Source of the DNA: a virus
Lineage: Duplodnaviria > Caudoviricetes
Length of the DNA: 59,537 bases
Virus record (IMG/VR): IMGVR_UViG_3300042154_002141
Location: 1 to 59,537 of that record
Direction: 5' to 3' (one strand)
Translations under genes and position numbers: made by a program
Notes under the pieces: model-generated
Database searches by the model: none
The model's input: only the letters and a program-made list of their open reading frames with translations
Told to the model about the DNA's origin: nothing
In this document: positions 1 through 59,537 of the stretch, piece by piece
Numbering within the stretch: position 1 is the first letter of the stretch
How the letters are laid out: each line of letters starts with the position of its first letter

Positions 1-3000
1 GGTTCCCTGTATGCCTGTGGCACCTTGAATACCTGTAGAGCCAGTCGTTCCTTGCGCACCTACTGAACCTTGAATACCAGTAGCACCTGTTGAGCCCTGA
101 ATACCGGTCGAACCAGTAATACCTTGTAAGCCCGTCGCTCCTGTATTACCTGTAGTTCCAGTTGTACCCTGAGAACCTGTCGCACCGGTCGTACCAGTAA
201 TACCTTGCGCACCTGTTGAACCAGTTGCTCCCGTAGTTCCCTGGGCACCTGTAGAACCCGTAGCACCAGTAGAGCCTATAATACCCTGAGCGCCTGTTGC
301 GCCAGTCGTACCCTGAGCACCGGTTGTGCCTACAGTCCCCTGAGCACCAGTAGCACCCGTTGTTCCCGTAGTTCCTTGAGAACCGGTAGCACCGGTTGTA
401 CCAGTTGTTCCTTGAATACCTGTCGCTCCAGTTGAACCTGTTGTTCCCTGAATACCTGTTGTACCCTGCGTTCCAGTCGTGCCCTGCGAACCAGTGGCTC
501 CTGTACTACCTGTAGCTCCAGTTAGCCCCTGAAGTCCAGTAGTGCCGGTCGTGCCTTGCGCACCTAGTGTGCCCTGAACACCTTGAGAACCGGTAGTTCC
601 GGTAGTTCCTTGTGAGCCAGTTGCGCCTGTTGTTCCAGTCGCGCCTGTAGTTCCTTGTGAGCCAGTTGCGCCTGTTGTTCCTTGAATACCAGTAGAACCT
701 GTCGCACCAGTGGAACCAGTGATACCTTGTGAGCCTGTAGCACCAGTCGTGCCCTGTGCTCCAGTTGTTCCCAGGGTTCCTTGCGCGCCGGTCGCACCAG
801 TTGTGCCTTGAATACCTAGTAAACCTTGAACTCCTTGAGCACCGGTTGCACCAGTGTTACCAGTTGTTCCAGTCGTGCCCTGCGAACCAGTGGCTCCCGT
901 TGCGCCAGTTACACCCTGTAAGCCTGTGGTACCGGTGGCACCCTGAACACCAGTTGAACCTGTCGCTCCTGTTGAGCCTGTAATACCCTGAGACCCGGTC
1001 GCGCCTGTTGTTCCTTGAACACCAGTAGCCCCCGTCGTTCCTTGAATGCCTGTAGAGCCGGTAAGACCTTGAGAACCTGTAGCACCTGTAGAACCTGTTG
1101 CTCCCGTAGTTCCTTGAGAACCATTAGTTCCCGATATACCCTGAATGCCTGTGGCACCCGTTGTTCCAGTTGTGCCTTGTGAACCAATTGCTCCCTGAAT
1201 ACCAGTAGACCCTGTAGCACCGGTCGTACCAGTTGTACCTTGACTTCCGGTTGCTCCCGTAGTTCCCTGGATGCCAGTGGAGCCGGTTGTTCCCTGTATG
1301 CCTGTCGTACCCGTTGTTCCCTGACTTCCGGTCGAACCGGTCAGACCTTGCACACCGGTAGAACCTGTAGTGCCTTGAGTTCCGACACCGCCTTGAATAC
1401 CCTGCGGTCCGGTCGTGCCCTGTGGCCCGGTTGCACCCGTGGTTCCCTGAATACCTGTAGAACCTAGCACACCCTGAACACCCTGCGTACCAGTTGTTCC
1501 TTGCGCACCAGTGTCACCAATGTCACCGGTTCGCTGGAATGTTAGGTAGAATACCTCTGTGTCAGCTGGAGTAAATGTATTTCCGCTAACAAAAGAAATT
1601 GGAACATTGAAATGGTCGTCGTCGTGAACGTGGCTTCCTGTGATGTTAAAGAAAGCAAACTCGTTAGTGTCAGTCTTTTTTGTAGCTTTAAACGTACCCT
1701 TGATTTGAGATGTAGAGTCGTCGATTGTTTGTAGGAAGTTGTATATGTTTACGCCAAGGTCGTCATTGAACGAGATGTACATAACGTTTGCCAGAGTTGG
1801 GTCGGCGTTGTTTAGTCTGAATGTTCCTGTGTCAAGAGTTGCTGGGTCTGTAGTTCCATTGTCAAACTCGTACTCAAATGTTGCACCGCCGAATGAGCCA
1901 GTCAGACCTTGAACACCAGTAGTTCCTTGAGTTCCAGTAGTTCCCTGTGCTCCCGTTGTGCCGGTGGTTCCTTGTGTACCCGTGACACCTTGCGTTCCAG
2001 TTGTACCCTGCGTGCCTGTCTCTCCAGTAGAGCCGGTTGTGCCTTGGCTTCCCGTTGCACCGATTGTTCCTTGCGCGCCATTTGTACCTGAAGTTCCTTG
2101 GCTTCCAATAGTTCCTTGAGAACCCGTTGAACCTACAGCACCTTGGATACCTGTGGAGCCAGTCGTACCCTGAGCACCAGTAGCACCAATTGTGCCCTGA
2201 CTTCCAATGGTTCCTTGTGAGCCTGTAGTTCCAGTTGTTCCTTGAGTTCCGGTCACACCTGTGGTGCCCTGAACGCCTGTCAAACCTTGAGTACCGGTCG
2301 TACCCTGAGGGCCGAGCTGGGTGTACATAACCTGAGTGATACTAACGATTACTGAAGGAGTTACTGGGTGAGTCGGTGATGTCCCTGCAGCACTATGCTC
2401 TAAGGACAAACTTGTATTTGTGCCATGCCAATAAATTTGAACGTAGTCATTGGCACTAGTTGAAGTTCCAGTAAAAGTAAGAGTCATTAACTGGAAAGAT
2501 GGCTCACTTGAAGATTTGCGAGGCTGCAAGGTGACTGTAGTTGCAGAGTTCGGGTAGTCGTTGTTGTTTAGTTTTAGCCAGAACGTTGCTTCTTGAACGG
2601 AGTTTGCGTCATTAGATACCCTTGCAATAACCGTCATTGTGTAGGTTCCTGGATTAGCAATAGTTATTTCGCTACCATCAAGAACTGAAATTCCACTGTA
2701 ACCGTTTGGATAAACTGAGTTTATTGTAACTGCTTGAGCCACGGACGGTGTGACTATTCGTTGGTCTGTAGTGTCAAAGAAAGAGCCGTAGTATCCCTGA
2801 GATCCACCGGCACCTGGAGTTCCGTCTACACCCTGAAGACCTTGAATCGAAAGACCCTGAATACCCTGAACACCTTGTGAGCCAGTCCCTCCAGTAATAC
2901 CCTGGATTCCAGTAGAGCCTATTGTTCCTTGAGCTCCCGTGGCTCCGACTGTTCCTTGCGTACCGGTGGTTCCTTGTGCGCCCGTTGAGCCCGTTGTACC

Positions 3001-4482
3001 TACTGCACCCTGAATACCCGTGTCGCCGGTGGTCCCCGTCGTGCCTTGTGCTCCTGTAGTTCCTTGAGCTCCAGTTGTACCGATTGTGCCTTGAGCACCA
3101 GTGGTCCCTGTTATACCTTGAATACCAGTTGAACCTACTGCACCTTGCGCACCAGTGGTGCCCAGTGCTCCTTGGACGCCAGTTGAACCTGTCACACCCT
3201 GAGAACCGACGTCTCCCGTAAGGCCTTGCGTACCCGTGGTGCCTTGGATACCAGTGGAACCCGTGGTGCCAGTTGTACCCTGAGAACCAGTATTGCCGGT
3301 AGCTCCTGTAATCCCCTGCGCTCCGGTCTCCCCTAGTGTTCCTTGTGCGCCTGTTGTACCTTGAGCACCAGTTGAACCCTTTTCTGTAAATAAATCCCAA
3401 GCCGGGCTAGAGCCTGGTACAACATTAACAACACCATTATCGCGGCAGATGTAGGTAGAACCATTGTAAGTTACTACAAAGTACTCGTTGTAAGTTGCTC
3501 CTGGAGTGTATGGACCTCGAAAATCAAATCCTTGTCCAGTTGCACCTTGTGGGCCTGTTTCACCAGGCAGACCTGTATCGCCAGTTGGACCTGTTGTGCC
3601 TTGTGTACCTGTTGTGCCTTGCGTTCCTTGGATGCCCGTGTTGCCTTGGATACCTGTTGTGCCTTGTGCACCATTAAAACCCTGGATTCCTGTTGTGCCC
3701 TGGGAGCCGACTACTCCCTGAGCTCCAGTTGTGCCAACCGCACCCTGAACACCAGTTGAACCTGTGGTTCCTTGAGCGCCTACATCTCCTGTAATTCCTT
3801 GTGAGCCTGTGACACCTTGTACACCAGTAGAGCCAGTGGTTCCGGTCACACCCTGTGAGCCTGTTGCGCCCGTTGTGCCTTGTGAGCCTGTTATACCTTG
3901 CGAGCCTACAAAACCTGTAGTTCCCTGAGAACCTGTTGTGCCAGTCGTCCCCTGTGCGCCCGTAACACCTTGCAAACCTGTAGAACCTGTTACACCCTGT
4001 ACACCTGTAGAACCTGTTACACCCTGTGCACCGGTATCGCCAGTGTTGCCCTGTGAACCTATTTGACCCTGAACACCTGTAATACCTTGTGAGCCAGTTG
4101 TGCCCTGCGTTCCGGTCACACCCTGAGCTCCAACGGTGCCTTGCGATCCAGTTTGCCCTGCTGCACCCTGTACACCTGTGGAGCCGGTCACACCTTGTGA
4201 GCCTTGAATACCTGTTGTGCCTTGAGCACCGGTAGAGCCTATTACACCTTGTGCTCCAGTTGTACCGAGTATGCCCTGTGTTCCAACTGCGCCTTGAGTA
4301 CCTGTGGCTCCTTGATTGCCCTTAGTGCCTTGAACTCCTTGAGTCCCCTGAGCACCTTCTTGTCCTTGCGGGCCGCCTATGCCAACTTCAACCTTGTTTA
4401 TGACATCTTGAACTATGACCTTGTTCTGGTCACGCTGGTTGATTATTACTTTTCTATTTGTGTCTTCAAACTCTACAGCCAC
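1..4482 (-). CDS. Collagen-like (Gly-X-Y) tail fibre/surface protein, >1490 aa, truncated by left window edge
   Basis: Not in ORF track because no stop lies in the window. GTG at 4482 overlaps the upstream TAG and reads [25 protein letters not shown]. The same frame gives GATGIQGT at position 1 and [11 protein letters not shown] near 2780. Non-collagen inserts at about 3385-3530, 2310-2810 and 1530-1900. Frame spot-checked, not read codon by codon. Confidence 0.85.
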
Positions 4483-4841
4483 TAGCGCGTCACCTCGGCC
4501 TTAACGTTAAAGTTACCTTCAATAAGACGGGTTACAACGTTAGCCGAAGAGACGAGTTCTAGGTCGTATACATAAAGACCTGCAGTTAAGTTCGCTGTGT
4601 CTGTTGCGGCAATAGTTAGGGTCACGGTTCCAGCTGCGCCGCCTAGTGTGATTCGGCTGTTTTCTGTTGTGAGCGTGATAGCGGTGGTATTAGCGGTAAC
4701 ATTGGATCTAACGTGCATTCTAGCGGTATAGCCGGTAATGTTGTATGGCGAGCGTGCTGAGTCGGTCCAAGTGATGACTCGCGAGAAAGTGGCACCTTGA
4801 TCACAGGATATGTTGTAAACACCAGAAATTGAGCAGCTCAT
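4482..4841 (-). CDS. Phage virion/baseplate-type beta-sandwich protein
   Basis: [11 protein letters not shown]...YVYDLELVS pattern common next to phage fibre genes; coupled to the collagen gene (TAGTG). Confidence 0.55.
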
Positions 4842-4926
4842 TGACGTCCTTAGTGGGAGATAACGCTTCTCTTATTTTACCTTAATTATTGCATGGTAAG
4901 TTTTATCGGGTACAATAAAAGTATCT

Positions 4927-5871
4927 ATGTCAAGCAAAAACACCTCATTTTCCGACCTTGGAGGCGAAACTTGGCGCGTTCTTAGGTTTGTAGACGAAAA
5001 TGACAAACGTTGGTCTGCTTTTAACCCGTCCGTGGCCTATTCGCCGGAACATGGGTATGTGATTTTATTTAGGTCCAGTAACTATTTTTTCGACCCTCAG
5101 ACTGGGGATGCGGTTGCCACTATTGGAAATAGGGTTAAAAATAGGATGTTTATGGCCAGCCTCGACAAAAATTGGCAAATAGACAGCTCCACCCTAGAAG
5201 AGATTGATTTTTCCGAATGCGGTCGGTTTTTGCGTGGGCCGGAGGATGGTCGCTTGTATTGGCAAGACGGCGCTTGGCATATTCTTTCTGTAATGCGTGA
5301 GCCGTATATTAGTGACGACATCCCTAGGATTGCTAAATACAAGCTAGACGGCACTAAAGCTGTGCTATTGAAACTCCACACTGAGGGTGATCTGCAGCCG
5401 ATCGAGAAGAACTGGATGCCGTTCTATAAAAAACCAGACGACTGCGACTATGTATATAGTGGCGCATCCGTGTATAAGTCTGAGGTAGGTAAGATATATA
5501 GAAGAGACAAGGACGAGTCTTTATTGAATAAGATTCGTGGGGGTAGTGCTTTGTGGAGCATGGGCGACTATAACTTGGCAATCGTGCATGAGGTTGTGAC
5601 CTGGGAAGAGACCAACTATTCTCCTAGAAAGTTTGGGCTGGTGACTAAAACTAAAAGAAGTTATTTTCACAGATTCGCTCGGTACAGCGACAACGGAACA
5701 CTGACTCACCTCTCTGATAAGTTTAAGCTTTCTGATGCCGACATTGAGTTTGCGGCTGGTTTGGTGGTATGCGGTGATGATGTTGTGGTATCCTATGGGT
5801 ATAAAGATGTGGCCTCGTATCTTGGTAAAATTAAACTGGAAGCAGTTTTAGAAAGTTTGAAGGAAATTTAG
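4927..5871 (+). CDS. Predicted beta-propeller glycosidase-like protein (GH130/GH43-like)
   Basis: FNPSV, GPEDGRL, EKNWMPF, IEFAAGL, VSYGYKD motifs. Confidence 0.55.
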   Translation: MSSKNTSFSDLGGETWRVLRFVDENDKRWSAFNPSVAYSPEHGYVILFRSSNYFFDPQTGDAVATIGNRVKNRMFMASLDKNWQIDSSTLEEIDFSECGRFLRGPEDGRLYWQDGAWHILSVMREPYISDDIPRIAKYKLDGTKAVLLKLHTEGDLQPIEKNWMPFYKKPDDCDYVYSGASVYKSEVGKIYRRDKDESLLNKIRGGSALWSMGDYNLAIVHEVVTWEETNYSPRKFGLVTKTKRSYFHRFARYSDNGTLTHLSDKFKLSDADIEFAAGLVVCGDDVVVSYGYKDVASYLGKIKLEAVLESLKEI

Positions 5872-6101
5872 TGTCCGTAGACGTGCTTGAGAAGCCAGAT
5901 GTTGACCTAGATGTTGATGAAAAAGATGATGATCCTATGGCTCATTATGCGGAGGCGGCAAAGGTCACCGAGGGCTACGTAATGGGAACCCCTGTAGTTG
6001 CCTTGTGTGGTAAAGTTTTTATACCTCACCGCGACCCTCAGAAGCTAAAAGTCTGCCCGATTTGCAAAGACATAGTAGATGCGGTATCATCATTCAAGTA
6101 G
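5871..6101 (+). CDS. DUF3039-like actinobacterial zinc-binding protein
   Basis: VALCGKVFIPHRDP..VCPICK. Confidence 0.75.
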   Translation: MSVDVLEKPDVDLDVDEKDDDPMAHYAEAAKVTEGYVMGTPVVALCGKVFIPHRDPQKLKVCPICKDIVDAVSSFK

Positions 6102-6168
6102 AAAATCGATTTTTGATTTTTGACTTATACTGGAATACCCCACCCTCCCTCATCTAGAAAGATCTCTA

Positions 6169-6390
6169 ATGGTAACCGTTTATACTCTCCCAGCCTGTGT
6201 CCAATGCGATAGCACCAAGCGTATGCTTACAAAGAACGGAACGCCATTTGAAGTAGTTGACCTAAGTCAAGACTCTGAGGCTATGGACATGGTTCGTGAG
6301 CTAGGGTATGCGGCTGCTCCTGTTGTTATTTCAGGTGACACCCACTGGAGTGGATTTCGTCCAGACAAGATTTCATCACTGGCCGAATAG
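6169..6390 (+). CDS. nrdH: Glutaredoxin-like NrdH
   Basis: CVQC active site, WSGFRPDKI, position upstream of nrdIEF. Confidence 0.93.
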   Translation: MVTVYTLPACVQCDSTKRMLTKNGTPFEVVDLSQDSEAMDMVRELGYAAAPVVISGDTHWSGFRPDKISSLAE

Positions 6391-6776
6391 TTAATCATGG
6401 AGATTGTATATTTCTCCAACTATTCTGGCAACACTCATCGGTTTATTGAAAAACTGGACCTACCATCGACTAGAATTCCTATTAGATGGGACGATGAGGC
6501 ACCAACTTTAGTGGACATTGATTACATACTATTTGTACCGACATACGGTGGTGGGAGTGAACCCCACTCTGTTCCTAGGCAAGTAGTTAAGTTTCTCAAT
6601 GTTCCACAAAATAGATCCCACATCAAAGGTGTTGTGGGGTTGGGTAACACAAACTTTGGCGAGCATTACTGTAAAGCCGCAGAAATCGTTTCAGCAAAAA
6701 CGGGAGTTCCATTGCTGCATCGAATAGAAATATTTGGAACTCCTGACGATGTACTCGAAGTTAAAAGGAAGATGGA

Positions 6777-9865
<3,089 letters not shown>

Positions 9866-9915
9866 TGTTTGGTTGTGAGTGCGGTAGCTGCTCTTGCTGC
9901 TCTAATAAGTAAATG

Positions 9916-9946
9916 AGAACCTCTCCCTCGGGAGGGGTTTTCCTTT
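9916..9946 (+). terminator. Intrinsic terminator after nrd operon
   Basis: aacctctccc-tc-gggaggggtt hairpin followed by T residues. Confidence 0.6.
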
Positions 9947-9964
9947 ATGCGGTATGATTGTGAT

Positions 9965-10156
9965 ATGCCTACCTATGAATACAAATGCTCTGAAAATAGC
10001 GAGCACAAATACAGCGAAGAACGCAGCATGTCCGAGGACCAGAAGCAGCTGACTTGCGTTAGCGAGGGTTGCTCTGGTAAACTTCAGAGAGTGTTTACTG
10101 CACCACCAATTAGTTTTAAGGGTGGCGGATTCAGCACTAACAAGCCCTTCGTGTAG
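9965..10156 (+). CDS. FmdB-family zinc-ribbon protein
   Basis: MPTYEYKC...C..C...FKGGGF. Confidence 0.8.
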   Translation: MPTYEYKCSENSEHKYSEERSMSEDQKQLTCVSEGCSGKLQRVFTAPPISFKGGGFSTNKPFV

Positions 10157-10176
10157 AACGAAAGAGACAGAGACGC

Positions 10177-10503
10177 ATGACAATTTTTGTATTCCAGCCA
10201 GAAGAAGACTACCCAGACTTCGAGCTGTATGGTCCGCCTCCTTGCACAGAGTCTAACCCTGAAGCATTTTTCTCGGAAGATGCTCCGGAGGGCTCGATGA
10301 AGAAGGCTCGCGGGCGATACACCTACGAGCGTGAAGCTAAGAAGATATGCGGTGGCTGTGAGTACATGCACGCGTGTCGTGCCTACGCTATGAAGCGTCC
10401 TGAACTTGAAGGAATCTGGGGCGGAACCACTGAGATTGATCGCTCAAAGATTCGTCGCGGTCTTCGTATCACGCCAATCATACCGTCTCGTCGTCATACA
10501 TAA
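10177..10503 (+). CDS. WhiB-family transcription factor
   Basis: C...PEAFF...AKKICGGC....C...GIWGGTTE. Confidence 0.85.
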   Translation: MTIFVFQPEEDYPDFELYGPPPCTESNPEAFFSEDAPEGSMKKARGRYTYEREAKKICGGCEYMHACRAYAMKRPELEGIWGGTTEIDRSKIRRGLRITPIIPSRRHT

Positions 10504-10568
10504 TCTGATGTATAATTGGATTAGACCTGGGAGAGGGTTATTCATTAACCTACCCCTGGGAGATCCAA

Positions 10569-10835
10569 ATGGAAATTGCAAAGAAGATTTTCAAGAGAAC
10601 TATTGCTCTTGTGATCCTAAAAGTTAGCGGTGTTCTAGCCGCTGGTTCAATCGCCGGAGTCGAACTCTGGCAGTCAGCCCTTGTCGCCGCATTTGTTGGT
10701 GTCATGGAAGTTGCTGAGTCTCTAGCACGTGCCTACGTTGTAGACGGTGTTCTTGACGAAGACGAAATCAACGTTGCTTTTGCATCGTCTGCTGAAGCAG
10801 AGGTTGCTAAGAACAAGGCTGCATCAGAACTCTAA
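10569..10835 (+). CDS. Small membrane protein
   Basis: Two hydrophobic segments; GGAG upstream; followed by terminator. Confidence 0.6.
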   Translation: MEIAKKIFKRTIALVILKVSGVLAAGSIAGVELWQSALVAAFVGVMEVAESLARAYVVDGVLDEDEINVAFASSAEAEVAKNKAASEL

Positions 10836-10845
10836 ACTGAGTAAA

Positions 10846-10878
10846 AAGATACCCCCTCTTTCGAGGGGGTATTCTTTT
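10846..10878. terminator. Bidirectional intrinsic terminator
   Basis: ataccccctc-tttc-gagggggtat flanked by A and T runs, between convergent genes. Confidence 0.7.
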
Positions 10879-11353
10879 ACAGGGCGTCTTGTCGACTATT
10901 GAGTCTTGATCGAGTCACTGCATAGTAGAGTGGGTTGGCTGAGCTAAGCCCGAGCTCCTTAGCAAGCTTCGCTAGGGATATCTTGTTGACCTCGTACTCA
11001 TGGCGGATCTGGTCGTGGTATGCGGCTGACCCATCCTCTAGGTGAGCCAACTTAACTCGTACTGCGGCTTCTACCACTTCATGCGGTGAGGACTTGCTGT
11101 TCTTACCTTTTGGCTCTGCTGGAATTTCATCGGTCAAAATTCTTCTGCGGATGCCAGGGTAGGTTACGTCCAGACGCTTTGCCATCTGTATTAGGCTCCC
11201 GCCCTTGCGGTAGAACTCGACTAGGAGTCGAGTGTACTCGCGGGAAGCGTCATGCTGCGGCGACTTGGTTGTTCTAGAGCCGTAGGCTTTTCTAGCTAGC
11301 GGAAGCAGTGGCTCCATCTGTATCGCGTAGTATTCGAAGATCTCTTCGTTCAT
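10877..11353 (-). CDS. Hypothetical protein with two HTH-like segments
   Basis: SLIQMAKRLDVTYPGIRRR and SLAKLAKELGLSSANPLY; GGAG RBS. Confidence 0.55.
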   Translation of the reverse strand: MNEEIFEYYAIQMEPLLPLARKAYGSRTTKSPQHDASREYTRLLVEFYRKGGSLIQMAKRLDVTYPGIRRRILTDEIPAEPKGKNSKSSPHEVVEAAVRVKLAHLEDGSAAYHDQIRHEYEVNKISLAKLAKELGLSSANPLYYAVTRSRLNSRQDAL

Positions 11354-11461
11354 GTTGCTCCTTTTATCTGGTACTTACATAATAATAGGTGTAATGATAA
11401 ATTGCAAACTAATTTTTGCTAATCTTTGTGTTAGAATGTAGTTCTGAAGACAGGAGCCCAA

Positions 11462-11596
11462 ATGGCAAAAGGTAAAGGCGGAGGCGGACAGAAGTCCGGT
11501 CCAGCTCGTAACGACTCACGCACGAACGGTAAGGCTGCTAAGAAGCGTCCAAAGATTTTTGACGCAATCAAGCGCCGACTGGTTACTCGCGACTAA
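11462..11596 (+). CDS. Small basic protein (44 aa), not in ORF track
   Basis: AGGAG RBS; MAKGKGGGGQKSGPARND...KRRLVTRD; TAATG coupling to next gene. Confidence 0.65.
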   Translation: MAKGKGGGGQKSGPARNDSRTNGKAAKKRPKIFDAIKRRLVTRD

Positions 11597-12333
11597 TGGG
11601 TCTTAAGCTCATTGCTTTCGATCTCGATGGGACCCTTGCACCTAGCAAGGGTCCTATTTCGTGCGAGATGGCTAAGGCTCTTAAGAGTCTTCTAGATATC
11701 ACGCAGGTGTGCATCATTAGCGGCGGTACCGAGCAGCAGATTATGTCTCAGGTAGTTAGTAAGCTTCCTGCCGGTGCTAACCTCCGAAACCTACACCTAA
11801 TGCCGACAAGCGGTGCTCGTTACCTCAAGCGCCACTTTGGTCGTTGGCGTACTGTATACTCGGAAGACTTTACTCCAGCTCAGGCTGAGAGAATTATTAG
11901 TGTGTTGCACGTGTCTGCTGCATTGCTTGGGGTGTGGCCGGACAATCCATATGGCGAGGTAATCGACAATCGCGGCTCTCAGATAACATTCTCCGCTCTA
12001 GGGCAAGATGCCCCGTTGGAAGAGAAAGAAGCCTGGGATCCTGATAAATCTAGGCGTGATCAGCTGAGGAGAACCGTAGCTTCAATGCTGCCTGAGTTCG
12101 ATGTGCGGTCAGGTGGGTCTACTAGCATAGACATTACTAGGCTTGGTATCGATAAAAGCTATGGAATCTATGAGCTCTGCAAGCGTACTCACATATCCCC
12201 AGACAGTATTCTGTTTGTTGGAGATCGGCTTGAGCCTGGCGGCAACGACTTCCCTGTTATAGGTACTGGAGTAGACTTTCAGCATGTGTTTAGCCCGGAA
12301 GAGACGCTAGTCCTAATTCGTAATCTGCTGTAA
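11596..12333 (+). CDS. HAD-IIB hydrolase, phosphomannomutase-like
   Basis: FDLDGTLA, RGSQITFSALG, GGSTSIDIT, FVGDRLEPGGND. Confidence 0.85.
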   Translation: MGLKLIAFDLDGTLAPSKGPISCEMAKALKSLLDITQVCIISGGTEQQIMSQVVSKLPAGANLRNLHLMPTSGARYLKRHFGRWRTVYSEDFTPAQAERIISVLHVSAALLGVWPDNPYGEVIDNRGSQITFSALGQDAPLEEKEAWDPDKSRRDQLRRTVASMLPEFDVRSGGSTSIDITRLGIDKSYGIYELCKRTHISPDSILFVGDRLEPGGNDFPVIGTGVDFQHVFSPEETLVLIRNLL

Positions 12334-12342
12334 AATAGAAGC

Positions 12343-12738
12343 ATGGGCTATACAGGAAAAAAGAAACGCGACTACCAGCTCGCCTTTGTAACTAAACGCA
12401 AACGCGAGTGGATTGAGTCCAAGGGCGGTAAGTGCGTCAAGTGTGGCTCTACTCGGAACCTTGAAGTTGATCACAAGGACCAAGACAACAAGACCTTCAA
12501 TCCTCGAGACATCTGGTCTCGTAGCGAAGAGGTTCGTAAGAAAGAGCTTAAGGACTGCCAAGTTCTGTGTGAGTCGTGTCACGAAGACAAGACTGCTCTC
12601 CAGAACAGCAAGAATGGCGAAGCTGCCCTTCTCGCTTGTGGTACAGCAGAAAAGTTTGAGAATGGTTGCCGCTGCTTTACATGTAAAGAAGAACACATCC
12701 TCAGCTGGCGCGATGCGCAAAAATCTGCTACACTTTAA
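12343..12738 (+). CDS. HNH endonuclease
   Basis: CVKCG..NLEVDH...CQVLCESCH. Confidence 0.8.
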   Translation: MGYTGKKKRDYQLAFVTKRKREWIESKGGKCVKCGSTRNLEVDHKDQDNKTFNPRDIWSRSEEVRKKELKDCQVLCESCHEDKTALQNSKNGEAALLACGTAEKFENGCRCFTCKEEHILSWRDAQKSATL

Positions 12739-12759
12739 TTACAACTGAATAGTGTTCAC

Positions 12760-13099
12760 GGGGATGACAGGTTTCGACGTTAAATCTGAAGTCGGTGAAG
12801 CAAGCAGAGACGGCCACGCACTCTTAAGTGTGGCAAACCCCTAAATGCAAACTCACGTTCCGCATTCGCACTAGCAGCGTAGCCTCGCTACTCCGCTAAG
12901 GCCCCTGACAAAGCAGTAGTTCTAGCTGGGCAGTCAGGTTCTAAATAAGTAGAACAACCTGTAGTACGTCGATGCTGTGGACGTTAAACCCCAGCACCAC
13001 AGGATGTGGCAGTTCGGTCCTGGAAATATAAACTGCCTAAGCTTGTAGAAGAACGATTAAATATTTAGCGGACGGGGCTCTCGGATGCCCCCATCTCCA
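12760..13099 (+). ncRNA. ssrA: tmRNA; tag reading frame 12847-12882 encodes (A)ANSRSAFALAA
   Basis: 5' GGGGATGACAGGTTTCGAC; 3' GGAC-T arm-CATCTCCA acceptor; tag ends FALAA; CCA not encoded. Confidence 0.93.
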
Positions 13100-13166
13100 C
13101 TAACCAGACCGTTAGGCGGTCGAACAGGTAATGGCCGTCCGGACGGTCGGCTCGATGCCTGGGGAT

Positions 13167-13198
13167 AAAGCCTCATCTTCGGATGAGGTTTTTATTTT
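13167..13198 (+). terminator. Intrinsic terminator
   Basis: cctcatc-ttcg-gatgagg followed by ttttt. Confidence 0.75.
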
Positions 13199-13239
13199 GT
13201 GTGCTATGATAAGCATGTCCCCTCAATGATAGAAGACGT

Positions 13240-13611
13240 ATGAAAAAGACACTTGCCATTTTTGGCATCGCTGGCCTATTGGCAGCAACACTTTCCGGAT
13301 GCGCTGCAGGGCCTACCACACTTCAGAAGGTTTCTGAAGAGTGCAACCTGTCTGACGGTTTTCGGATTGGTGACGAAGGTAAGACCCTGTCCCTAGACAT
13401 GATGGGTGAAGACGAATACACTGGTGCCAACATCGATGATATCGTCTGCGTAGTTCAGTCGCAGCGTATCAAGATGCCTGAGTTTATCATCAACAGTATC
13501 GAGACTACTCGTGCTCTTGACGGTAAGCAGACTGGTGACTGGGACGGCTTTGAGGCTGAGTGGTCATACCACCCAGACAATGGCCTAGACCTAATGATTC
13601 ACCAGAAGTAG
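13240..13611 (+). CDS. Lipoprotein
   Basis: Signal peptide with lipobox LSGC. Confidence 0.7.
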   Translation: MKKTLAIFGIAGLLAATLSGCAAGPTTLQKVSEECNLSDGFRIGDEGKTLSLDMMGEDEYTGANIDDIVCVVQSQRIKMPEFIINSIETTRALDGKQTGDWDGFEAEWSYHPDNGLDLMIHQK

Positions 13612-13613
13612 TC

Positions 13614-14168
13614 GTGACCGAACTTCCAGACTCTAAGTACCAGGTTATCCTTATGGATCCACCCTGGTCTTATTATGGTGCCCAGGATAAGATGGGTGCA
13701 GCTGCGAAGTTCTATCCGACTATGTCGGACGAAGATCTGATGGCAATGGACATCAAGGGCATTTTGGAAAAGCCTGGAGTGGTTTTTATGTGGGTTACCT
13801 CTCCTCGCTTGGACTTTGCCATCGATCTTCTCCGGCATTGGGGGCTAACTTATCGTGGGGTAGCGTTCACCTGGATTAAGACCAGGGCGGATGGAGTTAC
13901 TCCAATCGGGGCGCAGGGTGTTCGCCCAAGCGTAGTGAAGCCAACAGCCGAGTACGTGCTGGTTGCTTCGAACATTCCTAAAGGCAGACCGCTGCCTATT
14001 TCAGATGAGGGTGTGCCTCATACTATTCTTGCTGCTAAGATGGAGCATTCGCGGAAGCCGGACGAGGTCCACCGCAGGATTGAGCGTCTATACCCAGACG
14101 CTACAAAGCTGGAGATGTTTGCCAGACGTCCAATGGAAGGTTGGAGCGTTTGGGGGAATGAGGTATAG
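13614..14168 (+). CDS. MT-A70-family adenine methyltransferase
   Basis: DPPW catalytic motif, FMWVT, HSRKPD, LEMFAR. Confidence 0.88.
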   Translation: MTELPDSKYQVILMDPPWSYYGAQDKMGAAAKFYPTMSDEDLMAMDIKGILEKPGVVFMWVTSPRLDFAIDLLRHWGLTYRGVAFTWIKTRADGVTPIGAQGVRPSVVKPTAEYVLVASNIPKGRPLPISDEGVPHTILAAKMEHSRKPDEVHRRIERLYPDATKLEMFARRPMEGWSVWGNEV

Positions 14169-14512
14169 TGGGTAGGAAAAAGAGCAAGGGTCCTGAAGGA
14201 CCTCGCCCTAACGACAGCTGGAAGTACATCCTGGAGATGCAGATCAACGGGAGGAACGTCAGCAAGGGAACCGAGCTGAAGATACGCGGGGAGCGTGGGC
14301 GTTATAGATTTGTCCAATACATTGTCACTCCGACAACCGAGTGGTTAGATGTGTGGGGCGGAAAGAAGGGGGCTGAGCAGATGCGAAGCTTCAAGCTGGA
14401 CCGAGTAAAGACAGTCCACTACAAGAACCAAACCGTACAGAACCTTGCTGCTGAATACAAGCAGAAGTTAAAAGATAAGAAAGAAGAACTCAATGAGTCA
14501 GATCAAGATTAA
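14168..14512 (+). CDS. Hypothetical phage protein
   Basis: ORF overlapping both neighbours. Confidence 0.6.
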   Translation: MGRKKSKGPEGPRPNDSWKYILEMQINGRNVSKGTELKIRGERGRYRFVQYIVTPTTEWLDVWGGKKGAEQMRSFKLDRVKTVHYKNQTVQNLAAEYKQKLKDKKEELNESDQD

Positions 14513-14762
14513 GCCAATCGGCAACCGAGTTGCCATCCTGCAGAAAGATGCAGAGCAGACAACTGCCTCTGGACTAATCATTCCAGACGTAGCGCAGGAG
14601 AAGCCGCAGCAGGGTGAAGTAGTTGCCATCGGCAGTAAGGTAGAGGACATCGCTGTAGGCGACACCGTAATCTACTCGAAGTACGCTGGCACTACCCTGA
14701 CCCTTGGATCTAAGGAATACCTAGTCCTTGCAGAAGAAGATGTCTTCGCTGTATTAGGCTAA
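14493..14762 (+). CDS. groES: Co-chaperonin GroES
   Basis: IKPIGNRV, TTASGLIIPD, EKPQQGEVVAIG, YSKYAGT. Confidence 0.93.
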   Translation: MSQIKIKPIGNRVAILQKDAEQTTASGLIIPDVAQEKPQQGEVVAIGSKVEDIAVGDTVIYSKYAGTTLTLGSKEYLVLAEEDVFAVLG

Positions 14763-14799
14763 ATAAGTCAGTCATATAAAGTTAAGATATACTAGAGTT

Positions 14800-15489
14800 A
14801 TGAGCTGCGTATATGGTTTATTCTCAACTAAAGAGCCTGATAGGATTCGTTACATTGGGATTAGTAAATATGAGAATGCTGATAAAAGATTTGCTGCCCA
14901 CCTTAGCTCGGCTAGAAACGGCAATAAGGTAAAACATCTTCCGGTCTACAAATGGATAAACAGACATGAGTCAGATGGATTCTCTATTGGGTATGTGATA
15001 CTAGAGTCTGGCCTATCCTGGGATGAAGCCTGCGTCTTAGAGGCTTCTCATATTAGCGACTATCGAGTAAAAGATTCTAGTCTACTTAATGTCACTGATG
15101 GCGGAGATGGTTTTGTTGGCGGGTCTCACACTAGTGAGTCTATAGAAAAGATTAGGGCCTACTGGACTCCGGAAAAGAGGGCGGCTCAGAGGGATAGGAC
15201 TATGAGCAGGCCTAAGCATGTCTTCACTGAAGAGCAGATCAAGTTAATGAGTGAAAAAGCTAAAGGTAGACATCAAAGCCTTAGGGATAGCGGGTTGGTG
15301 TGGGGGATGGATGTTGGCCCCAAGGATAAAACGCCTAAAGAGGTAAAGGATAGGATTTTAGCGGAGCGTAGGTCTGGTACTAGTTTTGGTAAAATAGCCG
15401 CGGGTTTAAATAAGGATAGCGTACCTACATCTAATGGTGGTAAGTGGTATCCAACTAGTGTAAAAAACATATATGACAGGCTCAGCTAG
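14800..15489 (+). CDS. GIY-YIG-like endonuclease with C-terminal DNA-binding segment
   Basis: VYGL..IRYIG.S, R...H, LLNVTDGGDG; C-terminal IAAGLN..VPT..GGKW. Confidence 0.65.
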   Translation: MSCVYGLFSTKEPDRIRYIGISKYENADKRFAAHLSSARNGNKVKHLPVYKWINRHESDGFSIGYVILESGLSWDEACVLEASHISDYRVKDSSLLNVTDGGDGFVGGSHTSESIEKIRAYWTPEKRAAQRDRTMSRPKHVFTEEQIKLMSEKAKGRHQSLRDSGLVWGMDVGPKDKTPKEVKDRILAERRSGTSFGKIAAGLNKDSVPTSNGGKWYPTSVKNIYDRLS

Positions 15490-15708
15490 TAAAACCGTAT
15501 AAGATTATAAATAGTTTAGGTTTAAGTTTACACGCACAAAAGAGGCTCCCTTCGGGGGGCCTTTTCTGTACAATATGATACTTTATATAATAAAATCTCG
15601 ACGTCCGGTAGAAGTTTGAACGAAGCTTCGTGATAAGTTGTGTCGGAGCTAGATCCGCGCGTTCGTGCTGATTTGACATATTTCTTTGGGGGGATGTAAG
15701 ATGTAGAT

Positions 15709-16032
15709 ATGAGTAAAGATTTCTTTGAACTGTTCAGCAAGTACAATCCGCTGAAAGCTAAGGATACTGAAGAGTATTCTCTGGATGAGCACATTCACAC
15801 CTTCTACAAGACTCCGCAAGGTGGAGCCAAGTATGTATGCAACTGTGGTAAGTCCATGTCGAATGATGAGGTCTTCGAGACCGATTTGTCGACGTCCATA
15901 AGGAAACTATCGGAAACAGAAGAGATTCTGGACCTGATTGACAAGATGATGAAAAACCCTCCGATGCGTGGAGACATTGCGCTATCGGACCTGAAAAGAC
16001 AGATACTAGAGATGCTAGGAGAGCAGAAGTAG
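15709..16032 (+). CDS. Hypothetical protein
   Basis: ORF track; coupled to next gene. Confidence 0.55.
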   Translation: MSKDFFELFSKYNPLKAKDTEEYSLDEHIHTFYKTPQGGAKYVCNCGKSMSNDEVFETDLSTSIRKLSETEEILDLIDKMMKNPPMRGDIALSDLKRQILEMLGEQK

Positions 16033-16202
16033 TGTGCAAGATTGACAGTTGCGAGAAAAAGGTTTTTGGGCGGGGGATGTGCTCAATGCACTACTTCCGC
16101 GAAAAGCGAAGTGGCGACGTCCAGGAAGTCAGCGATGAAATCTATATCGAGGACATGGAGGACTTCTGGCAGTTCGTTAAGAAGGAACTTAACATTGCCT
16201 AA
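16032..16202 (+). CDS. Small Cys/His zinc-finger protein (56 aa), not in ORF track
   Basis: MCKIDSCEKKVFGRGMCSMHY; TAGTG coupling. Confidence 0.6.
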   Translation: MCKIDSCEKKVFGRGMCSMHYFREKRSGDVQEVSDEIYIEDMEDFWQFVKKELNIA

Positions 16203-16644
16203 AAAGATTGTTCTGGTGACCGGAGGGTTCGACCCTGTGCACTCCGGTCACATCTCGTACATCCGAGCCGCGCGTGGGTTGGGCGACGTCCTTATTGTTG
16301 GAGTCAACTCGGACGCTTGGTTGGCTCGCAAGAAAGGTGAGCCTTTCATGCCCTTTGACGAGCGTGGCGGCATCATTGAGGAGTTCAAGTCTGTCGACGT
16401 CGTTATTGAGTTTGATGACGCAGATGGTACAGCAATAGACGCGATTAAGCAGGTTCTCGAGCTTTACCCTGAGGACGAGGTTATCTTTGCCAATGGCGGG
16501 GATAGGACGCTTGAGAATATCCCTGAGATGGTGGTAGAGTCGGAAAGACTTCACTTCGTTTTTGGCGTAGGTGGGGAAGACAAGAAGAACAGCTCGAGCT
16601 GGATTCTGAAAGACTATAAGGAGAGAGTTAATGGCACTAAGTAG
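16195..16644 (+). CDS. Cytidylyl/adenylyltransferase-family protein
   Basis: TGGFDPVHSGH, VGVNSD.WL.RKKG, FANGGDR, KKNSSS; TTG start inferred. Confidence 0.85.
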   Translation: MPKKIVLVTGGFDPVHSGHISYIRAARGLGDVLIVGVNSDAWLARKKGEPFMPFDERGGIIEEFKSVDVVIEFDDADGTAIDAIKQVLELYPEDEVIFANGGDRTLENIPEMVVESERLHFVFGVGGEDKKNSSSWILKDYKERVNGTK

Positions 16645-16876
16645 TGAGTGTGAAGTACATGGTTGGAGCTGGGACCCTGCTGACGACATGGGTTGCCCCA
16701 TCTGTCACGCGACTAAGGTTGAGCGCGAGCGCACGCTGACTATCCTAGAGCGTAAGATGTCTGAGATGGTCGACGTCCTTAAGGGGTCAATGTCAGTCAA
16801 CGACCTAAATGACTTGATTGACGAGATTGCGTTTTCGGACAAGGTTGAGTTTGATAGAGACGGAGAGAACGAGTGA
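16631..16876 (+). CDS. Hypothetical protein
   Basis: GGAG RBS, CxxH/CxxC. Confidence 0.5.
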   Translation: MALSSECEVHGWSWDPADDMGCPICHATKVERERTLTILERKMSEMVDVLKGSMSVNDLNDLIDEIAFSDKVEFDRDGENE

Positions 16877-17118
16877 GAGACTGGAAATACTATGTCGCAC
16901 GTTCGTGGATGACAACTGTTTACGTTGTGCTTGGCGCTGCTCTTTTTGGGCTGCTTGGGCTATTTGTTTATGCAGCTACCCAGGTCCTTGAGATTCAGAT
17001 CTTCCTGCTTTTTGTGGCGGCTGGGATAGTTATTACCCTAGTCGTTAGTTTCACTAAGTGGGCAGATCGCTATATCGAGAAAGTTCGCATCGCGGAGAAA
17101 AAGAAGGTTAAGAAATAA
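16873..17118 (+). CDS. Small membrane protein
   Basis: Two hydrophobic helices, basic tail. Confidence 0.6.
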   Translation: MRDWKYYVARSWMTTVYVVLGAALFGLLGLFVYAATQVLEIQIFLLFVAAGIVITLVVSFTKWADRYIEKVRIAEKKKVKK

Positions 17119-17649
17119 ATGTTTGATATGACTCAAGGAGTCTGCAAAGACGAAAAAGATTTGGACGTCTTCTTTCCAGATGATGATGGTGCCTATGACC
17201 GCGAGACCCTGCGTTATGCAAAGTCTATTTGCATGAGATGCCCTGTTCAAAAGGAGTGTCGAGACATGGGGCTGACAATGCTTGATGAAGTTGGAGTCTG
17301 GGGTGGTCTAACGGAGAGGGAGAGACGCCGAGTTGCCAGGGGCACTGACAAGCCGAAAGGTCATGCATTGGTAGTGGCCAGGGCCGTAAACGCTGACCGG
17401 CCAAGAATGGCTTTGGAGGCAAGCATTCACCTATACAAGCAGGCCCTAGAAGAGCAACGGGAAGGTATGCCTCTGGAGACCTTTGACATACTTCAGGCGC
17501 GAATCAATAATCCAGACCTCTCATTGAGCGAGATCGGAAAGCTGCTTGGTACATCTAAAGACATAATCTCTGGTAGGTTGCGTAGAGTGAAAGAGGCTGT
17601 AGCCTCTGGTAGAAAGATTGACTGGACTCAAGGAAGGCAAGGAATCTAG
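17119..17649 (+). CDS. WhiB-family protein with C-terminal WhiA-type HTH
   Basis: C..DVFF..AKSICMRCPVQKEC..GVWGGLTERER, then ARINNPDLSLSEIGKLL..SKDIISGRLRR. Confidence 0.8.
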   Translation: MFDMTQGVCKDEKDLDVFFPDDDGAYDRETLRYAKSICMRCPVQKECRDMGLTMLDEVGVWGGLTERERRRVARGTDKPKGHALVVARAVNADRPRMALEASIHLYKQALEEQREGMPLETFDILQARINNPDLSLSEIGKLLGTSKDIISGRLRRVKEAVASGRKIDWTQGRQGI

Positions 17650-17654
17650 GGCTT

Positions 17655-17798
17655 ATGTCAGAAAACGAAAACGTCGACGTCCAGAGGGAAATCCTTGGAG
17701 AGAAGATTGAGATTGTGGAGATTACTTTGAAAGTGCTCCGTGAGAAACTAGACCTTATTGAAGCACAGCTTGATGTTCTGCAAAGGTTGACTGACTAG
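17655..17798 (+). CDS. Small coiled-coil protein (47 aa), not in ORF track
   Basis: MSENENVDVQREILGEKIEIVEITLKVLREKLDLIEAQLDVLQRLTD. Confidence 0.5.
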   Translation: MSENENVDVQREILGEKIEIVEITLKVLREKLDLIEAQLDVLQRLTD

Positions 17799-17899
17799 GT
17801 GTGCTAGAATAATCTCGAATCAGGCGCTATTTGGTGGTTCTTCTATGCGCCTTGCCGGAACGGTTCCGGACACGCCAGTAAGGATTCATCTGGCAAACT

Positions 17900-17974
17900 G
17901 CCCTTATAGCTCAACGGTAGAGCGCCGCTCTTGTAAAGCGGAGGTTGTGATCTCGGAATTCACTGGGGGCTCCA
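17900..17974 (+). tRNA. tRNA-Thr(UGU) with non-canonical T arm
   Basis: Acceptor GCCCTTA/TGGGGGC, D arm GCTC/GAGC, anticodon arm CCGCT-CTTGTAA-AGCGG, CCA encoded. Confidence 0.85.
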
Positions 17975-17993
17975 GATAAGTTACAATAGAAGT

Positions 17994-18224
17994 ATGAAAG
18001 ATCCGCACTCTCCCGCGGGGCTAGAAGACATTGACTTCGAACTAGAAAAACTAGAAGCCTACGCTGTGGACCAAGTTAGAAGAGCCGAGCAACTCGGTGA
18101 AGACCGTCAGCGCGTTGAGTTCTTTGAGAAGCTCCGAGAGCTGATTGGGGAGAAGGATGCTGCCGGAGATTCGGTGGCGGTAGAAGTTCTCTCTTGGGTC
18201 TACGAAAAACTTTCTGAACTCTGA
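17994..18224 (+). CDS. Hypothetical protein
   Basis: ORF track. Confidence 0.5.
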   Translation: MKDPHSPAGLEDIDFELEKLEAYAVDQVRRAEQLGEDRQRVEFFEKLRELIGEKDAAGDSVAVEVLSWVYEKLSEL

Positions 18225-18225
18225 C

Positions 18226-18255
18226 TTGACAAAATGTCGTCGACGTCCCTAAGAT
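18226..18255 (+). promoter_or_regulatory. Sigma-70/SigA-type promoter with GTCGACGTCC in the spacer
   Basis: TTGACA-N18-TAAGAT, ATG at 18262. Confidence 0.6.
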
Positions 18256-18385
18256 GTATATATGAACGACTTTCAAAAAGAGTGTGAGCGCGTCGCTAAG
18301 CAAATAAAGCTTGAGCGTTTGATGCAGCAAAAGCGCCTGTATGAACAAGCAAAACGTCAACGTAAGGAAGAAAGGTTGAGTCGCT

Positions 18386-18541
18386 GTGAGCGCAACGTAT
18401 AGTAAGAAGTCTCTAGAGGAGATCCTCCGCGAGGCTGTAAATACTCCGCGCTGTGTGTGTGGTTGTGGCCGATACTCTGCTGAGAATACTTTCTCTAGCC
18501 CTGAGTGCTTCAACCGTGAAGAAGAGGAAGTGATTTACTAA
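18386..18541 (+). CDS. Small Cys-rich protein ending EEEEVIY (51 aa), not in ORF track
   Basis: MSATYSKK..CVCGCGR..NREEEEVIY; TAATG coupling. Confidence 0.6.
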   Translation: MSATYSKKSLEEILREAVNTPRCVCGCGRYSAENTFSSPECFNREEEEVIY

Positions 18542-18759
18542 TGGGCTGGAGAAGTATGGAGGCGGACTGGGACAACGGAATCGCGTATTGCGGAGAGTGT
18601 GCGCGTGAGTTCAGTGCTGCAGATAGTGTCGTGGAGGGCGGGGCTGAAGATGCAATTTGCTCGGATGAGTGCTACGATAAATACATAGGTGGTCCTGTTG
18701 TAGTGAACACCTTTTATATTCCGGAAAACAATGGTGAGGAGCCAGACGTTGTCTACTAA
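18541..18759 (+). CDS. Zinc-finger protein ending GEEPDVVY
   Basis: CGEC..CSDEC; C-terminal tag. Confidence 0.65.
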   Translation: MGWRSMEADWDNGIAYCGECAREFSAADSVVEGGAEDAICSDECYDKYIGGPVVVNTFYIPENNGEEPDVVY

Positions 18760-19024
18760 AGAAACAGTGTCGTTGAAGATTGGGGATCGAATCGTCGACG
18801 TCCCTAAGTATCTAGATCTTCCTGTAAAAACTATGATGGTAATCCTTAAGGAAAAGGATCCTAACCAACAGTTCATGTTGTCTTTGGAGGCTCTGTGCGA
18901 GCAACTGGAGGAGGAGGACGTGGACGTGATTGACGGTATGTCTGCTAGTGAGGCGGTTGCTTTGGTTACTGAGTGGATGAGCAAGTCAACGGAGCGTGAT
19001 GGAGAGGAGCCAGAGATTGTCTAG
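18749..19024 (+). CDS. Hypothetical protein ending GEEPEIV
   Basis: TTG start 7 nt after GAGGAG. Confidence 0.6.
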   Translation: MSTKETVSLKIGDRIVDVPKYLDLPVKTMMVILKEKDPNQQFMLSLEALCEQLEEEDVDVIDGMSASEAVALVTEWMSKSTERDGEEPEIV

Positions 19025-19241
19025 GATTGCTGAGCACGCTATTGGTTCTAGTATCGGTATAGAGACTATCCCTTGGCCTAGGTGCAAGGTTTGCGATGGA
19101 GCTATCTATAAGGGGTTCAACGAGGACCGCGTTCGTAATGTCGCTACAGATGATGATGGAAAGCTCTACCACATCTTCGCGATTGACTGTATGCTGAGTC
19201 CTAGAGTTTTTAACAAAGAGGAGCCGGACATTGTTTATTGA
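19017..19241 (+). CDS. Hypothetical protein ending KEEPDIVY
   Basis: TTG start after GAGGAG; CKVC..H...C. Confidence 0.6.
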   Translation: MSRIAEHAIGSSIGIETIPWPRCKVCDGAIYKGFNEDRVRNVATDDDGKLYHIFAIDCMLSPRVFNKEEPDIVY

Positions 19242-19566
19242 GAGACCTTGGGGCGGCTACATGATTGTTTACAGTAGCCCTGAAGTTACCATGAAGATTC
19301 TCAAGGTGCTTCCTGGAAAGCGCCTGTCGCTGCAAACTCACGCTCTTCGTTCGGAAGAGTGGCGTCCGATTACTGGCGGGCTGTCAGCTCGCATAGGCGC
19401 TGGTATGTATGATTTGGTGGTTGGCAAAACCTATATCGTCGACGTCGGTATGGTTCATAGACTAATCAATGATGGGAGTGATGTTGGATATGTTGCGGAA
19501 ATCATAAAAGGTGTGTACCATGAAGAAGACATTGAAAGATTGGAAGATGACTATGGCAGATCTTGA
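19231..19566 (+). CDS. Cupin, mannose-6-phosphate isomerase type II C-terminal-like
   Basis: ERPWGGY, PGKRLSLQTH..RSEEW, HRL.N, EEDIERLEDDYGR. Confidence 0.8.
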   Translation: MFIERPWGGYMIVYSSPEVTMKILKVLPGKRLSLQTHALRSEEWRPITGGLSARIGAGMYDLVVGKTYIVDVGMVHRLINDGSDVGYVAEIIKGVYHEEDIERLEDDYGRS

Positions 19567-19849
19567 GTTTCGAGTTGGTGGGTTTCCTTTTGTGGCTAAG
19601 AACTACAAAGAGGACATTGAGCTGAACTTTGGTATGACGCGTTCGCTAGCTATGAGTGGTGGGGAGATTACGTTTTCTTTTCTGCCTTACATGCTTTCGG
19701 CTTTGAAGACTAAGCGTGACAAAGATGTTTTTAACTCGTTAGCGAATCCTGTGAAGCTTCGCGTAATCAAAGTTTGGTATGACGCCTGTAATGGTGTAGG
19801 TTTGTCGACGTCCCTAAATAATGGAGAAGAGCCTGACATTGTCTACTGA
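19553..19849 (+). CDS. Hypothetical protein ending GEEPDIVY
   Basis: ORF track, C-terminal tag. Confidence 0.6.
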   Translation: MADLEFRVGGFPFVAKNYKEDIELNFGMTRSLAMSGGEITFSFLPYMLSALKTKRDKDVFNSLANPVKLRVIKVWYDACNGVGLSTSLNNGEEPDIVY

Positions 19850-20084
19850 TTTACAGCTTGGGGATTACGCTGTCTTTAAAAACAGCCCTGACATACACAC
19901 CGCTGACGTCTATAAGGTTGTTCGTATCGTTACGAGTGGTTATGGCTTTAATATTGAGCGTGTAGTTATGGTTGCTTCGGAAGATGGAAAAGAGTACCCT
20001 GTGACTGATAATCAACTTATTCGAGTTGCTGGACCAGTGGTGAGTCATCTTAATCTTGGTGAGGAGCCAAATATTGTCTACTGA
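19839..20084 (+). CDS. Hypothetical protein ending GEEPNIVY
   Basis: TTG start within upstream tag codons. Confidence 0.6.
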   Translation: MSTDLQLGDYAVFKNSPDIHTADVYKVVRIVTSGYGFNIERVVMVASEDGKEYPVTDNQLIRVAGPVVSHLNLGEEPNIVY

Positions 20085-20361
20085 CATTAGAATCAATCAC
20101 AAGGGTATGGTTCTCTTTGCTAAGCCTCTGCTCGAACTGCAGGGGGAAACTGGTGGAGAGTATGTTCCTTACATAATCAAATACCGCGCTATGAATATAG
20201 CTGAGGATACGTTTGCTAGATACGCTCTCGTTAAGTCCACTGAATATACCTATCAAATGTTTGTGGACCTTGAGCCGCATGAACGTAGGGGTATCGTGGA
20301 GCGCTGGTTAGATGAATCTCTGATTCCTGGTAAATATGAGGAACCGGACATTGTCTACTGA
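20074..20361 (+). CDS. Hypothetical protein ending YEEPDIVY
   Basis: TTG start within upstream tag codons. Confidence 0.6.
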   Translation: MSTDIRINHKGMVLFAKPLLELQGETGGEYVPYIIKYRAMNIAEDTFARYALVKSTEYTYQMFVDLEPHERRGIVERWLDESLIPGKYEEPDIVY

Positions 20362-20689
20362 GCCTGAGTTTGGCATAGAGGATTACCCTGAGCCGGACTA
20401 CCGCTGCTTTAGATGTGGTGAAGATCTTTCGGATGAAGATGAAGAGACTTATAGTGAGTGGGCTGCAGTAGATACTGGTGAGCCTATCCTCCTACATAAT
20501 GAGGATTGCCTTGAGCCTCCTGCAATGTCGTTCTTTAGGACCTGTGAGTGCTGCGAGTCTGAGTTTGATTTGTCTGATCAGAGGTTTGTGGTGGGGGAGG
20601 GTAAGACTTGGTACTGCAGCGAAGGGTGTAAGATTAGACATGAACGTGTTTGTCTTATGAATGTTGAGGAACCTGATATTGTCTACTAA
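20351..20689 (+). CDS. Zinc-finger protein ending VEEPDIVY
   Basis: CFRC, CECC, CSEGC. Confidence 0.6.
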   Translation: MSTEPEFGIEDYPEPDYRCFRCGEDLSDEDEETYSEWAAVDTGEPILLHNEDCLEPPAMSFFRTCECCESEFDLSDQRFVVGEGKTWYCSEGCKIRHERVCLMNVEEPDIVY

Positions 20690-20858
20690 CTCCTTTGTCG
20701 GAAAAAAGGTTTCCATCGGACTTCGATATGTAATCGAGATGGGTGCAGCTGAGGGTGTAGTTATTGAGGAGAGTTCAATAGGGGTTCTTGTTCAGGTAAA
20801 ACGTAATACTGTGTTCTACCCGTGGACGTCCATTGTGTATCTTCGTATTGACGAATAA
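20679..20858 (+). CDS. Small Sm/SH3-like hypothetical protein
   Basis: TTG start; FYPWTSIVYL. Confidence 0.5.
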   Translation: MSTNSFVGKKVSIGLRYVIEMGAAEGVVIEESSIGVLVQVKRNTVFYPWTSIVYLRIDE

Positions 20859-20883
20859 CAAAACGCTGTGCTAGTATTGCGTT

Positions 20884-21579
20884 ATGGAAATCAAATACCG
20901 CAGTGACATGACCGTTAAGCTTGTGCAGAGCATGGCTTCGGACTCGGCAGTAACACTGGCTGCCCGCGTATCAACTGGTGCTGTGGAGAGCACTCCGGAA
21001 AAAGAAGCCGGACTAATCAACTACCTGATGCGAGATCGTCATGGTTCTCCGTTTGAACACAACGCTTTTACGTTCTACATTGAAGCTCCTATCTTCGTGT
21101 TCCGTGAGTTTATGCGTCACCGCATGGCTTCTTACAATGAGGAGAGTGGACGTTACAAGGAGCTGGAGCCTGTGTTCTACGTCCCTAACCTAGAACGTAA
21201 GTTGGTTCAAAAAGGTAAGCCAGGTGCTTACGAGTTTGAGCTTGGAGACATTAGTCAGTTGGCTACTGTTTATCGCTCAAGTTACAATGCGAACAAGGCT
21301 GCCTATGAGGAGTATCAGAAGATGTTGCACGCTGGTGTAGCCCGAGAGATTGCTCGTGGAGTTCTTCCTGTTGGTTTGTATTCTTCTATGTATGTAACTA
21401 TGAATGCTCGTGCTTTGATGAACTTCCTGTCGTTACGTACTACCCGTGAGGGAACGCACTTCCCTAGTTTCCCTCAGCGTGAAATCGAAATGGTTGCTGA
21501 GCAGATGGAGTGCCACTTCGCAGAGAAGATGCCTCTTACCTATGAAGCCTTCAACAAGAACGGACGCGTGGCACCATAA
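20884..21579 (+). CDS. thyX: FAD-dependent thymidylate synthase
   Basis: HGSPFEH, REFMRHRMASYNEESGRY, NARALMNFLSLR. Confidence 0.96.
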   Translation: MEIKYRSDMTVKLVQSMASDSAVTLAARVSTGAVESTPEKEAGLINYLMRDRHGSPFEHNAFTFYIEAPIFVFREFMRHRMASYNEESGRYKELEPVFYVPNLERKLVQKGKPGAYEFELGDISQLATVYRSSYNANKAAYEEYQKMLHAGVAREIARGVLPVGLYSSMYVTMNARALMNFLSLRTTREGTHFPSFPQREIEMVAEQMECHFAEKMPLTYEAFNKNGRVAP

Positions 21580-21770
21580 TGGATTCTTATGGCGTAGTTA
21601 CTATGGGGCCGTGGTTGTTCTCGATTCCGGGACTTCTTGTTTATCTTCTAGGGATCTTCATCATCTTGTTCTGGTCGCGTGACCGTGCTCTTTGGGAGTT
21701 CGTTATCTCCACTATTATGTTCAACGTTCTCTGGAACTTGCTTGGATTCGCTTTTGTTGTTCGTGCATAA
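21579..21770 (+). CDS. Small membrane protein
   Basis: Two hydrophobic helices; TAATG coupling. Confidence 0.55.
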   Translation: MDSYGVVTMGPWLFSIPGLLVYLLGIFIILFWSRDRALWEFVISTIMFNVLWNLLGFAFVVRA

Positions 21771-21941
21771 AACGACATATTTAGCAAACATTGTGATACA
21801 ATTTAGTTAGTGCGGGAGTTGTTGCCAGCACTAGCATGGACGTTATCAGCCATGTTTCTCCTTTCTGTCAAGAAAAGCCCCTCGAGAAATCGGGGGGTTT
21901 TTCGACTTGACAAACTATTTGTGTAGTGCTAATTTCTAACT

Positions 21942-22421
21942 ATGCAAACATTTCTACCTTTTATTGAGTTCAGTGAGTCAGCTAAGGCCCTGGACAGCAA
22001 GCGACTAAACAAGCAAATCCTTGAGGGATACCAGATCCTCAACGTCCTTAGTAATGACGACCCTCGCGCTGGATGGCGCAATCACCCTGCAGTAAAGATG
22101 TGGAGAGGTCACGAGGTGGCTCTATGGAACTATATCTTCGAGTGTGTTGAAGAGGCTGACCGCCGAGGCATCAAGACAGACAAGAACGTAGAGAACCTGC
22201 GAGCCTTGCGTGATCGTGCTGGTCACATGTGGGGCTATGGTCTTCCTGAGTGGTTTAGCAATGCAGAGGCTCTCAATCGTGTCGTTATGACGCACAGAGC
22301 CAACCTCTATAAGAAAGACCCTTACTTCTATGTGGACTTCTGTAATGCTGTGGAGGACGCGTGGAATGAGCCATGCTGCGAGAAGTGCAACTACTACTGG
22401 GTGACGCACGTTCCTGCCTAA
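21942..22421 (+). CDS. Pyrimidine-dimer DNA glycosylase/endonuclease V-like protein
   Basis: MQTFLP...LDSKRLNKQILE..GWRNHPAVKMWRGHE, HRANL.KKDP; upstream TTGACA. Confidence 0.8.
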   Translation: MQTFLPFIEFSESAKALDSKRLNKQILEGYQILNVLSNDDPRAGWRNHPAVKMWRGHEVALWNYIFECVEEADRRGIKTDKNVENLRALRDRAGHMWGYGLPEWFSNAEALNRVVMTHRANLYKKDPYFYVDFCNAVEDAWNEPCCEKCNYYWVTHVPA

Positions 22422-22440
22422 GATATGGTAGGATGGCGCT

Positions 22441-22947
22441 ATGAGAAACAAAACTACTGAAGTTGTTGCTGTCGACGTCCCTGAGATTATAAATCTGGGT
22501 GGAGATTCGTTCTTTGCAACTGTTGAAATCATCAAGACGGATGGTGGCTATAGTACTGAGTGGTGGGTGTCCGGTAACTTTGAGGGGGAGTTACTGGTTG
22601 TCGGCTCCCTGTGTGTGCCTGTGTGGGGTGAGACACTGGAAGATGCCAGTAAGAAGGTCGTACACTTACGGAAGACCGTTTTAGACCTGATTCTAAGCGT
22701 GTATGACGGGGGTGCAAAGGTGCATTCAACGCCTACAAAGAGCCTAAAGTTCGAGATTGCCAGACGTCATATCACTTACTATGTGGATTCTGGGGTGTTT
22801 GTCGGTGCTAAAGATCGTTTTGTGGCTGCTTACAGCCTTGCTCAGCAGTTCCGAGTCAAGGAAATCGCTCAACTACTCTCTGACATTCTTAATGTAAACG
22901 TGAGAACTGTCCACGACTGGATCTATCAAGCCCGCCAACGCGGGTAA
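22441..22947 (+). CDS. Hypothetical protein with C-terminal HTH
   Basis: LSDILNVNVRTVHDWIYQARQRG. Confidence 0.55.
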   Translation: MRNKTTEVVAVDVPEIINLGGDSFFATVEIIKTDGGYSTEWWVSGNFEGELLVVGSLCVPVWGETLEDASKKVVHLRKTVLDLILSVYDGGAKVHSTPTKSLKFEIARRHITYYVDSGVFVGAKDRFVAAYSLAQQFRVKEIAQLLSDILNVNVRTVHDWIYQARQRG

Positions 22948-23027
22948 AAGAAGCCCCCCTACCTCGAAAGGTGGGGGGTTCTCTCTACCGGCGTATTGTA
23001 TTATGTAATAATTACTTTTATTTCCGG

Positions 23028-23858
23028 TTAGCCTAGTTTGGCCCAGGTTGCAGCGTCAACAACGCCTGTCGCTGGGATTCCGTGCTTGGTTTGGTATGCC
23101 TTTAAAGCAGCCTGAGTCTTTGGACCAAATGCTCCGTCAGGGGCAACACCAATCTTCTTCTGGACTACCTTTACAGCAGTTCCCTTTGAGCCTACCTTTA
23201 GTATTTGCTTAGCAGTAGGGGCGGCAACTGGTGCAGCAACTACAGCCTCTGGCTTCACAATAGGGGCTTCCTTTGGAACTGCAACTGTTGGGATCTCTGG
23301 TACAGAGTGAGTTGGAGCGAGAGTTACTGGGGCATCTTCAGGGGTTTCCTTGCCTGCTTCGACGTGAGCTCTCTCAAACTCAATGACAGCCTTGCAGAAA
23401 GTCATTGGGTTGTAGTAGCCCTTACCATTGTGGAAGCCTGCCATTGGCTGACCCTTGATGTGTCCTGCCCAGATTTCCCAGTGGAGGTGCTTACCAGTTG
23501 CGAAACCGGTCATACCCATCTTGCCGATGATTGTGCCAGCTTCGACGCGCTGACCCTTCTTGACTTTGATTGAACCCTTGACCATGTGGAAGTAGGTCCA
23601 TGTGACCTTCTTGCCCATGACTGTTGATTGGACAATAACTGAATGTCCGCCTGATGTTGGTGAGTCGTTAGGCTTAACTGCAATTACTTTTCCGTCAGCC
23701 CATGCCTCTAGGTAGGTGGGTTCTCCACCCTTCCAGATGTCAACACCGTTGTGGTGCTTCTTTGTTTTCTTGATAGGGTGGACGCGCCAACCGAACGGGC
23801 TGGTTACCTTCCACGCCTTACCAGGTTTGCCGTCTACCGGCCACTGTGATTTTGCCAT
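23028..23858 (-). CDS. M23 peptidase with C-terminal peptidoglycan-binding domain (endolysin-like)
   Basis: TSPFGWR.HP, HNGVD, YFH, TG.ATGKHLHWE; DGAFGPKTQAALKAYQ. Confidence 0.88.
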   Translation of the reverse strand: MAKSQWPVDGKPGKAWKVTSPFGWRVHPIKKTKKHHNGVDIWKGGEPTYLEAWADGKVIAVKPNDSPTSGGHSVIVQSTVMGKKVTWTYFHMVKGSIKVKKGQRVEAGTIIGKMGMTGFATGKHLHWEIWAGHIKGQPMAGFHNGKGYYNPMTFCKAVIEFERAHVEAGKETPEDAPVTLAPTHSVPEIPTVAVPKEAPIVKPEAVVAAPVAAPTAKQILKVGSKGTAVKVVQKKIGVAPDGAFGPKTQAALKAYQTKHGIPATGVVDAATWAKLG

Positions 23859-23894
23859 TACTTATTCCTTCGAAGTGAATATGAGAGAGGTTCT

Positions 23895-24125
23895 CTACTT
23901 ACTAATTTTACTCTTGCTTGGGTTTAGTGATTCGATTGCAGTGGTTGCATAGGCAGTTCTGTAGTGCTTTTCATAGCCTGCTAGGTAGTTTTGGCAGAAC
24001 GTCATATCATAACGCTTGTCTTTGTTGGTACCCACATAGTCGCGCCAGCTCTTCGTTGCAAGTTTCTGGACATCGTACTTGTTTGGTTCGCTGTAGAACT
24101 TTAGATAAAGAAAGAAGCGTTTCAT
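23895..24125 (-). CDS. Hypothetical protein
   Basis: Coupled to upstream gene. Confidence 0.5.
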   Translation of the reverse strand: MKRFFLYLKFYSEPNKYDVQKLATKSWRDYVGTNKDKRYDMTFCQNYLAGYEKHYRTAYATTAIESLNPSKSKISK

Positions 24126-24310
24126 TAGTCTTCATCCTTGTCGCGACGTAGAGGGAACGTAAGAACCCAGACGCAAAGAGTTATCAGGATGAGGTTTCCT
24201 GTTAAATCTTTAGCAGAGCCTTCAAGTACGAGCCATGCGACTGCCATACCTAAAAGGGTCCAAGCCTGTTCGATTATGTCTTTAAATAGTCCCAGTAGAA
24301 ACTTCTTCAT
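24125..24310 (-). CDS. Small two-TM membrane protein (holin-like candidate)
   Basis: Two hydrophobic helices, upstream of endolysin. Confidence 0.5.
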   Translation of the reverse strand: MKKFLLGLFKDIIEQAWTLLGMAVAWLVLEGSAKDLTGNLILITLCVWVLTFPLRRDKDED

Positions 24311-24311
24311 A

Positions 24312-26984
24312 TTATTTTCCTATCTTTCTAGATCCGCTTGATGAAACGGAAGCTGTTGAGGCAGCGGCTGCTGCACTTTGAATGGCTGCTCCAGCGGCAA
24401 CAACCGCTGTAACAACCACCTTCTCGGACTCTTCACGAGTCTTTGGAGACATATCTGAGCCTGCGTTGCCAAAGAAGTTAACAAGCTCTGTAGCGGCTGC
24501 TAGACCCGGAATCGCGGCTAAAGATGGGTCAAGCACAATGTCATCTTGCTCCGCGGCTAGATAGAGGGCGTCAAGGGCTTGCTCATATTCGGCGGAGCCT
24601 TCTTCGGCTGTGAGGAATACTTCGAGGGCTGCTTCCTTTAGTTCTTCAGCCTGCTCTGGTGTCATCTCTGTTGGGTCAACTTGGGTTAGGTCGGTTTCAA
24701 GTAGGGAGTCGGCTGTGATCTCTGCGGGAAGTTCTTGTGAACCTTCCTCCGGAATGGATTCGATTTCGTTAGATGTTGTGCTTGCTTTTTGTGATGCTTG
24801 TGTGTATGTTTGTGCAGCAACATTTAATGAAGTCGCTTCTGTTGTTTTAGCTTGAGTAACCTGAGCTTCTGTTTCGCTGAGCTGAGTGTTAGATTCTTCG
24901 TGCAAAGTAGACGCCGCCTGGAAGGTTTGTTCGGCGGCGACAACATTTGATGAAGCAACTTCGACGTTCGTTGTAGCTTCTGTAACTTGAGAAACTGCTT
25001 GTTGTTCCTGAACCTGGATGTCCTGAACCGTTGCTTGTTTTGCTTCGTAAGAAGTTGTGATAGCGTCGAGCTCCTGCATCTCCGTTAGAAGTGTTGCTTC
25101 TGCCGATGTCTTAAGTTCTTGCAACGAGTTCTTCGTTGAAAGTTTTGCGTCGTAGCTAGTTTGTGCTTCAGTAAACGCTGCTTGCTTCTGTTGAAGAATT
25201 GGTAGAAGTGCTGGGTCTTTGATGAGTGGTGCAGTAGGAGCGCCTAGGTACGAGATAGTCCCTGTGATGTGCTTGTATTGTCCGCCACAAGGGTCACCCC
25301 AAACAGAGTTGAGTGCTTGGATTGTGATGCTAGAAAGTCCGTTGATGTTTGGTGCAATGTTACGCCCGCAAGTTGGGTTGTTGATTGATTCGTAGCGTAG
25401 GTTAGATGAGGTAAAGGTTGCACCTGCTGGTGCGTTGAAAGTTGCTTGACCGCCTTCATTAATCTTTACATTGAGAGTTCCCTCGGTGGTAACTAGTTCG
25501 GTGGTGTAGTAGGTCTCGTAGGTGTAGTAGGTTTCCTGCTCGTAAGTGATGACTTCTTCATAGGTTGTTTCAGTCACCATCTGCCCGTGAGAAACTTGAA
25601 GAACTGGGTTCTTAACGTGAGGTCCATAAACTCCGTACCAAAAACCAGAGTCAACACCCGTAAATGAGACTGTGATGTAGGAAACAGGACCTGTTGCTGT
25701 GAGTGAGACAGACTTTCTATCCCAGTCGTGTGCTCCGGTTGATGTGTAGGTCGCTGAACCTACTGTGTTTTGATTGATGTCCTTAGCTTCGACAGTCATC
25801 GAGTAGTTGTCTACCCTGCCCGTGTTGGAATCATTGTTAAACCAGTCGGCAGATAGGGTGAGGGTAGCGTTCTGGAAAGGACCAGAGAACAGACCTTGAC
25901 TTACTGTTTGAGTTTGGTAAGAGAATACAACCTCCCCATTTATAAGTGCTGGGTTGGAGCCTTGCCACCCTGGGTTTACACCAGACCAACCCTCTGTGCC
26001 TCGTGAGAAGTCTGAGTTGAAGAGTAGGTTTGGGATTACTTGTTCCTGAAGTGTGGTGGTTGTGTGTGGAACAAGAGTACGAACTTCTACCGTTCTGGTG
26101 TTCTCGACTGTGCGGATGTTTTCTTTTTGATAAGTAGGTGCTGTCCAGTCTGGGTCTGGAATGAGGTTGTTGTCGTAGTTGTGCTGTGCTTGCTGAAGTT
26201 CTTGCGTGGCGATTGCGAGTTGCTGACTTGCAGTTTCCAAGTCTGCTGTTGCTAAGACGAAAGCCTCTTGACGTGCAGTTAGATTTTCCTGTGCTTGGTT
26301 CTTGACTTCTGTCTGAGCAATCATTGACGTGTTGTAGGCATCAAGTTCTGTCTGTGCTTGGCTTAGAAGAGTCCGGGTCTCTGCTAGGGAAGCCTGTGCA
26401 GCAGTCTGGATTGCTTGAATCTCTGTAAGAGTGAGCTTCTTTGCCTCTAGCTCTGCTTGGGCAGTAGTTTTTTGAGTTAGAAGTGTCTCGTTAGTGCTTT
26501 TTTGCTTCTCAAGGTCGCTTAGAAGAGTCTTGAGGGTTGCTTGAGCACGTTCGTATGAGGTTCTAGCATCTTTTGCATCTTGGATTGCTGTTTCGAGGTC
26601 GGAGATTTGACCCTGGATGCTGGAAATGGTTGTGGGATTAACTTTTTTGCTTTTTAGCGTATTTAGTTGAGTTTTTAGGTTACTTAGTGTAAACTCGAGG
26701 TTGTTGATATCCTCTAAAGAAGGGAGTGAAGATGCTAGTAACCGTGAACTTGGATTCGTTCTGGGTTGGTTTTGTAGTAGGTGTGTTGAGCCTGCTTGTG
26801 ATTGCAACCATAGTGACTGTCCGTAATACAAAGAAGTTGGAACAGGCGCAGTTGCAGAAGGTCGCTGAAAAGAAGACCCCTGGAAAGAAGTAGCGTGCGC
26901 TGATTCTGCTATGCAGATTGGTGCAGCAAAAATGAGGGCCACTGTAATAAACAGTGGTCCTCTTCCTTTGGGGGACTTTTTCAT
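24312..26984 (-). CDS. Large secreted/membrane coiled-coil protein with central carbohydrate-binding-like domains
   Basis: Signal-like N-terminus, heptad regions, NLLFNSDFSRGTEGW and VWGDPCGGQYK segments, Ala-rich C-terminus. Confidence 0.65.
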   Translation of the reverse strand: MKKSPKGRGPLFITVALIFAAPICIAESAHATSFQGSSFQRPSATAPVPTSLYYGQSLWLQSQAGSTHLLQNQPRTNPSSRLLASSLPSLEDINNLEFTLSNLKTQLNTLKSKKVNPTTISSIQGQISDLETAIQDAKDARTSYERAQATLKTLLSDLEKQKSTNETLLTQKTTAQAELEAKKLTLTEIQAIQTAAQASLAETRTLLSQAQTELDAYNTSMIAQTEVKNQAQENLTARQEAFVLATADLETASQQLAIATQELQQAQHNYDNNLIPDPDWTAPTYQKENIRTVENTRTVEVRTLVPHTTTTLQEQVIPNLLFNSDFSRGTEGWSGVNPGWQGSNPALINGEVVFSYQTQTVSQGLFSGPFQNATLTLSADWFNNDSNTGRVDNYSMTVEAKDINQNTVGSATYTSTGAHDWDRKSVSLTATGPVSYITVSFTGVDSGFWYGVYGPHVKNPVLQVSHGQMVTETTYEEVITYEQETYYTYETYYTTELVTTEGTLNVKINEGGQATFNAPAGATFTSSNLRYESINNPTCGRNIAPNINGLSSITIQALNSVWGDPCGGQYKHITGTISYLGAPTAPLIKDPALLPILQQKQAAFTEAQTSYDAKLSTKNSLQELKTSAEATLLTEMQELDAITTSYEAKQATVQDIQVQEQQAVSQVTEATTNVEVASSNVVAAEQTFQAASTLHEESNTQLSETEAQVTQAKTTEATSLNVAAQTYTQASQKASTTSNEIESIPEEGSQELPAEITADSLLETDLTQVDPTEMTPEQAEELKEAALEVFLTAEEGSAEYEQALDALYLAAEQDDIVLDPSLAAIPGLAAATELVNFFGNAGSDMSPKTREESEKVVVTAVVAAGAAIQSAAAAASTASVSSSGSRKIGK

Positions 26985-27061
26985 TGGGGAGAGTGCCTTC
27001 TGTATGCTCTCCCAAGCCCTTCAATTGTAGCAAATTCGGGGCGGGCTGACTTTATTTTGGG

Positions 27062-27316
27062 CTATGAAGCCATGTCGTACATCCATGTAAAGAGAGCTGC
27101 GCAGACAGAAATCAGAGATGCATAGAAGAAGATGTTGTATGTGTATGGGGTGGTGAGGGCAAAATAAAGAGTGGTGACTGTAATAATGGACGTCAGTATT
27201 GTGGTTGCTTTGGTATTTTTGGTTAGGTGTTGGATGGCATATCCGAGAGTCAGAGGCCAAAAAATAGATAATAAAACGATCCAAATTGCGATTGGCATGA
27301 GTGACATGGTTAGCAT
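27062..27316 (-). CDS. Small membrane protein
   Basis: AGGAG RBS, three hydrophobic segments. Confidence 0.55.
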   Translation of the reverse strand: MLTMSLMPIAIWIVLLSIFWPLTLGYAIQHLTKNTKATTILTSIITVTTLYFALTTPYTYNIFFYASLISVCAALFTWMYDMAS

Positions 27317-27626
27317 GTTGCTTACTCCTTAAAGTATTAGTTTTTAGTTCTGTATTGGATACTATGAGCTTTTGGAAAATATGTCAAGTCGAAACGTATA
27401 GTATCTCTGAAAAAGGGTGTTGGAGATACTATAAGAAAAGAGGAAAAATAAATTGGTAAAAACGTATAGTATGTCAACCTATGTCAACCTATTTACGATT
27501 GTCAACTTAATTTACTATACGCGTGTGCGCGTGTGTATAGGGTGGCAGAATATTTAATCGGAACTCGTAGACTCGAGGTAACTTGTGAAGTTTGGTTGAC
27601 AAAAGGTTGGTAAGTTGTGCTAGGAT

Positions 27627-28100
27627 GTGAATATGGAAAATAAAGAAAACCCGTTCGAGTTCTTTGACTTCGATGTTGAAGAAGTTCGAACCGCTGAAGA
27701 AAAGATCAAAGGTATGTCTCGCCCGGATAGGGATAAGAGAATCTGCACCTGTGGTCATCCGATGAATAGTCACACTGTAAGTTCGAGTGGGATTGTTCTT
27801 TGTACGCCATCAAGAATGGTGTGCCCTTGTAAGAATGTTCGACCAGTGTTGTTAGCTGGAGATGCTCGCAAGTTTTTGCGTAAGACTATGGGACCTGGAC
27901 CAGAGCATGCATTGGCTCGAGGTATCTTGGCATCGTATGACGATGGCAAAGATGTTGAGTGGCTGATTGATATGATTTGCGATAAGTGCGGTGCAGAGGG
28001 TAATGTTAGTCCTGTACCAACAACTCGCGAAGGTATTGTACAATTTGAAGCAACAGGCTATGATGCATTATTGTGCAGAAACTGCCGTTCAGGGAACTAA
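27627..28100 (+). CDS. Cys-rich zinc-binding protein
   Basis: CTCGH..H, CPC, CDKC, CRNC. Confidence 0.6.
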   Translation: MNMENKENPFEFFDFDVEEVRTAEEKIKGMSRPDRDKRICTCGHPMNSHTVSSSGIVLCTPSRMVCPCKNVRPVLLAGDARKFLRKTMGPGPEHALARGILASYDDGKDVEWLIDMICDKCGAEGNVSPVPTTREGIVQFEATGYDALLCRNCRSGN

Positions 28101-28137
28101 GTGTGTTACAGTAAATAAACAGAAAGGAAATTAACAG

Positions 28138-28488
28138 ATGGGAAAACGCGACGATAATCGCAGAGTAAAAATGATTAACGAGGCATTCAAGGATGTTGTA
28201 GATCTGATGGAGATTCAAACTACAATGGGTGCAGTTCAGTTAATCTCACTTGAGGAGATTCCACTATTGCAGATGCAAGAGATTATGGAAAACTCTGGAG
28301 AGGGTCGGATGCTGTTGATGGTCGAGGCCTTCCAACTTTGTCTAGTTGATCCAGAAGACTGGGATAGAAAGTTCTCATCTATGTCGATGAAAGAACTGAA
28401 CCGTATCATGCAACAGTGGATGGTAACAAGTAACAGACTCTCCAGCATTGGAGGTCCTGAAGATGATGCTAAGAGTGGAGAGTTCTAA
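28138..28488 (+). CDS. Hypothetical protein
   Basis: GAAAGGA RBS; TAATG coupling. Confidence 0.55.
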   Translation: MGKRDDNRRVKMINEAFKDVVDLMEIQTTMGAVQLISLEEIPLLQMQEIMENSGEGRMLLMVEAFQLCLVDPEDWDRKFSSMSMKELNRIMQQWMVTSNRLSSIGGPEDDAKSGEF

Positions 28489-28721
28489 TGTCAGCGTTTG
28501 AAGAAAACTTTGTTTACGACACCTGCCCTCAATGCGAGGGCCAAGGTCAGATACCAAAGATTGGGTTTGACGAAGATGGCTACGCAATCCAAGACCTTTG
28601 GAAAGAATGCGCCCACTGCGAAGAGGGAACAATCTGCGGACTCTGCGACAGCACCCCAACTACTTGCGAACTGAATGGTCAGTGCTACCCGGAAGATGAG
28701 AATGTCCAAACCACACTATAA
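28488..28721 (+). CDS. Small zinc-finger protein
   Basis: CPQCEG, CAHCEEG, CGLC. Confidence 0.55.
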   Translation: MSAFEENFVYDTCPQCEGQGQIPKIGFDEDGYAIQDLWKECAHCEEGTICGLCDSTPTTCELNGQCYPEDENVQTTL

Positions 28722-29370
28722 CGTTCTCATTGCAACGCCTGGCAAAAGTATGGAGCCAGCCTTTGTCGAGAGTTTGGTCAAGACTTGTGCTTGGCTAAGT
28801 TCGCAAGGACTGACTTACAAGTTCCTAACCAAAGCAAGTTCATTCATTCCATCAGGTCGAGAGCTAACCGCTTTAGATTTGTATCAGAATGACTGGGATA
28901 CCCGAGAGGTTGGAGCAGGTCAATACACCTACGACAAAATCTTCTGGATTGATTCAGATATCGAATGGGAAGTCTCGGACTTCCAAAAGTTATACGAACA
29001 CGAACTAGATATCATCGGAGGTTTGTATCAGAGTCATCCAAATGGAACTGTCGCCTGCTCATTCCGAGATGCGCTAGGCCTACCTGAAAAAGTCCATGAG
29101 ACAGATTTCTTTATGGCAGATGAACCTGTCGAAGTGTTCGGAGTCGGATTTGGATTTGTGGCAATCAAGCAAGGTGTCTTTGAGAAGTGCGATAGACCTT
29201 GGTTCAAGATTGAACACATTCGATGGTTCGAACTAGACTTCGACACCAATGTTGGTGAAGACTACTCGTTCTGTATGAACGCCTATCGCAATGGATTCAA
29301 AACCTATGTCGAGCCAACCGTTCGAGTCAAGCATCACAAATCTGTAATCTACGAGTTGCCACCAGCGTGA
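28702..29370 (+). CDS. GT-A fold glycosyltransferase
   Basis: VLIATP, FWIDSDI (DxD), GFGFV, GEDYSFC, V.HHK. Confidence 0.8.
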   Translation: MSKPHYNVLIATPGKSMEPAFVESLVKTCAWLSSQGLTYKFLTKASSFIPSGRELTALDLYQNDWDTREVGAGQYTYDKIFWIDSDIEWEVSDFQKLYEHELDIIGGLYQSHPNGTVACSFRDALGLPEKVHETDFFMADEPVEVFGVGFGFVAIKQGVFEKCDRPWFKIEHIRWFELDFDTNVGEDYSFCMNAYRNGFKTYVEPTVRVKHHKSVIYELPPA

Positions 29371-29597
29371 GTCGAGGAGCAACAGGTAGCACCAGATGTG
29401 GGTGGTGCTTGACAGGAAACCATGAAGACTGTAAAACTAGTATTACCTATTTCGATAAGGTCTGGGATTGTAGTTGTGAAAAATGTCACCCCCAGAGGGT
29501 AGACTCAAAGAATGCTCAAGACGAGCAGGAAGAAGGAATGACGAATGAAGAAGTGGTTGAAGAACCTATTCAAGACGAAGAAACAAAAGCAAGCTGA
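29367..29597 (+). CDS. Small Cys-rich protein
   Basis: CGWC..H..C..CSC.KCH. Confidence 0.55.
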   Translation: MSRGATGSTRCGWCLTGNHEDCKTSITYFDKVWDCSCEKCHPQRVDSKNAQDEQEEGMTNEEVVEEPIQDEETKAS

Positions 29598-29765
29598 ACT
29601 CGAGAAGTTACAGGCTTCAAAGAAACGTCACCCAGTATCTCAAAAGAGGGCTAATGCTAAAAAGTAGAGCCAGTGCTTTTTGCCCCATCCACAAAGTTCA
29701 ACTGACCCAGCGACCATTCGAGTCCCAAGAAAAGTTGATGGCTAGATTAGAACGGATGTGCAATC

Positions 29766-29996
29766 ATGCTGGTTGATAGGAAAGTCGCTGCGACACTCTG
29801 CGGAGTCAGCCCAGAGATGATTACCTATCTCACCAAGCGTGGCTATGTGAAGAAACACTTCACCCTTGGCAACAAATGGAACTACCAAGTCGACCCAATC
29901 GAAGTCCAAGAGCAACTTGAGTTAGGACAACAACGCCGAGGTAACAGAACTTCAAAGGCATATCGCAAGAGAAAGAAAGACGGAACTTTCGTCTAA
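29766..29996 (+). CDS. Small HTH DNA-binding protein
   Basis: VAATLCGVSPEMITYL.KRG. Confidence 0.55.
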   Translation: MLVDRKVAATLCGVSPEMITYLTKRGYVKKHFTLGNKWNYQVDPIEVQEQLELGQQRRGNRTSKAYRKRKKDGTFV

Positions 29997-30232
29997 TTCT
30001 CAAAGCATTTTAAAAAGAGACCCTGTCAAAATCAGACCCCTTGATTTTACAGGGTTTTTCTTTTGTTTGTAAAGAGAAAATGCTGCTATCTCTCTCCACG
30101 AGCGAAAAAAACTTTTTGAACTCCATGTAACAATGTAACTATCGAACTTCGTCAAAACTTAGTTCGACGGAAGAGACTACCTCTACTGAAGTTCTTATCG
30201 ACGTTGAAACTTAGATAATAAAACCTCAAAAA

Positions 30233-31252
30233 ATGTTAGTCGGGCCACAAGTCTCTCCCCAGCTGGCCCGGCTAACTTTAAACGAAGGACGTTCATTGGA
30301 TAACGAAGCGCTCGACGATACCGACCCATTCGGCAAGCCGATTGAAGAGAAACCTATTATAGAAATTGACACCGCTGTCAATCTACGTCCAGACCTATCG
30401 GAACTCGGCATCGACGAAACAGATCGCGGCATCTGCGAAGATACATATGAGAACCGTCACATCTTACGTCGAGCTCGTATGAACTGGATCCCGGTATATG
30501 CAACGAACGGCGTGCCAACCGGATTGATCCAAGCAGTCTCCCAGGAGATGGCCACGCAGAAGCGCATCATCTCTTTGGGAGAGAAGCGGCCTCTCCTTGT
30601 AGACCCTAATAACCGTAACAGCGATTACATAACCGGATACGACCTCCTAGCCGAAGAAGCCTCTGACTATCTCGTACCGCCTTGGGTTGTAGGTGCTACA
30701 CGTGCTTGGACTAAAGAACAGAATGAACCGCCTAAGTCTGGTAAACGTCAACCAGCTACACTTCCAACGAGATGTGCCGCCGTCAAGGACGACGGGATCA
30801 GATGCCAGTTGTGGTCATCGGGACGTCTACAGGATGACTCGCTATGTCGCGTGCACCTACGTTCGATCAAACATCGTCCGGGAGATGACATTGAACGAGC
30901 TCGTGCAAAGTTGACCCAGGCGGCCCCTTACGCAGTCGACGTCCTCGAGACTATGATGGAGTTCGCGGAGTCCGAGCCCGTAAAGCTAAAAGCTGCCACG
31001 GAGATTTTGGATCGCGCCGGCATCCGGGGTGGAGTAGAACTTGACACGAACGTCAATATCGATGTCCGCCCCGCGGCCAGCATCATTGCTGAACGTTTGA
31101 ACAGACTCGCGGTCAACGCAGCTGACGCAGCTGCAAGATTGCACGACGCCGGGATCGCGATAACTTCTAACGACGTTGAAGCGGCGGATCCAAAGATCGT
31201 CGACGCTGAGATTGTGACTGACGAGTCACCGGAAGCCGGAGAAAAAGAATGA
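30233..31252 (+). CDS. Conserved-type phage protein (terminase-small-subunit-like C-terminus, tentative)
   Basis: RC.A...DG.RC..LCRVH zinc motif; VKLKAATEILDRAG; start uncertain. Confidence 0.5.
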   Translation: MLVGPQVSPQLARLTLNEGRSLDNEALDDTDPFGKPIEEKPIIEIDTAVNLRPDLSELGIDETDRGICEDTYENRHILRRARMNWIPVYATNGVPTGLIQAVSQEMATQKRIISLGEKRPLLVDPNNRNSDYITGYDLLAEEASDYLVPPWVVGATRAWTKEQNEPPKSGKRQPATLPTRCAAVKDDGIRCQLWSSGRLQDDSLCRVHLRSIKHRPGDDIERARAKLTQAAPYAVDVLETMMEFAESEPVKLKAATEILDRAGIRGGVELDTNVNIDVRPAASIIAERLNRLAVNAADAAARLHDAGIAITSNDVEAADPKIVDAEIVTDESPEAGEKE

Positions 31253-31399
31253 ACGAAACTACGTTAGAACTTGCGAAGGCTTTGGCCCGGCAACTTGCCG
31301 ATGACGTAAAGTTGGCATCGACGCGCATCGAGCATGTAAGATTAACTACAAGGGCCAACGAGGCCGCGCTGCTTGTGCAGCAGATCGAAGAGACGTTAA

Positions 31400-32185
31400 A
31401 TGTTCAAAAAGAAATCCACGGCAGCTAGCCGACTCATCCAGGAAGCCGAGTCCCATGTTGGATACACGGCGAATCAATCTGTAGCCGATATGTTTAGTTC
31501 TGCAGTTGGACGGCCAGGCATTCCATGGGCAGGTCCATTCATTGACGTCTGTGCAAAGAAGGCCGGCCTGCATCTGCCGTCGTTTATATCAACCGCGAGC
31601 GCTTTGGCGAGCTTCATTAAAACTAACCGGATCTTCCCGCGGCCAGAACCTGGAGACATCGTCTTTTTTCAAACGGCCAGTGATTCGAATCTCGGCCAGC
31701 CACACGTGGGAATAGTAACCGACGTCTCTCACTACAGTAAGCATGGGATGTTCCAGTGCATCGAAGGTCAAACAGACAGCGGCACGCCAAAGGGACTCGC
31801 AGCACGCAACGGTGTGTATCGACGTAACCGCTATGCATACGACGTGCTCGCCTTCGCCCGCCCAAACTTTCAACGAGCTGAGCTTGAAGCTTCCCGGATG
31901 TCGGATCCAGGAGAACTTTTAACGAAAGAGATTCCAGTCATCCAGGGGCCCTCGATCAAACTTGGCATGAAGCACCCGTACGTCGCGCTCATCCAGGTAG
32001 CACTTTCGATGACTGTTGGTTTGAAGTCTGCGCCGCGGGGAGAGTTTGATCACAAGACCAGGGCCGCCTTCGCAAACTTTCAACGAAGCCTTGGTTATAT
32101 CGGAGACGCAGCTTCCGGTGTACCCGACGTCAACTCATTGCGAGTACTTGCAAAGTTGACTGGCGTGTTCCGCGTAGTTGAGTAA
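31400..32185 (+). CDS. CHAP-like domain plus peptidoglycan-binding domain protein
   Basis: PEPGDIVFF, HVGIV, IEG; GEFDHKTRAAFANFQ. Confidence 0.7.
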   Translation: MFKKKSTAASRLIQEAESHVGYTANQSVADMFSSAVGRPGIPWAGPFIDVCAKKAGLHLPSFISTASALASFIKTNRIFPRPEPGDIVFFQTASDSNLGQPHVGIVTDVSHYSKHGMFQCIEGQTDSGTPKGLAARNGVYRRNRYAYDVLAFARPNFQRAELEASRMSDPGELLTKEIPVIQGPSIKLGMKHPYVALIQVALSMTVGLKSAPRGEFDHKTRAAFANFQRSLGYIGDAASGVPDVNSLRVLAKLTGVFRVVE

Positions 32186-32459
32186 CTCCAGGTAAAACTT
32201 TTAACGAACCTCATTCGATGTCCCGCCGCCGGGCCCGGATCCGGAAGGCGACATCAACTTTTAACGAACGATGTCCCGCCGACGGGTGAAGGCGGATCCG
32301 GCGGAAACTTTTAACGAAGATTCGTGCGAAGCTCGCAGCTTGACTGACGAGTCACGGCATGCAAAAACTTGCAGGCGTGCAACCGTTGCTAATATTTGAA
32401 CCGCTCGAGATGATAGAATCGAGACAGCGGCCTGCTATAGGGCCAGGAAAGGTTAACCG

Positions 32460-32711
32460 ATGGACTTCGAGGCATGGCTACAGATTGGTATTGATAACGG
32501 ATGGGCTGGCCCGCCAGTATGTGAAACGCATGACGGCATGCCTATGACCCAGGATGAGGAAACCGCGTTCGAAGATGGCGAGGACCCATGCGTCCACATC
32601 CTACGTCTGTATGAGGACCCTGAAGCCAAGGCGAGTATCGAAGCTAACCACTCGGCCAGTGTATGGCGTGCCACGAACCGTGGCTTGTCTTTGGGAGACA
32701 CAGGCCTGTAA
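32460..32711 (+). CDS. Hypothetical phage protein
   Basis: GAAAGG RBS; W...G...GW..PPVC.THDG. Confidence 0.55.
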   Translation: MDFEAWLQIGIDNGWAGPPVCETHDGMPMTQDEETAFEDGEDPCVHILRLYEDPEAKASIEANHSASVWRATNRGLSLGDTGL

Positions 32712-32747
32712 CCGCGCCTAAAATAGGCAACCGCTAGATGTTTTAAG

Positions 32748-32984
32748 ATGTTACGTATGGAACACTTCGAAGTACATCTGCTCACGAGCGACATTGACAT
32801 TACCCACGCCATCACTGCTGGTCTCCTTGAACCTGAAGAGAAACTTCAGTGCGAGAACTGCGAAGAGGTGGTCGGCTCTGACCTTGACGAGTTCTATCCA
32901 TTTGCTGTTGTCCTATCTGCTGATGAAGTTTGGTTTGTATGTGATGAGTGTTACACGCCTGTCATAGACCCACAAGGCTTTTAG
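32748..32984 (+). CDS. Small zinc-finger protein
   Basis: CENC..CDEC. Confidence 0.5.
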   Translation: MLRMEHFEVHLLTSDIDITHAITAGLLEPEEKLQCENCEEVVGSDLDEFYPFAVVLSADEVWFVCDECYTPVIDPQGF

Positions 32985-33056
32985 GCGTATCGTTACCATT
33001 TCGTTATAAACACTTTTCACGAACTTTCGTAATAACTTGCCAAATGTCGGTGGCGT

Positions 33057-33662
33057 GTGCTTTACTTCTCTTATGGCACTTTTACGAGAGGACACACCAT
33101 TCACACAATCCAAATAATTCTGGTCGAGGCAGACAGCCCAGAGGAGGCGTTTCGAGAAATCGAGATGACCTTAGAAAACGACCACACCCCCGCTTGGTCT
33201 GATTGGCACAATGCCAGCGACTACGCAAGTATGAACTTCGCTGGGCGTTGGTCTGGTCAGGTTTTCATCACACCAGAGCAAGAGGCTCTTATTGAGGCTG
33301 GCACTCTGGACAAGGACACCATTCCTAACTACCTCTGCTACGCAGACAATCCCGAACTTGCTGACTATGTAATGGACAGGTTTCTCGGCTATCGCAAACA
33401 GGCTATGCGTGAGTGCGTTCCAGCAGTAGGTATTCCAGACCTATCAACTTTGGTTGATGAATACAACCCAGCAGGTGTTCCATTCCTTGCTCACGATTTC
33501 TGGAAACTAGGAAAACTAATCGAACTGCTCGGTGATGATTGGAACTATGAGAGTGCTATCTATGACTTATCTTCTTGGACAGCCTCACTTCGCGACTACC
33601 ACGAACGCTGTGCGAAGAACCCACAAAAGCAATACCTAATCCCTGTTGATTTCCACCACTAA
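33057..33662 (+). CDS. Hypothetical phage protein
   Basis: WSDW..AGRWSG..VDFH; start uncertain. Confidence 0.6.
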   Translation: MLYFSYGTFTRGHTIHTIQIILVEADSPEEAFREIEMTLENDHTPAWSDWHNASDYASMNFAGRWSGQVFITPEQEALIEAGTLDKDTIPNYLCYADNPELADYVMDRFLGYRKQAMRECVPAVGIPDLSTLVDEYNPAGVPFLAHDFWKLGKLIELLGDDWNYESAIYDLSSWTASLRDYHERCAKNPQKQYLIPVDFHH

Positions 33663-33742
33663 AAAAATAAATCAAAATAAACTTGACACGAACTTTCAAC
33701 GAGAGTAATGTCAGTAATGTCAGACAAACGAAAGGACAAACA

Positions 33743-34231
33743 ATGTCAGACCACGCAAACCTAATCGGCAAGGCACTCTACCTTGAATTCCGCAAAGGTG
33801 TAAACACAGCACAAATCGTTATCACGCCAGAGGGCTTTGACAGCGAGGGGAACTATGTTCCTGTATCAACTTGGCGTAGGCAGATTTCTACTTGGTCGCC
33901 TAAAAAGCCTTGGAAATGCTACACAGCACCAAACGAGGCTACGCTCTCGGAACGCAAGGAACAGAATGTCGGCAAGGTAGTTCCACTACCAGAGGGTATT
34001 GACCCAGAGCCAATGGCACAGGAAATGATTGTCGAATTGACAAAGACCCTGAACAACCTCCACAATAACAAGTGGGAACTTTACAAAGCCCCAATCGTTC
34101 TGGAATTCTCTATGGAGGACTTGCTGAACACTAAGGAATGGGAAACTCCCTCGGCTCTGGTTCGTAGAATAATGCGAGCAAGAAAAGAACTAGGTTTCCC
34201 AGATGAACTACTAAACGAAAACGCAGAGTAG
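33743..34231 (+). CDS. Hypothetical protein
   Basis: GAAAGGA RBS, TTGACA at 33683. Confidence 0.65.
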   Translation: MSDHANLIGKALYLEFRKGVNTAQIVITPEGFDSEGNYVPVSTWRRQISTWSPKKPWKCYTAPNEATLSERKEQNVGKVVPLPEGIDPEPMAQEMIVELTKTLNNLHNNKWELYKAPIVLEFSMEDLLNTKEWETPSALVRRIMRARKELGFPDELLNENAE

Positions 34232-34243
34232 AGAGGACAAACA

Positions 34244-35284
34244 ATGACTACTGCGAATTACACAGAAATCGAGTTCGAGGAACTCAACACCAAAGACAGA
34301 ATTTCGACCTCTGATAGAATGTTTGAGGGTCTAGGCGACCTGATTGTATCTATCGCTGGTCAGGGTCTTAGCGAAAAGTTCGCTACCAACCCAGCCCTTG
34401 ACACCTACTTTCCCAACGCTGGCAAACTGACCAAGCGTGGGGCAGGAACGAAAGAGGAAACTGCTGTGGAAACAGAGGCACTCGTTGGCGAGGGAACTTA
34501 CATTCGCCCGAATGGAGTGGCGTATCACGCTCGCAAGTGGGGGTCTACTGACAACGCTGATGTTGAGGTGTTGCGAATGGCTCGCTCGAAGAAACTTTAC
34601 ACCTTGCTTTATGGTAGTCCGGGCTGTGGCAAAACTGCTCTGGTCGAGGCGGCTTTTGGTGAGGACTTGTTCACTATCCTCGGCTCTGGCGACACAGAAT
34701 TAGCAGACTTCATTGGTGGCTATGTTCAGACACCAAGTGGCGGTTTCGAGTGGGTAGACGGAGATTTGGTAAAAGCGGCTGAACAGGGTCGCCCACTACT
34801 GATTGACGAGATTGGTCTGATTGACACTAAGGTTCTCTCGGCTCTCTATGGCTTGATAGATGGTCGTGGCGAAATCACAATCACGCAAAACCCAGAGCGA
34901 GGGCTGGTCAAAGCCCAAGAGGGTTTCTTCGTGATTGGTGCTACCAATCCAAACGCACCTGGCGTTCGCTTGTCCGAGGCTCTGCTATCTCGTTTCATCA
35001 TTCAGGCTGAAATGACGACAGACTATGGACTAGCCAAAAAACTTGGTATCCCTGCTATGGCTATCACAGCCTCGCTCAACCTCGCAAAAAAGCAACAAGA
35101 GGGTCAAATCTCTTGGTCGCCTCAAATGCGAGAGTTGGAGGGTTTCCGAGATAACGCAAACACCTTTGGCACTAAGTTCGCAATCGAGAACTTGCTCGCC
35201 TCCTCACCTGAAAATGACAGGGCAGTAGTCGCTGAAACATTTACCAGAGTGTTTGGCGAGGAGTGCCGACCAGCCAAAATCTAG
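34244..35284 (+). CDS. MoxR/CbbQ-type AAA+ ATPase
   Basis: GSPGCGKT Walker A, LLIDEI Walker B, GATNP, SEALLSRF. Confidence 0.9.
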   Translation: MTTANYTEIEFEELNTKDRISTSDRMFEGLGDLIVSIAGQGLSEKFATNPALDTYFPNAGKLTKRGAGTKEETAVETEALVGEGTYIRPNGVAYHARKWGSTDNADVEVLRMARSKKLYTLLYGSPGCGKTALVEAAFGEDLFTILGSGDTELADFIGGYVQTPSGGFEWVDGDLVKAAEQGRPLLIDEIGLIDTKVLSALYGLIDGRGEITITQNPERGLVKAQEGFFVIGATNPNAPGVRLSEALLSRFIIQAEMTTDYGLAKKLGIPAMAITASLNLAKKQQEGQISWSPQMRELEGFRDNANTFGTKFAIENLLASSPENDRAVVAETFTRVFGEECRPAKI

Positions 35285-35414
35285 TTATTTGTCCAACTAG
35301 ATTTTGTTGAGAGGGAGGGTAGTTCCCCCACTACCCTCCCTCGTTTTTTATCAGACTTGACAAACAAATCAAATCTGGTAACTTGGACTTAGACGACAAA
35401 CGAGAGGAAAACAA

Positions 35415-37226
35415 ATGTCGCACTTCGGAACTAGCAAAACAGCAGTAAAGAACACTCCTAGCGAGTGGCTCAAAGTTGGCTCACAGGTTGGGCAACTTGT
35501 AAACAAGTGGGCTGAACGAAACGACCTAGTGGTTTATGTTGGTGAGGTTATGTCTGCCCCAGCCCCAGCCCTATTCGACCCACGCACAGCAGAAATCGAA
35601 GTCAATACCAAAGTGGCTTTCGGGGTTACTGAACCAGAAATCATTGGCGACCTGAACGATAGGGAAATGATGTTCGAGTTCCCAAGAGCCACAGGTGCTA
35701 TCCTCCACGAAGCCTTACACGCTCGGTTCACTCAATGGGATTTGATGAAGTCCAACGAAGATTTGACCAGAGGGCAGAATGAGGCACTCCACTTGTTAGA
35801 GGAGGGTCGCATTGAGGCTATGGGCGTTTTGACTTTCCCGAAGAACAGAGTGTTCCTCCGAGCCTGTGCTATGGAAATCGTTATCGCTGACCTCAACCCA
35901 GACGACCTCGGACTACACAGCACCACGCGAGCCTGTGCCAAAATCGCAGGGCTGGTCGGGGCAAGAATTGATGCTGGCGTTTTGGAACTTTCTGATGTAG
36001 CAGATGTGATTGACCTAGTGAAGTTCAACCTCGGTGAAGAACTTTATGGGCAACTACGCACTATCTGGCGTAAGGCTCAAAACTACACAATCCACAACAA
36101 CGCTGAACCTCTTTACCAACTTGCTATCGAGTGGGATAAGTTGGTCGAGGACAAAGCCAAAGAGAATGGCGAGGGCGAGGGCGAGGGCGAGGGTGGCGAG
36201 GGTGGCTGTGGTTTCCCAATGCCCCAAGAGATGATTGACAAAATCAAAGAGGCTCTCGAAAATGGTGCGGAGGAAACAGGTTTCCAAGTTGTCGTTGAGA
36301 TTGGCGACCAGCAACAAGACGAACGCTGGGAGAACGAAGTCAAGGAAAAGTCCAACGACAGCAAACGCCGAGATGAAAACAAGAAAGAGGCTAACAAGAC
36401 CTTTGCCAAGAACTCTGGTGCTGGTGAAACCTCCTCCTCCTCAAAACTTTCCGAAGTTCGCAAGCCAACCTCGGTTGAGCGAGTAGCCTCGGTCAAGGTC
36501 GCCCAGATGTTAGAAAAGGCAAAGTATCGCGAGCGTGATGTAACTATCGTTCGCTCGGTCTTGCCACAGGGTCGCTTGAAGTCGAGGGCATTGGTTCAGG
36601 CACAGGCTCTCAAATCAAAAGGTATCCACACGCAGGTCGAGGCGTGGGAACACAAAACTCGCAAGCACACAGACGAGCCAACCTTGTCCATTGGAGTAAT
36701 GGTAGACATTTCAGGCTCAATGGGTGGGGCTATGACACCAATGGCGATTACAGCGTGGGTGCTGGCAAACGCTGGTCGGCGTATCCAAGCCTCAACTGCT
36801 ATGGTCTACTTCGGCTCTGGCGTATTCCCAACGCTTAGAAAAGGTGAGCCACTTGATGAAGTCAGGGTCTACACAGCCCCAGACGGAACAGAGAAGTTCG
36901 ACCAAGCGTTCCGAGCCATTGACGGACACCTCAACTTGCTAGACGGAAAAGGTGCGAGGTTGCTGGTAATCGTTTCTGACGGACACTACGCAGGGTCAGA
37001 GCCAAGCCACGCTAAGAAGTGGATTGCCGAGTGCGACAGACTTGGCGTGGCGGTTCTCTGGCTGACTTTCGACAACAGCACCTCACAGGTCGAAAACTAC
37101 TTCGGGGCTGGCAGTTCGGCTCACGCTGTTTCGCTATCTGGCAAGTCGGTTGAGCAATCGGCAATCCTGATTGGTGAGGCTGGGGCAAAGGCTCTCGAAA
37201 GCATTGGTAAGCGAAACGCTTACTGA
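35415..37226 (+). CDS. vWA-domain protein with N-terminal HExxH domain (MoxR partner)
   Basis: HEALH, LEEGRIE, GE-rich linker, MIDAS DISGS, VSDG. Confidence 0.85.
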   Translation: MSHFGTSKTAVKNTPSEWLKVGSQVGQLVNKWAERNDLVVYVGEVMSAPAPALFDPRTAEIEVNTKVAFGVTEPEIIGDLNDREMMFEFPRATGAILHEALHARFTQWDLMKSNEDLTRGQNEALHLLEEGRIEAMGVLTFPKNRVFLRACAMEIVIADLNPDDLGLHSTTRACAKIAGLVGARIDAGVLELSDVADVIDLVKFNLGEELYGQLRTIWRKAQNYTIHNNAEPLYQLAIEWDKLVEDKAKENGEGEGEGEGGEGGCGFPMPQEMIDKIKEALENGAEETGFQVVVEIGDQQQDERWENEVKEKSNDSKRRDENKKEANKTFAKNSGAGETSSSSKLSEVRKPTSVERVASVKVAQMLEKAKYRERDVTIVRSVLPQGRLKSRALVQAQALKSKGIHTQVEAWEHKTRKHTDEPTLSIGVMVDISGSMGGAMTPMAITAWVLANAGRRIQASTAMVYFGSGVFPTLRKGEPLDEVRVYTAPDGTEKFDQAFRAIDGHLNLLDGKGARLLVIVSDGHYAGSEPSHAKKWIAECDRLGVAVLWLTFDNSTSQVENYFGAGSSAHAVSLSGKSVEQSAILIGEAGAKALESIGKRNAY

Positions 37227-37336
37227 CCAAACTTGGGGGAGGGCAAATTCCTCTCTGCCCTCCTCCAAAATCCAACTTGACACGAAGTTTCGTTGGAACT
37301 AACATTGAGGTATAGCCAAACGAAAGGACAAACGAA

Positions 37337-38077
37337 ATGGCAAACTATGTAAGCAATTGGTTTGGTGTCAGCGGTAGCACCGAGGACATTCAGGCTTTTA
37401 TGGCTAAGGCTGGAAAGCCTTACTCCCAGAAATGGTCGAACAGCGACAAAGAAGAAGTTATGGATTGCGGATTTGCTTTCTGGAACTTCGTGCGACCACC
37501 AGAGGAGGACTTGGACTACTACTATGGTCGCAAGCAAGAGGAAAAGCCAAAGGGCTATGAGAAGTGGTCAGACGAAAAGCAGTTGGCTTGGCGAATGTCT
37601 TTCTCTGGCAAGAACGCCTCCGATTGGAACTATCGCAATTGGGGCATTAGCCACGACATTTGGGAACTGACCAACCCAGCCGAGATTGAGATTTCTGATG
37701 ACGGAAAAACTGCCAGCGTGAACTACTCGTTCGAGAGCAAGTGGTCTATCCCAGAGCAGGGATTTAGGGCTATTACTGAACAGCACCCAGAGTTGTCATT
37801 CGACTTCGAGGGCGAAGAAGAACAGGGCTGGGGGGCTACCTACTCTGGTGTCGAGGGTGAGTTCACTATTACGGAAACTTGGGACATACCAGACAGCCAC
37901 GAAGATAACGCCAAGCGTGATAGAACTTGCCAATGCGAGTGGTCAGAAGATGAACCTCACGATTGGTATGACGATTGCCCAGACAAGGCACTCGAAATCA
38001 AGCGACACCACCTCGAATACGGCTATGACGGCTGTGAGTGCGAGGGTGCTGTCGAAGAACCAGATGTGGTCTACTAA
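37337..38077 (+). CDS. DUF1281/YubB ferredoxin-like protein ending VEEPDVVY
   Basis: MANYVSN, DWNYRNWG, FESKWSIP, HPELSF. Confidence 0.7.
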   Translation: MANYVSNWFGVSGSTEDIQAFMAKAGKPYSQKWSNSDKEEVMDCGFAFWNFVRPPEEDLDYYYGRKQEEKPKGYEKWSDEKQLAWRMSFSGKNASDWNYRNWGISHDIWELTNPAEIEISDDGKTASVNYSFESKWSIPEQGFRAITEQHPELSFDFEGEEEQGWGATYSGVEGEFTITETWDIPDSHEDNAKRDRTCQCEWSEDEPHDWYDDCPDKALEIKRHHLEYGYDGCECEGAVEEPDVVY

Positions 38078-38394
38078 TGAGTTACACAGCAAAAGACCTG
38101 ATTGACAGGCTATCAAAAATGCCACCAGACACTCTGCTCTGGTGGGCTTACGCTGGCAAAGATGATGTTAGCGAATACTTCGTTGAGGGCTGTGAAATCT
38201 CTGATGATGATTTCACGAAGTTCATAAATGAATTTAGTGGCGATTGGGAGTATGTAGTCGAAACGCTGGCGGATTGCGTGGACGGAGAGTTCCTATGCGA
38301 CAAGTGTGGGCTGTATGACTACAAAGCCCAAGACCTAGACAAACGAGGGTTTATTTGCTCGAAGTGCGGAGAAGAAAAAGAAATCGTTTACTAA
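38077..38394 (+). CDS. Zinc-finger paralog 1 ending GEEKEIVY
   Basis: CDKC..CSKC; TAATG coupling. Confidence 0.65.
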   Translation: MSYTAKDLIDRLSKMPPDTLLWWAYAGKDDVSEYFVEGCEISDDDFTKFINEFSGDWEYVVETLADCVDGEFLCDKCGLYDYKAQDLDKRGFICSKCGEEKEIVY

Positions 38395-38431
38395 ACTTGA
38401 CACGAAGTTCGTTAGAACTTAGGATTTAGGT

Positions 38432-38857
38432 ATGGACAGAAAAATCTACGAAGAACCAGACTTGGTTACGCCCCCAATAATGTATTCGGGCTATCGCAAC
38501 TATGACATAAACATCTGGTCGCTCGAAAGCGGAGTGCTGAACATCACAGCGTATCAACTATCGGTTGATAAAGACGACCCAGAGGAAGTCCTCGGCACAG
38601 ATTACAGCGCAGAGTATTTCACAGAGAACTTTTACCCCGATAAAGAGGCAGACTACAAAATGATTGACTACCTGCTCTGCTACAAACTCGGTATGCCAGA
38701 TTGGTTAGCAATAGGCGACCTAGACGAGTGGACTACCTACTTGGGCAACACCTCCGACTATGTGAACGACCTAGTGAACAAAAGCGGTGGGATTGCCCCA
38801 AGAAAGTTAGTCGAATGGCTTGACAGCCTCCCTGCTTATGAACCAAACTTGATTTAG
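38432..38857 (+). CDS. Hypothetical protein ending YEPNLI
   Basis: ORF track; TTGACA upstream. Confidence 0.6.
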   Translation: MDRKIYEEPDLVTPPIMYSGYRNYDINIWSLESGVLNITAYQLSVDKDDPEEVLGTDYSAEYFTENFYPDKEADYKMIDYLLCYKLGMPDWLAIGDLDEWTTYLGNTSDYVNDLVNKSGGIAPRKLVEWLDSLPAYEPNLI

Positions 38858-38867
38858 AGAGGACAAA

Positions 38868-39215
38868 ATGAAAGTTAGCAAAGTTTTAGAGGCACTCTCT
38901 GGGTTAGACCCAGAAGATGAAATCATCATCACTTGGTTTGACCGCCGAGATGTGGAGAGCAGTTTCTACGGAGGCGGGTTTGACGCTCGTTTCAAAATCA
39001 AAGACGAGCATTGGGCGACAATCGCTACTGCTGTCGAAAATCGAAGTAGGATTTACGAGGGCTATTACGAGGACTTCTCGGACAGCGTTTATGATGTAAT
39101 GTCGGGCTATAAGTGCGAACAATGCGACACTCTCGACTACGAACTCAAAAACGCTGGCGACACAGGCGAGAACATCTGTAAGGGCTGTGGCGAAGAAGAA
39201 GATGAGGTCTACTAA
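38868..39215 (+). CDS. Zinc-finger paralog 2 ending GEEEDEVY
   Basis: CEQC..CKGC. Confidence 0.65.
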   Translation: MKVSKVLEALSGLDPEDEIIITWFDRRDVESSFYGGGFDARFKIKDEHWATIATAVENRSRIYEGYYEDFSDSVYDVMSGYKCEQCDTLDYELKNAGDTGENICKGCGEEEDEVY

Positions 39216-39562
39216 TGGCTGTTTACACGAATAAGTGGCTCGCGGACTATTTCGCAAGGAAAGACCCTGACGAGCAGGTTTTCGCAATCATCTACGACAA
39301 AGACGAGGTTGCTGAACTCCACAACGGAGATGTGGAGGACTTCGAGATAAAAGACGAAGATTGGTTGAAAGTTATTGACGGAATGGACACCGACTATCTG
39401 GCCGACATTACGCAGGACACTTTCAGAAGTTCGCTACACGACACTCTCGTAAAGTTCAAATGTCAAGATTGCTTTGGTTATGACTACAATGCCAAAGAAA
39501 AAGACAAGGGAGAGAAAGTCTGCGTGTCTTGTTCAGGCGAAGAAAAAGAAATCGTTTACTAA
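39215..39562 (+). CDS. Zinc-finger paralog 3 ending GEEKEIVY
   Basis: CQDC..CVSC. Confidence 0.65.
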   Translation: MAVYTNKWLADYFARKDPDEQVFAIIYDKDEVAELHNGDVEDFEIKDEDWLKVIDGMDTDYLADITQDTFRSSLHDTLVKFKCQDCFGYDYNAKEKDKGEKVCVSCSGEEKEIVY

Positions 39563-39622
39563 ACTTGACAAGCACCACCAAAAGACTAGACTTGGATTAG
39601 ACCCAGAGAAAGGACAAACAAA

Positions 39623-39934
39623 ATGGGCGACAGAGCAAGTATCTACATCACTTCGGAACAATTCGAAAAACCAATCCACCTCTACGGGCATTGGTCAGGC
39701 GAAGATAACATCAAGGCAGTTGAGGAAGTGCTAACTCACACAGACCGAGTTGGCGACCCCTCTTACTTGACAGCACAGATTTTCCACAAGTTCGCTGAAC
39801 TCGGCAACTACACAGGCAACCTCGGTTTCGGGATTAGCGTTGCCAGCGACATTGACTACGCTGACGACAACCCACCTGTCATTGTCAATGCCGATACCGG
39901 TGCGATTGAGTATGAGCCGAGGGAGGTCGAGTAG
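39623..39934 (+). CDS. Hypothetical phage protein
   Basis: MGDRA..LYGHWSG..DPSYLTA; GAAAGGA RBS. Confidence 0.65.
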   Translation: MGDRASIYITSEQFEKPIHLYGHWSGEDNIKAVEEVLTHTDRVGDPSYLTAQIFHKFAELGNYTGNLGFGISVASDIDYADDNPPVIVNADTGAIEYEPREVE

Positions 39935-40356
39935 TGGCTCTCATTGAGAACCTTAGTGCCTATGGCACAGACCTCGACCAGCAAGACGCTATTTTTTACA
40001 CAAGCGGTGATGTAGAGGTTGTCTGGAAATCTGACGATTGCGACTTCTATGTTGTCGCCTGTGGCGATACTCGAATACTTCTCGTAGACGAGGAGGGCAA
40101 AGAACACGACATTAGGCAACCAGCCGACTTAGAGGAGGCAGGTATCAAAAGCGACACCGACCTCAAACGACTAGCCGACAAAGACCTAATAACTTGGTAT
40201 AACAATCCTTGGTTCGAGGTTTACTCGGACACCGACCTCGATTATTACTCCGAGCCAATCTTTGAACTAGACGAGGCAGTTGCTTTTGCGTATGCTCAAC
40301 AAGAGGAACGCAATAAGCCAGACCTCAACCCAGAAGAACCAAACCTTATTTACTAG
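39934..40356 (+). CDS. Hypothetical protein ending PEEPNLIY
   Basis: NNPWFE motif; TAGTG coupling. Confidence 0.65.
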   Translation: MALIENLSAYGTDLDQQDAIFYTSGDVEVVWKSDDCDFYVVACGDTRILLVDEEGKEHDIRQPADLEEAGIKSDTDLKRLADKDLITWYNNPWFEVYSDTDLDYYSEPIFELDEAVAFAYAQQEERNKPDLNPEEPNLIY

Positions 40357-40358
40357 GA

Positions 40359-40649
40359 GTGAAAATGAAATTCAACCACGCAATCGGAGAAATCATAAAA
40401 GAAATCCGCACCGAGGAGAAAATGCTAACGCTACGCCAACTTTCAACGAAGTCGTCTGTGGCTCTTGGTTACATCTCGGAAGTCGAGCGAGGGCAGAAAG
40501 AAGGTTCGTCAGAAATCTTGGAGTGCCTAGCAAAAGCGTTAGATTACGACCTATGCGACTTAGTTATTTTGGCGGGCTGGAGAATGAAAATGCGAGCGAC
40601 AGAATTCGACAAAAAGTTCCTTCTTGACTTGGAACTCCAAAACAAGTAG
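40359..40649 (+). CDS. XRE-family HTH regulator, ClgR-like
   Basis: IGEIIKEIR..TLRQLS..VALGYISEVERGQKEGSSEIL..AL. Confidence 0.8.
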   Translation: MKMKFNHAIGEIIKEIRTEEKMLTLRQLSTKSSVALGYISEVERGQKEGSSEILECLAKALDYDLCDLVILAGWRMKMRATEFDKKFLLDLELQNK

Positions 40650-40670
40650 ACTTTCAGTAGAAAGGTAAAA

Positions 40671-40940
40671 ATGACCAACTACGCAATCTACGACACCAAC
40701 ACCGATAACATCACGCTCATTGAGGTTCTACCAAGCCTCAAAAAAGCACTCGAACTTCTAAACGAGCAGACCTCCGCAGAACTACGAGTGTTCCGAGCAA
40801 TCACAGAAACACAAATCAAATCACTATGCTACTCCGAGGCTGTGGCTGTGGAAACCAAATTCCGTAGCGAACGCCAAGAAGTAGTCCAAATGATTTCAGA
40901 AACCAAACTAACCAAGCACCAACGCCGATACGGAAAGTAG
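40671..40940 (+). CDS. Hypothetical protein
   Basis: GAAAGG RBS, TTGACT-TAGACT upstream. Confidence 0.6.
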   Translation: MTNYAIYDTNTDNITLIEVLPSLKKALELLNEQTSAELRVFRAITETQIKSLCYSEAVAVETKFRSERQEVVQMISETKLTKHQRRYGK

Positions 40941-40946
40941 GACAAA

Positions 40947-41345
40947 ATGGCAAAAATCACAATCACAGGTCTAGTAGCGACCACACCACGACACATAGTA
41001 ACCGCAGAGGGATTACCAATAACTTCATTCCGAGTAGCGGAAACCGAGGGCTACACCAGCAACGCTGACGGAAAATACAAGGAACACACGAATTGGTATA
41101 CAATCACTTCGTTCCGTCAGTTGGCTATCAACACCGCAGGTTCTATCCACAAAGGCGAGCGTGTATCTCTAACAGGAAGTATCGTTATCCGAGATTGGGA
41201 TAACGGAGAGCGAGCAGGAACTTCTGTCGAGATTGAGGCAGACAGCATTTCACACGACCTAGCGTGGGGAAACTCCTCATTCACTCGTAATGTCTTGGTT
41301 CGTGAAAAGCCAAGTGCGTTAGAGCCAGAACCAGAAATCGTGTAA
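40947..41345 (+). CDS. ssb: Single-stranded DNA-binding protein (short, ends EPEPEIV)
   Basis: ITGLVATTPRH, SFRVA, TNWYTI..FRQLA.N..SI.KG, W...G..VEIEADSI.HDL.WG. Confidence 0.85.
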   Translation: MAKITITGLVATTPRHIVTAEGLPITSFRVAETEGYTSNADGKYKEHTNWYTITSFRQLAINTAGSIHKGERVSLTGSIVIRDWDNGERAGTSVEIEADSISHDLAWGNSSFTRNVLVREKPSALEPEPEIV

Positions 41346-41600
41346 CAACTTATCGGTAGGTTTTTTATTCTCATTTCCCCTACCGATAACCGCAGAGGGC
41401 TTTGTTTACTTTCACCTCTGCCGAACCCCCCTAGATTGGTTGCTAGGGGGGTTCACCCTTTCTGGCCGGAAATTGAATAATTCGTGCTCCGCACAGCCAG
41501 AATAACTAAAACCTTTTTCAAAAGAAAAAGAACGCCGACCTCGACCCACGCTTGACTTGTCAGCCCAAACCGCTAGACTTGTATTATGGAAAGGAACACA

Positions 41601-41846
41601 ATGACTAAACCAACCAAAAAATCAGTTATGTATCTAACCCACGCAGACTACGAATGGCGTGGTATGGAGGAGGGCTGGCGAACAGATGTAATCTACCAAG
41701 ATGAAATGGGTCGCCAAACCGACTACTTCTACTCACCAGACGGAGTAGGTTGCTTGTGGGTAGACACGCTAGAAGAACTACTAACGAACTCGTATGACTA
41801 TGACGAGAACACACCAATCATTATTCTAAGACCAAAGGAGGACTAA
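41601..41846 (+). CDS. Hypothetical protein
   Basis: AAGGA RBS after module 1. Confidence 0.6.
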   Translation: MTKPTKKSVMYLTHADYEWRGMEEGWRTDVIYQDEMGRQTDYFYSPDGVGCLWVDTLEELLTNSYDYDENTPIIILRPKED

Positions 41847-42094
41847 TGAGTAGCAACTACCCAGAGGGTTCTATGCGTGGGTCTGGTATCTACGCACAGG
41901 AAGTTTCGTATGACGAGTTCGATTGCGAGAACGAGGAGTGCGAAAAAACCAACGAGGCAAGTCAAGCAACAACTGACGATTGGGGCAACTACTCTGTGGA
42001 ATGTGAGTTCTGCGGAGTAACCAACCGAGAGAGTAGCCTCGACCAAGACCGAGATGATTACTTCGCGGACTATGACCCGAATGACGAAAGGTAA
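41846..42094 (+). CDS. Acidic zinc-finger protein
   Basis: GGAGG RBS, C....C and CEFC. Confidence 0.6.
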   Translation: MSSNYPEGSMRGSGIYAQEVSYDEFDCENEECEKTNEASQATTDDWGNYSVECEFCGVTNRESSLDQDRDDYFADYDPNDER

Positions 42095-42494
42095 CAAAGT
42101 GAAAGCCAAAATCACAATCGTAATGGAATACGACACCGAGGACTTGTCCTTTATGATGGGAGAAGAAGTCAATGACGGAAACTTCCTTGAAGTCATAAAT
42201 GACAGGATTATCGAGGACATACTTGACGCATACCGACAAGGTGGCGTTGATGCCCTAGCAACAAAAATCAAACTAACCGAAAGTGAAAAAATGTCAAACA
42301 TCAAATACCCAGATGTAAAAGTAAAACTCACAGGCACAGACGGAAACGCCTTTGCGATTATGGGTGCTGTTCAAAAGGCACTCCGTAAGGCTGGCGTTCC
42401 ACAGACGGAACTTGACGAATACTACAAGGAAAGCACAAGTGGCGACTACGACCACTTGCTACAAACCGCTAGTCGTTGGGTCAAAGTTTCCTAA
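42054..42494 (+). CDS. Hypothetical phage protein
   Basis: C-terminal GTDGNAFAIMG..SGDYDHLL domain; start uncertain. Confidence 0.6.
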   Translation: MITSRTMTRMTKGNKVKAKITIVMEYDTEDLSFMMGEEVNDGNFLEVINDRIIEDILDAYRQGGVDALATKIKLTESEKMSNIKYPDVKVKLTGTDGNAFAIMGAVQKALRKAGVPQTELDEYYKESTSGDYDHLLQTASRWVKVS

Positions 42495-42700
42495 CCGATA
42501 GCCCGAATGGAGAAATCCGTTCGGGCTTTGGTTTGCCAGCGGAAATTGAATAATTGAGCTCCGCTCAAAACAGAATAATTAAAAACCTTTTTCAAAAGAA
42601 AAAAGTCGCGACCCTCCAAAGTTGGTATTGACAAATGTCGGTGCTGTGTGGTTAGATTGTTATGTGAGGCAAATAGACAATCTCACAAGGAGAAATACAA

Positions 42701-43021
42701 ATGAGCAATAACGAATTTCAGTTGCCAGACGACGCAGTATCTATCACTTCAAAAAAGGTGAAAGACGCTATCGCTGACTTTGTTCAGGCAAAGGCAGACG
42801 AAAAATCAGCAAAGGAACGCAAGGCACAAGCCGAGCAACTACTTCGCGAGGCTCTTGACAAGGCTGGCAAAAAGGTTGGCTATGTTGGCAAGACCAAAGC
42901 GTTCTCGTTGGTATCTAGCAAGAACACTTCGTTTGACCGAGAGATGTTGGAAACTATGTTTCCAGAGGCTTTCCAAGCCACTCTACGGACAACCGAATAC
43001 GACTACATCAGAACTGCGTAG
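42701..43021 (+). CDS. Hypothetical protein
   Basis: AAGGAG RBS after module 2. Confidence 0.7.
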   Translation: MSNNEFQLPDDAVSITSKKVKDAIADFVQAKADEKSAKERKAQAEQLLREALDKAGKKVGYVGKTKAFSLVSSKNTSFDREMLETMFPEAFQATLRTTEYDYIRTA

Positions 43022-43465
43022 TCGCACCCTCCACAACCTAAGCAAGTTGTAAAACTGCTTACCACCAAGACTTCGCCTTGTAAGTTCAACATTGAGGTAG
43101 TTTCCCCCCAAACTACATTATTCAGAGATGACATTGGCAAGTAACCTGAGCAAGTTAGAAAAAGGCTCTATTCATAGAAATCTCCTTTCTGTAAATAGTG
43201 TGTTGAGGTCGTCTACCGAGGCGTTATGCTTTCTCCTCGGTAGGCGACTAACGCCTTTGAGCGGAAATTGAAAATTGGGCTCCGCCCAAAACAGAATAAT
43301 TAAAACCTTTTTCAAAAAAGAAAAAGTCCGCCGACCTCAAACTTGTATTGACAAATGTCAGGGCTTTCGTTTAGACTTGACTTAGAACCGAGTGAGATAG
43401 AGTAAAGACCTCCCCCTCATTCACTCTCTCACTCGGTTCTACCTATCAACCAACTAGGAGAAAAA

Positions 43466-43621
43466 ATGGCAATCAATTACCGAAGAACTTTTCAGGGTGC
43501 GTGGGAACTTTACGCCTCCGACAAAAACGGATACTTAGTATCTCGTCAGTATTTCTTTTACACCAAGCGTGAGGCAACGCAGTTGTTTCGTGCGGAAATG
43601 AAGAAGATAAATAATGGCTAA
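43466..43621 (+). CDS. Small protein (51 aa), not in ORF track
   Basis: AGGAG RBS; MAINYRRTFQGAWELY. Confidence 0.6.
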   Translation: MAINYRRTFQGAWELYASDKNGYLVSRQYFFYTKREATQLFRAEMKKINNG

Positions 43622-43835
43622 TGTAGTTTTTATTCAAGACATAAATGGCGACACCATTGACGAAGTTCTCTACTGCTCTGACACCTGTGCCAAATCTGAT
43701 GTTTGGTATTCTGGCTGGTATGGCTGTATGGATAACTACACAACCCCGTTCTGCCCAAACTGCCAAACCGCTATGTATTGGACAGACGAAAACACAAACA
43801 CTCACTATCTAGGAAATGAGGAACAAAATGAGTGA
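43614..43835 (+). CDS. Small Cys-rich protein
   Basis: CSDTC, CPNC. Confidence 0.55.
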   Translation: MANVVFIQDINGDTIDEVLYCSDTCAKSDVWYSGWYGCMDNYTTPFCPNCQTAMYWTDENTNTHYLGNEEQNE

Positions 43836-44202
43836 AAAACTAGAAGTAAAAAAGAACTACGGAAGTATCATTATTCCGTTCGCTGTTGATGTAAGAGAGT
43901 TCTGGTCTTGCGTTCTCGGTAGTGGCTGGGAGGAAGGCTCTTGGTGGCAGAAGTGGAAATACAGCGAAGGCTCGGATTGGAACGAACCAGGGTTACTTAC
44001 GCTCTGGTGTGAGGACCCCGAAGATTACGACAAGTTCGTAAAGAAGGAACTCAACATTGATGACCTTGTTCGTGGCTACGCTCTCGCAATCAAAGACGAC
44101 TACCACCACTGCGGGGCAAAGATAGATTGGGAGGACTTGGACTTTTGTGGTTCAGACGCAATCCTTCAATACGCTTTCTTTGGAAAGTTAGTCTACGGAT
44201 AA
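43828..44202 (+). CDS. Hypothetical phage protein
   Basis: D...SDAILQYAFFGKLVYG C-terminus; GAGGA RBS. Confidence 0.65.
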   Translation: MSEKLEVKKNYGSIIIPFAVDVREFWSCVLGSGWEEGSWWQKWKYSEGSDWNEPGLLTLWCEDPEDYDKFVKKELNIDDLVRGYALAIKDDYHHCGAKIDWEDLDFCGSDAILQYAFFGKLVYG

Positions 44203-44401
44203 ACATTCAACGAACAACCCTCAACGAAAGTTGGGGGTTTTTCGTTGCTCGGCGGAAATTGAAATTAGTGCTCCGCACAAACAGAATAATTAAAAACTAT
44301 TTTCAGAAGAAAAAAGTCCGCCGACCCCTACTTGACTTGGAATACGGATTGTGGTTGAATTATTATGTGGATACAACCAACCACAGAAAGCAGAGGGCAT
44401 T

Positions 44402-44848
44402 ATGTCCGAACACGAAAACCCAGAAACACCAACCGAGGAAGTTTCTATTGAAACCCTACTCGCAAAGGTAGCCTCTCTTGAAAGCAACTTGGCTTACAAG
44501 ACCTCGCAGTTTGACCGAGCAATCGCAGACCGCAACGAACTCAAAAGCCAAATCACACAAGCCGAAAATCTTGTCGTTGAGGCTGTCAAGGAAGAAGTGC
44601 TTGACGGCGACAGCGAGTTTGTTACTAGCCTTGCTGAAATCTTTGAGTGGGAACTAACCGAAGAACACTCTGTCAAAATCATCATTGAAGTTACAGGAAC
44701 GATTACCACTCCGCTTGGTAAGTCGCTTGAAGGCTTGGAAGATGAGATTGAAGCCGAAATCTCGCTGTCGTATGACCGCCGAAATGACGGATACGACCTT
44801 GACCTTGACTACGGAACAGAAGTAGAAATCAAAGACCGAGGCTACTAA
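44402..44848 (+). CDS. Acidic hypothetical protein
   Basis: Follows module 4 promoter and leader. Confidence 0.65.
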   Translation: MSEHENPETPTEEVSIETLLAKVASLESNLAYKTSQFDRAIADRNELKSQITQAENLVVEAVKEEVLDGDSEFVTSLAEIFEWELTEEHSVKIIIEVTGTITTPLGKSLEGLEDEIEAEISLSYDRRNDGYDLDLDYGTEVEIKDRGY

Positions 44849-45039
44849 ACCGAACCAGAGCCACACCGAAAGGTGTGGTTTCTGGCTTTCTGGCCAAAAA
44901 TTGAAATTAGGGCTCCGCCCAGACAGAATAAGAAAAACTATTTTCAGAAGAAAAAAGTCCGACGAACCGCTCTTGACGAATGTCAGGCTATCGTGATAAC
45001 CTTGACCTGTGGATACAACCAGCCACAAGGGAGAACACT

Positions 45040-45429
45040 ATGTTATCTGAATACGAATACAACAAAATCATTGAGGCTCTTGGACACGCCGAGCGTAACT
45101 CTCACCCATTCAACCGTTCGTCTTGGCGAGAACTTGCCGAGCGAGCAAAAGCCGAACTTCCATACCTAATGTCGTCAAACGGAGGCAGTTGCCAATGTGA
45201 GGATAGACCCTGTTGCTCTTGCGACAGCGACACCTATCTAACTCCATACAACACCGAGGCAGACCCCGGTGATGTTGCGGACGCTTGGCGTGAGCGTATG
45301 GAGTATGACAATGATGATGATGATGAAGAAGTTTATTGTCACTATTGTAAGCAACTAATCGAAAGCGACAACGAAGATGAGTTGATGAATGGTTTTCACG
45401 ACTTATGCGGAGAAACTCGCGGAGAGTAG
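45040..45429 (+). CDS. Hypothetical protein
   Basis: GGGAG RBS; C.CED.PCC.C. Confidence 0.6.
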   Translation: MLSEYEYNKIIEALGHAERNSHPFNRSSWRELAERAKAELPYLMSSNGGSCQCEDRPCCSCDSDTYLTPYNTEADPGDVADAWRERMEYDNDDDDEEVYCHYCKQLIESDNEDELMNGFHDLCGETRGE

Positions 45430-45612
45430 TCAAGACCCTTAGCCGAAAGGCTAGGGGTTTTTCCGCTGGAAAATTGAAATTAGGGCTCCGCCCAGACAGA
45501 ATAAGAAAAGCATTTTCCAAAGAAAAAAGCTCGCGACCGACCCACGACTTGACTCAAGTCGCGAAGTGTGAAAGACTAGACTTACGGGACAATCCGTAGA
45601 ATGAGGGAACAA

Positions 45613-46116
45613 ATGACAGAGGAAACACAAGAATACAAGGCAACACTAACCAGCGACTGTGTCTGTGAAATCTATGACGAAGAAACAGGCGAGGCAAAGT
45701 TAGACGAGTACGGCTATCCAGAACGACCTGAATGGTGCTATGACTGTTATCGAGAAGAAGTCTTTCAGTTTTACGACAACTTCCTACCTATTTGGCTAGA
45801 ACGCCGAGGCTTGAAAGACGATGGCAAGGTTATGGTTATCGCTGAGAGTATTCGATGGAATCGTACAAACGGAGCAGGTTTCGTTGATGTGTCTGAAATC
45901 CACAAGGTTATGGAAATCGACGGTGACTTCAAGAACAAGTTTACTATCAAGGGTAACGAGTTGTATGCCGTTCGTTATTCTCACGATGAACCGACAGGGA
46001 CAGGCAGGTGGACATTCACGCCAGCCGAGTCTTGCTCGCAATGTGACGGAGGTATTCCTGCCGAAGTCTACGAAGACGAGAACGGTATCTGTGCCAACTG
46101 TAAGGAATACGAGTAG
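45613..46116 (+). CDS. Hypothetical protein
   Basis: GAGGG RBS; SHDEPTG; CxxC pairs. Confidence 0.65.
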   Translation: MTEETQEYKATLTSDCVCEIYDEETGEAKLDEYGYPERPEWCYDCYREEVFQFYDNFLPIWLERRGLKDDGKVMVIAESIRWNRTNGAGFVDVSEIHKVMEIDGDFKNKFTIKGNELYAVRYSHDEPTGTGRWTFTPAESCSQCDGGIPAEVYEDENGICANCKEYE

Positions 46117-46306
46117 TATTCAAGCCGAACCTCTCCGAAAGGAGAGGTGAGGCTGGCTGGCCGGAAATTGAATAATTTGAACTCCGTTCAAACAGAATAA
46201 GAAAAACAAACATCCAAAGAAAAAAGTCCGCCCGACCATACTTGACCGAGGTTGCCGTAAATGGTAACCTTGTAGTGTGGACACAACCAACCATAAGGAG
46301 ATAAAA

Positions 46307-46591
46307 ATGATGAACACTTCCGCAACCAATAAAACTTGGACACAAATCCAAAAGGCAAATCCTACTTGGTTTAGCCCAGAGTCAATGAAGTTTTGGCAAT
46401 CTATCGTCTACTTCGACACCCTAGCCAAGCACGACGACGGCTGGCGTTTTGTGTCAAGCGAAAAAAACTTTGACGGAACTAAAAACCTTTACACCGTCAG
46501 AGTTGCCACCAAACAAGGAATAGAAACTCTTGGCGAGTTTCAGGGATACACAACCCTGAAAGACGCAAAAGAGGCTTTGCTAATCCTCTAA
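46307..46591 (+). CDS. Hypothetical phage protein
   Basis: AAGGAG RBS; WFSPESMKFW..FVSSE. Confidence 0.65.
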   Translation: MMNTSATNKTWTQIQKANPTWFSPESMKFWQSIVYFDTLAKHDDGWRFVSSEKNFDGTKNLYTVRVATKQGIETLGEFQGYTTLKDAKEALLIL

Positions 46592-46796
46592 CCAAAGACC
46601 GCCTCAAGCCGAGCCTCCCCCCAATCCCTCGGCTTGAGGTTTTGGTGCGTGAAATTCTAAATTGCGCTCCGCGCAAACAGAATAATCAAAACCAGAAATC
46701 CAAAAAAAAAAAAAGAACGCGCCGCCTCTCTTGACAGATGTCAGGCAGAACCGCTAAACTGATTATGCGGACACAACCAACCGCGAAGGAGAAACT

Positions 46797-47105
46797 ATGC
46801 TTTCAGCAAGAAACCCAAATGAGTTACCAGACTTCGACTTGTCTCAAGAAGAAGTCAAGAACCTTGTTGCTCTCTGTGGAATTATGGCGATGACCATTCA
46901 CTACGGAGTAGACCCAGATGTTCCAGCAGACGCACTTCCAAAAGACATTGTGGAACACGGCGGAATGCTAGGCTTGATGATGAATGGCATTAGAGCCGCC
47001 GACAAGGCTGGCGAACTAGTCCACAACATTATCGAACGAGCCGAGAAAGCCGAAACCGACAAAGTCAACAAGGCGTTCGAGGAAATCGTAAGTCCGTCTG
47101 AATAA
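46797..47105 (+). CDS. Hypothetical protein
   Basis: AAGGAG RBS after module 8. Confidence 0.65.
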   Translation: MLSARNPNELPDFDLSQEEVKNLVALCGIMAMTIHYGVDPDVPADALPKDIVEHGGMLGLMMNGIRAADKAGELVHNIIERAEKAETDKVNKAFEEIVSPSE

Positions 47106-47459
47106 ACCACCCACCTGAGCAAGTGGCTAAACTGCTCACTACGAGCCAAGACAGTTTTCTAGAATGTGCTGAGACTTGGCGTCTGCTAGTAGACCGCAAT
47201 ACTAGCCGTTGGTAAGCGGAGTGAGGGCTTAGGAGCAATCCGAAGTTGAGACACGAAAAACTATCGCCAGCAGGGGCTATCTTCGGGTAGCCCCTGTGAC
47301 CTACCGCTGAAATTGAAATTCGCGCTCCGCGCAAGCAGAATAACTAAAAACCTTTTCAGAAGAAAAAAACGCCCGCGCCGACCTCTTGTGTTTGACAAGA
47401 CCGCGTAAGTGTGAAAGAATTATTATGCGGACACAACCAACCGCAGAAAGCAGGACACT

Positions 47460-47852
47460 ATGTCCCTAGATTGGAACGCAGAACGCGTCGCTAATTGGAG
47501 CGAAGGCACTGAGGAGTGGAAAGAAAGCGTTGCTTACTTTTGCTACGCACTTATGGCAATCGGAGTGAACAAGGTTACTAAGGAAAACTTAGGCGACATT
47601 TACACCCGTATCAAAATCTGGAACGCCCTTTACGGCCCCGTTCGTTACCGCTACGACGAGGAAACCAAAGTCAAGACTTCGCTCTATGACTACGACTTCC
47701 TACTAAGCGTAATCGGCTACGGAACCAACGTCAGCAACGAAACGTTCGGCCAATGGATAAAGCGTATCGGCAACCGCACCATTGAGGACAGCCAGCGTAA
47801 CTTCGCTAAATCGCTTGAAAAGGCCGAGGGAATAGAACCCGTCGCAGTATAG
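47460..47852 (+). CDS. Hypothetical protein
   Basis: AGGA RBS after module 9. Confidence 0.65.
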   Translation: MSLDWNAERVANWSEGTEEWKESVAYFCYALMAIGVNKVTKENLGDIYTRIKIWNALYGPVRYRYDEETKVKTSLYDYDFLLSVIGYGTNVSNETFGQWIKRIGNRTIEDSQRNFAKSLEKAEGIEPVAV

Positions 47853-48045
47853 CCAACGCCACCTAATCAGAAATGGTTAGGTGGCTTCGGCCATTCGCTG
47901 AAATTGAAATTAGCGCTCCGCGCAGACAGAATAACAAAACCCATTTTCAGAAGAAAAAGACCGCGACAAAATCGGTGTTTGACATACCGCACCGTCTGTG
48001 GAAGAATTGTAGTGTGGACACAACCAACCACAATAGGAGAAATCT

Positions 48046-48384
48046 ATGATTAGCAGATACAGCGAAATCCAATGCGACAGTTGTTCGGTCTTTCACGACG
48101 GCGACCCATTCGCTCTGGTGGAAATCAACGCAAGTATTCCAGAGGGCATCAAAGACTCACAGAAGGCTCGCGAACTGACTTACTTCTGGCTGTGCCGAGA
48201 TTGTAAAGAGGGCTACCCGAACGGTGCTACCGACTTCTTCATCAAGGAGTATTTCACCGAGGACTTGCTTTACCTTTGTAACTACTGTAACGAGTTCATT
48301 CCCGAAGATGTGCGTGACGCTTATGACGACACCGAGGTTTGCCTGACTTGCTCGCCACCGATTGAGGAGAGCGACAATGAGTAA
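48046..48384 (+). CDS. Cys-rich hypothetical protein
   Basis: AGGAG RBS; four CxxC. Confidence 0.65.
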   Translation: MISRYSEIQCDSCSVFHDGDPFALVEINASIPEGIKDSQKARELTYFWLCRDCKEGYPNGATDFFIKEYFTEDLLYLCNYCNEFIPEDVRDAYDDTEVCLTCSPPIEESDNE

Positions 48385-48544
48385 GCCCAAGACCGTCTAT
48401 GTCCTCGGTCGCAACTTCGCAATCATTGAAGTTGTTACCGACTCCGACTACGCCTATGAGTGGCTGGCTCACCCCAGCCGACCTAAGAAGGACGGGTTTT
48501 TTGTAAAAGAAGTCCTACTTGACGAATACCTCACCGCAAGGTGA
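48377..48544 (+). CDS. Small hypothetical protein
   Basis: GAGGAG RBS, overlap with upstream gene. Confidence 0.55.
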   Translation: MSKPKTVYVLGRNFAIIEVVTDSDYAYEWLAHPSRPKKDGFFVKEVLLDEYLTAR

Positions 48545-48708
48545 GGCTATTCGCCGTTCCGGAAATTGAAATTCGCGCTCCGCGCAAACAGAATAATTAA
48601 ATCAAGATATCCAAAAAGAAAACCGCGCCGGCAGCCACACTTGACCGCCGCACCCTGTCCGGCTAGACTGGACTTAGGGGAAGGCTTCCCCGGAAAAGAG
48701 GTGAGAAG

Positions 48709-48945
48709 ATGACCACGACACTAAGAAAAGCAAGAACCCTCGTAACCGCTATTGCCGTAGACCGCACCCAGGAGGACAGCGACTACCTACCAGAAGGCAA
48801 GGTTGTCCAACTAACTCTATCAACTCACGTTGAGAGAGGCGGGATTATCTCGTCAAGCGACACCGCTTTTTCGCTAGAAGAAACGATTGAACTAATCGCA
48901 AAACTTTCTTCGGCGTTAGAGAAAGCAACAACTTTCACCGAGTAA
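48709..48945 (+). CDS. Hypothetical protein
   Basis: GAGGTG RBS after module 11. Confidence 0.6.
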   Translation: MTTTLRKARTLVTAIAVDRTQEDSDYLPEGKVVQLTLSTHVERGGIISSSDTAFSLEETIELIAKLSSALEKATTFTE

Positions 48946-49138
48946 CCAAAGACCAGCCAGCTGCTTTCAGCAGGTGGCTGGTTTGGTTCGCTGCCGGAAA
49001 TTGAATTAGCGCTCCGCGCATACAAAATAATTAAAACCGGAATCCAAAAAAGAAAACCGCGCCCCGGGGGTTCTTGACATACCTAGCCATCTGTGAAAGG
49101 ATTGAGGTGTGGATACAACCAGCCACACAGGAGAAATA

Positions 49139-49513
49139 ATGAAGAAAGCACTAGTAGTCCAGACCGACGGAAAATCGGAAATCGTTGAATTCAACAACGA
49201 CAACTCACTCGCAGTTTTACAGAAAGCCGTTGATGGTTTGATACAGCCCGTAGATGTTCGACCACCGAACCTAACTATGTGGTGTAACGAGGAAGGCTTA
49301 TTCCGCAACGACTTCACCGAAAACTTTATGGCAACTGCCATTTACGAAGATGCCGTTGGCGTAGAGAACCAATGTATCCTCGGTCCTGTCGTCTTTACAG
49401 GCGGAACAGACCCAGAGGGATACACCGAAGGTTTGAATGACCAAATGCTAGAACTAGTAATGCGAATGGCAGAAGTCCAGCGACAAGCACTCGAACAACT
49501 TTACAAGGAATAG
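49139..49513 (+). CDS. DUF3846-like protein
   Basis: LQKAVDGLIQ, MWCNEEG, N.MAT, ILGPVVFTG..G.TEGL. Confidence 0.7.
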   Translation: MKKALVVQTDGKSEIVEFNNDNSLAVLQKAVDGLIQPVDVRPPNLTMWCNEEGLFRNDFTENFMATAIYEDAVGVENQCILGPVVFTGGTDPEGYTEGLNDQMLELVMRMAEVQRQALEQLYKE

Positions 49514-49697
49514 CCAAGAGCGACCTGCCCGAAAGGGTAGGTCGTTTGGCATTTGAAAATTGAAAATTGAGCTCCGCTCAAACAGAATAAAAGAACCCTT
49601 CTCAGAAAAAAAAGTCGCCGCGGTCAGCCTACTTGACTAACCTCACTATCTATGAAAGACTTAGAGAGCGGATACAACCAACCGCAGAGGAGAACCT

Positions 49698-50285
49698 ATG
49701 TTTGATGTCTACAAAGCACGAACCCACTTCCTAGACGACAGCGTTGATAGCATACCAACGCACAGAGTTTTGGAAACGCCAGCCGATAACAAAATCCTTA
49801 TGCCCTCGCAGTTTGTCAAGTATGACTACCCAAAGCCGAGAGATTACGGACAAATCGGCGGATACAGCAAAACCGCCGAACCACTAAAAATCGCTCTTGT
49901 TGATAACGACTACGAGTGGAGGGTTGCTGTTGAGAATTGGATAGATAGCGATTTGTTCATTCGTCAGCCGTTCGGTCTGGAAGAACTTATCCGCAGACCG
50001 AGAGCCGAGCGAGGTAGATACCGACTTCACTACGCTAGGTTTGTGTTGCCAAGCGACAACTACCGCGGAGTGCCTAGTTGGAGTAAGTATTGGTCTGATT
50101 ACTTCTTTGCCTACTACTTCAACAGAAATGGTGAGCGACTATTCATTCACGAAACCGTCGTGGAGGTTGCTTTCAATGATGCCCCTATCTCTTGGCACAA
50201 CAGCAAGCGAGCCTACACCATTCCGCAGGATTGGCTGACCAATCGCATAGACGAGAACAGGCACAAATACGACTTGTTCGCCTAG
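49698..50285 (+). CDS. Hypothetical protein
   Basis: GAGGAG RBS after module 13. Confidence 0.65.
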   Translation: MFDVYKARTHFLDDSVDSIPTHRVLETPADNKILMPSQFVKYDYPKPRDYGQIGGYSKTAEPLKIALVDNDYEWRVAVENWIDSDLFIRQPFGLEELIRRPRAERGRYRLHYARFVLPSDNYRGVPSWSKYWSDYFFAYYFNRNGERLFIHETVVEVAFNDAPISWHNSKRAYTIPQDWLTNRIDENRHKYDLFA

Positions 50286-50474
50286 CACCGAGAGCCTAGC
50301 CCGAAAGGGTTAGGCTTTTCGGCGTGCCGTGAAATTGAAATTTGAGCTCCGCTCAAACAGAATAAGAAACCCCTGAATCCAAAGAAAAAGCCGCCGCGGC
50401 TCGGTTCTTGACTTATGTCAGGCTGGCGTGATAACCTAGGTATGCGGATACAACCAATCCGTAAGGAGATAAAA

Positions 50475-50831
50475 ATGACCACACCCAAAAAACAAGAAGG
50501 CATTGACGAAGTGTTGCTTGCCGTTAGTGAGTTTATCGCCAATGGCGGAACGCTCACCGCTGAAAACTTTGACGACTTCGCGAAGTCATTTGAGCCAAAG
50601 CCAAATCCGTATCTTGAGTATTCGCTAGACACACTTCGCGAAGTATCTAGGATTTACACTTCCTCAATGGATTTAGGTAAGACGATTGTCGTTGATGAAG
50701 TGGAATACACCTACGCCGAGGCTCTTGCTTTTGTTGATGACGCAATCGCTCACCGACAAGAAACCGACTTTTGTCCCCACGATTGGTTTATTCACCAAGA
50801 AGGTCTGTGCGGCTATTGTGAAAGCGAGTAG
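50475..50831 (+). CDS. Hypothetical protein
   Basis: AAGGAG RBS after module 14. Confidence 0.65.
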   Translation: MTTPKKQEGIDEVLLAVSEFIANGGTLTAENFDDFAKSFEPKPNPYLEYSLDTLREVSRIYTSSMDLGKTIVVDEVEYTYAEALAFVDDAIAHRQETDFCPHDWFIHQEGLCGYCESE

Positions 50832-51037
50832 ACGAGAGAGCCAGCCGAAAGGTTGGCTCTTTCTTCGTGCCGGGAAATTGAAATTGGAGCTCCGCTCAAA
50901 CAGAATAACAAAACCAGGAATCCAAAAAAGAAAATCCGCCGCGGTCGCTTAGTATTTGACTTGGCTGCCCCAATCGTGATAGGCTCGTAGTGTCCAGCCC
51001 GCAAGGGGAAGCCTCTAACAAATCGAGAGGAGGAGAA

Positions 51038-51238
51038 ATGACCAAGTTTGTTTTTGCGAAAGCACAAGGCGAAGGTTTTCTCCGAGTAGATAAGAACGAG
51101 TTCAAATTCGTTACTGCCTACCGAGCATTTGCCAAGCACAACGATTTCGTCTGGTTAGACGAATACGACGCCAGCGACTTTCTAGTTGAGTTGCGTCAGC
51201 GTGGAGTGAAGTTTGAAGTAGTTCAGACCGCTCTCTAA
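51038..51238 (+). CDS. Hypothetical protein
   Basis: GGAGGAG RBS. Confidence 0.6.
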   Translation: MTKFVFAKAQGEGFLRVDKNEFKFVTAYRAFAKHNDFVWLDEYDASDFLVELRQRGVKFEVVQTAL

Positions 51239-51299
51239 GTTCCACAACCCGAGCAAGTTGTAAAAAGGCTCACCACAACCAAGAAGAAAAGAGAAACAA

Positions 51300-51449
51300 A
51301 TGGCAACGATAATCCATACTCTCGCTATGCTTTCAGGAGATACCACCGTTCCGGCGGACTTGCTTTCTGAAAACGCCGAGTTGGTAAAAATGGTTTCAGA
51401 TGGAAAATCATACAGAGAACTCTTAGAGTTCATCAACGAAAATTGGTAA
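51300..51449 (+). CDS. Small protein (49 aa), not in ORF track
   Basis: MATIIHTLAMLSG..FINENW, followed by terminator. Confidence 0.5.
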   Translation: MATIIHTLAMLSGDTTVPADLLSENAELVKMVSDGKSYRELLEFINENW

Positions 51450-51628
51450 TCACTGCCCCCTAACTTCGGTTAGGGGGTTTTTCGTTGAAATTGAAATTTG
51501 AGCTCCGCTCAAACAGAATAAGAAAACCAGGAATCCAAAAAGAGAAACCGACGCGACCATCCTTGACTTGTCTTGCGATGTGCCGTAGACTTGAAGAGCG
51601 GAGCCAACCAATCCGCAAGGAGAAACAG

Positions 51629-51916
51629 ATGAACCACGAAATTATCGACACTTGGTATGAGTCAACCAACGACTACCGAGCCGCTTGTAGTTGCGGAGCA
51701 ATCTTCGCTAACGATGCTAGAAATAGTCTAGAGCACATCATCGCCGTAGTCAAAAGTGAACTTTCTCTTGCTACCGACTTCTACAAGTCAATGGCACTAG
51801 ACGATGACCTAGATGCCAACTACCGCCAGACTCAGTTTGAGACTGCTTGCGACATCACCGACCGCGTGTTCAATAAAGAAGAAGGCACTACACTCGACGA
51901 GCACCGAGACGAGTAA
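51629..51916 (+). CDS. Hypothetical protein
   Basis: AAGGAG RBS after module 16. Confidence 0.65.
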   Translation: MNHEIIDTWYESTNDYRAACSCGAIFANDARNSLEHIIAVVKSELSLATDFYKSMALDDDLDANYRQTQFETACDITDRVFNKEEGTTLDEHRDE

Positions 51917-52118
51917 AAGACCACCTAGCCCTGCTACTTGAAGGAAGTAGTGGGGCTAGGTTCTTGCGGCCGGAAATTGAAATTTGAGCTCCGCTCAAAC
52001 AGAATAAGAAACCCCTGAATCCAAAGAAAAAGCCGGCGACGCTGCGGTGTTTGACTCGGCTCACCCGACAGCGTAGACTGGAAGAGCGGACACAACCAGC
52101 CGCAAGGAGAAGATACAA

Positions 52119-52418
52119 ATGTCCACCAAAACGACATTTTCAGACCTAACTGAAAACCCACCGAAGAACGCCGACAAGGTTGCCTATCTTGCCGAATGGT
52201 CTACCAACTACGACGCACGAAAAGGAACGCCGTTTATGTTGTTCCTCGACCTAATCGGTTTCAGCGAAGAGTATTTTGGCACTACGCAGACCACCATTCA
52301 CAGCGAGATTACTGGCTTTCTTGAGGCAGGACTAATTGGCGAAGCACTTGTCCAGTTTTCCGACCACCCGCAAGATGTAGTGAACTACTGCCAGCAACTT
52401 GTAAACGCCGAGCAGTAA
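52119..52418 (+). CDS. Hypothetical protein
   Basis: AAGGAG RBS after module 17. Confidence 0.65.
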   Translation: MSTKTTFSDLTENPPKNADKVAYLAEWSTNYDARKGTPFMLFLDLIGFSEEYFGTTQTTIHSEITGFLEAGLIGEALVQFSDHPQDVVNYCQQLVNAEQ

Positions 52419-52621
52419 CCCCAAGACCGCCCTGCCACTTTCCCCCAAGTGGCAGGGCTCTCGGCGTGCGGCCGAAAATTGAAATTGAGCTCCGCTCAAA
52501 CAGAATAATTTTCTTTTGTTGTCCAAAGAAAAAAGCCCGCGGTGACCTCCTTGACCAATGTCACCCTGTTCGGCTAAACTGAAAGAGCGGAGCCGACAAA
52601 TCCGCAAGGAGAAAACACCAG

Positions 52622-52894
52622 ATGAACGATGACAACACTACCCAAACAGAGCGGAACGCCGTCTTTGCTGTGGAGGCTCTAGCCGAGGTCTTCGGCAGAG
52701 AACTCCGCTCGTACGAGTACGACTTCTTTCTCGTCAAGTGCTTCAACCACCCAGAGATTGACCCACTTGCGACCAAGTGCCTCACCGAGCCTGTCCACTA
52801 CGCGGAGCAGAACTTTGAGAACCTTCAAGCAAAACTCCGCGAGTTGTTTCTTATCCGCCGACCGAACAGCGACCCAGAGACTCCGCCGTTCTAG
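52622..52894 (+). CDS. Hypothetical protein ending DPETPPF
   Basis: AAGGAG RBS after module 18. Confidence 0.6.
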   Translation: MNDDNTTQTERNAVFAVEALAEVFGRELRSYEYDFFLVKCFNHPEIDPLATKCLTEPVHYAEQNFENLQAKLRELFLIRRPNSDPETPPF

Positions 52895-53422
52895 CCAAGA
52901 CCGCCCTGCCACTTCCCCCGAGTGGCAGGGTTTTGGTTTGCTCGGTGGAAATTCAATTTGGGCTCCGCCCACGCAGAATAACTTTGCACCCCGTTCTCGC
53001 TCGGTTCGCAAGCTGCCGCGATCTTTGCGGCTCGATAGCTGAACGCTCCTTCGTCGCTTTTCAGCCTCGCCGCTGCAGACGCCGGCAGCGCGCTCACCTC
53101 TCGCTCGGCTCCCCGGCTGCCGCGATCCTCCCAGGCTGCGAGCTGCCCGGCTTCGCTTCGCTCAGACAGGGCAGCGCCTTGCCTGGCTCGGACGCTGGCG
53201 GCCGGCTCGCTTGTCGCCGGACTGCGTACCGAAATTGAAATTCGCACTCCGTGCAAACAGAATAACTTTCTTCGTTCTCTGAAGAAAAAAGCGCCGACCC
53301 TGCCGTTCTTGACTTATCTCACCATCTATGGCAGACTAGACTTACAACTGAATAGCGAGGCTCGCTACCCCCCAAGGCGAGCCTCGCACCACCCATCTGT
53401 TCACGAACAAAGGAAAATCCTT

Positions 53423-53710
53423 ATGCTCAAATACATACCAATCAGTTTCGTTACTATCGTTTGCTGGTCGCTAGCGACTATCACGCAGAACGGAGTAACC
53501 CGATACTCCGTCATTGGCGACCTAGAAAGTGCCGAACGCCTACTAGGTGCTATGTGGCTATTCACTGCCGCAAGTCTACTTATGTTCGCCACTCTCGCCC
53601 TAATGCTTGTGTTCGACCTACGCCGAAAGTCAGCCTATCCAATGGAAGTCTGCTCAAGCGAATGCGACAAGAAGTGTGCGGACAACAACCACTACGAGTG
53701 GAACAACTAA
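53423..53710 (+). CDS. Membrane protein
   Basis: AAGGA RBS; two hydrophobic helices. Confidence 0.6.
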   Translation: MLKYIPISFVTIVCWSLATITQNGVTRYSVIGDLESAERLLGAMWLFTAASLLMFATLALMLVFDLRRKSAYPMEVCSSECDKKCADNNHYEWNN

Positions 53711-53915
53711 CCACCGACCACCTAGCCCTGTCTATTCCCCCAATAGGCAGGGCTAGGCTTTTGTGGCCGAAAATTGAATTCGAGCTCCGCTCAAACAGAA
53801 TAAAAAGACCTTGTTCTCCAAAGAAAAAAGCCGCGCCGTTCCCTGTTCTTGACTTACTTCACCAAATCCCGTAGACTGAAAGTGCGGAGCCAACCAATCC
53901 GCAAGGAGAAATAAG

Positions 53916-54245
53916 ATGAACGAAAAGCCCGAAGTTACTCTTGACGAACTACGAGAGAACCTAAACAACAACCCACAATTCGACATTGACCTAGCCCAAA
54001 CGCAAGTGTGGCTAATCGGCAAAGATGTCGAACGCTCGGTAGCGGATGCGGTAAACCAACTAGAAATCGGGACACTTGCCACCGAGAAGTTAGCCGACAT
54101 TGTAAAAATCCAACTACCGACCCTGAAAAAAGTTGTTGAACTTATGTCGTTAGTTGCCTTCTACGACAGCTCAATCGGCAAACCATTTATGACCAGCGTT
54201 CTTCAACGCAATCTTGTTCAGCACAGGGTAGTCAGCGAAGATTAG
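53916..54245 (+). CDS. Hypothetical protein
   Basis: AAGGAG RBS after module 21. Confidence 0.65.
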   Translation: MNEKPEVTLDELRENLNNNPQFDIDLAQTQVWLIGKDVERSVADAVNQLEIGTLATEKLADIVKIQLPTLKKVVELMSLVAFYDSSIGKPFMTSVLQRNLVQHRVVSED

Positions 54246-54439
54246 CCGAACCACCGAGAGCCTAGCCGAAAGGTTAGGTTCTCGGTCTGCGGCCGAAAAT
54301 TGAATTCGCGCTCCGCGCAAACAGAATAAAAGAACCCTTCACCCAAAGAAAAAAGCCGCGCCGTTTCCCGTTCTTGACTTATCTCACCCGTTCCTGTAAA
54401 CTGAAAATGCGGGTAAGACCAACCCGTAAGGAGAAGATT

Positions 54440-54775
54440 ATGTCCAAATACACGCCCGAACAGGAAAAGGAAATGGTGAACAACGCCGTTTTTGACCTAC
54501 TCACTCTTTTAGAGCGAGAAGTTTTGGAATACAACAAGAGTTTCGCAGACTACTTTGTTGAACTTGTTGAGAAGAACGACACTGAGAAGCTGAAAGAAGT
54601 TGCCCTTGTTTTTGCCAAAGGCGTAAAGCAAGACGCAGACCTACACGAAATCACCACCGCCGTAGTTGCTAATGGCAAACTATCGCTACGCAACGCACTC
54701 GCTATGGCGGATTGGCAACTACAAAGCCAAATCACCGAACGCCACTACGACACCTACTTAGCCCACTTAGGCTAA
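54440..54775 (+). CDS. Hypothetical protein
   Basis: AAGGAG RBS after module 22. Confidence 0.65.
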   Translation: MSKYTPEQEKEMVNNAVFDLLTLLEREVLEYNKSFADYFVELVEKNDTEKLKEVALVFAKGVKQDADLHEITTAVVANGKLSLRNALAMADWQLQSQITERHYDTYLAHLG

Positions 54776-54934
54776 CCAGACCCCTAGCCCTGCTACTTAT
54801 CCCCCAAGTAGCAGGGTTAGGCTTTTGCGGCCGGAAATTGAATTTGCGCTCCGCGCAGACAGAATAACAATTTATTACATTCCGACTCCCCCACCCTTGC
54901 GCCGTCTCACTTAGCACACACAACCACAAGCACG

Positions 54935-55174
54935 GTGTATCATATATACATGAAAAACAATCTTCCAGCCCACGTCAAAGAGTCCATCGACAACGTCATT
55001 GCCCTGCACGATCGATACCTGTCCGGTACCCTAAATCTCAAAGCACTTAGTCCGGTAGCCCTGATCGACCTTGAAAGAGATTTCCAGGTAGCCGACAAAC
55101 ACTTGGACTACATCGACTTACGCGGCCTGTCGGACCTCAGGCAGCTGATCCTGTCCGCCGCTACCAGTATCTAA
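54935..55174 (+). CDS. Hypothetical protein
   Basis: ORF track. Confidence 0.45.
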   Translation: MYHIYMKNNLPAHVKESIDNVIALHDRYLSGTLNLKALSPVALIDLERDFQVADKHLDYIDLRGLSDLRQLILSAATSI

Positions 55175-55335
55175 CAATCTAGGTACGCCAAATACTTCCG
55201 CCGTTCAATCCGTTTTGACTTAGCACGGTCTTGGTGTACACTATTAAAACGTCTTGAATCCGTTCAAGGCCAGGGAGAACCCAACAAGTAACGACCGAGT
55301 ACTAACTCATAAAACCAGGAAAGGTAGGTCGCCAG

Positions 55336-56007
55336 ATGAAAAGGTTACTAACGATTGGAGCACTGGTACTGCTCTTGGCCTCATGTAGCACAGCTACATC
55401 AGTCCAACCAGCCAGCGCCGCAATTAAACCAACACCAATACAACTGAATATCGAAAATGCGCTGTCGAAGAGCACGCCCTTATCTTCGGTCCTCCACGGA
55501 TCTATAGTCAAGGCTAAGAAACTTCAGCAACAGCAGCGCACAGTCCAAAAGCAATTCGCCAACAAAGGCAAGATCGCTACCCTAGTCAAGAAGGTAACGA
55601 AGTACAAGAACAAGACATGGTATGTCTTCTCCGGTTCTTCTCCTCGAGGCTGGGACTGCTCTGGTCTCGTGCGGTGGGCCTATGGACAAGTGGGAGTAAC
55701 ACTCGACCACTCTGCTACTCGACAAATGCGCTCAGGCAAAGTTGTCAAGCAGCCGATGGTCGGAGACATTGTTGCCTTCTACTACGGAAGTGGTAAACGA
55801 TCTTTCCACGTCGGTATCTATACCGGCAATGGCAAGATGATCCACGCCTACTACGCAGGTACTCGTACCCGTATAGATTCCGTAGCCGGTGTTGCTAAAG
55901 CAAACTGGGCCAAAGTCAAGTACGTCCGAATCTTGGACACCTTGCCAGAGGATCAGCAGACCTTTGCAATGAAACATGGGCAACTAGCTAAGGTGGAACA
56001 GCCATAG
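55336..56007 (+). CDS. NlpC/P60 cell-wall peptidase, secreted/lipoprotein
   Basis: LASC lipobox; YVFSG..P.GWDCSGLV, GDIVAF, HVGIY.GNGKMIHA. Confidence 0.9.
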   Translation: MKRLLTIGALVLLLASCSTATSVQPASAAIKPTPIQLNIENALSKSTPLSSVLHGSIVKAKKLQQQQRTVQKQFANKGKIATLVKKVTKYKNKTWYVFSGSSPRGWDCSGLVRWAYGQVGVTLDHSATRQMRSGKVVKQPMVGDIVAFYYGSGKRSFHVGIYTGNGKMIHAYYAGTRTRIDSVAGVAKANWAKVKYVRILDTLPEDQQTFAMKHGQLAKVEQP

Positions 56008-56696
56008 TGCTGCTTAGCTGAATAGGCTCTTAGCCTAAACAACTAAACATACGGTAGCCCTTGCTAAAGATCATCTGATCCTTAGCAGGGGCTACTTCTT
56101 TATGGTATGATGTTTATACAAACGTACGGAAGATATATCATGGACCTAATCATCTTTATAGCTGGCCTGACCTTAGTGGCCTTAGTTATAGCCTCAATGG
56201 TTATCGGAGCGTTAATGCTCCTTGCAGCCTTTATTGGCGCACCATCCGGTGACTATGACTTTGATCTATCCGATGACGACCTCTTGTAGATAGGACTATC
56301 CTTATGGAAACCATCATTGCAATACTCTTTGCTGCCGTTGGAGCAGGATGCGGTGCCGCATATCTCTCCATCCGTCGACTTCGTCGCACTACCAAGCTCC
56401 AGCCGCTCCTTGGGGTCGTTGCCCCTCAGAAGGCGCAGGACGCCCCAGAATCGACTAAAACCGTTAGAAAGGTTAAATAGTATGTCTCGACTACTTTACG
56501 CCCTCAGAGAGGTCGTCTGGTCCGCTGTGCTTGCGGTGGCCTTCGCGGGCCTTGCTATCGCTTTCGCAATCTTTGCCCCTGCTTCGCTTGGCCTGACGAT
56601 CGCTTTCGCTTCTGCTTCGATCACATCAGCTCTTCTCGCCCAGCGAGCATAGCTTATGCTAAAATCTATATACACCCCTAAACACTAAGGAACCTC

Positions 56697-57191
56697 ATGT
56701 CTGATGAACTCAAGCCGTTACTAGGCTCTATCGAACCTGTCCCTGCTTCTGAACCAGAAGTCGTTGAGGAGAAGATCGATGCGGTCGATGAATCTCCAGA
56801 ACTTCCAACACCTCCAACACCGAAGCCTTTGCCAATCCGTGTCTCAGTTCCTGTAGCTGTCGACATCGATGCGGTCAAGGATGCTTTGCCTCAGCCGGCT
56901 GGCCCAGCCGTTGTGGGCAATGGAGAAGTAGATGAAGTCAAGCTTTCAGCTTGCGTCTACCAGAACACCAGTTCCCAGAAGTCGCTTACGGTGCACCACC
57001 TTCAGCGTCGTCTGATTGAGCTTGGCTTTGCTGAAGCCGGTCTTGATAAAGATGGCTACTATGGAGGAGCTACCAAAGCCGCTGTTCGTAACTTCCAAGC
57101 TTCTAAAAAGCTTGACGTTACTGGCGTCATGGATGCGGTGACCTTCAAAGCCGTCTTCAAAGGTGACCCTAACGTCAAGGTGATCCTCTAA
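56697..57191 (+). CDS. Peptidoglycan-binding domain protein
   Basis: VHHLQRRLIELG..DGYYGGATKAAVRNFQ..L.VTG..D. Confidence 0.75.
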   Translation: MSDELKPLLGSIEPVPASEPEVVEEKIDAVDESPELPTPPTPKPLPIRVSVPVAVDIDAVKDALPQPAGPAVVGNGEVDEVKLSACVYQNTSSQKSLTVHHLQRRLIELGFAEAGLDKDGYYGGATKAAVRNFQASKKLDVTGVMDAVTFKAVFKGDPNVKVIL

Positions 57192-57397
57192 GCCGTTGCG
57201 CGCACGCACGCAGCCGGCAGGACTGGAGTTGAACTTTTTGTGTCTATTCAATAAAGAATCTAACTTCAAGTCAGCTATCGCTCCTACTCGAGCTTCGACT
57301 ATCGTCGAGGACATTCGTCCCGCTCTCGTAAAAGCAATCACTGCCTTGCAGGCACAGCCTGTATCACTAAATATACACATGACTGGAGTTGAACTCG

Positions 57398-58798
57398 ATG
57401 GCTAAAAGCCTGATGGAACAGATATCTTTGATGAGCCCAGAGCAGCAGGCTCTTGCCTTACAAGGCATGGACCCTGATATCCTGCTCTGGGACTGGTCAG
57501 TCTGGGGCAGGCCTGAGCAGCAGGCACCTGAAGGTGACTGGGCCATATGGGCATACATCGCTGGTCGTGGTGCTGGCAAGACCAGGACTGCTGCTGAGTG
57601 GGTAAGAGAGCAGGCCAAGTACACAACAGAGGGACAGCGTCGCTTCGCCCTTGTTGCTCGTACAGCAGCAGATGTTCGTGACGTTATTGTTGAAGGTGAG
57701 TCTGGCATTATGAATGTGACTCCTCCTAGTGAACGCCCACTCTATGAACCTTCCAAGAGAAGGTTGACCTGGCCCAATGGCAACACTGCCACCTGCTTCA
57801 CAGCAGACGAGCCTGACTCACTTCGTGGTCCTCAGTTCACTCACGCCTGGGGCGATGAGATTGCTGCCTGGCGTCAGACCCCTGACGCAGCAGGCATGAC
57901 TGCTTTTGACAACCTTCGTGTTGGTACTCGTCTTGGTAGTCACCCAAAGATTATGGTGACCACTACACCCAAGAGAGTACCTCTGCTCTACAAACTCATC
58001 GAGGAATCTAAGACAGGTCGAGTAGTTATCACTCGTGGTTCTACTCTCGACAACTCAGGTAACCTATCAGGTGCCTACCTCGACGCCATCACTGGCGTCT
58101 ACGCAGGCACACGCCTGGCTGCCCAGGAACTCTATGGTGAGATGCTTGATGATGTCGAAGGAGCCCTCTGGACAGAGGAGCTCATCGAACAATATCGAGC
58201 ATCGTTCATGCCTCAAGGCACTCCACTTCGTATCATTGGAGTGGACCCATCAGTGGCAGAGAACCCACGTGATGAGTGTGGCATTGTTGTCTGTGCTGCC
58301 ACATCAGACAGGGACCTCTACAAGAGGCAGGCCTGGGTCCTGGAAGATGCTTCCATCCTTGGCTCTCCAGAGAAGTGGGCTAACGAAGTTGTTCGTATGG
58401 CCCGGAAGTGGGGCTGTCCTGTTGTAGCAGAAGTGAATCAGGGTGGAGCCCTGGTTCGCAATGCTATCAATGCTATCGACCCCAACATCAAAGTGTTGGA
58501 GGTCCATAGCAAGCATGGTAAAGCACTTCGTGCTGAGCCTGTGACCCTTGCTTATGAGCAAGGTCGTGTTCACCACGTTGGCTACCTTCCTGACTTGGAA
58601 AGTCAGATGTACTCCTGGGTACCAGGAGAAGGTAAATCACCAGACAGAGTAGATGCTATGGTCCACGCTATGACTGCCTTACTTATCAAGCCTCCAATGG
58701 GATTCTCTGGAGGAAAGATTACTGCTCGCTCCATGGGAGCTCGCAGAATCGATAATGGCAAGCCTAATCGTGGTGGAGGCTTCTTTCGCGTTCGCTAA
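57398..58798 (+). CDS. terL: Terminase large subunit
   Basis: AGRGAGKT Walker A, LRGPQF..AWGDE, TTTP, GVDPS, EVNQGG, SPDRVDA. Confidence 0.93.
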   Translation: MAKSLMEQISLMSPEQQALALQGMDPDILLWDWSVWGRPEQQAPEGDWAIWAYIAGRGAGKTRTAAEWVREQAKYTTEGQRRFALVARTAADVRDVIVEGESGIMNVTPPSERPLYEPSKRRLTWPNGNTATCFTADEPDSLRGPQFTHAWGDEIAAWRQTPDAAGMTAFDNLRVGTRLGSHPKIMVTTTPKRVPLLYKLIEESKTGRVVITRGSTLDNSGNLSGAYLDAITGVYAGTRLAAQELYGEMLDDVEGALWTEELIEQYRASFMPQGTPLRIIGVDPSVAENPRDECGIVVCAATSDRDLYKRQAWVLEDASILGSPEKWANEVVRMARKWGCPVVAEVNQGGALVRNAINAIDPNIKVLEVHSKHGKALRAEPVTLAYEQGRVHHVGYLPDLESQMYSWVPGEGKSPDRVDAMVHAMTALLIKPPMGFSGGKITARSMGARRIDNGKPNRGGGFFRVR

Positions 58799-58997
58799 AG
58801 CCTCCCACACTTATATAACTGGAGTTGAACTTTAGTCACGCAGTATCAGGCTTCGCCTGATGCTCGCTGGTCGCTCGCTGAGACTTCGCTTCGCTCAGGC
58901 TCTTTTTATTTCTCGCCAAAGGCTCGAAAGGTCTTTGTCTGTGCTACGCACATACTAAGACTGGAGTTGAACCTAGCCGATACCTAAACCGATACAA

Positions 58998-59028
58998 AGA
59001 AAAGCCCCCGCTTTTGGCGGGGGCTTCT
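58998..59028. terminator. Intrinsic terminator hairpin
   Basis: aagcccccgc-tttt-ggcgggggctt with A run upstream (U tract on minus strand). Confidence 0.65.
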
Positions 59029-59038
59029 CGGTGGCTTG

Positions 59039-59260
59039 TTAGAGAACGTTGCCCTTGTTTGCTTCTTCTCTTGCTTTTACTGCCATCTCACTCCAATTGA
59101 GTTTGTCTAGGTAGCCCTGAGCGTTGCTTAGGAACTTCTCCAAGTCTGCCCCTGCTGGCATTGTGTATACGCCATCTAGGAACATAAGTGAAGCCTCAAA
59201 GAACGAGATGATTTCTACAATCTCACCCTGTAATTCAGTGTTGGTTAGGTGCTTTGGCAT
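59039..59260 (-). CDS. Hypothetical protein
   Basis: AAAGGAG RBS. Confidence 0.6.
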   Translation of the reverse strand: MPKHLTNTELQGEIVEIISFFEASLMFLDGVYTMPAGADLEKFLSNAQGYLDKLNWSEMAVKAREEANKGNVL

Positions 59261-59399
59261 TTACTACTCCTTTGGTTGTGGCTTGTCTGGGTGACTTGCC
59301 TAAGGCAAGTCTAATGCCTATTCAACAATCAAGTCAAGTCTATTTGGTAACGATTTGATAACGCTGGCTAATCCGTCTACCTAATCCGTCTAACACTTT

Positions 59400-59537
59400 G
59401 GGCTTGGGCTTGGGCTTGGGCTTGGGCTTGGGCTTGGGCTTGGGCTTGGGCTTGGGCTTGGGCTTGGGCTTGGGCTTGGGCTTGGGCTTGGGCTTGGGCT
59501 TGGGCTTGCTGGCTGGCTGGCTGGCTGGGCTTGGGCT
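59400..59537. repeat. (GGGCTT)18 tandem repeat followed by (GCTG)n, running to the window edge
   Basis: Read directly from the sequence. Confidence 0.95.

What the first reader, a model, noticed from the sequence alone, without database searches (positions are those of the whole stretch)
17119..17649. Apparent WhiB / WhiA-HTH fusion transcription factor
Seen: a full four-Cys WhiB domain followed by ..KQALEEQREGMPLETFDILQARINNPDLSLSEIGKLLGTSKDIISGRLRRV. From memory this resembles the WhiA C-terminal HTH (RALEILG..VPE.L...G.LR..H..ASLEELG..L...KD.VAGRIRRL). Established: in actinobacteria WhiA and WhiB are separate proteins that co-activate SigA-type promoters. Inference: a single-chain phage mimic of the WhiA/WhiB co-activator that could redirect host RNAP or cell-division genes.
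Basis: partly seen in the sequence, partly recalled or inferred. Interest (0 to 1): 0.72.

Follow-up and report, generated by a model that had tools for sequence, protein, structure and literature searches.

The report
Phage WhiB fused to WhiA DNA-reader
A phage of actinobacteria encodes one small protein that joins an iron-sulfur WhiB domain to the DNA-reading end of WhiA, two regulators that in the host are separate proteins working together, so it looks like a one-piece version of that pair for steering the host's RNA polymerase.

Summary
ORF 17119-17649 (+) encodes a 176-aa protein whose residues 5-71 match Pfam Whib (67.8 bits) and whose residues 91-159 match HTH_WhiA (32.1 bits, cut-off 27). 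Sigma70_r4 scores only 16.2 bits, below its cut-off.

The refuting condition is not met:
- A family profile finds solved WhiA chains at E about 5e-6, and the best sigma chain at E about 1.
- The model's C-terminal half superposes on Streptomyces WhiA 219-303 at Z 9.3; sigma region 4 domains reach at most 6.0.

All four cluster cysteines, the sigma-binding aromatic residues and the counterparts of WhiA's mutagenesis-tested DNA-contact residues are conserved in 34 divergent fusions.

The best reading is a single-chain regulator. The WhiB domain docks on host sigma-A region 4, and the tethered long helix plus helix-turn-helix reads a box upstream of the -35.

One syntenic relative has 19 GACAC-N10-24-TTGAC sites against 1.2 expected. 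This window and a second relative have none above chance, so the target here is unknown.

My literature searches found no report of the fusion, and public sources name it only "WhiB". I file it as a new variant of a known kind.

The parts
17119..17649 (+). Coding sequence of the 176-aa WhiB::WhiA-CTD fusion protein (stop codon included)
   Evidence: ORF list and sequence; both Pfam domains over their cut-offs; conserved full-length in 17 metagenomic relatives
17131..17331 (+). WhiB (Wbl) domain, residues 5-71: C9, C38, C41, C47; F18-F19; G59-V-W61-G-G
   Evidence: Pfam Whib 67.8 bits. The profile hits WhiB1 (2.9e-14) and Streptomyces WhiB 8dy9_H (3.8e-13). The Cys residues are 34 of 34, FF 33-34 of 34 and W 32 of 34 in divergent fusions.
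17311..17361 (+). C-terminal basic helix of the WhiB domain (T65-E-R-E-R-R-R71) and short linker (residues 72-81)
   Evidence: [quoted passage not shown] The model has helix 66-73, then helix 82-112.
17362..17454 (+). Long helix, residues 82-112, counterpart of the WhiA 'LH'; invariant N91 and R94
   Evidence: AF2 helix 82-112, pLDDT 63-88. Aligns to WhiA 222-252, with N91 opposite the DNA-contacting N229 (PMC10243135 section 13). VIA aligns model 81-163 to WhiA 219-303.
17473..17607 (+). Three-helix helix-turn-helix, residues 119-163; recognition helix S146-K-D-I-I-S-G-R-L-R-R156
   Evidence: AF2 helices 119-130, 136-143 and 147-163, pLDDT 86-93. Pfam HTH_WhiA covers residues 91-159. R128, L136, K147, R153 and R155 align to WhiA R266, L274, K287, R293 and R295.
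15673..15711 (+). Likely promoter of the gene cluster that contains the fusion gene: TTGACA-18-TAAGAT, then 6 nt, then ATG 15709 (a leaderless layout)
   Evidence: Consensus scan, 10 of 12 matches; sequence view. A terminator-like hairpin at 15546-15558 precedes it. That it drives 17119-17649 is inferred from the unbroken run of + strand ORFs 15709-17798.

Best explanation
The gene encodes a single-chain transcription factor of an actinobacterial phage. Its N-terminal WhiB-like domain holds a [4Fe-4S] cluster on four cysteines. Like other Wbl proteins, it docks through its aromatic patch onto region 4 of the host's principal sigma factor in RNA polymerase. [quoted passage not shown] About eight residues later the chain continues into a WhiA-type long helix and helix-turn-helix, which read a short box about two helical turns upstream of the -35. 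The box is probably GACAC-like, because the base-contacting residues of WhiA are kept. The covalent link does the job that the homing-endonuclease-like N-terminal domain of WhiA does in the host pair. The likely outcome is activation of a chosen set of sigma-A promoters, phage or host, without needing host WhiA.

Shown here: the domain identities, the conservation of the functional residues, and the family's breadth. Inferred: cluster binding, sigma binding, DNA specificity, activation rather than repression, and the targets.
For: 1. Domains. Whib scores 67.8 bits and HTH_WhiA 32.1 bits, both over their cut-offs, and 18 of 18 family members match each.
2. PDB profile search. WhiB1 2.9e-14, Streptomyces WhiB 3.8e-13; WhiA 3hyi 5.1e-6, 8dy9_I 7.1e-6; the best sigma chain is SigW at E 0.96. 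The C-terminal profile alone gives WhiA 4.3e-6 to 2.8e-5 and SigW 0.95.
3. Structure. The C-terminal half is modelled confidently (pLDDT 72-93) as a 31-residue helix plus three helices. Foldseek ranks WhiA first and second. VIA gives 8dy9_I Z 9.3, rmsd 2.4 over 83 residues; 3hyi Z 8.6; next a YlxM-like protein at 7.2; sigma region 4 domains at most 6.0.
4. Residues. WhiA R266, L274, K287, R293 and R295, whose mutation abolishes or impairs function (PMC10243135 section 17), align to R128, L136, K147, R153 and R155. In the window protein plus 33 cluster representatives the counts are R128 32 of 34, K147 30 of 34 (the rest R), R155 32 of 34, N91 33 of 34 and all four Cys 34 of 34.
5. Sigma binding. 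The aromatic patch positions AP2-4 of WhiB1 (F17, F18, W60; PMC13013590) align to F18, F19 and W61. Three phage Wbls were shown there to bind sigma-A region 4.
6. Complex prediction. The verdict was weak support: score 0.46, best of 3 controls 0.01. That mark was reached by 58 of 80 solved complexes and 2 of 110 mismatched pairs, but at 0.60 or under by only 7 of those 80 and by both mismatches that passed. The runs agree in at least 91% of contacts and the partner's pLDDT is at least 75. Like complexes are solved, so the pass may be from memory, and the sigma was a stand-in from M. smegmatis.
7. Order along the chain. WhiB helix, long helix, HTH mirrors the order along the DNA described for the native complex: -35, WhiB minor-groove contacts, long-helix minor-groove contacts, GACAC.
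8. A syntenic relative. G002 carries an ortholog at 48% identity. On its sense strand there are 19 GACAC-N10-24-TTGAC sites, against a mean of 1.19 and a maximum of 5 in 100 shuffles. Fifteen of them read cGACACGCCg, about 11 nt, gaTTTGACA, 17 nt, -10, in front of successive genes.
9. Other fusions. The same WhiA-type domain is also found fused directly to sigma factors (Sigma70_r2 + r4 + HTH_WhiA in P0115, P0201 and P0213). That fits a portable upstream-box reader that works when tethered to sigma region 4.
Against: - The window has no GACAC box upstream of -35-like hexamers: 1 and 0 sites on the two strands, against 0.84 expected. Relative G001 also has none above chance: 1 and 2 against 0.8-0.9.
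- The three related phages carry three different repeated upstream elements in the homologous multi-promoter region. Yet their recognition helices are nearly alike (SKDIISGRLRR, RKDAVSGRLRR, SKDSVAGKLRR). The fusion therefore cannot explain all three elements.
- Other helix-turn-helix proteins that could read those boxes are encoded in the window (10877-11353, minus strand) and in G002.
- The WhiB half of the model has pLDDT under 50, and the complex prediction gave only weak support.
- No host, no expression data and no binding data exist.
- Activation rather than inhibition is not distinguished by anything I ran.
Confidence: 0.6

Rival explanations
1. Dominant-negative takeover. The protein occupies the Wbl site on sigma-A region 4, or host GACAC sites, and so blocks the host WhiA/WhiB regulon (cell-division genes). 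That would stop host division during infection, as described for the WhiB of mycobacteriophage TM4.
For: The recognition helix is almost that of actinobacterial WhiA, so host WhiA sites are plausible targets. WhiBTM4 down-regulates whiB2 and copies the whiB2 depletion phenotype (review passage in PMC6282962 citing Rybniker 2010). No GACAC boxes were found in this window, which leaves host targets open.
Against: A simple competitor for sigma would not need a conserved DNA-reading domain. Relative G002 has 15 phage promoters with a well-placed GACAC box, which suggests positive control of phage genes. The phage already has a plain WhiB (10177-10503) that could serve as a competitor.
Confidence: 0.2
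2. A sigma-independent, redox-sensing repressor. The helix-turn-helix binds operators on its own, and the Fe-S domain only senses O2 or NO and modulates binding.
For: [quoted passage not shown] Inverted TGACA..TGTCA pairs overlap the -35 of several promoters at 41.5-54.4 kb. The sigma-docking prediction is only weak.
Against: The aromatic-patch residues that serve sigma binding are kept in 32-34 of 34 fusions. Nearly all Wbl proteins examined bind sigma-A region 4, including three phage ones. WhiA-type HTH domains act as monomers on an asymmetric motif.
Confidence: 0.12
3. The C-terminal domain is a generic sigma region 4 or LuxR-type helix-turn-helix, as in the Wbl-ECF sigma fusion WblP, and the WhiA likeness is only the shared fold.
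For: WhiA-CTD and sigma region 4 are themselves alike in fold and DNA contacts (PMC10243135 section 14). Sigma70_r4 is hit weakly by 10 of 18 members, and NCBIfam lists sigma models at E 0.0016-0.027. WblP shows that Wbl-sigma fusions exist (PMC6282962).
Against: Sigma70_r4 scores 16.2 bits, under its cut-off of 24.1, while HTH_WhiA is over its own. The PDB profile E-values differ by five orders of magnitude. Z is 9.3 and 8.6 for WhiA against at most 6.0 for sigma domains, and the match includes the WhiA-specific long helix. There is no sigma region 2. Real WhiA proteins are found by the C-terminal profile at up to 56 bits.
Confidence: 0.05

Closest known systems
WhiA + WhiB co-activator pair of Streptomyces venezuelae (cryo-EM 8DY7/8DY9; Lilic et al. 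2023, PMC10243135)
   Same: Both modules are present: a four-Cys Wbl domain that in the pair sits on sigma-A region 4, and the WhiA long helix plus helix-turn-helix that reads GACAC. The counterparts of the DNA-contact residues R266, L274, K287, R293 and R295 are kept.
   Different: It is one polypeptide of 176 aa instead of two proteins of about 87 and 330 aa. The whole homing-endonuclease-like N-terminal domain of WhiA, which bridges to WhiB and adds DNA backbone contacts (R177, R185), is missing. It is encoded by a phage, and its target motif is untested.
WhiB7 (Wbl domain + C-terminal AT-hook)
   Same: A Wbl protein that carries its own DNA-reading module at the C-terminus and binds just upstream of the -35 while docked on sigma-A region 4 (PMC10243135 section 12; PMC13013590).
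   Different: The module here is an 80-residue folded helix-turn-helix that reads a major groove, not a short AT-hook in the minor groove. It reaches further upstream.
[quoted passage not shown]
   Same: A natural fusion of a Wbl domain to a sigma-4-like DNA-binding fold on a mobile element (review passage in PMC6282962 citing Bentley 2004).
   Different: WblP carries a sigma factor. This protein has no sigma region 2, and its C-terminal domain scores as WhiA, not sigma.
WhiBTM4 of mycobacteriophage TM4 and other phage WhiBs
   Same: A phage-encoded Wbl protein. Wbl genes are among the most common regulators in actinophages.
   Different: Those are single-domain proteins. The long mycobacteriophage WhiBs that aligned over 81-88% of the query (Saroj gp57, Wildcat gp86) have no HTH_WhiA hit. 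No record among 50,697 deposited phage genomes matched the C-terminal 91 residues better than E 0.3.
T4 AsiA + MotA sigma appropriation
   Same: It works alike in outline: one part grips sigma region 4 and another reads a new promoter box. The comparison of Wbl proteins with AsiA is made in PMC13013590.
   Different: There is no homology. T4 uses two proteins and remodels region 4. Whether -35 reading is kept here is unknown.

Membership tests
WhiB-like (Wbl) family | Match to Pfam Whib over the curated cut-off | tested here: met
   67.8 bits against 23.6, residues 5-71; 18 of 18 relatives
WhiB-like (Wbl) family | Four cluster-binding cysteines, C-Xn-C-X2-C-X5-C | tested here: met
   C9, C38, C41 and C47; invariant in A1 and 34 of 34 in divergent fusions
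WhiB-like (Wbl) family | Gly-rich beta-turn G[V/I]WGG | tested here: met
   G59-V-W-G-G63 is invariant in A1. In the wider set: G59 34 of 34, W61 32 of 34, G62 34 of 34, G63 32 of 34.
WhiB-like (Wbl) family | Aromatic patch for sigma-A region 4 (AP2-4 = F17, F18, W60 of WhiB1; PMC13013590) | tested here: met
   F18, F19 and W61 align to those positions in the WhiB1 alignment; conservation. AP1 is not clearly kept: position 2 is F in only 6 of 34.
WhiB-like (Wbl) family | Binds a [4Fe-4S] cluster | not testable with these tools
   Inferred only from the cysteine pattern
WhiB-like (Wbl) family | [quoted passage not shown] | tested here: inconclusive
   The complex prediction gave weak support: score 0.46, best control 0.01. 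The mark was reached by 58 of 80 solved complexes and 2 of 110 mismatches, but at 0.60 or under by only 7 of the 80 and by both mismatches. A stand-in sigma was used and like complexes are solved.
WhiA (DUF199) family | N-terminal LAGLIDADG homing-endonuclease-like domains (WhiA_N, LAGLIDADG_WhiA) | tested here: not met
   No such Pfam hit even at E up to 10; the N-terminus is a Wbl domain. A true WhiA found by the profile (P0156) does show WhiA_N + LAGLIDADG_WhiA + HTH_WhiA. The protein is therefore not a WhiA; it only carries WhiA's C-terminal domain.
WhiA (DUF199) family | C-terminal HTH_WhiA domain over the curated cut-off | tested here: met
   32.1 bits against 27; 18 of 18 relatives, best 5.3e-13. 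NCBIfam's whole-protein WhiA model scores 15.9 against 44.1, as expected for a lone domain.
WhiA (DUF199) family | Long helix before the HTH, and the fold of the WhiA C-terminal domain | tested here: met
   Model helix 82-112 plus three helices. 8dy9_I Z 9.3, rmsd 2.4, 83 residues, WhiA 219-303; 3hyi Z 8.6.
WhiA (DUF199) family | DNA-contact residues of the recognition helix (K287, R295, with R266, L274, R293) | tested here: met
   They align to K147, R155, R128, L136 and R153; counts
WhiA (DUF199) family | Binds the GACAC motif | not testable with these tools
   Only indirect evidence: GACAC boxes lie before 15 promoters of relative G002, but there are none in this window or in G001
Sigma-70 family / Wbl-sigma fusions such as WblP | Sigma70_r4 over its cut-off, and a sigma region 2 | tested here: not met
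   Sigma70_r4 16.2 bits against 24.1; no Sigma70_r2 hit

The most novel reading that the evidence does not exclude
The WhiA C-terminal domain is a portable 'second -35 reader' that nature has tethered to sigma region 4 in three ways: through WhiA-NTD and WhiB in host cells, by direct fusion to WhiB in this phage family, and by direct fusion to sigma factors. The phage form would be a one-protein sigma-appropriation device, doing in 176 residues what T4 needs AsiA plus MotA for. It would switch on a phage promoter class marked by a GACAC-type box about 23 bp upstream of the -35, and it would show that the WhiA endonuclease-like domain is dispensable for activation.
Probability: 0.35. Interest if true: 0.78.

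Novelty: new variant of a known kind. Interest (0 to 1): 0.62.

Why it matters
WhiA and WhiB are essential cell-division regulators in actinobacteria, and how two monomers that do not bind each other off DNA cooperate was solved only in 2023. A natural single-chain version is a 'Rosetta stone' fusion that independently supports that model.

It also suggests that the WhiA N-terminal domain is chiefly a bridge. And it offers a minimal 176-residue system for structural work and for building promoter-specific activators in actinobacteria.

For phage biology it points to a compact way of re-aiming host RNA polymerase. It also shows that some genes labelled 'WhiB' in environmental actinophages carry a second, unlabelled DNA-reading domain. 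At least 33 clusters at 50% identity appeared among the 150 best hits alone.

Tried and rejected
- Mycobacteriophage WhiBs that aligned over 81-88% of the query (Saroj gp57, Wildcat gp86) looked like known fusions, but they have no HTH_WhiA. Their tails look like zinc ribbons.
- tblastn of the C-terminal 91 residues against 50,697 deposited phage records gave only 2 weak hits at E 0.3.
- The scan of one genome per 185,579 prokaryote species returned 27 loci, and none matched beyond query residue 88. No chromosomal or prophage copy was seen by that pattern-based scan.
- The search for longer proteins with residues 80-176 found nothing at E <= 10 among 473 candidates, which is weak evidence.
- The C-terminal profile in viral contigs matched 25 pattern stretches and none was confirmed. 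The patterns were too narrow to catch even G001 and G002.
Only L233 (97% identical) was a full-length relative, so more contigs could not be tested for GACAC boxes.
- GACAC boxes in the window and in G001 were at chance level.
- The window's repeated elements were absent from G001 and G002.
- The pattern GACACGCC-N9-15-ATTTGACA across IMG/VR occurred repeatedly only on the G002 contig (7+1 matches). One other contig had 2 matches and lacks HTH_WhiA.
- I tried to link the GTCGACGTCC motif to promoters. One clear case exists (18226-18255), and the others lie inside ORFs in different frames, so the question is unresolved.
- RNA runs: no RNA holder was listed.
- Supplements of the papers were not seen. 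Dataset S1 and Fig. S4 of PMC10243135, which list the WhiB-WhiA and WhiB-sigma contact residues, could refine the residue mapping.

Full report
**What is there.** The window is an IMG/VR virus record of 59,537 bp that CheckV rates 36% complete. It encodes a collagen-like tail fibre (1-4482, minus strand), both subunits of ribonucleotide reductase (6777-9865) and a large terminase (57389-58798). It is the fifth ORF in an unbroken run of + strand ORFs. That run starts at a promoter-like site, TTGACA-18-TAAGAT, followed six bases later by the ATG at 15709.

**Domain identity.**
- Pfam gives Whib at 67.8 bits (cut-off 23.6, residues 5-71) and HTH_WhiA at 32.1 bits (cut-off 27, residues 91-159).
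- The other helix-turn-helix families are all under their cut-offs: MarR_2 19.5, Sigma70_r4 16.2, HTH_AsnC-type 13.5 bits.
- PHROGs sees only WhiB families.
- NCBIfam's whole-protein WhiA model scores 15.9 against a cut-off of 44.1, as expected for a lone domain, and weak sigma models appear at E 0.0016-0.027.

**The family.**
- The word-indexed search found 73 proteins with E <= 0.001 among 441 candidates. Eighteen of them carry both Pfam domains at 43-99% identity, and one 103-aa fragment carries HTH_WhiA only. Sources name them 'WhiB family redox-sensing transcriptional regulator' or 'hypothetical protein'.
- I aligned the window protein with 17 of these as A1. Scanned one by one, 18 of 18 hit Whib and 18 of 18 hit HTH_WhiA (best E 5.3e-13). 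Ten of 18 hit Sigma70_r4 (best 2.5e-4) and ten of 18 hit MarR_2.

**Comparison with solved structures.**
- A profile of A1 against PDB sequences finds WhiB1 (2.9e-14), Streptomyces WhiB (3.8e-13), WhiB3, WhiB4 and WhiB7. For the C-terminal half it finds only WhiA: 3hyi at 5.1e-6, 8dy9_I at 7.1e-6 and 8dy7_I at 7.8e-6. The best sigma chain is SigW at E 0.96. A profile of the C-terminal parts alone (A2) gives the same picture.
- The AlphaFold2 model built on A1 has mean pLDDT 63.8. The WhiB half is poor (under 50), which is usual without the cluster and with a shallow alignment.
- Residues 82-163 score 72-93 and form a 31-residue helix followed by three helices.
- Foldseek ranks the two WhiA structures first and second (E 0.021 and 0.49, probability 1.00 and 0.99).
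- VIA-align gives Streptomyces WhiA Z 9.3 (rmsd 2.4 Å, 83 residues, model 81-163 on WhiA 219-303) and Thermotoga WhiA Z 8.6. A YlxM-like protein follows at 7.2, and sigma region 4 domains reach at most 6.0.
The caveat is that WhiA's C-terminal domain and sigma region 4 are themselves related in fold and DNA contacts (PMC10243135 section 14).

**Functional residues.** I read the abstract and sections 7, 9, 12, 13, 14 and 17 of Lilic et al. 2023, plus passages found by term. The supplements were not seen.
- In the native complex, WhiB sits on sigma-A region 4, touches the WhiA N-terminal domain, and contacts the minor groove just upstream of the -35.
- The WhiA long helix contacts the next minor groove, and the recognition helix reads GACAC.
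- R266E, L274A and K287E abolish function, and R293E and R295E impair it.
- In the HMMER alignment these residues fall opposite R128, L136, K147, R153 and R155 of the window protein. The long-helix contact N229 falls opposite N91.
- In A1 these are 18 of 18, except L136 (16 L, 2 F) and R153 (10 R, 8 K).
- The WhiB C-terminal helix residues that touch DNA (S75, R77, E78, R80) align with T65, R67, E68 and R70.
- The aromatic-patch positions that drive sigma binding in Wbl proteins (F17, F18 and W60 of WhiB1; PMC13013590, passages only) align with F18, F19 and W61.

**Breadth of the architecture.**
- An exhaustive profile search with A2 against 1.84 billion cluster representatives gave 382 proteins at E <= 0.001, of which the best 150 are listed.
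- A local HMM of the A1 N-terminal 82 columns hit 34 of those 150. Thirty-three are at least 150 aa long and one is a fragment.
- Aligning those 33 with the window protein gives the following counts out of 34: the four Cys 34; F18 33; F19 34; W61 32; N91 33; R128 32 (+2 K); K147 30 (+4 R); R155 32; R156 32. Both halves are therefore under selection for their known functions.
- The same list holds a bona fide WhiA (P0156: WhiA_N + LAGLIDADG_WhiA + HTH_WhiA), short stand-alone HTH_WhiA proteins of 83-140 aa, and sigma factors with an added HTH_WhiA at the C-terminus (P0115, P0201, P0213; P0209 has r4 + HTH_WhiA).
- I built a rough FastTree of 108 C-terminal domains, rooted at the midpoint, without inspecting support values. 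Multi-repeat HTH proteins and hits covering fewer than 60 profile positions were dropped. The tree places 36 of 42 fusion domains in one clade, with P0156 nested inside it. Five more fall next to the sigma fusions and one falls elsewhere. This suggests mainly one origin, but it is weak evidence.

**Where the architecture is absent.**
- No record among 50,697 deposited phage genomes matched the C-terminal 91 residues better than E 0.3.
- The long mycobacteriophage WhiBs that align over most of the query lack HTH_WhiA.
- A pattern-based scan of one genome for each of 185,579 prokaryote species returned 27 WhiB loci, none of which matched past residue 88.

**Literature.** These searches found no report of the fusion:
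- 'HTH_WhiA' with 'WhiB': 0 papers.
- 'WhiA', 'WhiB', 'phage' and 'fusion protein': 4 papers, 3 of them listed, none by title or abstract start on this topic.
- The survey of WhiB in actinophages (PMC8612146) has 0 mentions of WhiA.
- The 2026 Wbl family analysis uses 'fused' only for laboratory constructs.
- The COBRA paper on whiB-encoding freshwater phages has 0 mentions of WhiA.
- Known Wbl proteins with an extra module are WhiB7 (AT-hook) and WblP (ECF sigma).
- Automated Pfam tables in the protein collection already list both domains, so the architecture is visible to pipelines even though no source names it.

**Sigma docking.** A complex prediction used residues 1-85 (with A1), a 4Fe-4S cluster and residues 390-466 of M. 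smegmatis SigA as a stand-in.
- The verdict was weak support: score 0.46, best of three controls 0.01.
- The tool's calibration: the mark was reached by 58 of 80 solved complexes and 2 of 110 mismatched pairs, but at 0.60 or under by only 7 of those 80 and by both mismatches that passed.
- The runs agree in at least 91% of contacts, and the partner's pLDDT is at least 75.
- Similar complexes are solved, so the pass may reflect likeness only.

**Looking for the DNA target.**
- Two IMG/VR relatives that encode orthologs are syntenic with the window: G001 (53% identity, P0074) and G002 (48%).
- On the sense strand of G002 there are 19 GACAC-N10-24-TTGAC sites, against a mean of 1.19 and a maximum of 5 in 100 local shuffles.
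- Fifteen of those sites share the layout cGACACGCCg, about 11 nt, gaTTTGACA, 17 nt, -10-like hexamer. [quoted passage not shown]
- This is the known WhiA motif in the expected place and orientation (the sepX arrangement), in a phage that carries a WhiA-type reader.

The evidence against a general link is substantial:
- The window has 1 and 0 such sites (0.84 expected), and G001 has 1 and 2 (0.8-0.9 expected).
- The homologous multi-promoter regions of the window and G001 carry quite different repeated upstream elements, although the three recognition helices are nearly the same.
- Each phage also encodes other helix-turn-helix proteins.
- Across IMG/VR, the extended G002 pattern recurs only on the G002 contig.

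So the GACAC reading is supported in one of three relatives, and the target in this window is unknown.

**Verdict.**
- The protein is a member of the Wbl family.
- It is not a WhiA, because it lacks the defining N-terminal domains, but it carries WhiA's long helix and helix-turn-helix.
- The most likely mechanism is a single-chain, sigma-A-docked reader of an upstream promoter box (confidence 0.6).
- The rivals are a dominant-negative blocker of the host WhiA/WhiB regulon (0.2), a sigma-independent redox-sensing repressor (0.12) and a generic sigma-4-like fold (0.05).
- I rate it a new variant of a known kind, interest 0.62.

Noticed in passing
window 41450-55000, + strand: About 22 copies of a unit of roughly 130 nt, one before each small gene. 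Each unit has a terminator-like hairpin, GAAATTGAAATT, a 5-6 bp hairpin around GCTCCGC whose stem covaries (TGAGC/GCTCA, TGGGC/GCCCA, TGCGC/GCGCA, TGAAC/GTTCA), then AAACAGAATAA and CCAAAGAAAAAAG. A GC-rich stretch follows, then TTGACT-17-TAGACT, then GCGGAGCCAACCAA or GCGGACACAACCAA. GCGGAGC is the reverse complement of the upstream GCTCCGC. It reads as tandem promoters (TTGAAA-17-CAGAAT and TTGACT-17-TAGACT) with a structured element; the function is unknown.
   Followed up: partly
window 15598-22480 and 30935, + strand: GTCGACGTCC occurs 8 times exactly (0.03 expected), and its core CGACGTCC 11 times. The copies are concentrated in the gene cluster that holds the fusion gene. They lie in different reading frames and once in the spacer of the promoter at 18226-18255, so the conservation is at the DNA level. 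The motif is also present in the 97% identical contig L233, is rare in G002 (3 copies) and is absent from G001.
   Followed up: partly
G002 (L109-L113) 56.9-74.2 kb, minus strand: Fifteen promoters share the layout cGACACGCCg, about 11 nt, gaTTTGACA, 17 nt, -10 hexamer, followed by a ribosome-binding site.
   Followed up: yes
G001 (L106-L108) 26.7-48.3 kb, + strand: Twenty-five copies of GGCATTTTTCATTTTTAC(A/T)AGA precede small genes in the region homologous to the window's multi-promoter region. This is a third, unrelated upstream element among the three related phages.
   Followed up: no
proteins P0115, P0201, P0213 (516-563 aa) and P0209: Sigma-70 family proteins (regions 2 and 4) carry an extra HTH_WhiA domain at the C-terminus, about 50-95 residues after region 4. 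This is a direct sigma::WhiA-CTD fusion, and its source organisms are unknown.
   Followed up: partly
window 10177-10503, +: A second, plain WhiB gene (108 aa, Pfam Whib 56.6 bits) lies in the same phage, conserved in G001 at 55% identity.
   Followed up: partly
window 10877-11353, -: A 158-aa protein with two helix-turn-helix-like stretches (DUF2089-HTH 26.1 bits, under its cut-off). G002 has a 169-aa two-HTH protein (L232 1192-1701, minus strand) with a weak HTH_WhiA score of 19.1 bits. Both are candidate readers of the repeated promoter elements.
   Followed up: partly
window 15673-15711, 18226-18264, 27596-27630, 38397-38435: Several TTGACA-17/19-TAnnnT promoter-like sites end 6 nt before an ATG. 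This is the layout of leaderless transcripts that is common in actinobacteria.
   Followed up: no
window 59399-59537: The record ends in about 20 tandem copies of GGGCTT followed by (GCTG)n. This may be an assembly-end artefact or a terminal repeat.
   Followed up: no
window 13560-14168, +: A 202-aa ORF contains the string DPPW in ...VILMDPPWSYYG.... From memory this resembles MT-A70-type adenine methyltransferases. No family search was run on it.
   Followed up: no

Follow-up and report, generated by a model that had tools for sequence, protein, structure and literature searches.

A seven-residue C-terminal tail common to many unrelated small proteins of a few lake-water phages

The window (the whole 59,537-nt stretch of IMGVR_UViG_3300042154_002141) contains two gene clusters, both on the plus strand, in which many small proteins end in approximately E-E-P-D-I-V-Y (tag coordinates below include the stop codon). 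Cluster A (18386–20858) is a tandem array. Its first gene, a 51-aa Cys-rich ORF (18386–18541), ends in EEEEVIY (18518–18541), with the stop overlapping the ATG of the next gene (TAATG). That ORF (18541–18759) ends in EEPDVVY (18736–18759), encoded with GAGGAG followed 7 nt on by a TTG (18749) that opens the next ORF (18749–19024). The latter has a Y-less tag, EEPEIV (19004–19024), TAG occupying the position of the Tyr codon in other tags, and a TTG within it (19017) opens the following ORF (19017–19241), which ends in EEPDIVY (19218–19241). An untagged cupin gene (19231–19566; Pfam MannoseP_isomer, match from residue 4) has its first start codon inside this tag, the TTG at 19231. The remaining tagged ORFs are 19511–19849 (EEPDIVY, 19826–19849), 19839–20084 (EEPNIVY, 20061–20084), 20074–20361 (EEPDIVY, 20338–20361) and the Cys-rich 20351–20689 (EEPDIVY, 20666–20689); TTG codons at 19839, 20074, 20351 and 20679 each open the next ORF, the last of these (to 20858) being untagged and ending the array.

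Cluster B (37337–41345) lies directly downstream of a gene pair (34244–37226) encoding an AAA+ ATPase (34244–35284), supported as MoxR by Pfam AAA_5 (E 5e-19), and a 603-aa protein (35415–37226) with invariant HExxH and DxSGS. Assignment of the latter as a vWA protein, made from the sequence alone, agrees with the invariant DxSGS, but its VWA_CoxE match is sub-threshold (19 bits vs cut-off 26.4). The first gene of cluster B encodes a 246-aa protein (37337–38077; weak DUF1281_C match) ending in EEPDVVY (38054–38077); here the Glu codons are GAA GAA, there is no in-tag TTG and the next ATG overlaps the stop. ORF 38077–38394, from a zinc-ribbon paralogue family, ends in EEKEIVY (38371–38394) and is followed directly by a promoter-like site (TTGACA-17-TAGGAT, 38397–38425, plus strand) and no overlapping gene. 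ORF 38432–38857 carries a non-C-terminal copy, EEPDLV (38450–38467, residues 7–12), also kept in the relative G001, and ends in a weak variant, YEPNLI (38837–38857; YEPRKV in the G001 orthologue). Two paralogues of 38077–38394 follow, 38868–39215 (EEEDEVY, 39192–39215) and 39215–39562 (EEKEIVY, 39539–39562), the second again with a promoter-like site next, then ORF 39934–40356 (EEPNLIY, 40333–40356) and an SSB gene (40947–41345; Pfam SSB, E 2.7e-15) whose product ends in EPEPEIV, related to the tag but lacking Tyr. Similar promoter-like sites are found at 18226–18255, 37277–37305 and 39565–39592; all are consensus matches only.

Six-frame search of the window with E-[EP]-[PKE]-[DEN]-[ILVE]-[VI]-Y gave 12 matches, 12/12 on the plus strand and 12/12 directly before a stop. 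The looser core EE[PKE][DEN][ILV][VI] also catches the Y-less end at 19024 and the non-C-terminal copy, while the ends at 38857 and 41345 are weaker variants without Tyr; all 15 ends listed in the sequence-only reading are present at the positions given there. At the DNA level, GARGARCCNRAYRTTGTYTAYTRA with up to 3 mismatches has 8 matches in the window vs 0.01 expected, and the codon-degenerate GARGARNNNRANNTNRTNTAYTRR has 11 vs 0.00 expected, a number reached in 0/100 shuffles. That the motif always abuts the stop, as first proposed, is correct for the strict matches in the window but not for relatives, where it is followed by four more residues in three proteins (EQDVVY+GGEA, EQDVVY+GSAK, EPDLLY+GNEA) and by one in another (EEAQIIY+Q); some members of one paralogue family have DLL plus 1–2 residues in place of the tail. 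A literature search with the motif strings returned no match.

The carriers are small accessory proteins of at least 23 BLASTP-unrelated families: 76 tagged ORFs from 17 sources, clustered by BLASTP after removal of the first and last 8 residues, fall into 23. A CxxC...CSxxC zinc-ribbon pattern recurs in about half of the carrier families overall, and these could be distantly related. Within the window, the earlier description of the bodies as unrelated requires adjustment, as the 12 strict carriers form only 10 families because those ending at 38394, 39215 and 39562 are paralogous.

Comparison with relatives supports selection on the peptide itself. Relatives retain frame, stop and motif despite changes at third codon positions and in the stop codon used, and the synonymous variation originally noted is borne out; homologues keeping the nucleotides and losing the frame or stop, the pattern that the sequence-only reading had set against its own claim, were not found. 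Among 29 tags from five records, 9 codons are used at position 5 and 6 at position 6, and every Tyr and stop codon is represented. Codon-position entropies are 0.64, 0.31 and 1.34 bits, values that are partly circular because the tag set was chosen by peptide pattern. The tail is retained on orthologues with bodies only 41–52% identical: ORF 39934–40356 and its G001 orthologue (41% identity, pS 0.80) end in EEPNLIY and EEPDVVY, respectively, and the first array gene of G005 and G002 (52% identity, pS 0.92) ends in EEEDIVY in both. For carrier pairs, dN/dS is 0–0.41 in 10/12 where dS was computable. The pattern [G/V/K/R]-E-E-P-[D/N/E]-[I/V/L]-[V/I]-Y-stop, its tag encoded in 24 nt, is best regarded as a genuine, lineage-specific C-terminal short linear motif under peptide-level selection, although DNA constraints in the arrays (start site, recombination joint) could alone keep much of the sequence there.

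These DNA constraints form a second layer, absent from the sequence-only reading: in the tandem arrays, the tail codons appear to double as the start region of the next gene. The Glu pair of array tags is encoded by GAG codons, which together read as a Shine-Dalgarno-like GAGGAG. A TTG follows 7 nt on, within the Ile/Val-Val codons (ATT GTC); at a few junctions its place is taken by an ATG three nt further upstream. A gene starting at the in-tag codon overlaps its predecessor by 11 nt, so that each gene would bear its neighbour's translation start. As in-frame start codons also exist 15–18 nt upstream of the TTG at several junctions, the case for its use draws on where GAGGAG lies, together with the anatomy of the junctions and codon bias. 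At start-bearing junctions (TTG at −10, or −7, opening an ORF of 48 aa or more) in G000, G002 and G005, at least one GAG is present in the Glu-Glu codons in 14/14 cases vs 2/15 for other tags (Fisher p 1.8e-6, instances not independent). The corresponding counts are 7/7 vs 0/6 in the window (p 0.0006) and 44/46 vs 10/30 across all sources; because many instances are orthologous, the Fisher tests treat them as more independent than they are. In both the window and L212, the cupin gene begins at an in-tag TTG, with different genes upstream.

The tag also behaves as a joint of cassette exchange, as the boundaries of single-gene insertions, deletions and replacements between related phages lie in tags. 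Homology between L193 and the window (92% identity) starts 7 nt ahead of the tag at 19826; on the upstream side of this point the two are unrelated. One slot is empty in G005, contains a 48-aa gene in G002 and an unrelated larger gene in L197, and all alignment breaks between these three fall inside a tag. As the tag DNA of cluster A would combine ribosome binding site, TTG start and cassette breakpoint, nucleotide conservation there is partly unrelated to the peptide.

The best overall explanation, held with about even confidence, is a peptide tail with start-site and cassette-joint roles and a docking function resembling that of SSB tips, in line with the plausible ‘addressing signal’ first suggested. 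Without its Tyr, the tag equals the C-terminal tip of the SSB of these phages (EEPTIV, EPEPEIV). SSB tips of the forms EPEPE[ILM]V, EPE[DE]ELV, EPVDELV or EEP[AT]IV were found in 13/57 MoxR-related loci, and the SSB of tag-less relatives bears the same tip type. In a sister lineage (G071, G072), members of the zinc-ribbon family terminate in EEKEVV or EEEEVV, both Y-less, and the SSB in PEPEMV. On the basis of these matches, the tail may be a flexible docking peptide that inserts its carboxylate and hydrophobic/aromatic end, with acidic residues alongside, into one common partner, and tagged proteins would share whatever partner reads the SSB tip. The likeness may, however, reflect only the general acidic-then-hydrophobic composition of such tails.

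The C-terminal peptide of bacterial SSB (SSB-Ct; DDDIPF in E. coli) docks many genome-maintenance proteins (PMC5872125, PMC10164576). Both SSB-Ct and the tag lie at the extreme C-terminus, use one peptide for many contacts and combine an acidic run, Ile, a small residue or Pro and a final aromatic (D-I-P-F vs D-I-V-Y). However, one SSB meets many partners, whereas here one tail is found on many unrelated non-SSB proteins, and neither an OB fold nor a long linker is present in the phage carriers. In T7, the acidic C-terminal tails of the SSB gp2.5 and the helicase-primase gp4 bind basic patches on the phage DNA polymerase. PMC12339929 treats the gp2.5 tail with the front basic patch, and a DTDF peptide as a mimic of the gp4 tail, and an essential C-terminal Phe is the subject of titles in its reference list. 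This again places an acidic tail with an aromatic end on unrelated phage proteins with one hub, DNA polymerase, but on two proteins rather than at least 23 families, and the T7 tails neither form a fixed heptapeptide nor have a second role as start sites. Tips of the SSB type require that the terminal carboxylate be free and in a fixed register, and the extra Tyr moves this register one residue away from that of the phage SSB. The occasional non-terminal motifs in relatives (4 or 1 added residues) and the single N-terminal copy also sit uneasily with docking.

An unlikely alternative is a role as degron or processing signal, the tail letting a protease or carboxypeptidase (host Clp, Lon or proteasome, or the phage HExxH/vWA protein with the MoxR ATPase) time removal or activation of accessory proteins. 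Its C-terminal position, the short-lived appearance of many of these small proteins, the HExxH/DxSGS protein adjoining an AAA+ ATPase and the location of cluster B directly downstream would all fit. Against this, the pair is present in 38/38 MoxR-related records searched and the tag missing from 36 (including 6 with completeness of 90% or above), a distribution that gives no support to the MoxR-vWA pair as reader; the original interpretation is supported in part, for peptide selection and not for this candidate reader. A Y-less form is also borne by SSB, a stable and abundant protein, and bacterial C-terminal degrons typically have non-polar last residues and are not known to contain an acidic run.

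Slightly less probable is a connector acting only as DNA or RNA (ribosome binding site, start codon, recombination joint), with the peptide a functionless by-product. As this would predict, array tags provide the next gene with GAGGAG and an in-frame TTG, and cassette indels are bounded by tags; start overlaps in these phages do yield recurrent C-termini, e.g. three ‘ENK’ ends in G008 (GGAGAGAACAAGTGA-type junctions). A start-associated sequence (SAS) of cluster K mycobacteriophages, GGGATAGGAGCCC, has the same AGGAGCC core; PMC3203893 describes it as an AGGAG element 3–7 bp ahead of the starts of non-structural genes from various families, in one orientation, lineage-specific and of unknown function. 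The array form of the tag similarly has GAGGAGCC 7 nt before TTG. However, SAS is a fixed 13-bp DNA word, whereas third codon positions of the tag vary and the tag is read through as peptide, persisting where there is no downstream start. Among the 76 tags, the 30 that overlap no start keep the peptide while using GAA GAA and a range of Ile/Leu/Val codons (positions 5 and 6 show 9 and 7 codons, respectively); several tags precede a promoter-like gap, orthologues whose synonymous sites are saturated still carry the tail, and neither ribosome binding site nor start codon demands Pro, Asp/Asn or Tyr.

The capsid targeting sequence (CTS) of T4 internal proteins is N-terminal. A virion-loading signal of this kind appears equally improbable for the tail. 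PMC3012670 describes the CTS as the sole feature common to diverse T4 internal proteins, and in both systems diverse, fast-changing small proteins have one short conserved address tag; cassette content also varies among close relatives. The CTS sends T4 proteins into the prohead core, while the tag is C-terminal. Its carriers are found among early-looking genes of DNA metabolism (WhiB, ThyX, SSB), outside the structural module and behind sigma-70-like promoter matches, and SSB has a related tail. Least of all is it to be expected that the nascent tail slows termination, letting ribosomes re-initiate at the overlapping start, as although 46/76 tags overlap the next start, others end genes before an intergenic, promoter-like gap and some motif copies are non-terminal.

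The tail has a narrow distribution. The degenerate tag pattern is absent from 36/38 MoxR-related and 44/48 ThyX-related phage records (80 records, 5.32 Mb), and the stricter GARGARCCNRAYRTNGTNTAYTRA, run against the prokaryote genome collection, gave only five single matches, each in an ORF shorter than 40 aa. Arrays of 3–6 tags were identified in G002, G005 and 11 metagenome contigs. Carriers form a narrow clade of lake-water phages encoding WhiB, and the host is therefore probably an actinobacterium.

Every C-terminal end listed in the sequence-only reading, of the general form E-E-P-D-I-V-Y followed by a stop codon, is present in the window. A six-frame search with a strict peptide pattern gave 12 matches, all on the + strand and all abutting a stop, and a looser core search also picked up a Y-less end at 19024 and a copy close to an N-terminus (38450–38467). 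A codon-degenerate DNA pattern, with every third position free, gave 11 matches in the window vs 0.00 expected, a count reached by 0/100 shuffles. It is absent from 36/38 ATPase-related and 44/48 ThyX-related records; these 80 tag-less controls comprise 5.32 Mb, and 13 of them are at least 90% complete. The low background in controls, together with the 11 matches, indicates a genuine motif, well in excess of chance, that is restricted to a narrow lineage of phages. A stricter pattern (Pro fixed at position 3) found five single matches in a prokaryote genome collection, all in ORFs <40 aa, and the exact array consensus had no match in IMG/VR. Arrays of five pattern matches each are carried by two related phage records, G002 and G005 (a looser peptide search adds further tags in both), and arrays of 3–6 tags by 11 metagenome contigs.

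Residue counts by position across 76 collected tags were E 69, E 75, P 57, D/N/E 75, I/V/L 74, V/I/L 76 and Y 76. The earlier statement that the motif always abuts the stop holds for the 12 strict matches in the window and for all 76 collected tags but not for every copy, as four copies in relatives are followed by 1–4 more residues and one copy is N-terminal. The latter (EEPDLV, residues 7–12 of the ORF at 38432–38857) lies just 3′ of a promoter-like site, is kept in the related record G001, and may be what is left of a fused junction or of a leaderless start. A search for recurrent C-terminal tripeptides in 147 sources revealed no further tags, the recurrences being DNA repeats or start-site overlaps.

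The window record, estimated to be 36% complete (IMG/VR), encodes a class Ib-type ribonucleotide reductase, an MT-A70 methylase, a pyrimidine-dimer glycosylase, lysis enzymes, a T4-type large terminase and a WhiB-HTH fusion, the WhiB family pointing to an actinobacterial host. Sequencing runs containing the stretch are lake-water or freshwater metagenome DNA by label, with no RNA runs among those listed, and megablast of positions 17000–41900 against deposited phages gave no match.

Tag nucleotides are nearly fixed in the array at 18.4–20.7 kb (cluster A), and GAGGAG within the tag, followed 7 nt on by a TTG that is in frame with the next ORF, first raised the suspicion of a DNA element. Comparison with the sequences of relatives settles this question, and selection on the peptide is real. 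In G001, syntenic with the window over 29.7–59 kb, orthologues keep the tail with conservative D/N and I/L/V changes. Among 29 tags from five records, nine codons occur at position 5 and six at position 6, with both Tyr codons and all three stop codons in use. Tails are also kept on orthologues with body identities of 41% and 52%, at which synonymous sites are saturated (pS 0.80 and 0.92). Carrier genes have dN/dS of 0–0.41 in 10/12 pairs (those with computable dS), which shows them to be real coding genes. Retention of the nucleotides with loss of the frame or the stop, which the sequence-only reading had named as evidence against a selected peptide, was not seen in homologues. Codon-position entropies in the 29 tags (0.64, 0.31 and 1.34 bits) are partly circular, since the tag set was picked with a peptide pattern; the case for the peptide that escapes this circularity comes from the zero background of the degenerate pattern and from comparing orthologues.

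The 76 tagged ORFs, from 17 sources, fall into 23 BLASTP clusters (ORFs of at least 40 aa, E 1e-3, first and last eight residues removed). The proposal that the protein bodies are unrelated holds in part: the 12 strict carriers in the window make 10 families, because those ending at 38394, 39215 and 39562 are paralogues. A CxxC...CSxxC pattern is found in about half of the carrier families, which on this resemblance may be distant kin, and the rest have no Cys pattern. Apart from the SSB (40947–41345), Pfam and PHROGs searches of carriers and lineage-specific neighbours gave nothing above threshold, and only sub-threshold FCS-type zinc-finger matches were seen for carriers (zf-FLZ, E 0.04; zf-FCS, E 0.003). 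AlphaFold2 models of the zinc-ribbon paralogue family had a mean pLDDT of 61.5, too low to read the tail, and some paralogues in this family end in DLL plus 1–2 residues instead of the tag. Tag-less homologues of the 246-aa protein (37337–38077) in related records G006, G007 and G011 extend ~100 residues past a conserved DDCP; tagged forms stop early, and the distance at which the tag is attached differs between the window and G001 on one side and G002 and G005 on the other. A second paralogue family (44980–45429, 45601–46116 and 50415–50831), with the common end G-[IL]-C-x-x-C-x-[ED]-x-E, is restricted to the tag-bearing subclade.

At 14 junctions (seven in the window, three in G005 and four in G002) an ORF of at least 48 aa begins with a TTG that lies 10 nt before the last base of the stop codon (7 nt at 19024). 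This TTG is the sole start codon between −14 and +15 at 10/14 junctions; several junctions have in-frame starts 15–18 nt upstream of the TTG, yet these are upstream of GAGGAG too. At least one GAG is present in the Glu-Glu codons (GAGGAG, GAAGAG or GAGGAA) at 14/14 junctions vs 2/15 other tags, and the same bias is seen in the window alone (7/7 junction tags vs 0/6 others; p 0.0006) and in all sources (44/46 start-overlapping tags vs 10/30 others). In four arrays the TTG is replaced by an ATG three nt further upstream, built from the Asn/Asp-Val codons, and the recurrent ‘M-S-T’ start of array genes corresponds to the Val-Tyr-stop codons in the other frame. For an untagged cupin gene (19231–19566) the in-tag TTG is the first start codon and the Pfam match runs from residue 4, while in metagenome contig L212 the homologous gene starts inside the tag of a different upstream gene. 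From this anatomy and the codon bias we infer that the TTG is used as the start of the downstream gene; for annotation, the true starts in these arrays would be TTG codons within the upstream gene. A clear contrast case, in which C-terminal recurrence is driven by start sites, was found in the related record G008 (90402–91042, −): the last codons of three adjacent genes overlap a GGAGAGAACAAGTGA-type start site of the following gene, so that all three end in ENK. Promoter-like elements (TTGAC[AT]-16/17-TA[GA][GA]NT) are present at 37277–41579 (+), in the gaps before the genes at 37337, 38432, 39623, 40671 and 41586, and in the G002 and G005 arrays TTGACA of the same element lies directly 3′ of the first tagged gene.

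Tags also coincide with the limits of exchanged segments. Metagenome contig L193 matches the window at 92% identity starting 7 nt before the tag at 19826, with no DNA match upstream of that point. One array slot is empty in G005, occupied by a 48-aa gene in G002 and by a larger, unrelated gene in metagenome contig L197; every alignment break here is within a tag and the alignment pieces overlap by 10–23 nt of tag, the pattern to be expected if direct repeats had recombined. In tblastn (E 1e-4) no cluster A body of the window matched G002 or G005, though the tags are identical. Reads of four of the lake-water or freshwater runs gave short contigs only, with two thinly supported joints (a single contig for each), both away from the tags. 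New here is the triple use of the 24-nt module, as tail, start of the next gene and exchange joint.

The sequence-only reading had put forward, as candidate reader of the tail, the MoxR-vWA pair upstream of the second group of tags, an AAA_5 ATPase (34244–35284) adjoining a 603-aa protein (35415–37226). This pair is present in 38/38 ATPase-related records, 36 of which lack the tag (six of those at least 90% complete); tag and pair are thus not co-distributed, and these sequence comparisons do not favour the pair as reader. The earlier interpretation is therefore partly supported, in its selected peptide and not in its reader. In the 603-aa protein an HExxH motif (H98, E99, H102) is invariant in 9/9 homologues, besides DxSGS, and the protein resembles a fusion of a metallopeptidase-like domain with a vWA domain. 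Phyletic profiling of tag-bearing vs other records for a reader gene gave no candidate that stands out, since the tag-bearing records are one subclade with dozens of private genes.

The phages’ own SSB is a better lead. Its tip is the tag minus Tyr: EPEPEIV in the window, EEPTIV or EEPAIV in G005 and G002, and EPEPE[ILM]V, EPE[DE]ELV or EPVDELV in other phages, including tag-less ones. In two sister records (G071 and G072) the zinc-ribbon family ends in EEKEVV or EEEEVV (EEKEIVY in the window), another family ends in EPALV, and the 246-aa family ends in EEAQIIY plus Q. SSB tips dock many partners (PMC10164576), that of E. coli ends in D-I-P-F (DDDIPF; PMC5872125), and the acidic tails of T7 gp2.5 and gp4 share a common site on the polymerase (PMC12339929). 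The tag resembles such tips in ending the protein, its carboxylate free, and has acidic residues followed by hydrophobic ones and an aromatic last residue, its last four (D-I-V-Y) paralleling D-I-P-F of the E. coli tip (PMC5872125). On the phage SSB tips, the Y-less ends of the sister records, this parallel and the T7 tails, we favour the tail as a docking peptide that would use the reader of the SSB tip; docking tails of this type bind a hydrophobic pocket rimmed by basic residues on their partners. Against this, the additional Tyr displaces the carboxylate register, a few tag copies are non-terminal, some paralogues end in DLL plus 1–2 residues, and acidic-then-hydrophobic ends are generic among such tails. 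The carriers differ from SSBs in having no OB-fold and flexible linker: only the product of 40947–41345 matches Pfam SSB, the others having no match above Pfam cut-offs or weak zinc-finger matches only, so the claim is that the tail works like an SSB tip, not that the carriers are SSBs.

A further reading, which we consider rather unlikely, makes the 24-nt module a three-in-one ‘plug-and-play’ cassette connector. A gene recombining into an array at a tag would at once gain an address tail for a shared hub (whatever reads the SSB tip), supply its neighbour with a ribosome-binding site and a start codon, and leave a new joint for the next exchange. In a bolder form of this reading, the terminal Tyr may be a removable cap. 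Removal of this Tyr, as in tubulin detyrosination, would convert EEPDIVY into the SSB-type end EEPDIV, and the uncapped state would be represented by the array member at 19024, whose Tyr codon is replaced by a stop, and by the sister lineage with its Y-less tails.

That the tail is a degron or processing signal seems unlikely. The phage tag is C-terminal, whereas the T4 capsid targeting sequence (CTS) is an N-terminal leader on capsid-internal proteins. Loading of carriers into the virion, which we regard as improbable, has a known case in the CTS, where diverse proteins have only an address tag in common (PMC3012670). Equally improbable is a pure DNA connector with the peptide as by-product, which is contradicted by the 30/76 tags without an overlapping downstream start, where the Glu codons are mostly GAA GAA and the peptide is still kept. 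An effect of the nascent tail on termination is at odds with tags at the ends of operons and is very improbable.

The nearest described DNA-level element is the start-associated sequence (SAS) of cluster K mycobacteriophages, a fixed 13-bp consensus (GGGATAGGAGCCC) that holds AGGAG, lies 3–7 bp before starts and has no assigned function (PMC3203893). The tag resembles it in placing GAGGAG 7 nt before TTG at the 14 junctions in the window, G002 and G005, but not in 30/76 tags, and differs in having no fixed GGGATAGGAGCCC, only a common core (GAGGAGCC) with varying GAG/GAA and third positions (PMC3203893). At the protein level the nearest systems are the SSB C-terminal tip, the T7 tails and the T4 CTS, and the carriers belong to none of these families. 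Known so far are shared C-terminal docking peptides for single hub proteins such as SSB; we found no report of one heptapeptide on two dozen unrelated accessory-protein families of a phage, nor of tag codons doubling as start site of the next gene and gene-exchange breakpoint. The strings EEPDIVY, EEPDVVY and EEPNIVY were found in no paper in the literature searchable in full text, and nothing equivalent was among the papers listed in a search on phage C-terminal linear motifs and hubs. If the tail docks carriers on one partner, peptide pull-down would give a handle on the function of a whole class of ‘dark matter’ small phage proteins. The connector would also be a ready-made template for assembling and exchanging gene cassettes.

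Other known terminal motifs were set aside on pattern alone (HbYX, EEVD/TPR, EEY/CAP-Gly, PDZ ligands, clamp-binding, PIP, the FtsZ C-terminal peptide and MftA). In the HbYX motif of proteasome activators (hydrophobic-Tyr-any residue) the Tyr is penultimate, and this motif is ruled out by the Tyr being last in 76/76 tags. The mycofactocin precursor MftA ends in Gly-Val-Tyr, which is modified by a radical SAM enzyme, with partner enzyme and chaperone encoded nearby; no Pfam match to radical SAM was found among the 54 proteins scanned from this 36% complete record. Two other docking-type ends are present in the window, DPETPPF on a 90-aa ORF (52622–52894), which we take to resemble an actinobacterial SSB tip, and DDDWDF on the ribonucleotide reductase small subunit (8909–9865).

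Two DNA repeats were also seen in relatives. A 16-nt repeat (CAGAAAAAATAAATAC) is present in five and four copies in gene gaps of G006 and G011, respectively (e.g. G006:68579–75093, +), gives rise to spurious ‘QKK’ ORF ends and is probably positioned opposite a promoter or terminator of the minus-strand genes. Four copies of a ~35-nt repeat in G005 (10183–20878, +), on the strand opposite the genes, read ‘FLIE[LI]LIL[ILV]Y’ plus stop, then TTGTTTTA; this is a DNA element and no tag. Upstream of cluster A, a tRNA-like gene (17900–17971, +; Rfam tRNA, 51.2 bits vs a gathering score of 29) has UGU in the anticodon loop and a T arm with two non-standard pairs, and was not called by ARAGORN; contigs of many other organisms in lake metagenomes pile up at this gene.

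Follow-up and report, generated by a model that had tools for sequence, protein, structure and literature searches.

Cassette heads with a covarying DNA mini-hairpin in a gene array of a lake-water actinophage

Organization of the array and its cassette heads

The window, by which we mean the whole 59.5-kb stretch of DNA analyzed (59,537 nucleotides), comes from an uncultured lake-water phage of actinobacteria and represents ~45% of a genome of roughly 135 kb, a size estimate taken from complete relatives. It contains an array of 23 cassette heads and small genes that ends 2.5 kb before the large terminase gene (Table 1). No Pfam family was found in eight of the ten largest ORFs tested (nine cassette ORFs and 55336-56007, which follows the last head). 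A search among RNA runs found none that contains this DNA.

In all 23 modules (G/A)AAATT(G/C)AA is followed after 2-5 nt by a 4-bp stem enclosing TCC, and CA(G/A)AATAA begins 3-4 nt beyond the second stem arm. All details of these modules given in the preliminary description were reproduced, including the six stem variants (GAGC eight times, GCGC seven, GGGC four, GTGC two, GAAC and GCAC once each), the pairing of every stem and the invariant C-TCC-G. The module is the upstream part only of a longer cassette head, in which an intrinsic terminator is followed by an AT-rich leader with the hairpin, a TTGAC-N17-TAGACT promoter, a 5'UTR stem-loop, a ribosome site and an orphan gene. TTGAC occurs 41-49 nt after the module in 21 of the 23 heads, with a TAGACT, AAGAAT or TAAACT box 17-18 nt further on and then the stem-loop, AAGGAGA and ATG. 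Our consensus scan identified 35 promoter-like sites, compared to 11.4 +/- 2.7 in shuffles, and placed terminators immediately 5' of the heads. Of 21 window copies, 20 have 58-67 nt between the loop centre and the -35-like box downstream, and most copies in the other contigs have 50-67 nt; as this distance varies continuously by about 9 nt, a contact with polymerase on one face of the helix is unlikely.

Table 1. Positions of the array, hairpin modules and associated features in the window.
Feature	Position	Strand	Stem arms	Hairpin	Remarks
Array	41469..54867	+			23 cassette heads and small genes, all rightward
Module 1	41469..41505	+	GTGC/GCAC	41484-41494	
Module 2	42542..42578	+	GAGC/GCTC	42556-42566	1-nt longer spacer
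Module 3	43264..43299	+	GGGC/GCCC	43277-43287	1-nt longer spacer
Module 4	44255..44289	+	GTGC/GCAC	44268-44278	
Module 5	44897..44931	+	GGGC/GCCC	44910-44920	left partner, natural one-cassette deletion
Module 6	45470..45504	+	GGGC/GCCC	45483-45493	right partner, natural one-cassette deletion
Module 7	46164..46200	+	GAAC/GTTC	46179-46189	7 bp via TTT/AAA extension
Module 8	46651..46685	+	GCGC/GCGC	46664-46674	GAAATTCTA variant
Module 9	47309..47343	+	GCGC/GCGC	47322-47332	
Module 10	47900..47934	+	GCGC/GCGC	47913-47923	
Module 11	48562..48596	+	GCGC/GCGC	48575-48585	
Module 12	48997..49030	+	GCGC/GCGC	49009-49019	CAAAATAA variant
Module 13	49556..49590	+	GAGC/GCTC	49569-49579	
Module 14	50331..50365	+	GAGC/GCTC	50344-50354	
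Module 15	50874..50908	+	GAGC/GCTC	50887-50897	
Cassette 16 head, terminator	51455..51486	+			intrinsic, of preceding cassette, with T-run; consensus scan
Module 16	51487..51521	+	GAGC/GCTC	51500-51510	7 bp with TTT/AAA
Cassette 16 head, promoter	51563..51591	+			host-type, TTGACT-17-TAGACT
Cassette 16 head, 5'UTR	51598..51631	+			stem-loop GCGGAGCCAACCAATCCGC, AAGGAGA ribosome site, ATG at 51629; direct sequence reading
Module 17	51973..52007	+	GAGC/GCTC	51986-51996	
Module 18	52475..52508	+	GAGC/GCTC	52487-52497	
Module 19	52948..52981	+	GGGC/GCCC	52960-52970	no TTGAC promoter; followed only by GC-rich non-coding element
Module 20	53231..53265	+	GCAC/GTGC	53244-53254	
Module 21	53770..53803	+	GAGC/GCTC	53782-53792	
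Module 22	54296..54329	+	GCGC/GCGC	54308-54318	
Module 23	54834..54867	+	GCGC/GCGC	54846-54856	-10-only, leaderless-looking start replaces TTGAC
Large terminase subunit	57389..58798	+			anchor for finding relatives

Structure and orientation of the hairpin

Pairs were counted in a gap-free alignment (A1) of the 23 copies, which comprise 20 distinct rows. Pair 9-17 occurs as four pair types (CG 8, AU 7, GC 3, UA 2) and pair 10-16 as GC 18 and AU 2, with zero unpaired copies at either, and pairs 8-18 and 11-15 are invariant. Neither the observed covariation score nor the paired fraction was reached in any of 500 column shuffles, and moving the 3' arm out of register by 1-3 columns lowered pairing from 89% to 9-46%. 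The covarying pairs, the lack of a mispaired stem in 23 copies and the failure of shuffles to match them bear out the earlier proposal that the structure is under selection. Template-switch correction of quasi-palindromes can also make arms perfect, and the perfection of the arms could stem partly from this process rather than from selection.

The best reading of the structure remains the one first proposed, a hairpin in template-strand DNA, with a G-N-A triloop and a C:G closing pair; GCGGAGC is the template-strand sequence of 21 of the 23 modules. Nearest-neighbour energies are small, at -4.0 to -5.5 kcal/mol, and equal on both strands, and the z-scores are only -0.07 to -3.6, although the special stability of GNA loops lies outside the parameters from which both are calculated. 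The plus-strand terminators within the heads carry RNA-type GAAA loops, unlike the mini-hairpins.

Hairpins of the form NNGC-T(N1-2)C-GCNN number 24 on the plus strand and one on the minus strand of the 59.5-kb record, with 22 of the 24 inside the array, compared to 4-5 on the plus and 3 on the minus strand in two complete 135-kb relatives that have no array. The enrichment is far above chance. The strand bias recurs across four contigs (24 v 1, 23 v 4, 26 v 1, and 32 v 2), and overall the G-N-A loop falls on the template strand in about 118 head hairpins and is flipped in four. A role purely as a cruciform is disfavoured, because it would predict no such bias.

Variation among related phages

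Three related phage contigs have an equivalent array on the same strand, with 22-32 hairpins each and different flanks. Common to the four contigs (21+22+25+32 hairpins) are only the first and third loop letters and two adjacent G:C pairs, giving a shared core of GC-TNC-GC in which each of the four bases occurs at the middle loop position. The loop type is uniform inside each genome and differs between genomes (TCC in the window, TTC/TATC in L002). The 4-nt loop TATC of a sister contig corresponds to GCGATAGC on the template strand, which places it in the other mini-hairpin class, GCGNNAGC. The stem letters differ, always in both arms, at 10 of 13 matched orthologous heads, whose flanking genes are 78-93% identical in DNA.

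A relative with a 96% identical terminase has matching heads in which the hairpin is replaced by a clean gap of 10-13 nt. Clean gain or loss of this size was seen in four of 13 orthologous head alignments, the remainder being noisy or non-orthologous, and the hairpin-free contig G009 has one hairpin in 28 kb. That hairpin-free relatives retain equivalent heads leads us to consider the hairpin dispensable for head function. In the close relative L003, the loop is flipped to the opposite strand in four of 12 heads and the cassette order differs from that of the window, and G007 and G008 have tandem hairpins, two or three per head. In one metagenome contig, 44896 is followed directly by 45470; the 573 nt in between are missing, and 40 letters are shared at the crossover. 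Recombination in this natural variant has removed exactly one cassette between two identical heads (modules 5 and 6).

Possible roles of the hairpin

Our preferred explanation, which we hold tentatively, is that these are early cassette heads used by the host polymerase, similar to the promoter-early stem-loop (PeSL) cassettes known from T4-type phages, and that the DNA mini-hairpin, selected and able to extrude, is an accessory element acting in cis. PeSL heads as described (PMC2839356, PMC4122927) are likewise repeated ~100-nt composites of an AT-rich region, strong host-type promoter, stem-loop and ribosome site that flank orphan genes in a plastic region, where recombination between heads deletes or reorders cassettes. 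They belong to other host and phage lineages and have no sequence relation to the heads here, and the PeSL stem-loop is described as an RNA terminator, whereas the window heads have a separate GAAA-loop terminator and the mini-hairpin is an extra element of the G-N-A DNA type.

As PeSL-like units, the repeated heads of this large actinophage would control cassettes of early genes, most of them orphans. Each head combines the intrinsic terminator that ends the preceding cassette with an A/T-rich leader, and continues with a strong promoter of the host sigma-A type (TTGACn-N17-TAGACT-like), a stem-loop in the 5'UTR and a ribosome site. Each cassette would be transcribed separately by host RNA polymerase, and the repeated heads would double as recombination points at which cassettes are added, deleted or reordered. 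The DNA-level element in the leader, about 60 nt 5' of the -35 box, is a template-strand mini-hairpin of the GCGNAGC class, with two G:C pairs and a sheared G.A triloop. We infer that it has been selected for leaving the duplex under negative supercoiling and that it may influence transcription in cis, as a topology-sensitive switch, an insulator or a landing site for a structure-specific protein; we do not think that it is a stand-alone promoter. A closing C:G pair and a loop with 5'G and 3'A are reported requirements for supercoil-driven extrusion of the N4 hairpins (PMC4496689), and the window hairpins carry all three.

Other actinophages also have many short, conserved intergenic sites that are oriented with transcription and tied to early-gene control, such as the stoperators of cluster A mycobacteriophages and the inverted repeats of Streptomyces phage phiC31. 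Unlike the hairpins of this array, those sites are sequence-specific duplex operators for a repressor, and we know of no covarying stems or G-N-A loop rule among them.

It is unlikely, in our judgment, that the hairpin is a recombination element or selfish palindrome that has no expression role and spread through the heads by gene conversion. Such a hairpin would stall replication or be cut as a small cruciform, and would thereby increase head-to-head recombination and cassette turnover. Its all-or-none distribution per genome (23 of 23 window heads versus the single hairpin of G009), clean gains and losses, one loop type per genome with differences between genomes, the precise one-cassette deletion and the altered cassette order in relatives are all consistent with this, and the PeSL authors speculated that their stem-loop may be the target of a recombination protein (PMC2839356). 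However, neutral spread accounts neither for the strand bias nor for the fixation of loop letters 1 and 3 and of the two closing G:C pairs in more than 100 copies from four diverged contigs, where the stems and the middle letter drift. In addition, the heads of T4-type phages and of the hairpin-free relatives' lineage recombine without such a hairpin, and the deletion crossover can be placed only within the 40 shared letters, not at the hairpin.

The preliminary description had inferred N4-like hairpin promoters for a phage-encoded, possibly virion-packaged RNA polymerase. On this reading the enzyme would recognize the extruded template-strand hairpin, initiate at GAATAA, 11 nt away from the central loop base, and provide early transcription of every cassette. 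The count itself is correct, as it falls on G in 20 of 23 copies (the exceptions being the two 1-nt longer spacers and one CAAAATAA). In the early promoters P1-P3 of the N4 virion RNA polymerase, too, the hairpin lies on the template strand and has a 3-nt loop of G-purine-A inside a C:G closing pair, with G at -8 and a template C eleven nt from the centre of the loop; hairpins of both kinds are small enough to require the special loop for supercoil-driven extrusion. GCGGAGC, present on the template in 21 of 23 modules, is the core named for the N4 promoter (PMC13037366), and the reported determinants (-11 purine, -10G, -8G, and +1C; PMC4496689) are found in 23, 23, 21 and, as template C, 20 of the 23 modules, respectively. 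A template-strand signal is consistent with the strand bias, and the constant loop and varying stems of the window are what a loop-reading protein would predict. Furthermore, module 19 lies 5' of a conserved non-coding element yet has no host-type promoter, complete relatives encode unexplained giant proteins (2824-5983 aa) adjoining the portal gene, and the window's own genome is incomplete.

We nevertheless consider the inference of promoters for a phage polymerase unsupported and very unlikely. As originally noted, the window appears to have no polymerase gene, in that our searches, weak ones over ~45% of the genome, found none, and the window has no polymerase-sized unexplained ORF (the 890-aa ORF is lectin-like). 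Neither the N4 polymerase domain nor PF00940 was detected in any of five near-complete relatives, both being weak tests for which the family control was silent in every genome. The giant proteins share short blocks only (about 300 N-terminal aa and ADP-ribosyltransferase-like repeats) and, unlike an essential polymerase, have no long common core. The base at +11 is unconserved in the three other hairpin-bearing contigs (A12/T6/C2/G1, C7/G6/A8/T1, and A20/T9/C1/G1), as are the flanks, and many of the hairpins in these contigs have a pyrimidine at -11 (loops TGC, TAC). The flipped loops of L003, the tandem hairpins of G007 and G008 and the relative that is entirely without hairpins also argue against an N4-type promoter, as does the strong host-type promoter already present about 60 nt downstream in every window head but two (21/23). 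N4 is described as using three such promoters, not 23 (PMC4496689). Its promoters lie at one genome end and serve a 3500-aa polymerase, whereas the arrays described here have 23-32 copies and the searches above detected no polymerase; N4 stems are 5-7 bp, and those here are often only 4 bp.

Less plausible still is that each module is itself an additional host-type promoter (TTGAAA, 16-18 nt, CAGAAT), 5' of the main one, that would be shut off when supercoiling extrudes the hairpin from its spacer. In the consensus scan 16 of 23 modules were promoter-like (9/12 letters, spacers of 16-18), with scores equal to those of many downstream TTGACT promoters, and it is the hairpin insertion that brings the spacing to 17 nt, the corresponding boxes of the hairpin-free relative being only ~8 nt apart. 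Seven of the 23 modules miss the 16-18 spacing, however, the L003 spacing is about 20 nt, and G006, G007, and G008 retain the hairpin in flanks without these boxes. Moreover, CAGAAT is missing the first T of the -10 consensus, and it is hard to see what purpose a promoter 75 nt 5' of a stronger promoter would serve.

We give a lower probability again to a leftward (antisense) terminator or insulator, in which a minus-strand hairpin and T-rich run would stop transcription entering from the right. Read on the minus strand, 15 of the 23 module hairpins did score as terminator-like in the consensus scan, and the stems of G006 and G008 are 6-10 bp and followed by 10 nt averaging 8.2-8.4 T, but this T content falls to 5.2 in the window and 2.0 in G007, and in the window 11 of 21 stems have no more than 4 bp. 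The loops also obey the DNA rule G-N-A rather than the GNRA of the genuine plus-strand terminators in the heads, and of promoter-like sites on the minus strand the scan found just four in the array, all away from the heads.

Finally, primase sites are among the known roles of GCGNAGC hairpins (PMC13037366), and the mini-hairpins of that class and of the GCGNNAGC class at the phage G4 origin and plasmid ssiA resemble ours in core motif and strand specificity and in marking a site on single-stranded DNA; these are described as single sites at replication origins, whereas ours form promoter-proximal arrays in a double-stranded phage genome. That the hairpins might be single-strand signals for DNA synthesis or end processing (primase starts or stalling sites for a host exonuclease) would suit their strand bias and single orientation, but is the least probable explanation we considered, as they are confined to a 13-16 kb cassette array (two occur in the other 45 kb) and occupy a fixed place in the head, tied to a promoter about 60 nt away.

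Hairpin modules and the cassette heads they open

The 23 modules claimed for the + strand in the preliminary description were all recovered, from 41469 to 54867, and its six stem variants occur in the numbers that it gave. Pairing is perfect in every copy, with zero unpaired stem cells, and the covariation on which selection for structure had been proposed was equalled in none of 500 shuffles (one pair is realised by four pair types and another by two). The observation holds, and selection acts on the structure at the level of DNA. On the minus strand, the template strand of the cassettes, all 23 copies read C-GGA-G, a 3-nt loop with a 5' G and a 3' A under a C:G closing pair; 21 of the 23 read GCGGAGC, and in the remaining two the second pair is A:T. 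Among the 21 window copies of the NNGC type, the perfect stem measures 4 bp in 11, 5 bp in two, 6 bp in five and 7 bp in three; the stems of N4 hairpin promoters measure 5-7 bp. Hairpins of the form NNGC-T(N1-2)C-GCNN number 24 on the + strand of the window vs. one on the - strand, and the loop centre lies 58-67 nt upstream of a -35-like box in 20 of 21 copies. Nearest-neighbour DNA folding gave -4.0 to -5.5 kcal/mol and did not separate the strands; according to the available portion of PMC13037366, models of this type miss the stability of this mini-hairpin motif.

When the sequence downstream was read, the module proved to make up the initial third of a conserved head of greater length. In the window heads, CAGAATAA is followed by an A-rich stretch with AAAGAAAAAAG at its end, then by 14-22 G+C-rich letters, TTGACn and, 17-18 nt downstream of it, a TAGACT, AAGAAT or TAAACT box; past this -10 box come a stem-loop (for example, GCGGACACAACCAACCGC) with a covarying stem (GCGG/CCGC vs. 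GTGG/CCAC), then AAGGAGA and ATG. Intrinsic terminators on the + strand, many with GAAA loops, lie directly upstream of the heads. With a terminator just upstream and a host-type promoter in the head, each cassette is predicted from its sequence to be a separate transcription unit with a strong host-type promoter, the TTGAC box being found after 21 of the 23 modules and absent after modules 19 and 23. The ten largest ORFs tested comprise nine cassette ORFs and the ORF after the last head (55336-56007, an NlpC/P60 peptidase); eight of the ten have no Pfam family and five have no PHROG match. One cassette ORF is a DUF3846 protein, and many cassette ORFs have no match in the relatives.

The phage, its relatives and the turnover of the array

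The window is the entire record, a single contig of 59,537 bases, and the record is a piece of a larger phage genome. The large terminase (57389-58798) has 77% identity to that of the Actinomycetia phage DSL-LC01 (129 kb), 61% to those of Microbacterium phages of ~190 kb and 47% to Gordonia phage terminases; a terminase relative is encoded by 432 IMG/VR contigs, four of which are 135-137 kb long with terminal repeats. The gene order (ribonucleotide reductase, an 890-aa ORF on the - strand, AAA ATPase, VWA protein, many small genes, terminase) is that of DSL-LC01. A collagen-like tail-fibre ORF of 1494 aa (1-4482, - strand) runs off the record start, and a collagen-like reading frame, (GGGCTT)n, enters from the record end (59340-59537, - strand); the related contigs L002, L003 and L004 likewise end 0.8-2 kb past the terminase. 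Because collagen-like repeats lie at both window ends and relatives stop similarly, the record boundaries are probably assembly breaks in repeats. The array is present in 24 lake-water metagenome runs; RNA runs containing 45000-54900 were sought and none was listed, so that the contigs compared here are DNA only. No tRNAs were found in the window, and an Rfam search of it gave nothing above chance.

Heads were surveyed in 80 loci around terminase relatives and were recognisable in many of them, the hairpin being patchy. Three contigs (G006, G007, and G008; terminase identity 89-91%, 38-43% complete) carry 22, 25, and 32 hairpins, respectively, of the form found in the window, confined to a 13-16 kb array ahead of the terminase, with strand counts (+ vs. 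-) of 23 v 4, 26 v 1, and 32 v 2. The loop centre in these contigs is mostly 50-67 nt ahead of the -35-like box. The hairpin flanks are AAAATAAAAATTTG...CAAAAATAAAA in G006 and G008 and C/A-rich in G007, and two or three hairpins per head are frequent in G007 and G008. In a loop-centred alignment of these three contigs and the window the only common letters are GC-T.C-GC, and the middle loop letter is represented by all four bases. Contig L002 (terminase 98%) has the loops TTC and four-letter TATC, and in L003 (97%) seven heads have T-N-C, four are flipped to GAA on the + strand and one has another loop. Mini-hairpins of the relatives include GCG(A/C/G/T)AGC and GCGATAGC.

The array is absent from two further contigs, G009 (terminase 96%) and G010 (91%), from the complete genomes G001 and G002, from DSL-LC01 and from the cultured Microbacterium phage A3Wally, in 27 kb of which one hairpin on the + strand and two on the - strand all fall inside annotated coding ranges. 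Nucleotide searches of the phage collection gave zero matches, as did the exact module pattern in the viral contig collection; a looser pattern gave at least 120 single scattered matches in metagenome contigs, which are taken as chance. The hairpin string of the G006/G008 type was found only in those two contigs, so no complete hairpin-bearing genome was found.

To compare heads with and without the hairpin, 13 heads of the window were each aligned with the DNA that precedes the corresponding gene of G009. In four of the 13 there is one clean gap of 10-13 nt precisely over the hairpin, in an A/T-rich leader that is otherwise alignable; the other alignments were noisy or not orthologous. Heads of L002 and L003 were also paired with window heads through the genes that follow them (78-93% DNA identity); here the stem letters differed in 10 of 13, always in both arms, and the loop differed too. 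Judged from these alignments, the hairpin appears to be a discrete, fast-evolving insert. Such natural heads with and without the hairpin make its role directly testable. Recombination is seen at the heads as well: in run X13 a contig passes directly from 44896 to 45470, with 573 nt omitted and 40 letters common to both sides, and what is lost is precisely the one cassette flanked by two identical heads. Relative to the window, L003 has its cassettes in another order at three places or more.

Readings of the hairpin

The loop follows a rule in which letters 1 and 3 are fixed, the middle is free and two G:C pairs adjoin; on the minus strand this is GCGNAGC, or GCGNNAGC in L002. In the accessible text of PMC13037366 these are two classes of extraordinarily stable DNA mini-hairpin, with which the window shares the G-N-A loop and, in 21 of 23 copies, two G:C pairs enclosing it; in the second class the loop is G-NN-A. 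The genuine RNA terminators of the same heads use GNRA-type loops instead. From this loop rule and this difference, we read the element as a putative hairpin of DNA, formed mainly by the template strand of the cassettes. Selection on a hairpin at the DNA rather than the RNA level is rarely so clear in a double-stranded genome: across four phage contigs, over 100 copies hold the GCGNAGC rule on one strand while their surroundings drift. A phage RNA polymerase and primases are known to read this motif. Its fixed place before host-type promoters here points either to a new reader or to supercoiling-driven extrusion as a regulatory device of host-polymerase promoters.

The most economical account, which we favour tentatively, is that the heads are early cassette heads for the host polymerase, like the promoter-early stem-loop (PeSL) cassettes of T4-type phages, with an accessory mini-hairpin that would be extruded from the template strand and act in cis on the head. 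PeSLs are defined, in the part of PMC2839356 available, as repeated intergenic composites of an AT-rich region, a host-type promoter, a stem-loop and a ribosome site, a composite shared by the window heads, which likewise flank orphan genes in a plastic region. PeSL cassettes are gained, lost and reordered between close relatives by head-to-head recombination (PMC2839356, PMC4122927), and the one-cassette deletion and the altered order in L003 show the same behaviour in the window lineage. With this array, PeSL-style cassette shuffling, known from T4-type phages, would also occur in phages that infect freshwater actinobacteria. The window encodes a fusion of a WhiB domain to a WhiA-type/sigma-region-4-like helix-turn-helix (17119-17649), which is kept in all relatives compared at 35-41% identity and fits reliance of this phage group on the host polymerase.

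The preliminary description had proposed instead that the hairpins have the geometry of N4 promoters and serve a phage RNA polymerase, with the start 11 nt from the loop centre, on the G of GAATAA. Within the window the geometry stood: the count reaches G in 20 of the 23 copies, and the contacts of the N4 polymerase given in the accessible part of PMC4496689 (-11A/G, -10G, -8G, +1C) are matched by -11G in 23/23, -10G in 23/23, -8G in 21/23 and +1C in 20/23. The same text has the closing pair and the loop 5' G and 3' A as needed for extrusion at physiological supercoiling, and the window core is identical to the GCGGAGC named for N4 in the available portion of PMC13037366. The resemblance weakens in the relatives, where the +11 base is unconserved (A12/T6/C2/G1, C7/G6/A8/T1, and A20/T9/C1/G1 in three other contigs), -11 is often a pyrimidine (C or T), loops may be flipped and hairpins tandem, and close relatives dispense with the hairpin. 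As -9C, -10G, -12A and -8G also stabilise the mini-hairpin, common physical chemistry can account for most of the N4 match.

The inference of a phage-polymerase promoter also met host-type promoters in the heads and the lack of a detected polymerase: as had been noted, none is encoded in the 59.5-kb record. The sole unexplained window ORF of more than 350 aa, the 890-aa protein, was rejected as a hidden polymerase, as it resembles rhamnose-binding lectins and carbohydrate-binding modules. The annotation of DSL-LC01 lists no polymerase, and neither PF00940 nor the N4 polymerase domain was matched in five near-complete relatives, in both cases a weak test in that the family control matched in no genome. 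A gene-content comparison of the three hairpin-bearing contigs with three complete genomes that lack the hairpin left only ThyX and an M23 peptidase as shared by all of the former and missing from the latter, and the large ORFs unique to hairpin-bearing contigs include nothing polymerase-like. We keep single-strand hairpin promoters of the N4 type, read by an unrecognised phage polymerase, as a live but improbable alternative to the PeSL-like head, since the window covers only part of its phage's genome and a reader is still wanted for the strand bias and the invariant loop. If true, hairpin-promoter transcription would not be limited to the N4 family but would also operate in a Gram-positive host, with 23-32 promoter copies per genome vs. 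the three of N4, which occupy the leftmost tenth of its genome (PMC4496689, available part).

Such a polymerase might perhaps be a domain of the giant proteins (2824-5983 aa) encoded past the portal gene in DSL-LC01 and complete relatives. These share only a ~300-aa N-terminal block and repeats matching an ADP-ribosyltransferase family, with no long common core. The DSL-LC01 protein had no Pfam, PHROG or PDB sequence match, and a search by peptide patterns found no close relatives of it. The giant ORFs are almost unannotated and poorly conserved, with repeated DRAT-like ADP-ribosyltransferase domains, and their products may be ejected host-takeover proteins.

Giant ORFs of phages related to the window
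Feature	Contig or locus	Coordinates	Position
Giant ORF, DSL-LC01	L082	7801-17670	beside portal gene
Giant ORFs	G001	57113-66820, 67250-85198	beside portal gene
Giant ORFs	G002	100770-110537, 111129-123491	beside portal gene
Giant ORF	L092	2676-15863	beside portal gene

Two other readings do not carry over to the relatives, in which what is conserved is the position ahead of the -35-like box. A simple scan scores 16 of the 23 modules as a TTGAAA-(16-18)-CAGAAT promoter, but L003, G006, G007, and G008 lack these boxes or have them at the wrong spacing. Similarly, 15 of the 23 modules pass a loose scan for a minus-strand intrinsic terminator, but the tails average 5.2 T of 10 in the window (2.0 in G007), with a stem of only 4 bp in 11 of 21 hairpins. 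Integron attC sites, imperfect hairpins 57-141 nt long that contain paired boxes and lie beside a tyrosine integrase gene, were rejected here, the hairpins being perfect and 11-17 nt long and the ORFs scanned for integrase giving only a short Recombinase-domain match at 14800-15489. Full-text literature searches found no published description of such arrays, and the accessible part of the DSL-LC01 paper makes no mention of repeats or a polymerase.

Other elements of the heads and of the terminase region

A second conserved stem-loop lies ~30 nt ahead of each cassette start codon, directly past the -10 box (e.g., 51598-51616), where the mRNA is predicted to begin. Its sequence is GCGGA(C/T)ACAACCAACCGC, the stem also occurring as GTGG/CCAC, and AAGGAGA comes next. 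The element is common to most cassettes and probably stabilises the RNA or serves in translational control. Heads 1-5, 9, and 10 have a small inverted repeat within the A-rich part (e.g., 44296-44312), of the form TTTTC-AGAA-GAAAA (six times) or CTTTTTC-AAAA-GAAAAAG. Past module 19, a G+C-rich non-coding element (52982-53230) with the internal repeat GCTGCCGCGATC..GC(G/T)..CGA(T/G)AGCTG replaces promoter and gene; it had zero matches in Rfam, and similar text follows a head in the related loci L003, L006, and L011. The last head is followed by GGTGTATCATATATACATG (54868-54937), in which a -10-like box adjoins the start codon in what looks, from its sequence, like a leaderless mRNA start; locus L010 has the same arrangement past its last hairpin.

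DSL-LC01 has a different repeated head (L001 30200-43330, ~17 copies), GATTCTAAAGATGTTATAATAGAATC, an extended -10 promoter inside an inverted repeat, with ACGACGAAAGGAC next, ahead of the start codons. The non-coding stretch past the window terminase (58800-58990) holds more mini-hairpins, of the types C-TTC-G and C-TAC-G, and the direct repeat ACTGGAGTTGAAC. Post-terminase mini-hairpins number nine in L005 (10124-11063) and at least three in L008 (11440-11530), two related loci whose cassette heads have no hairpins.
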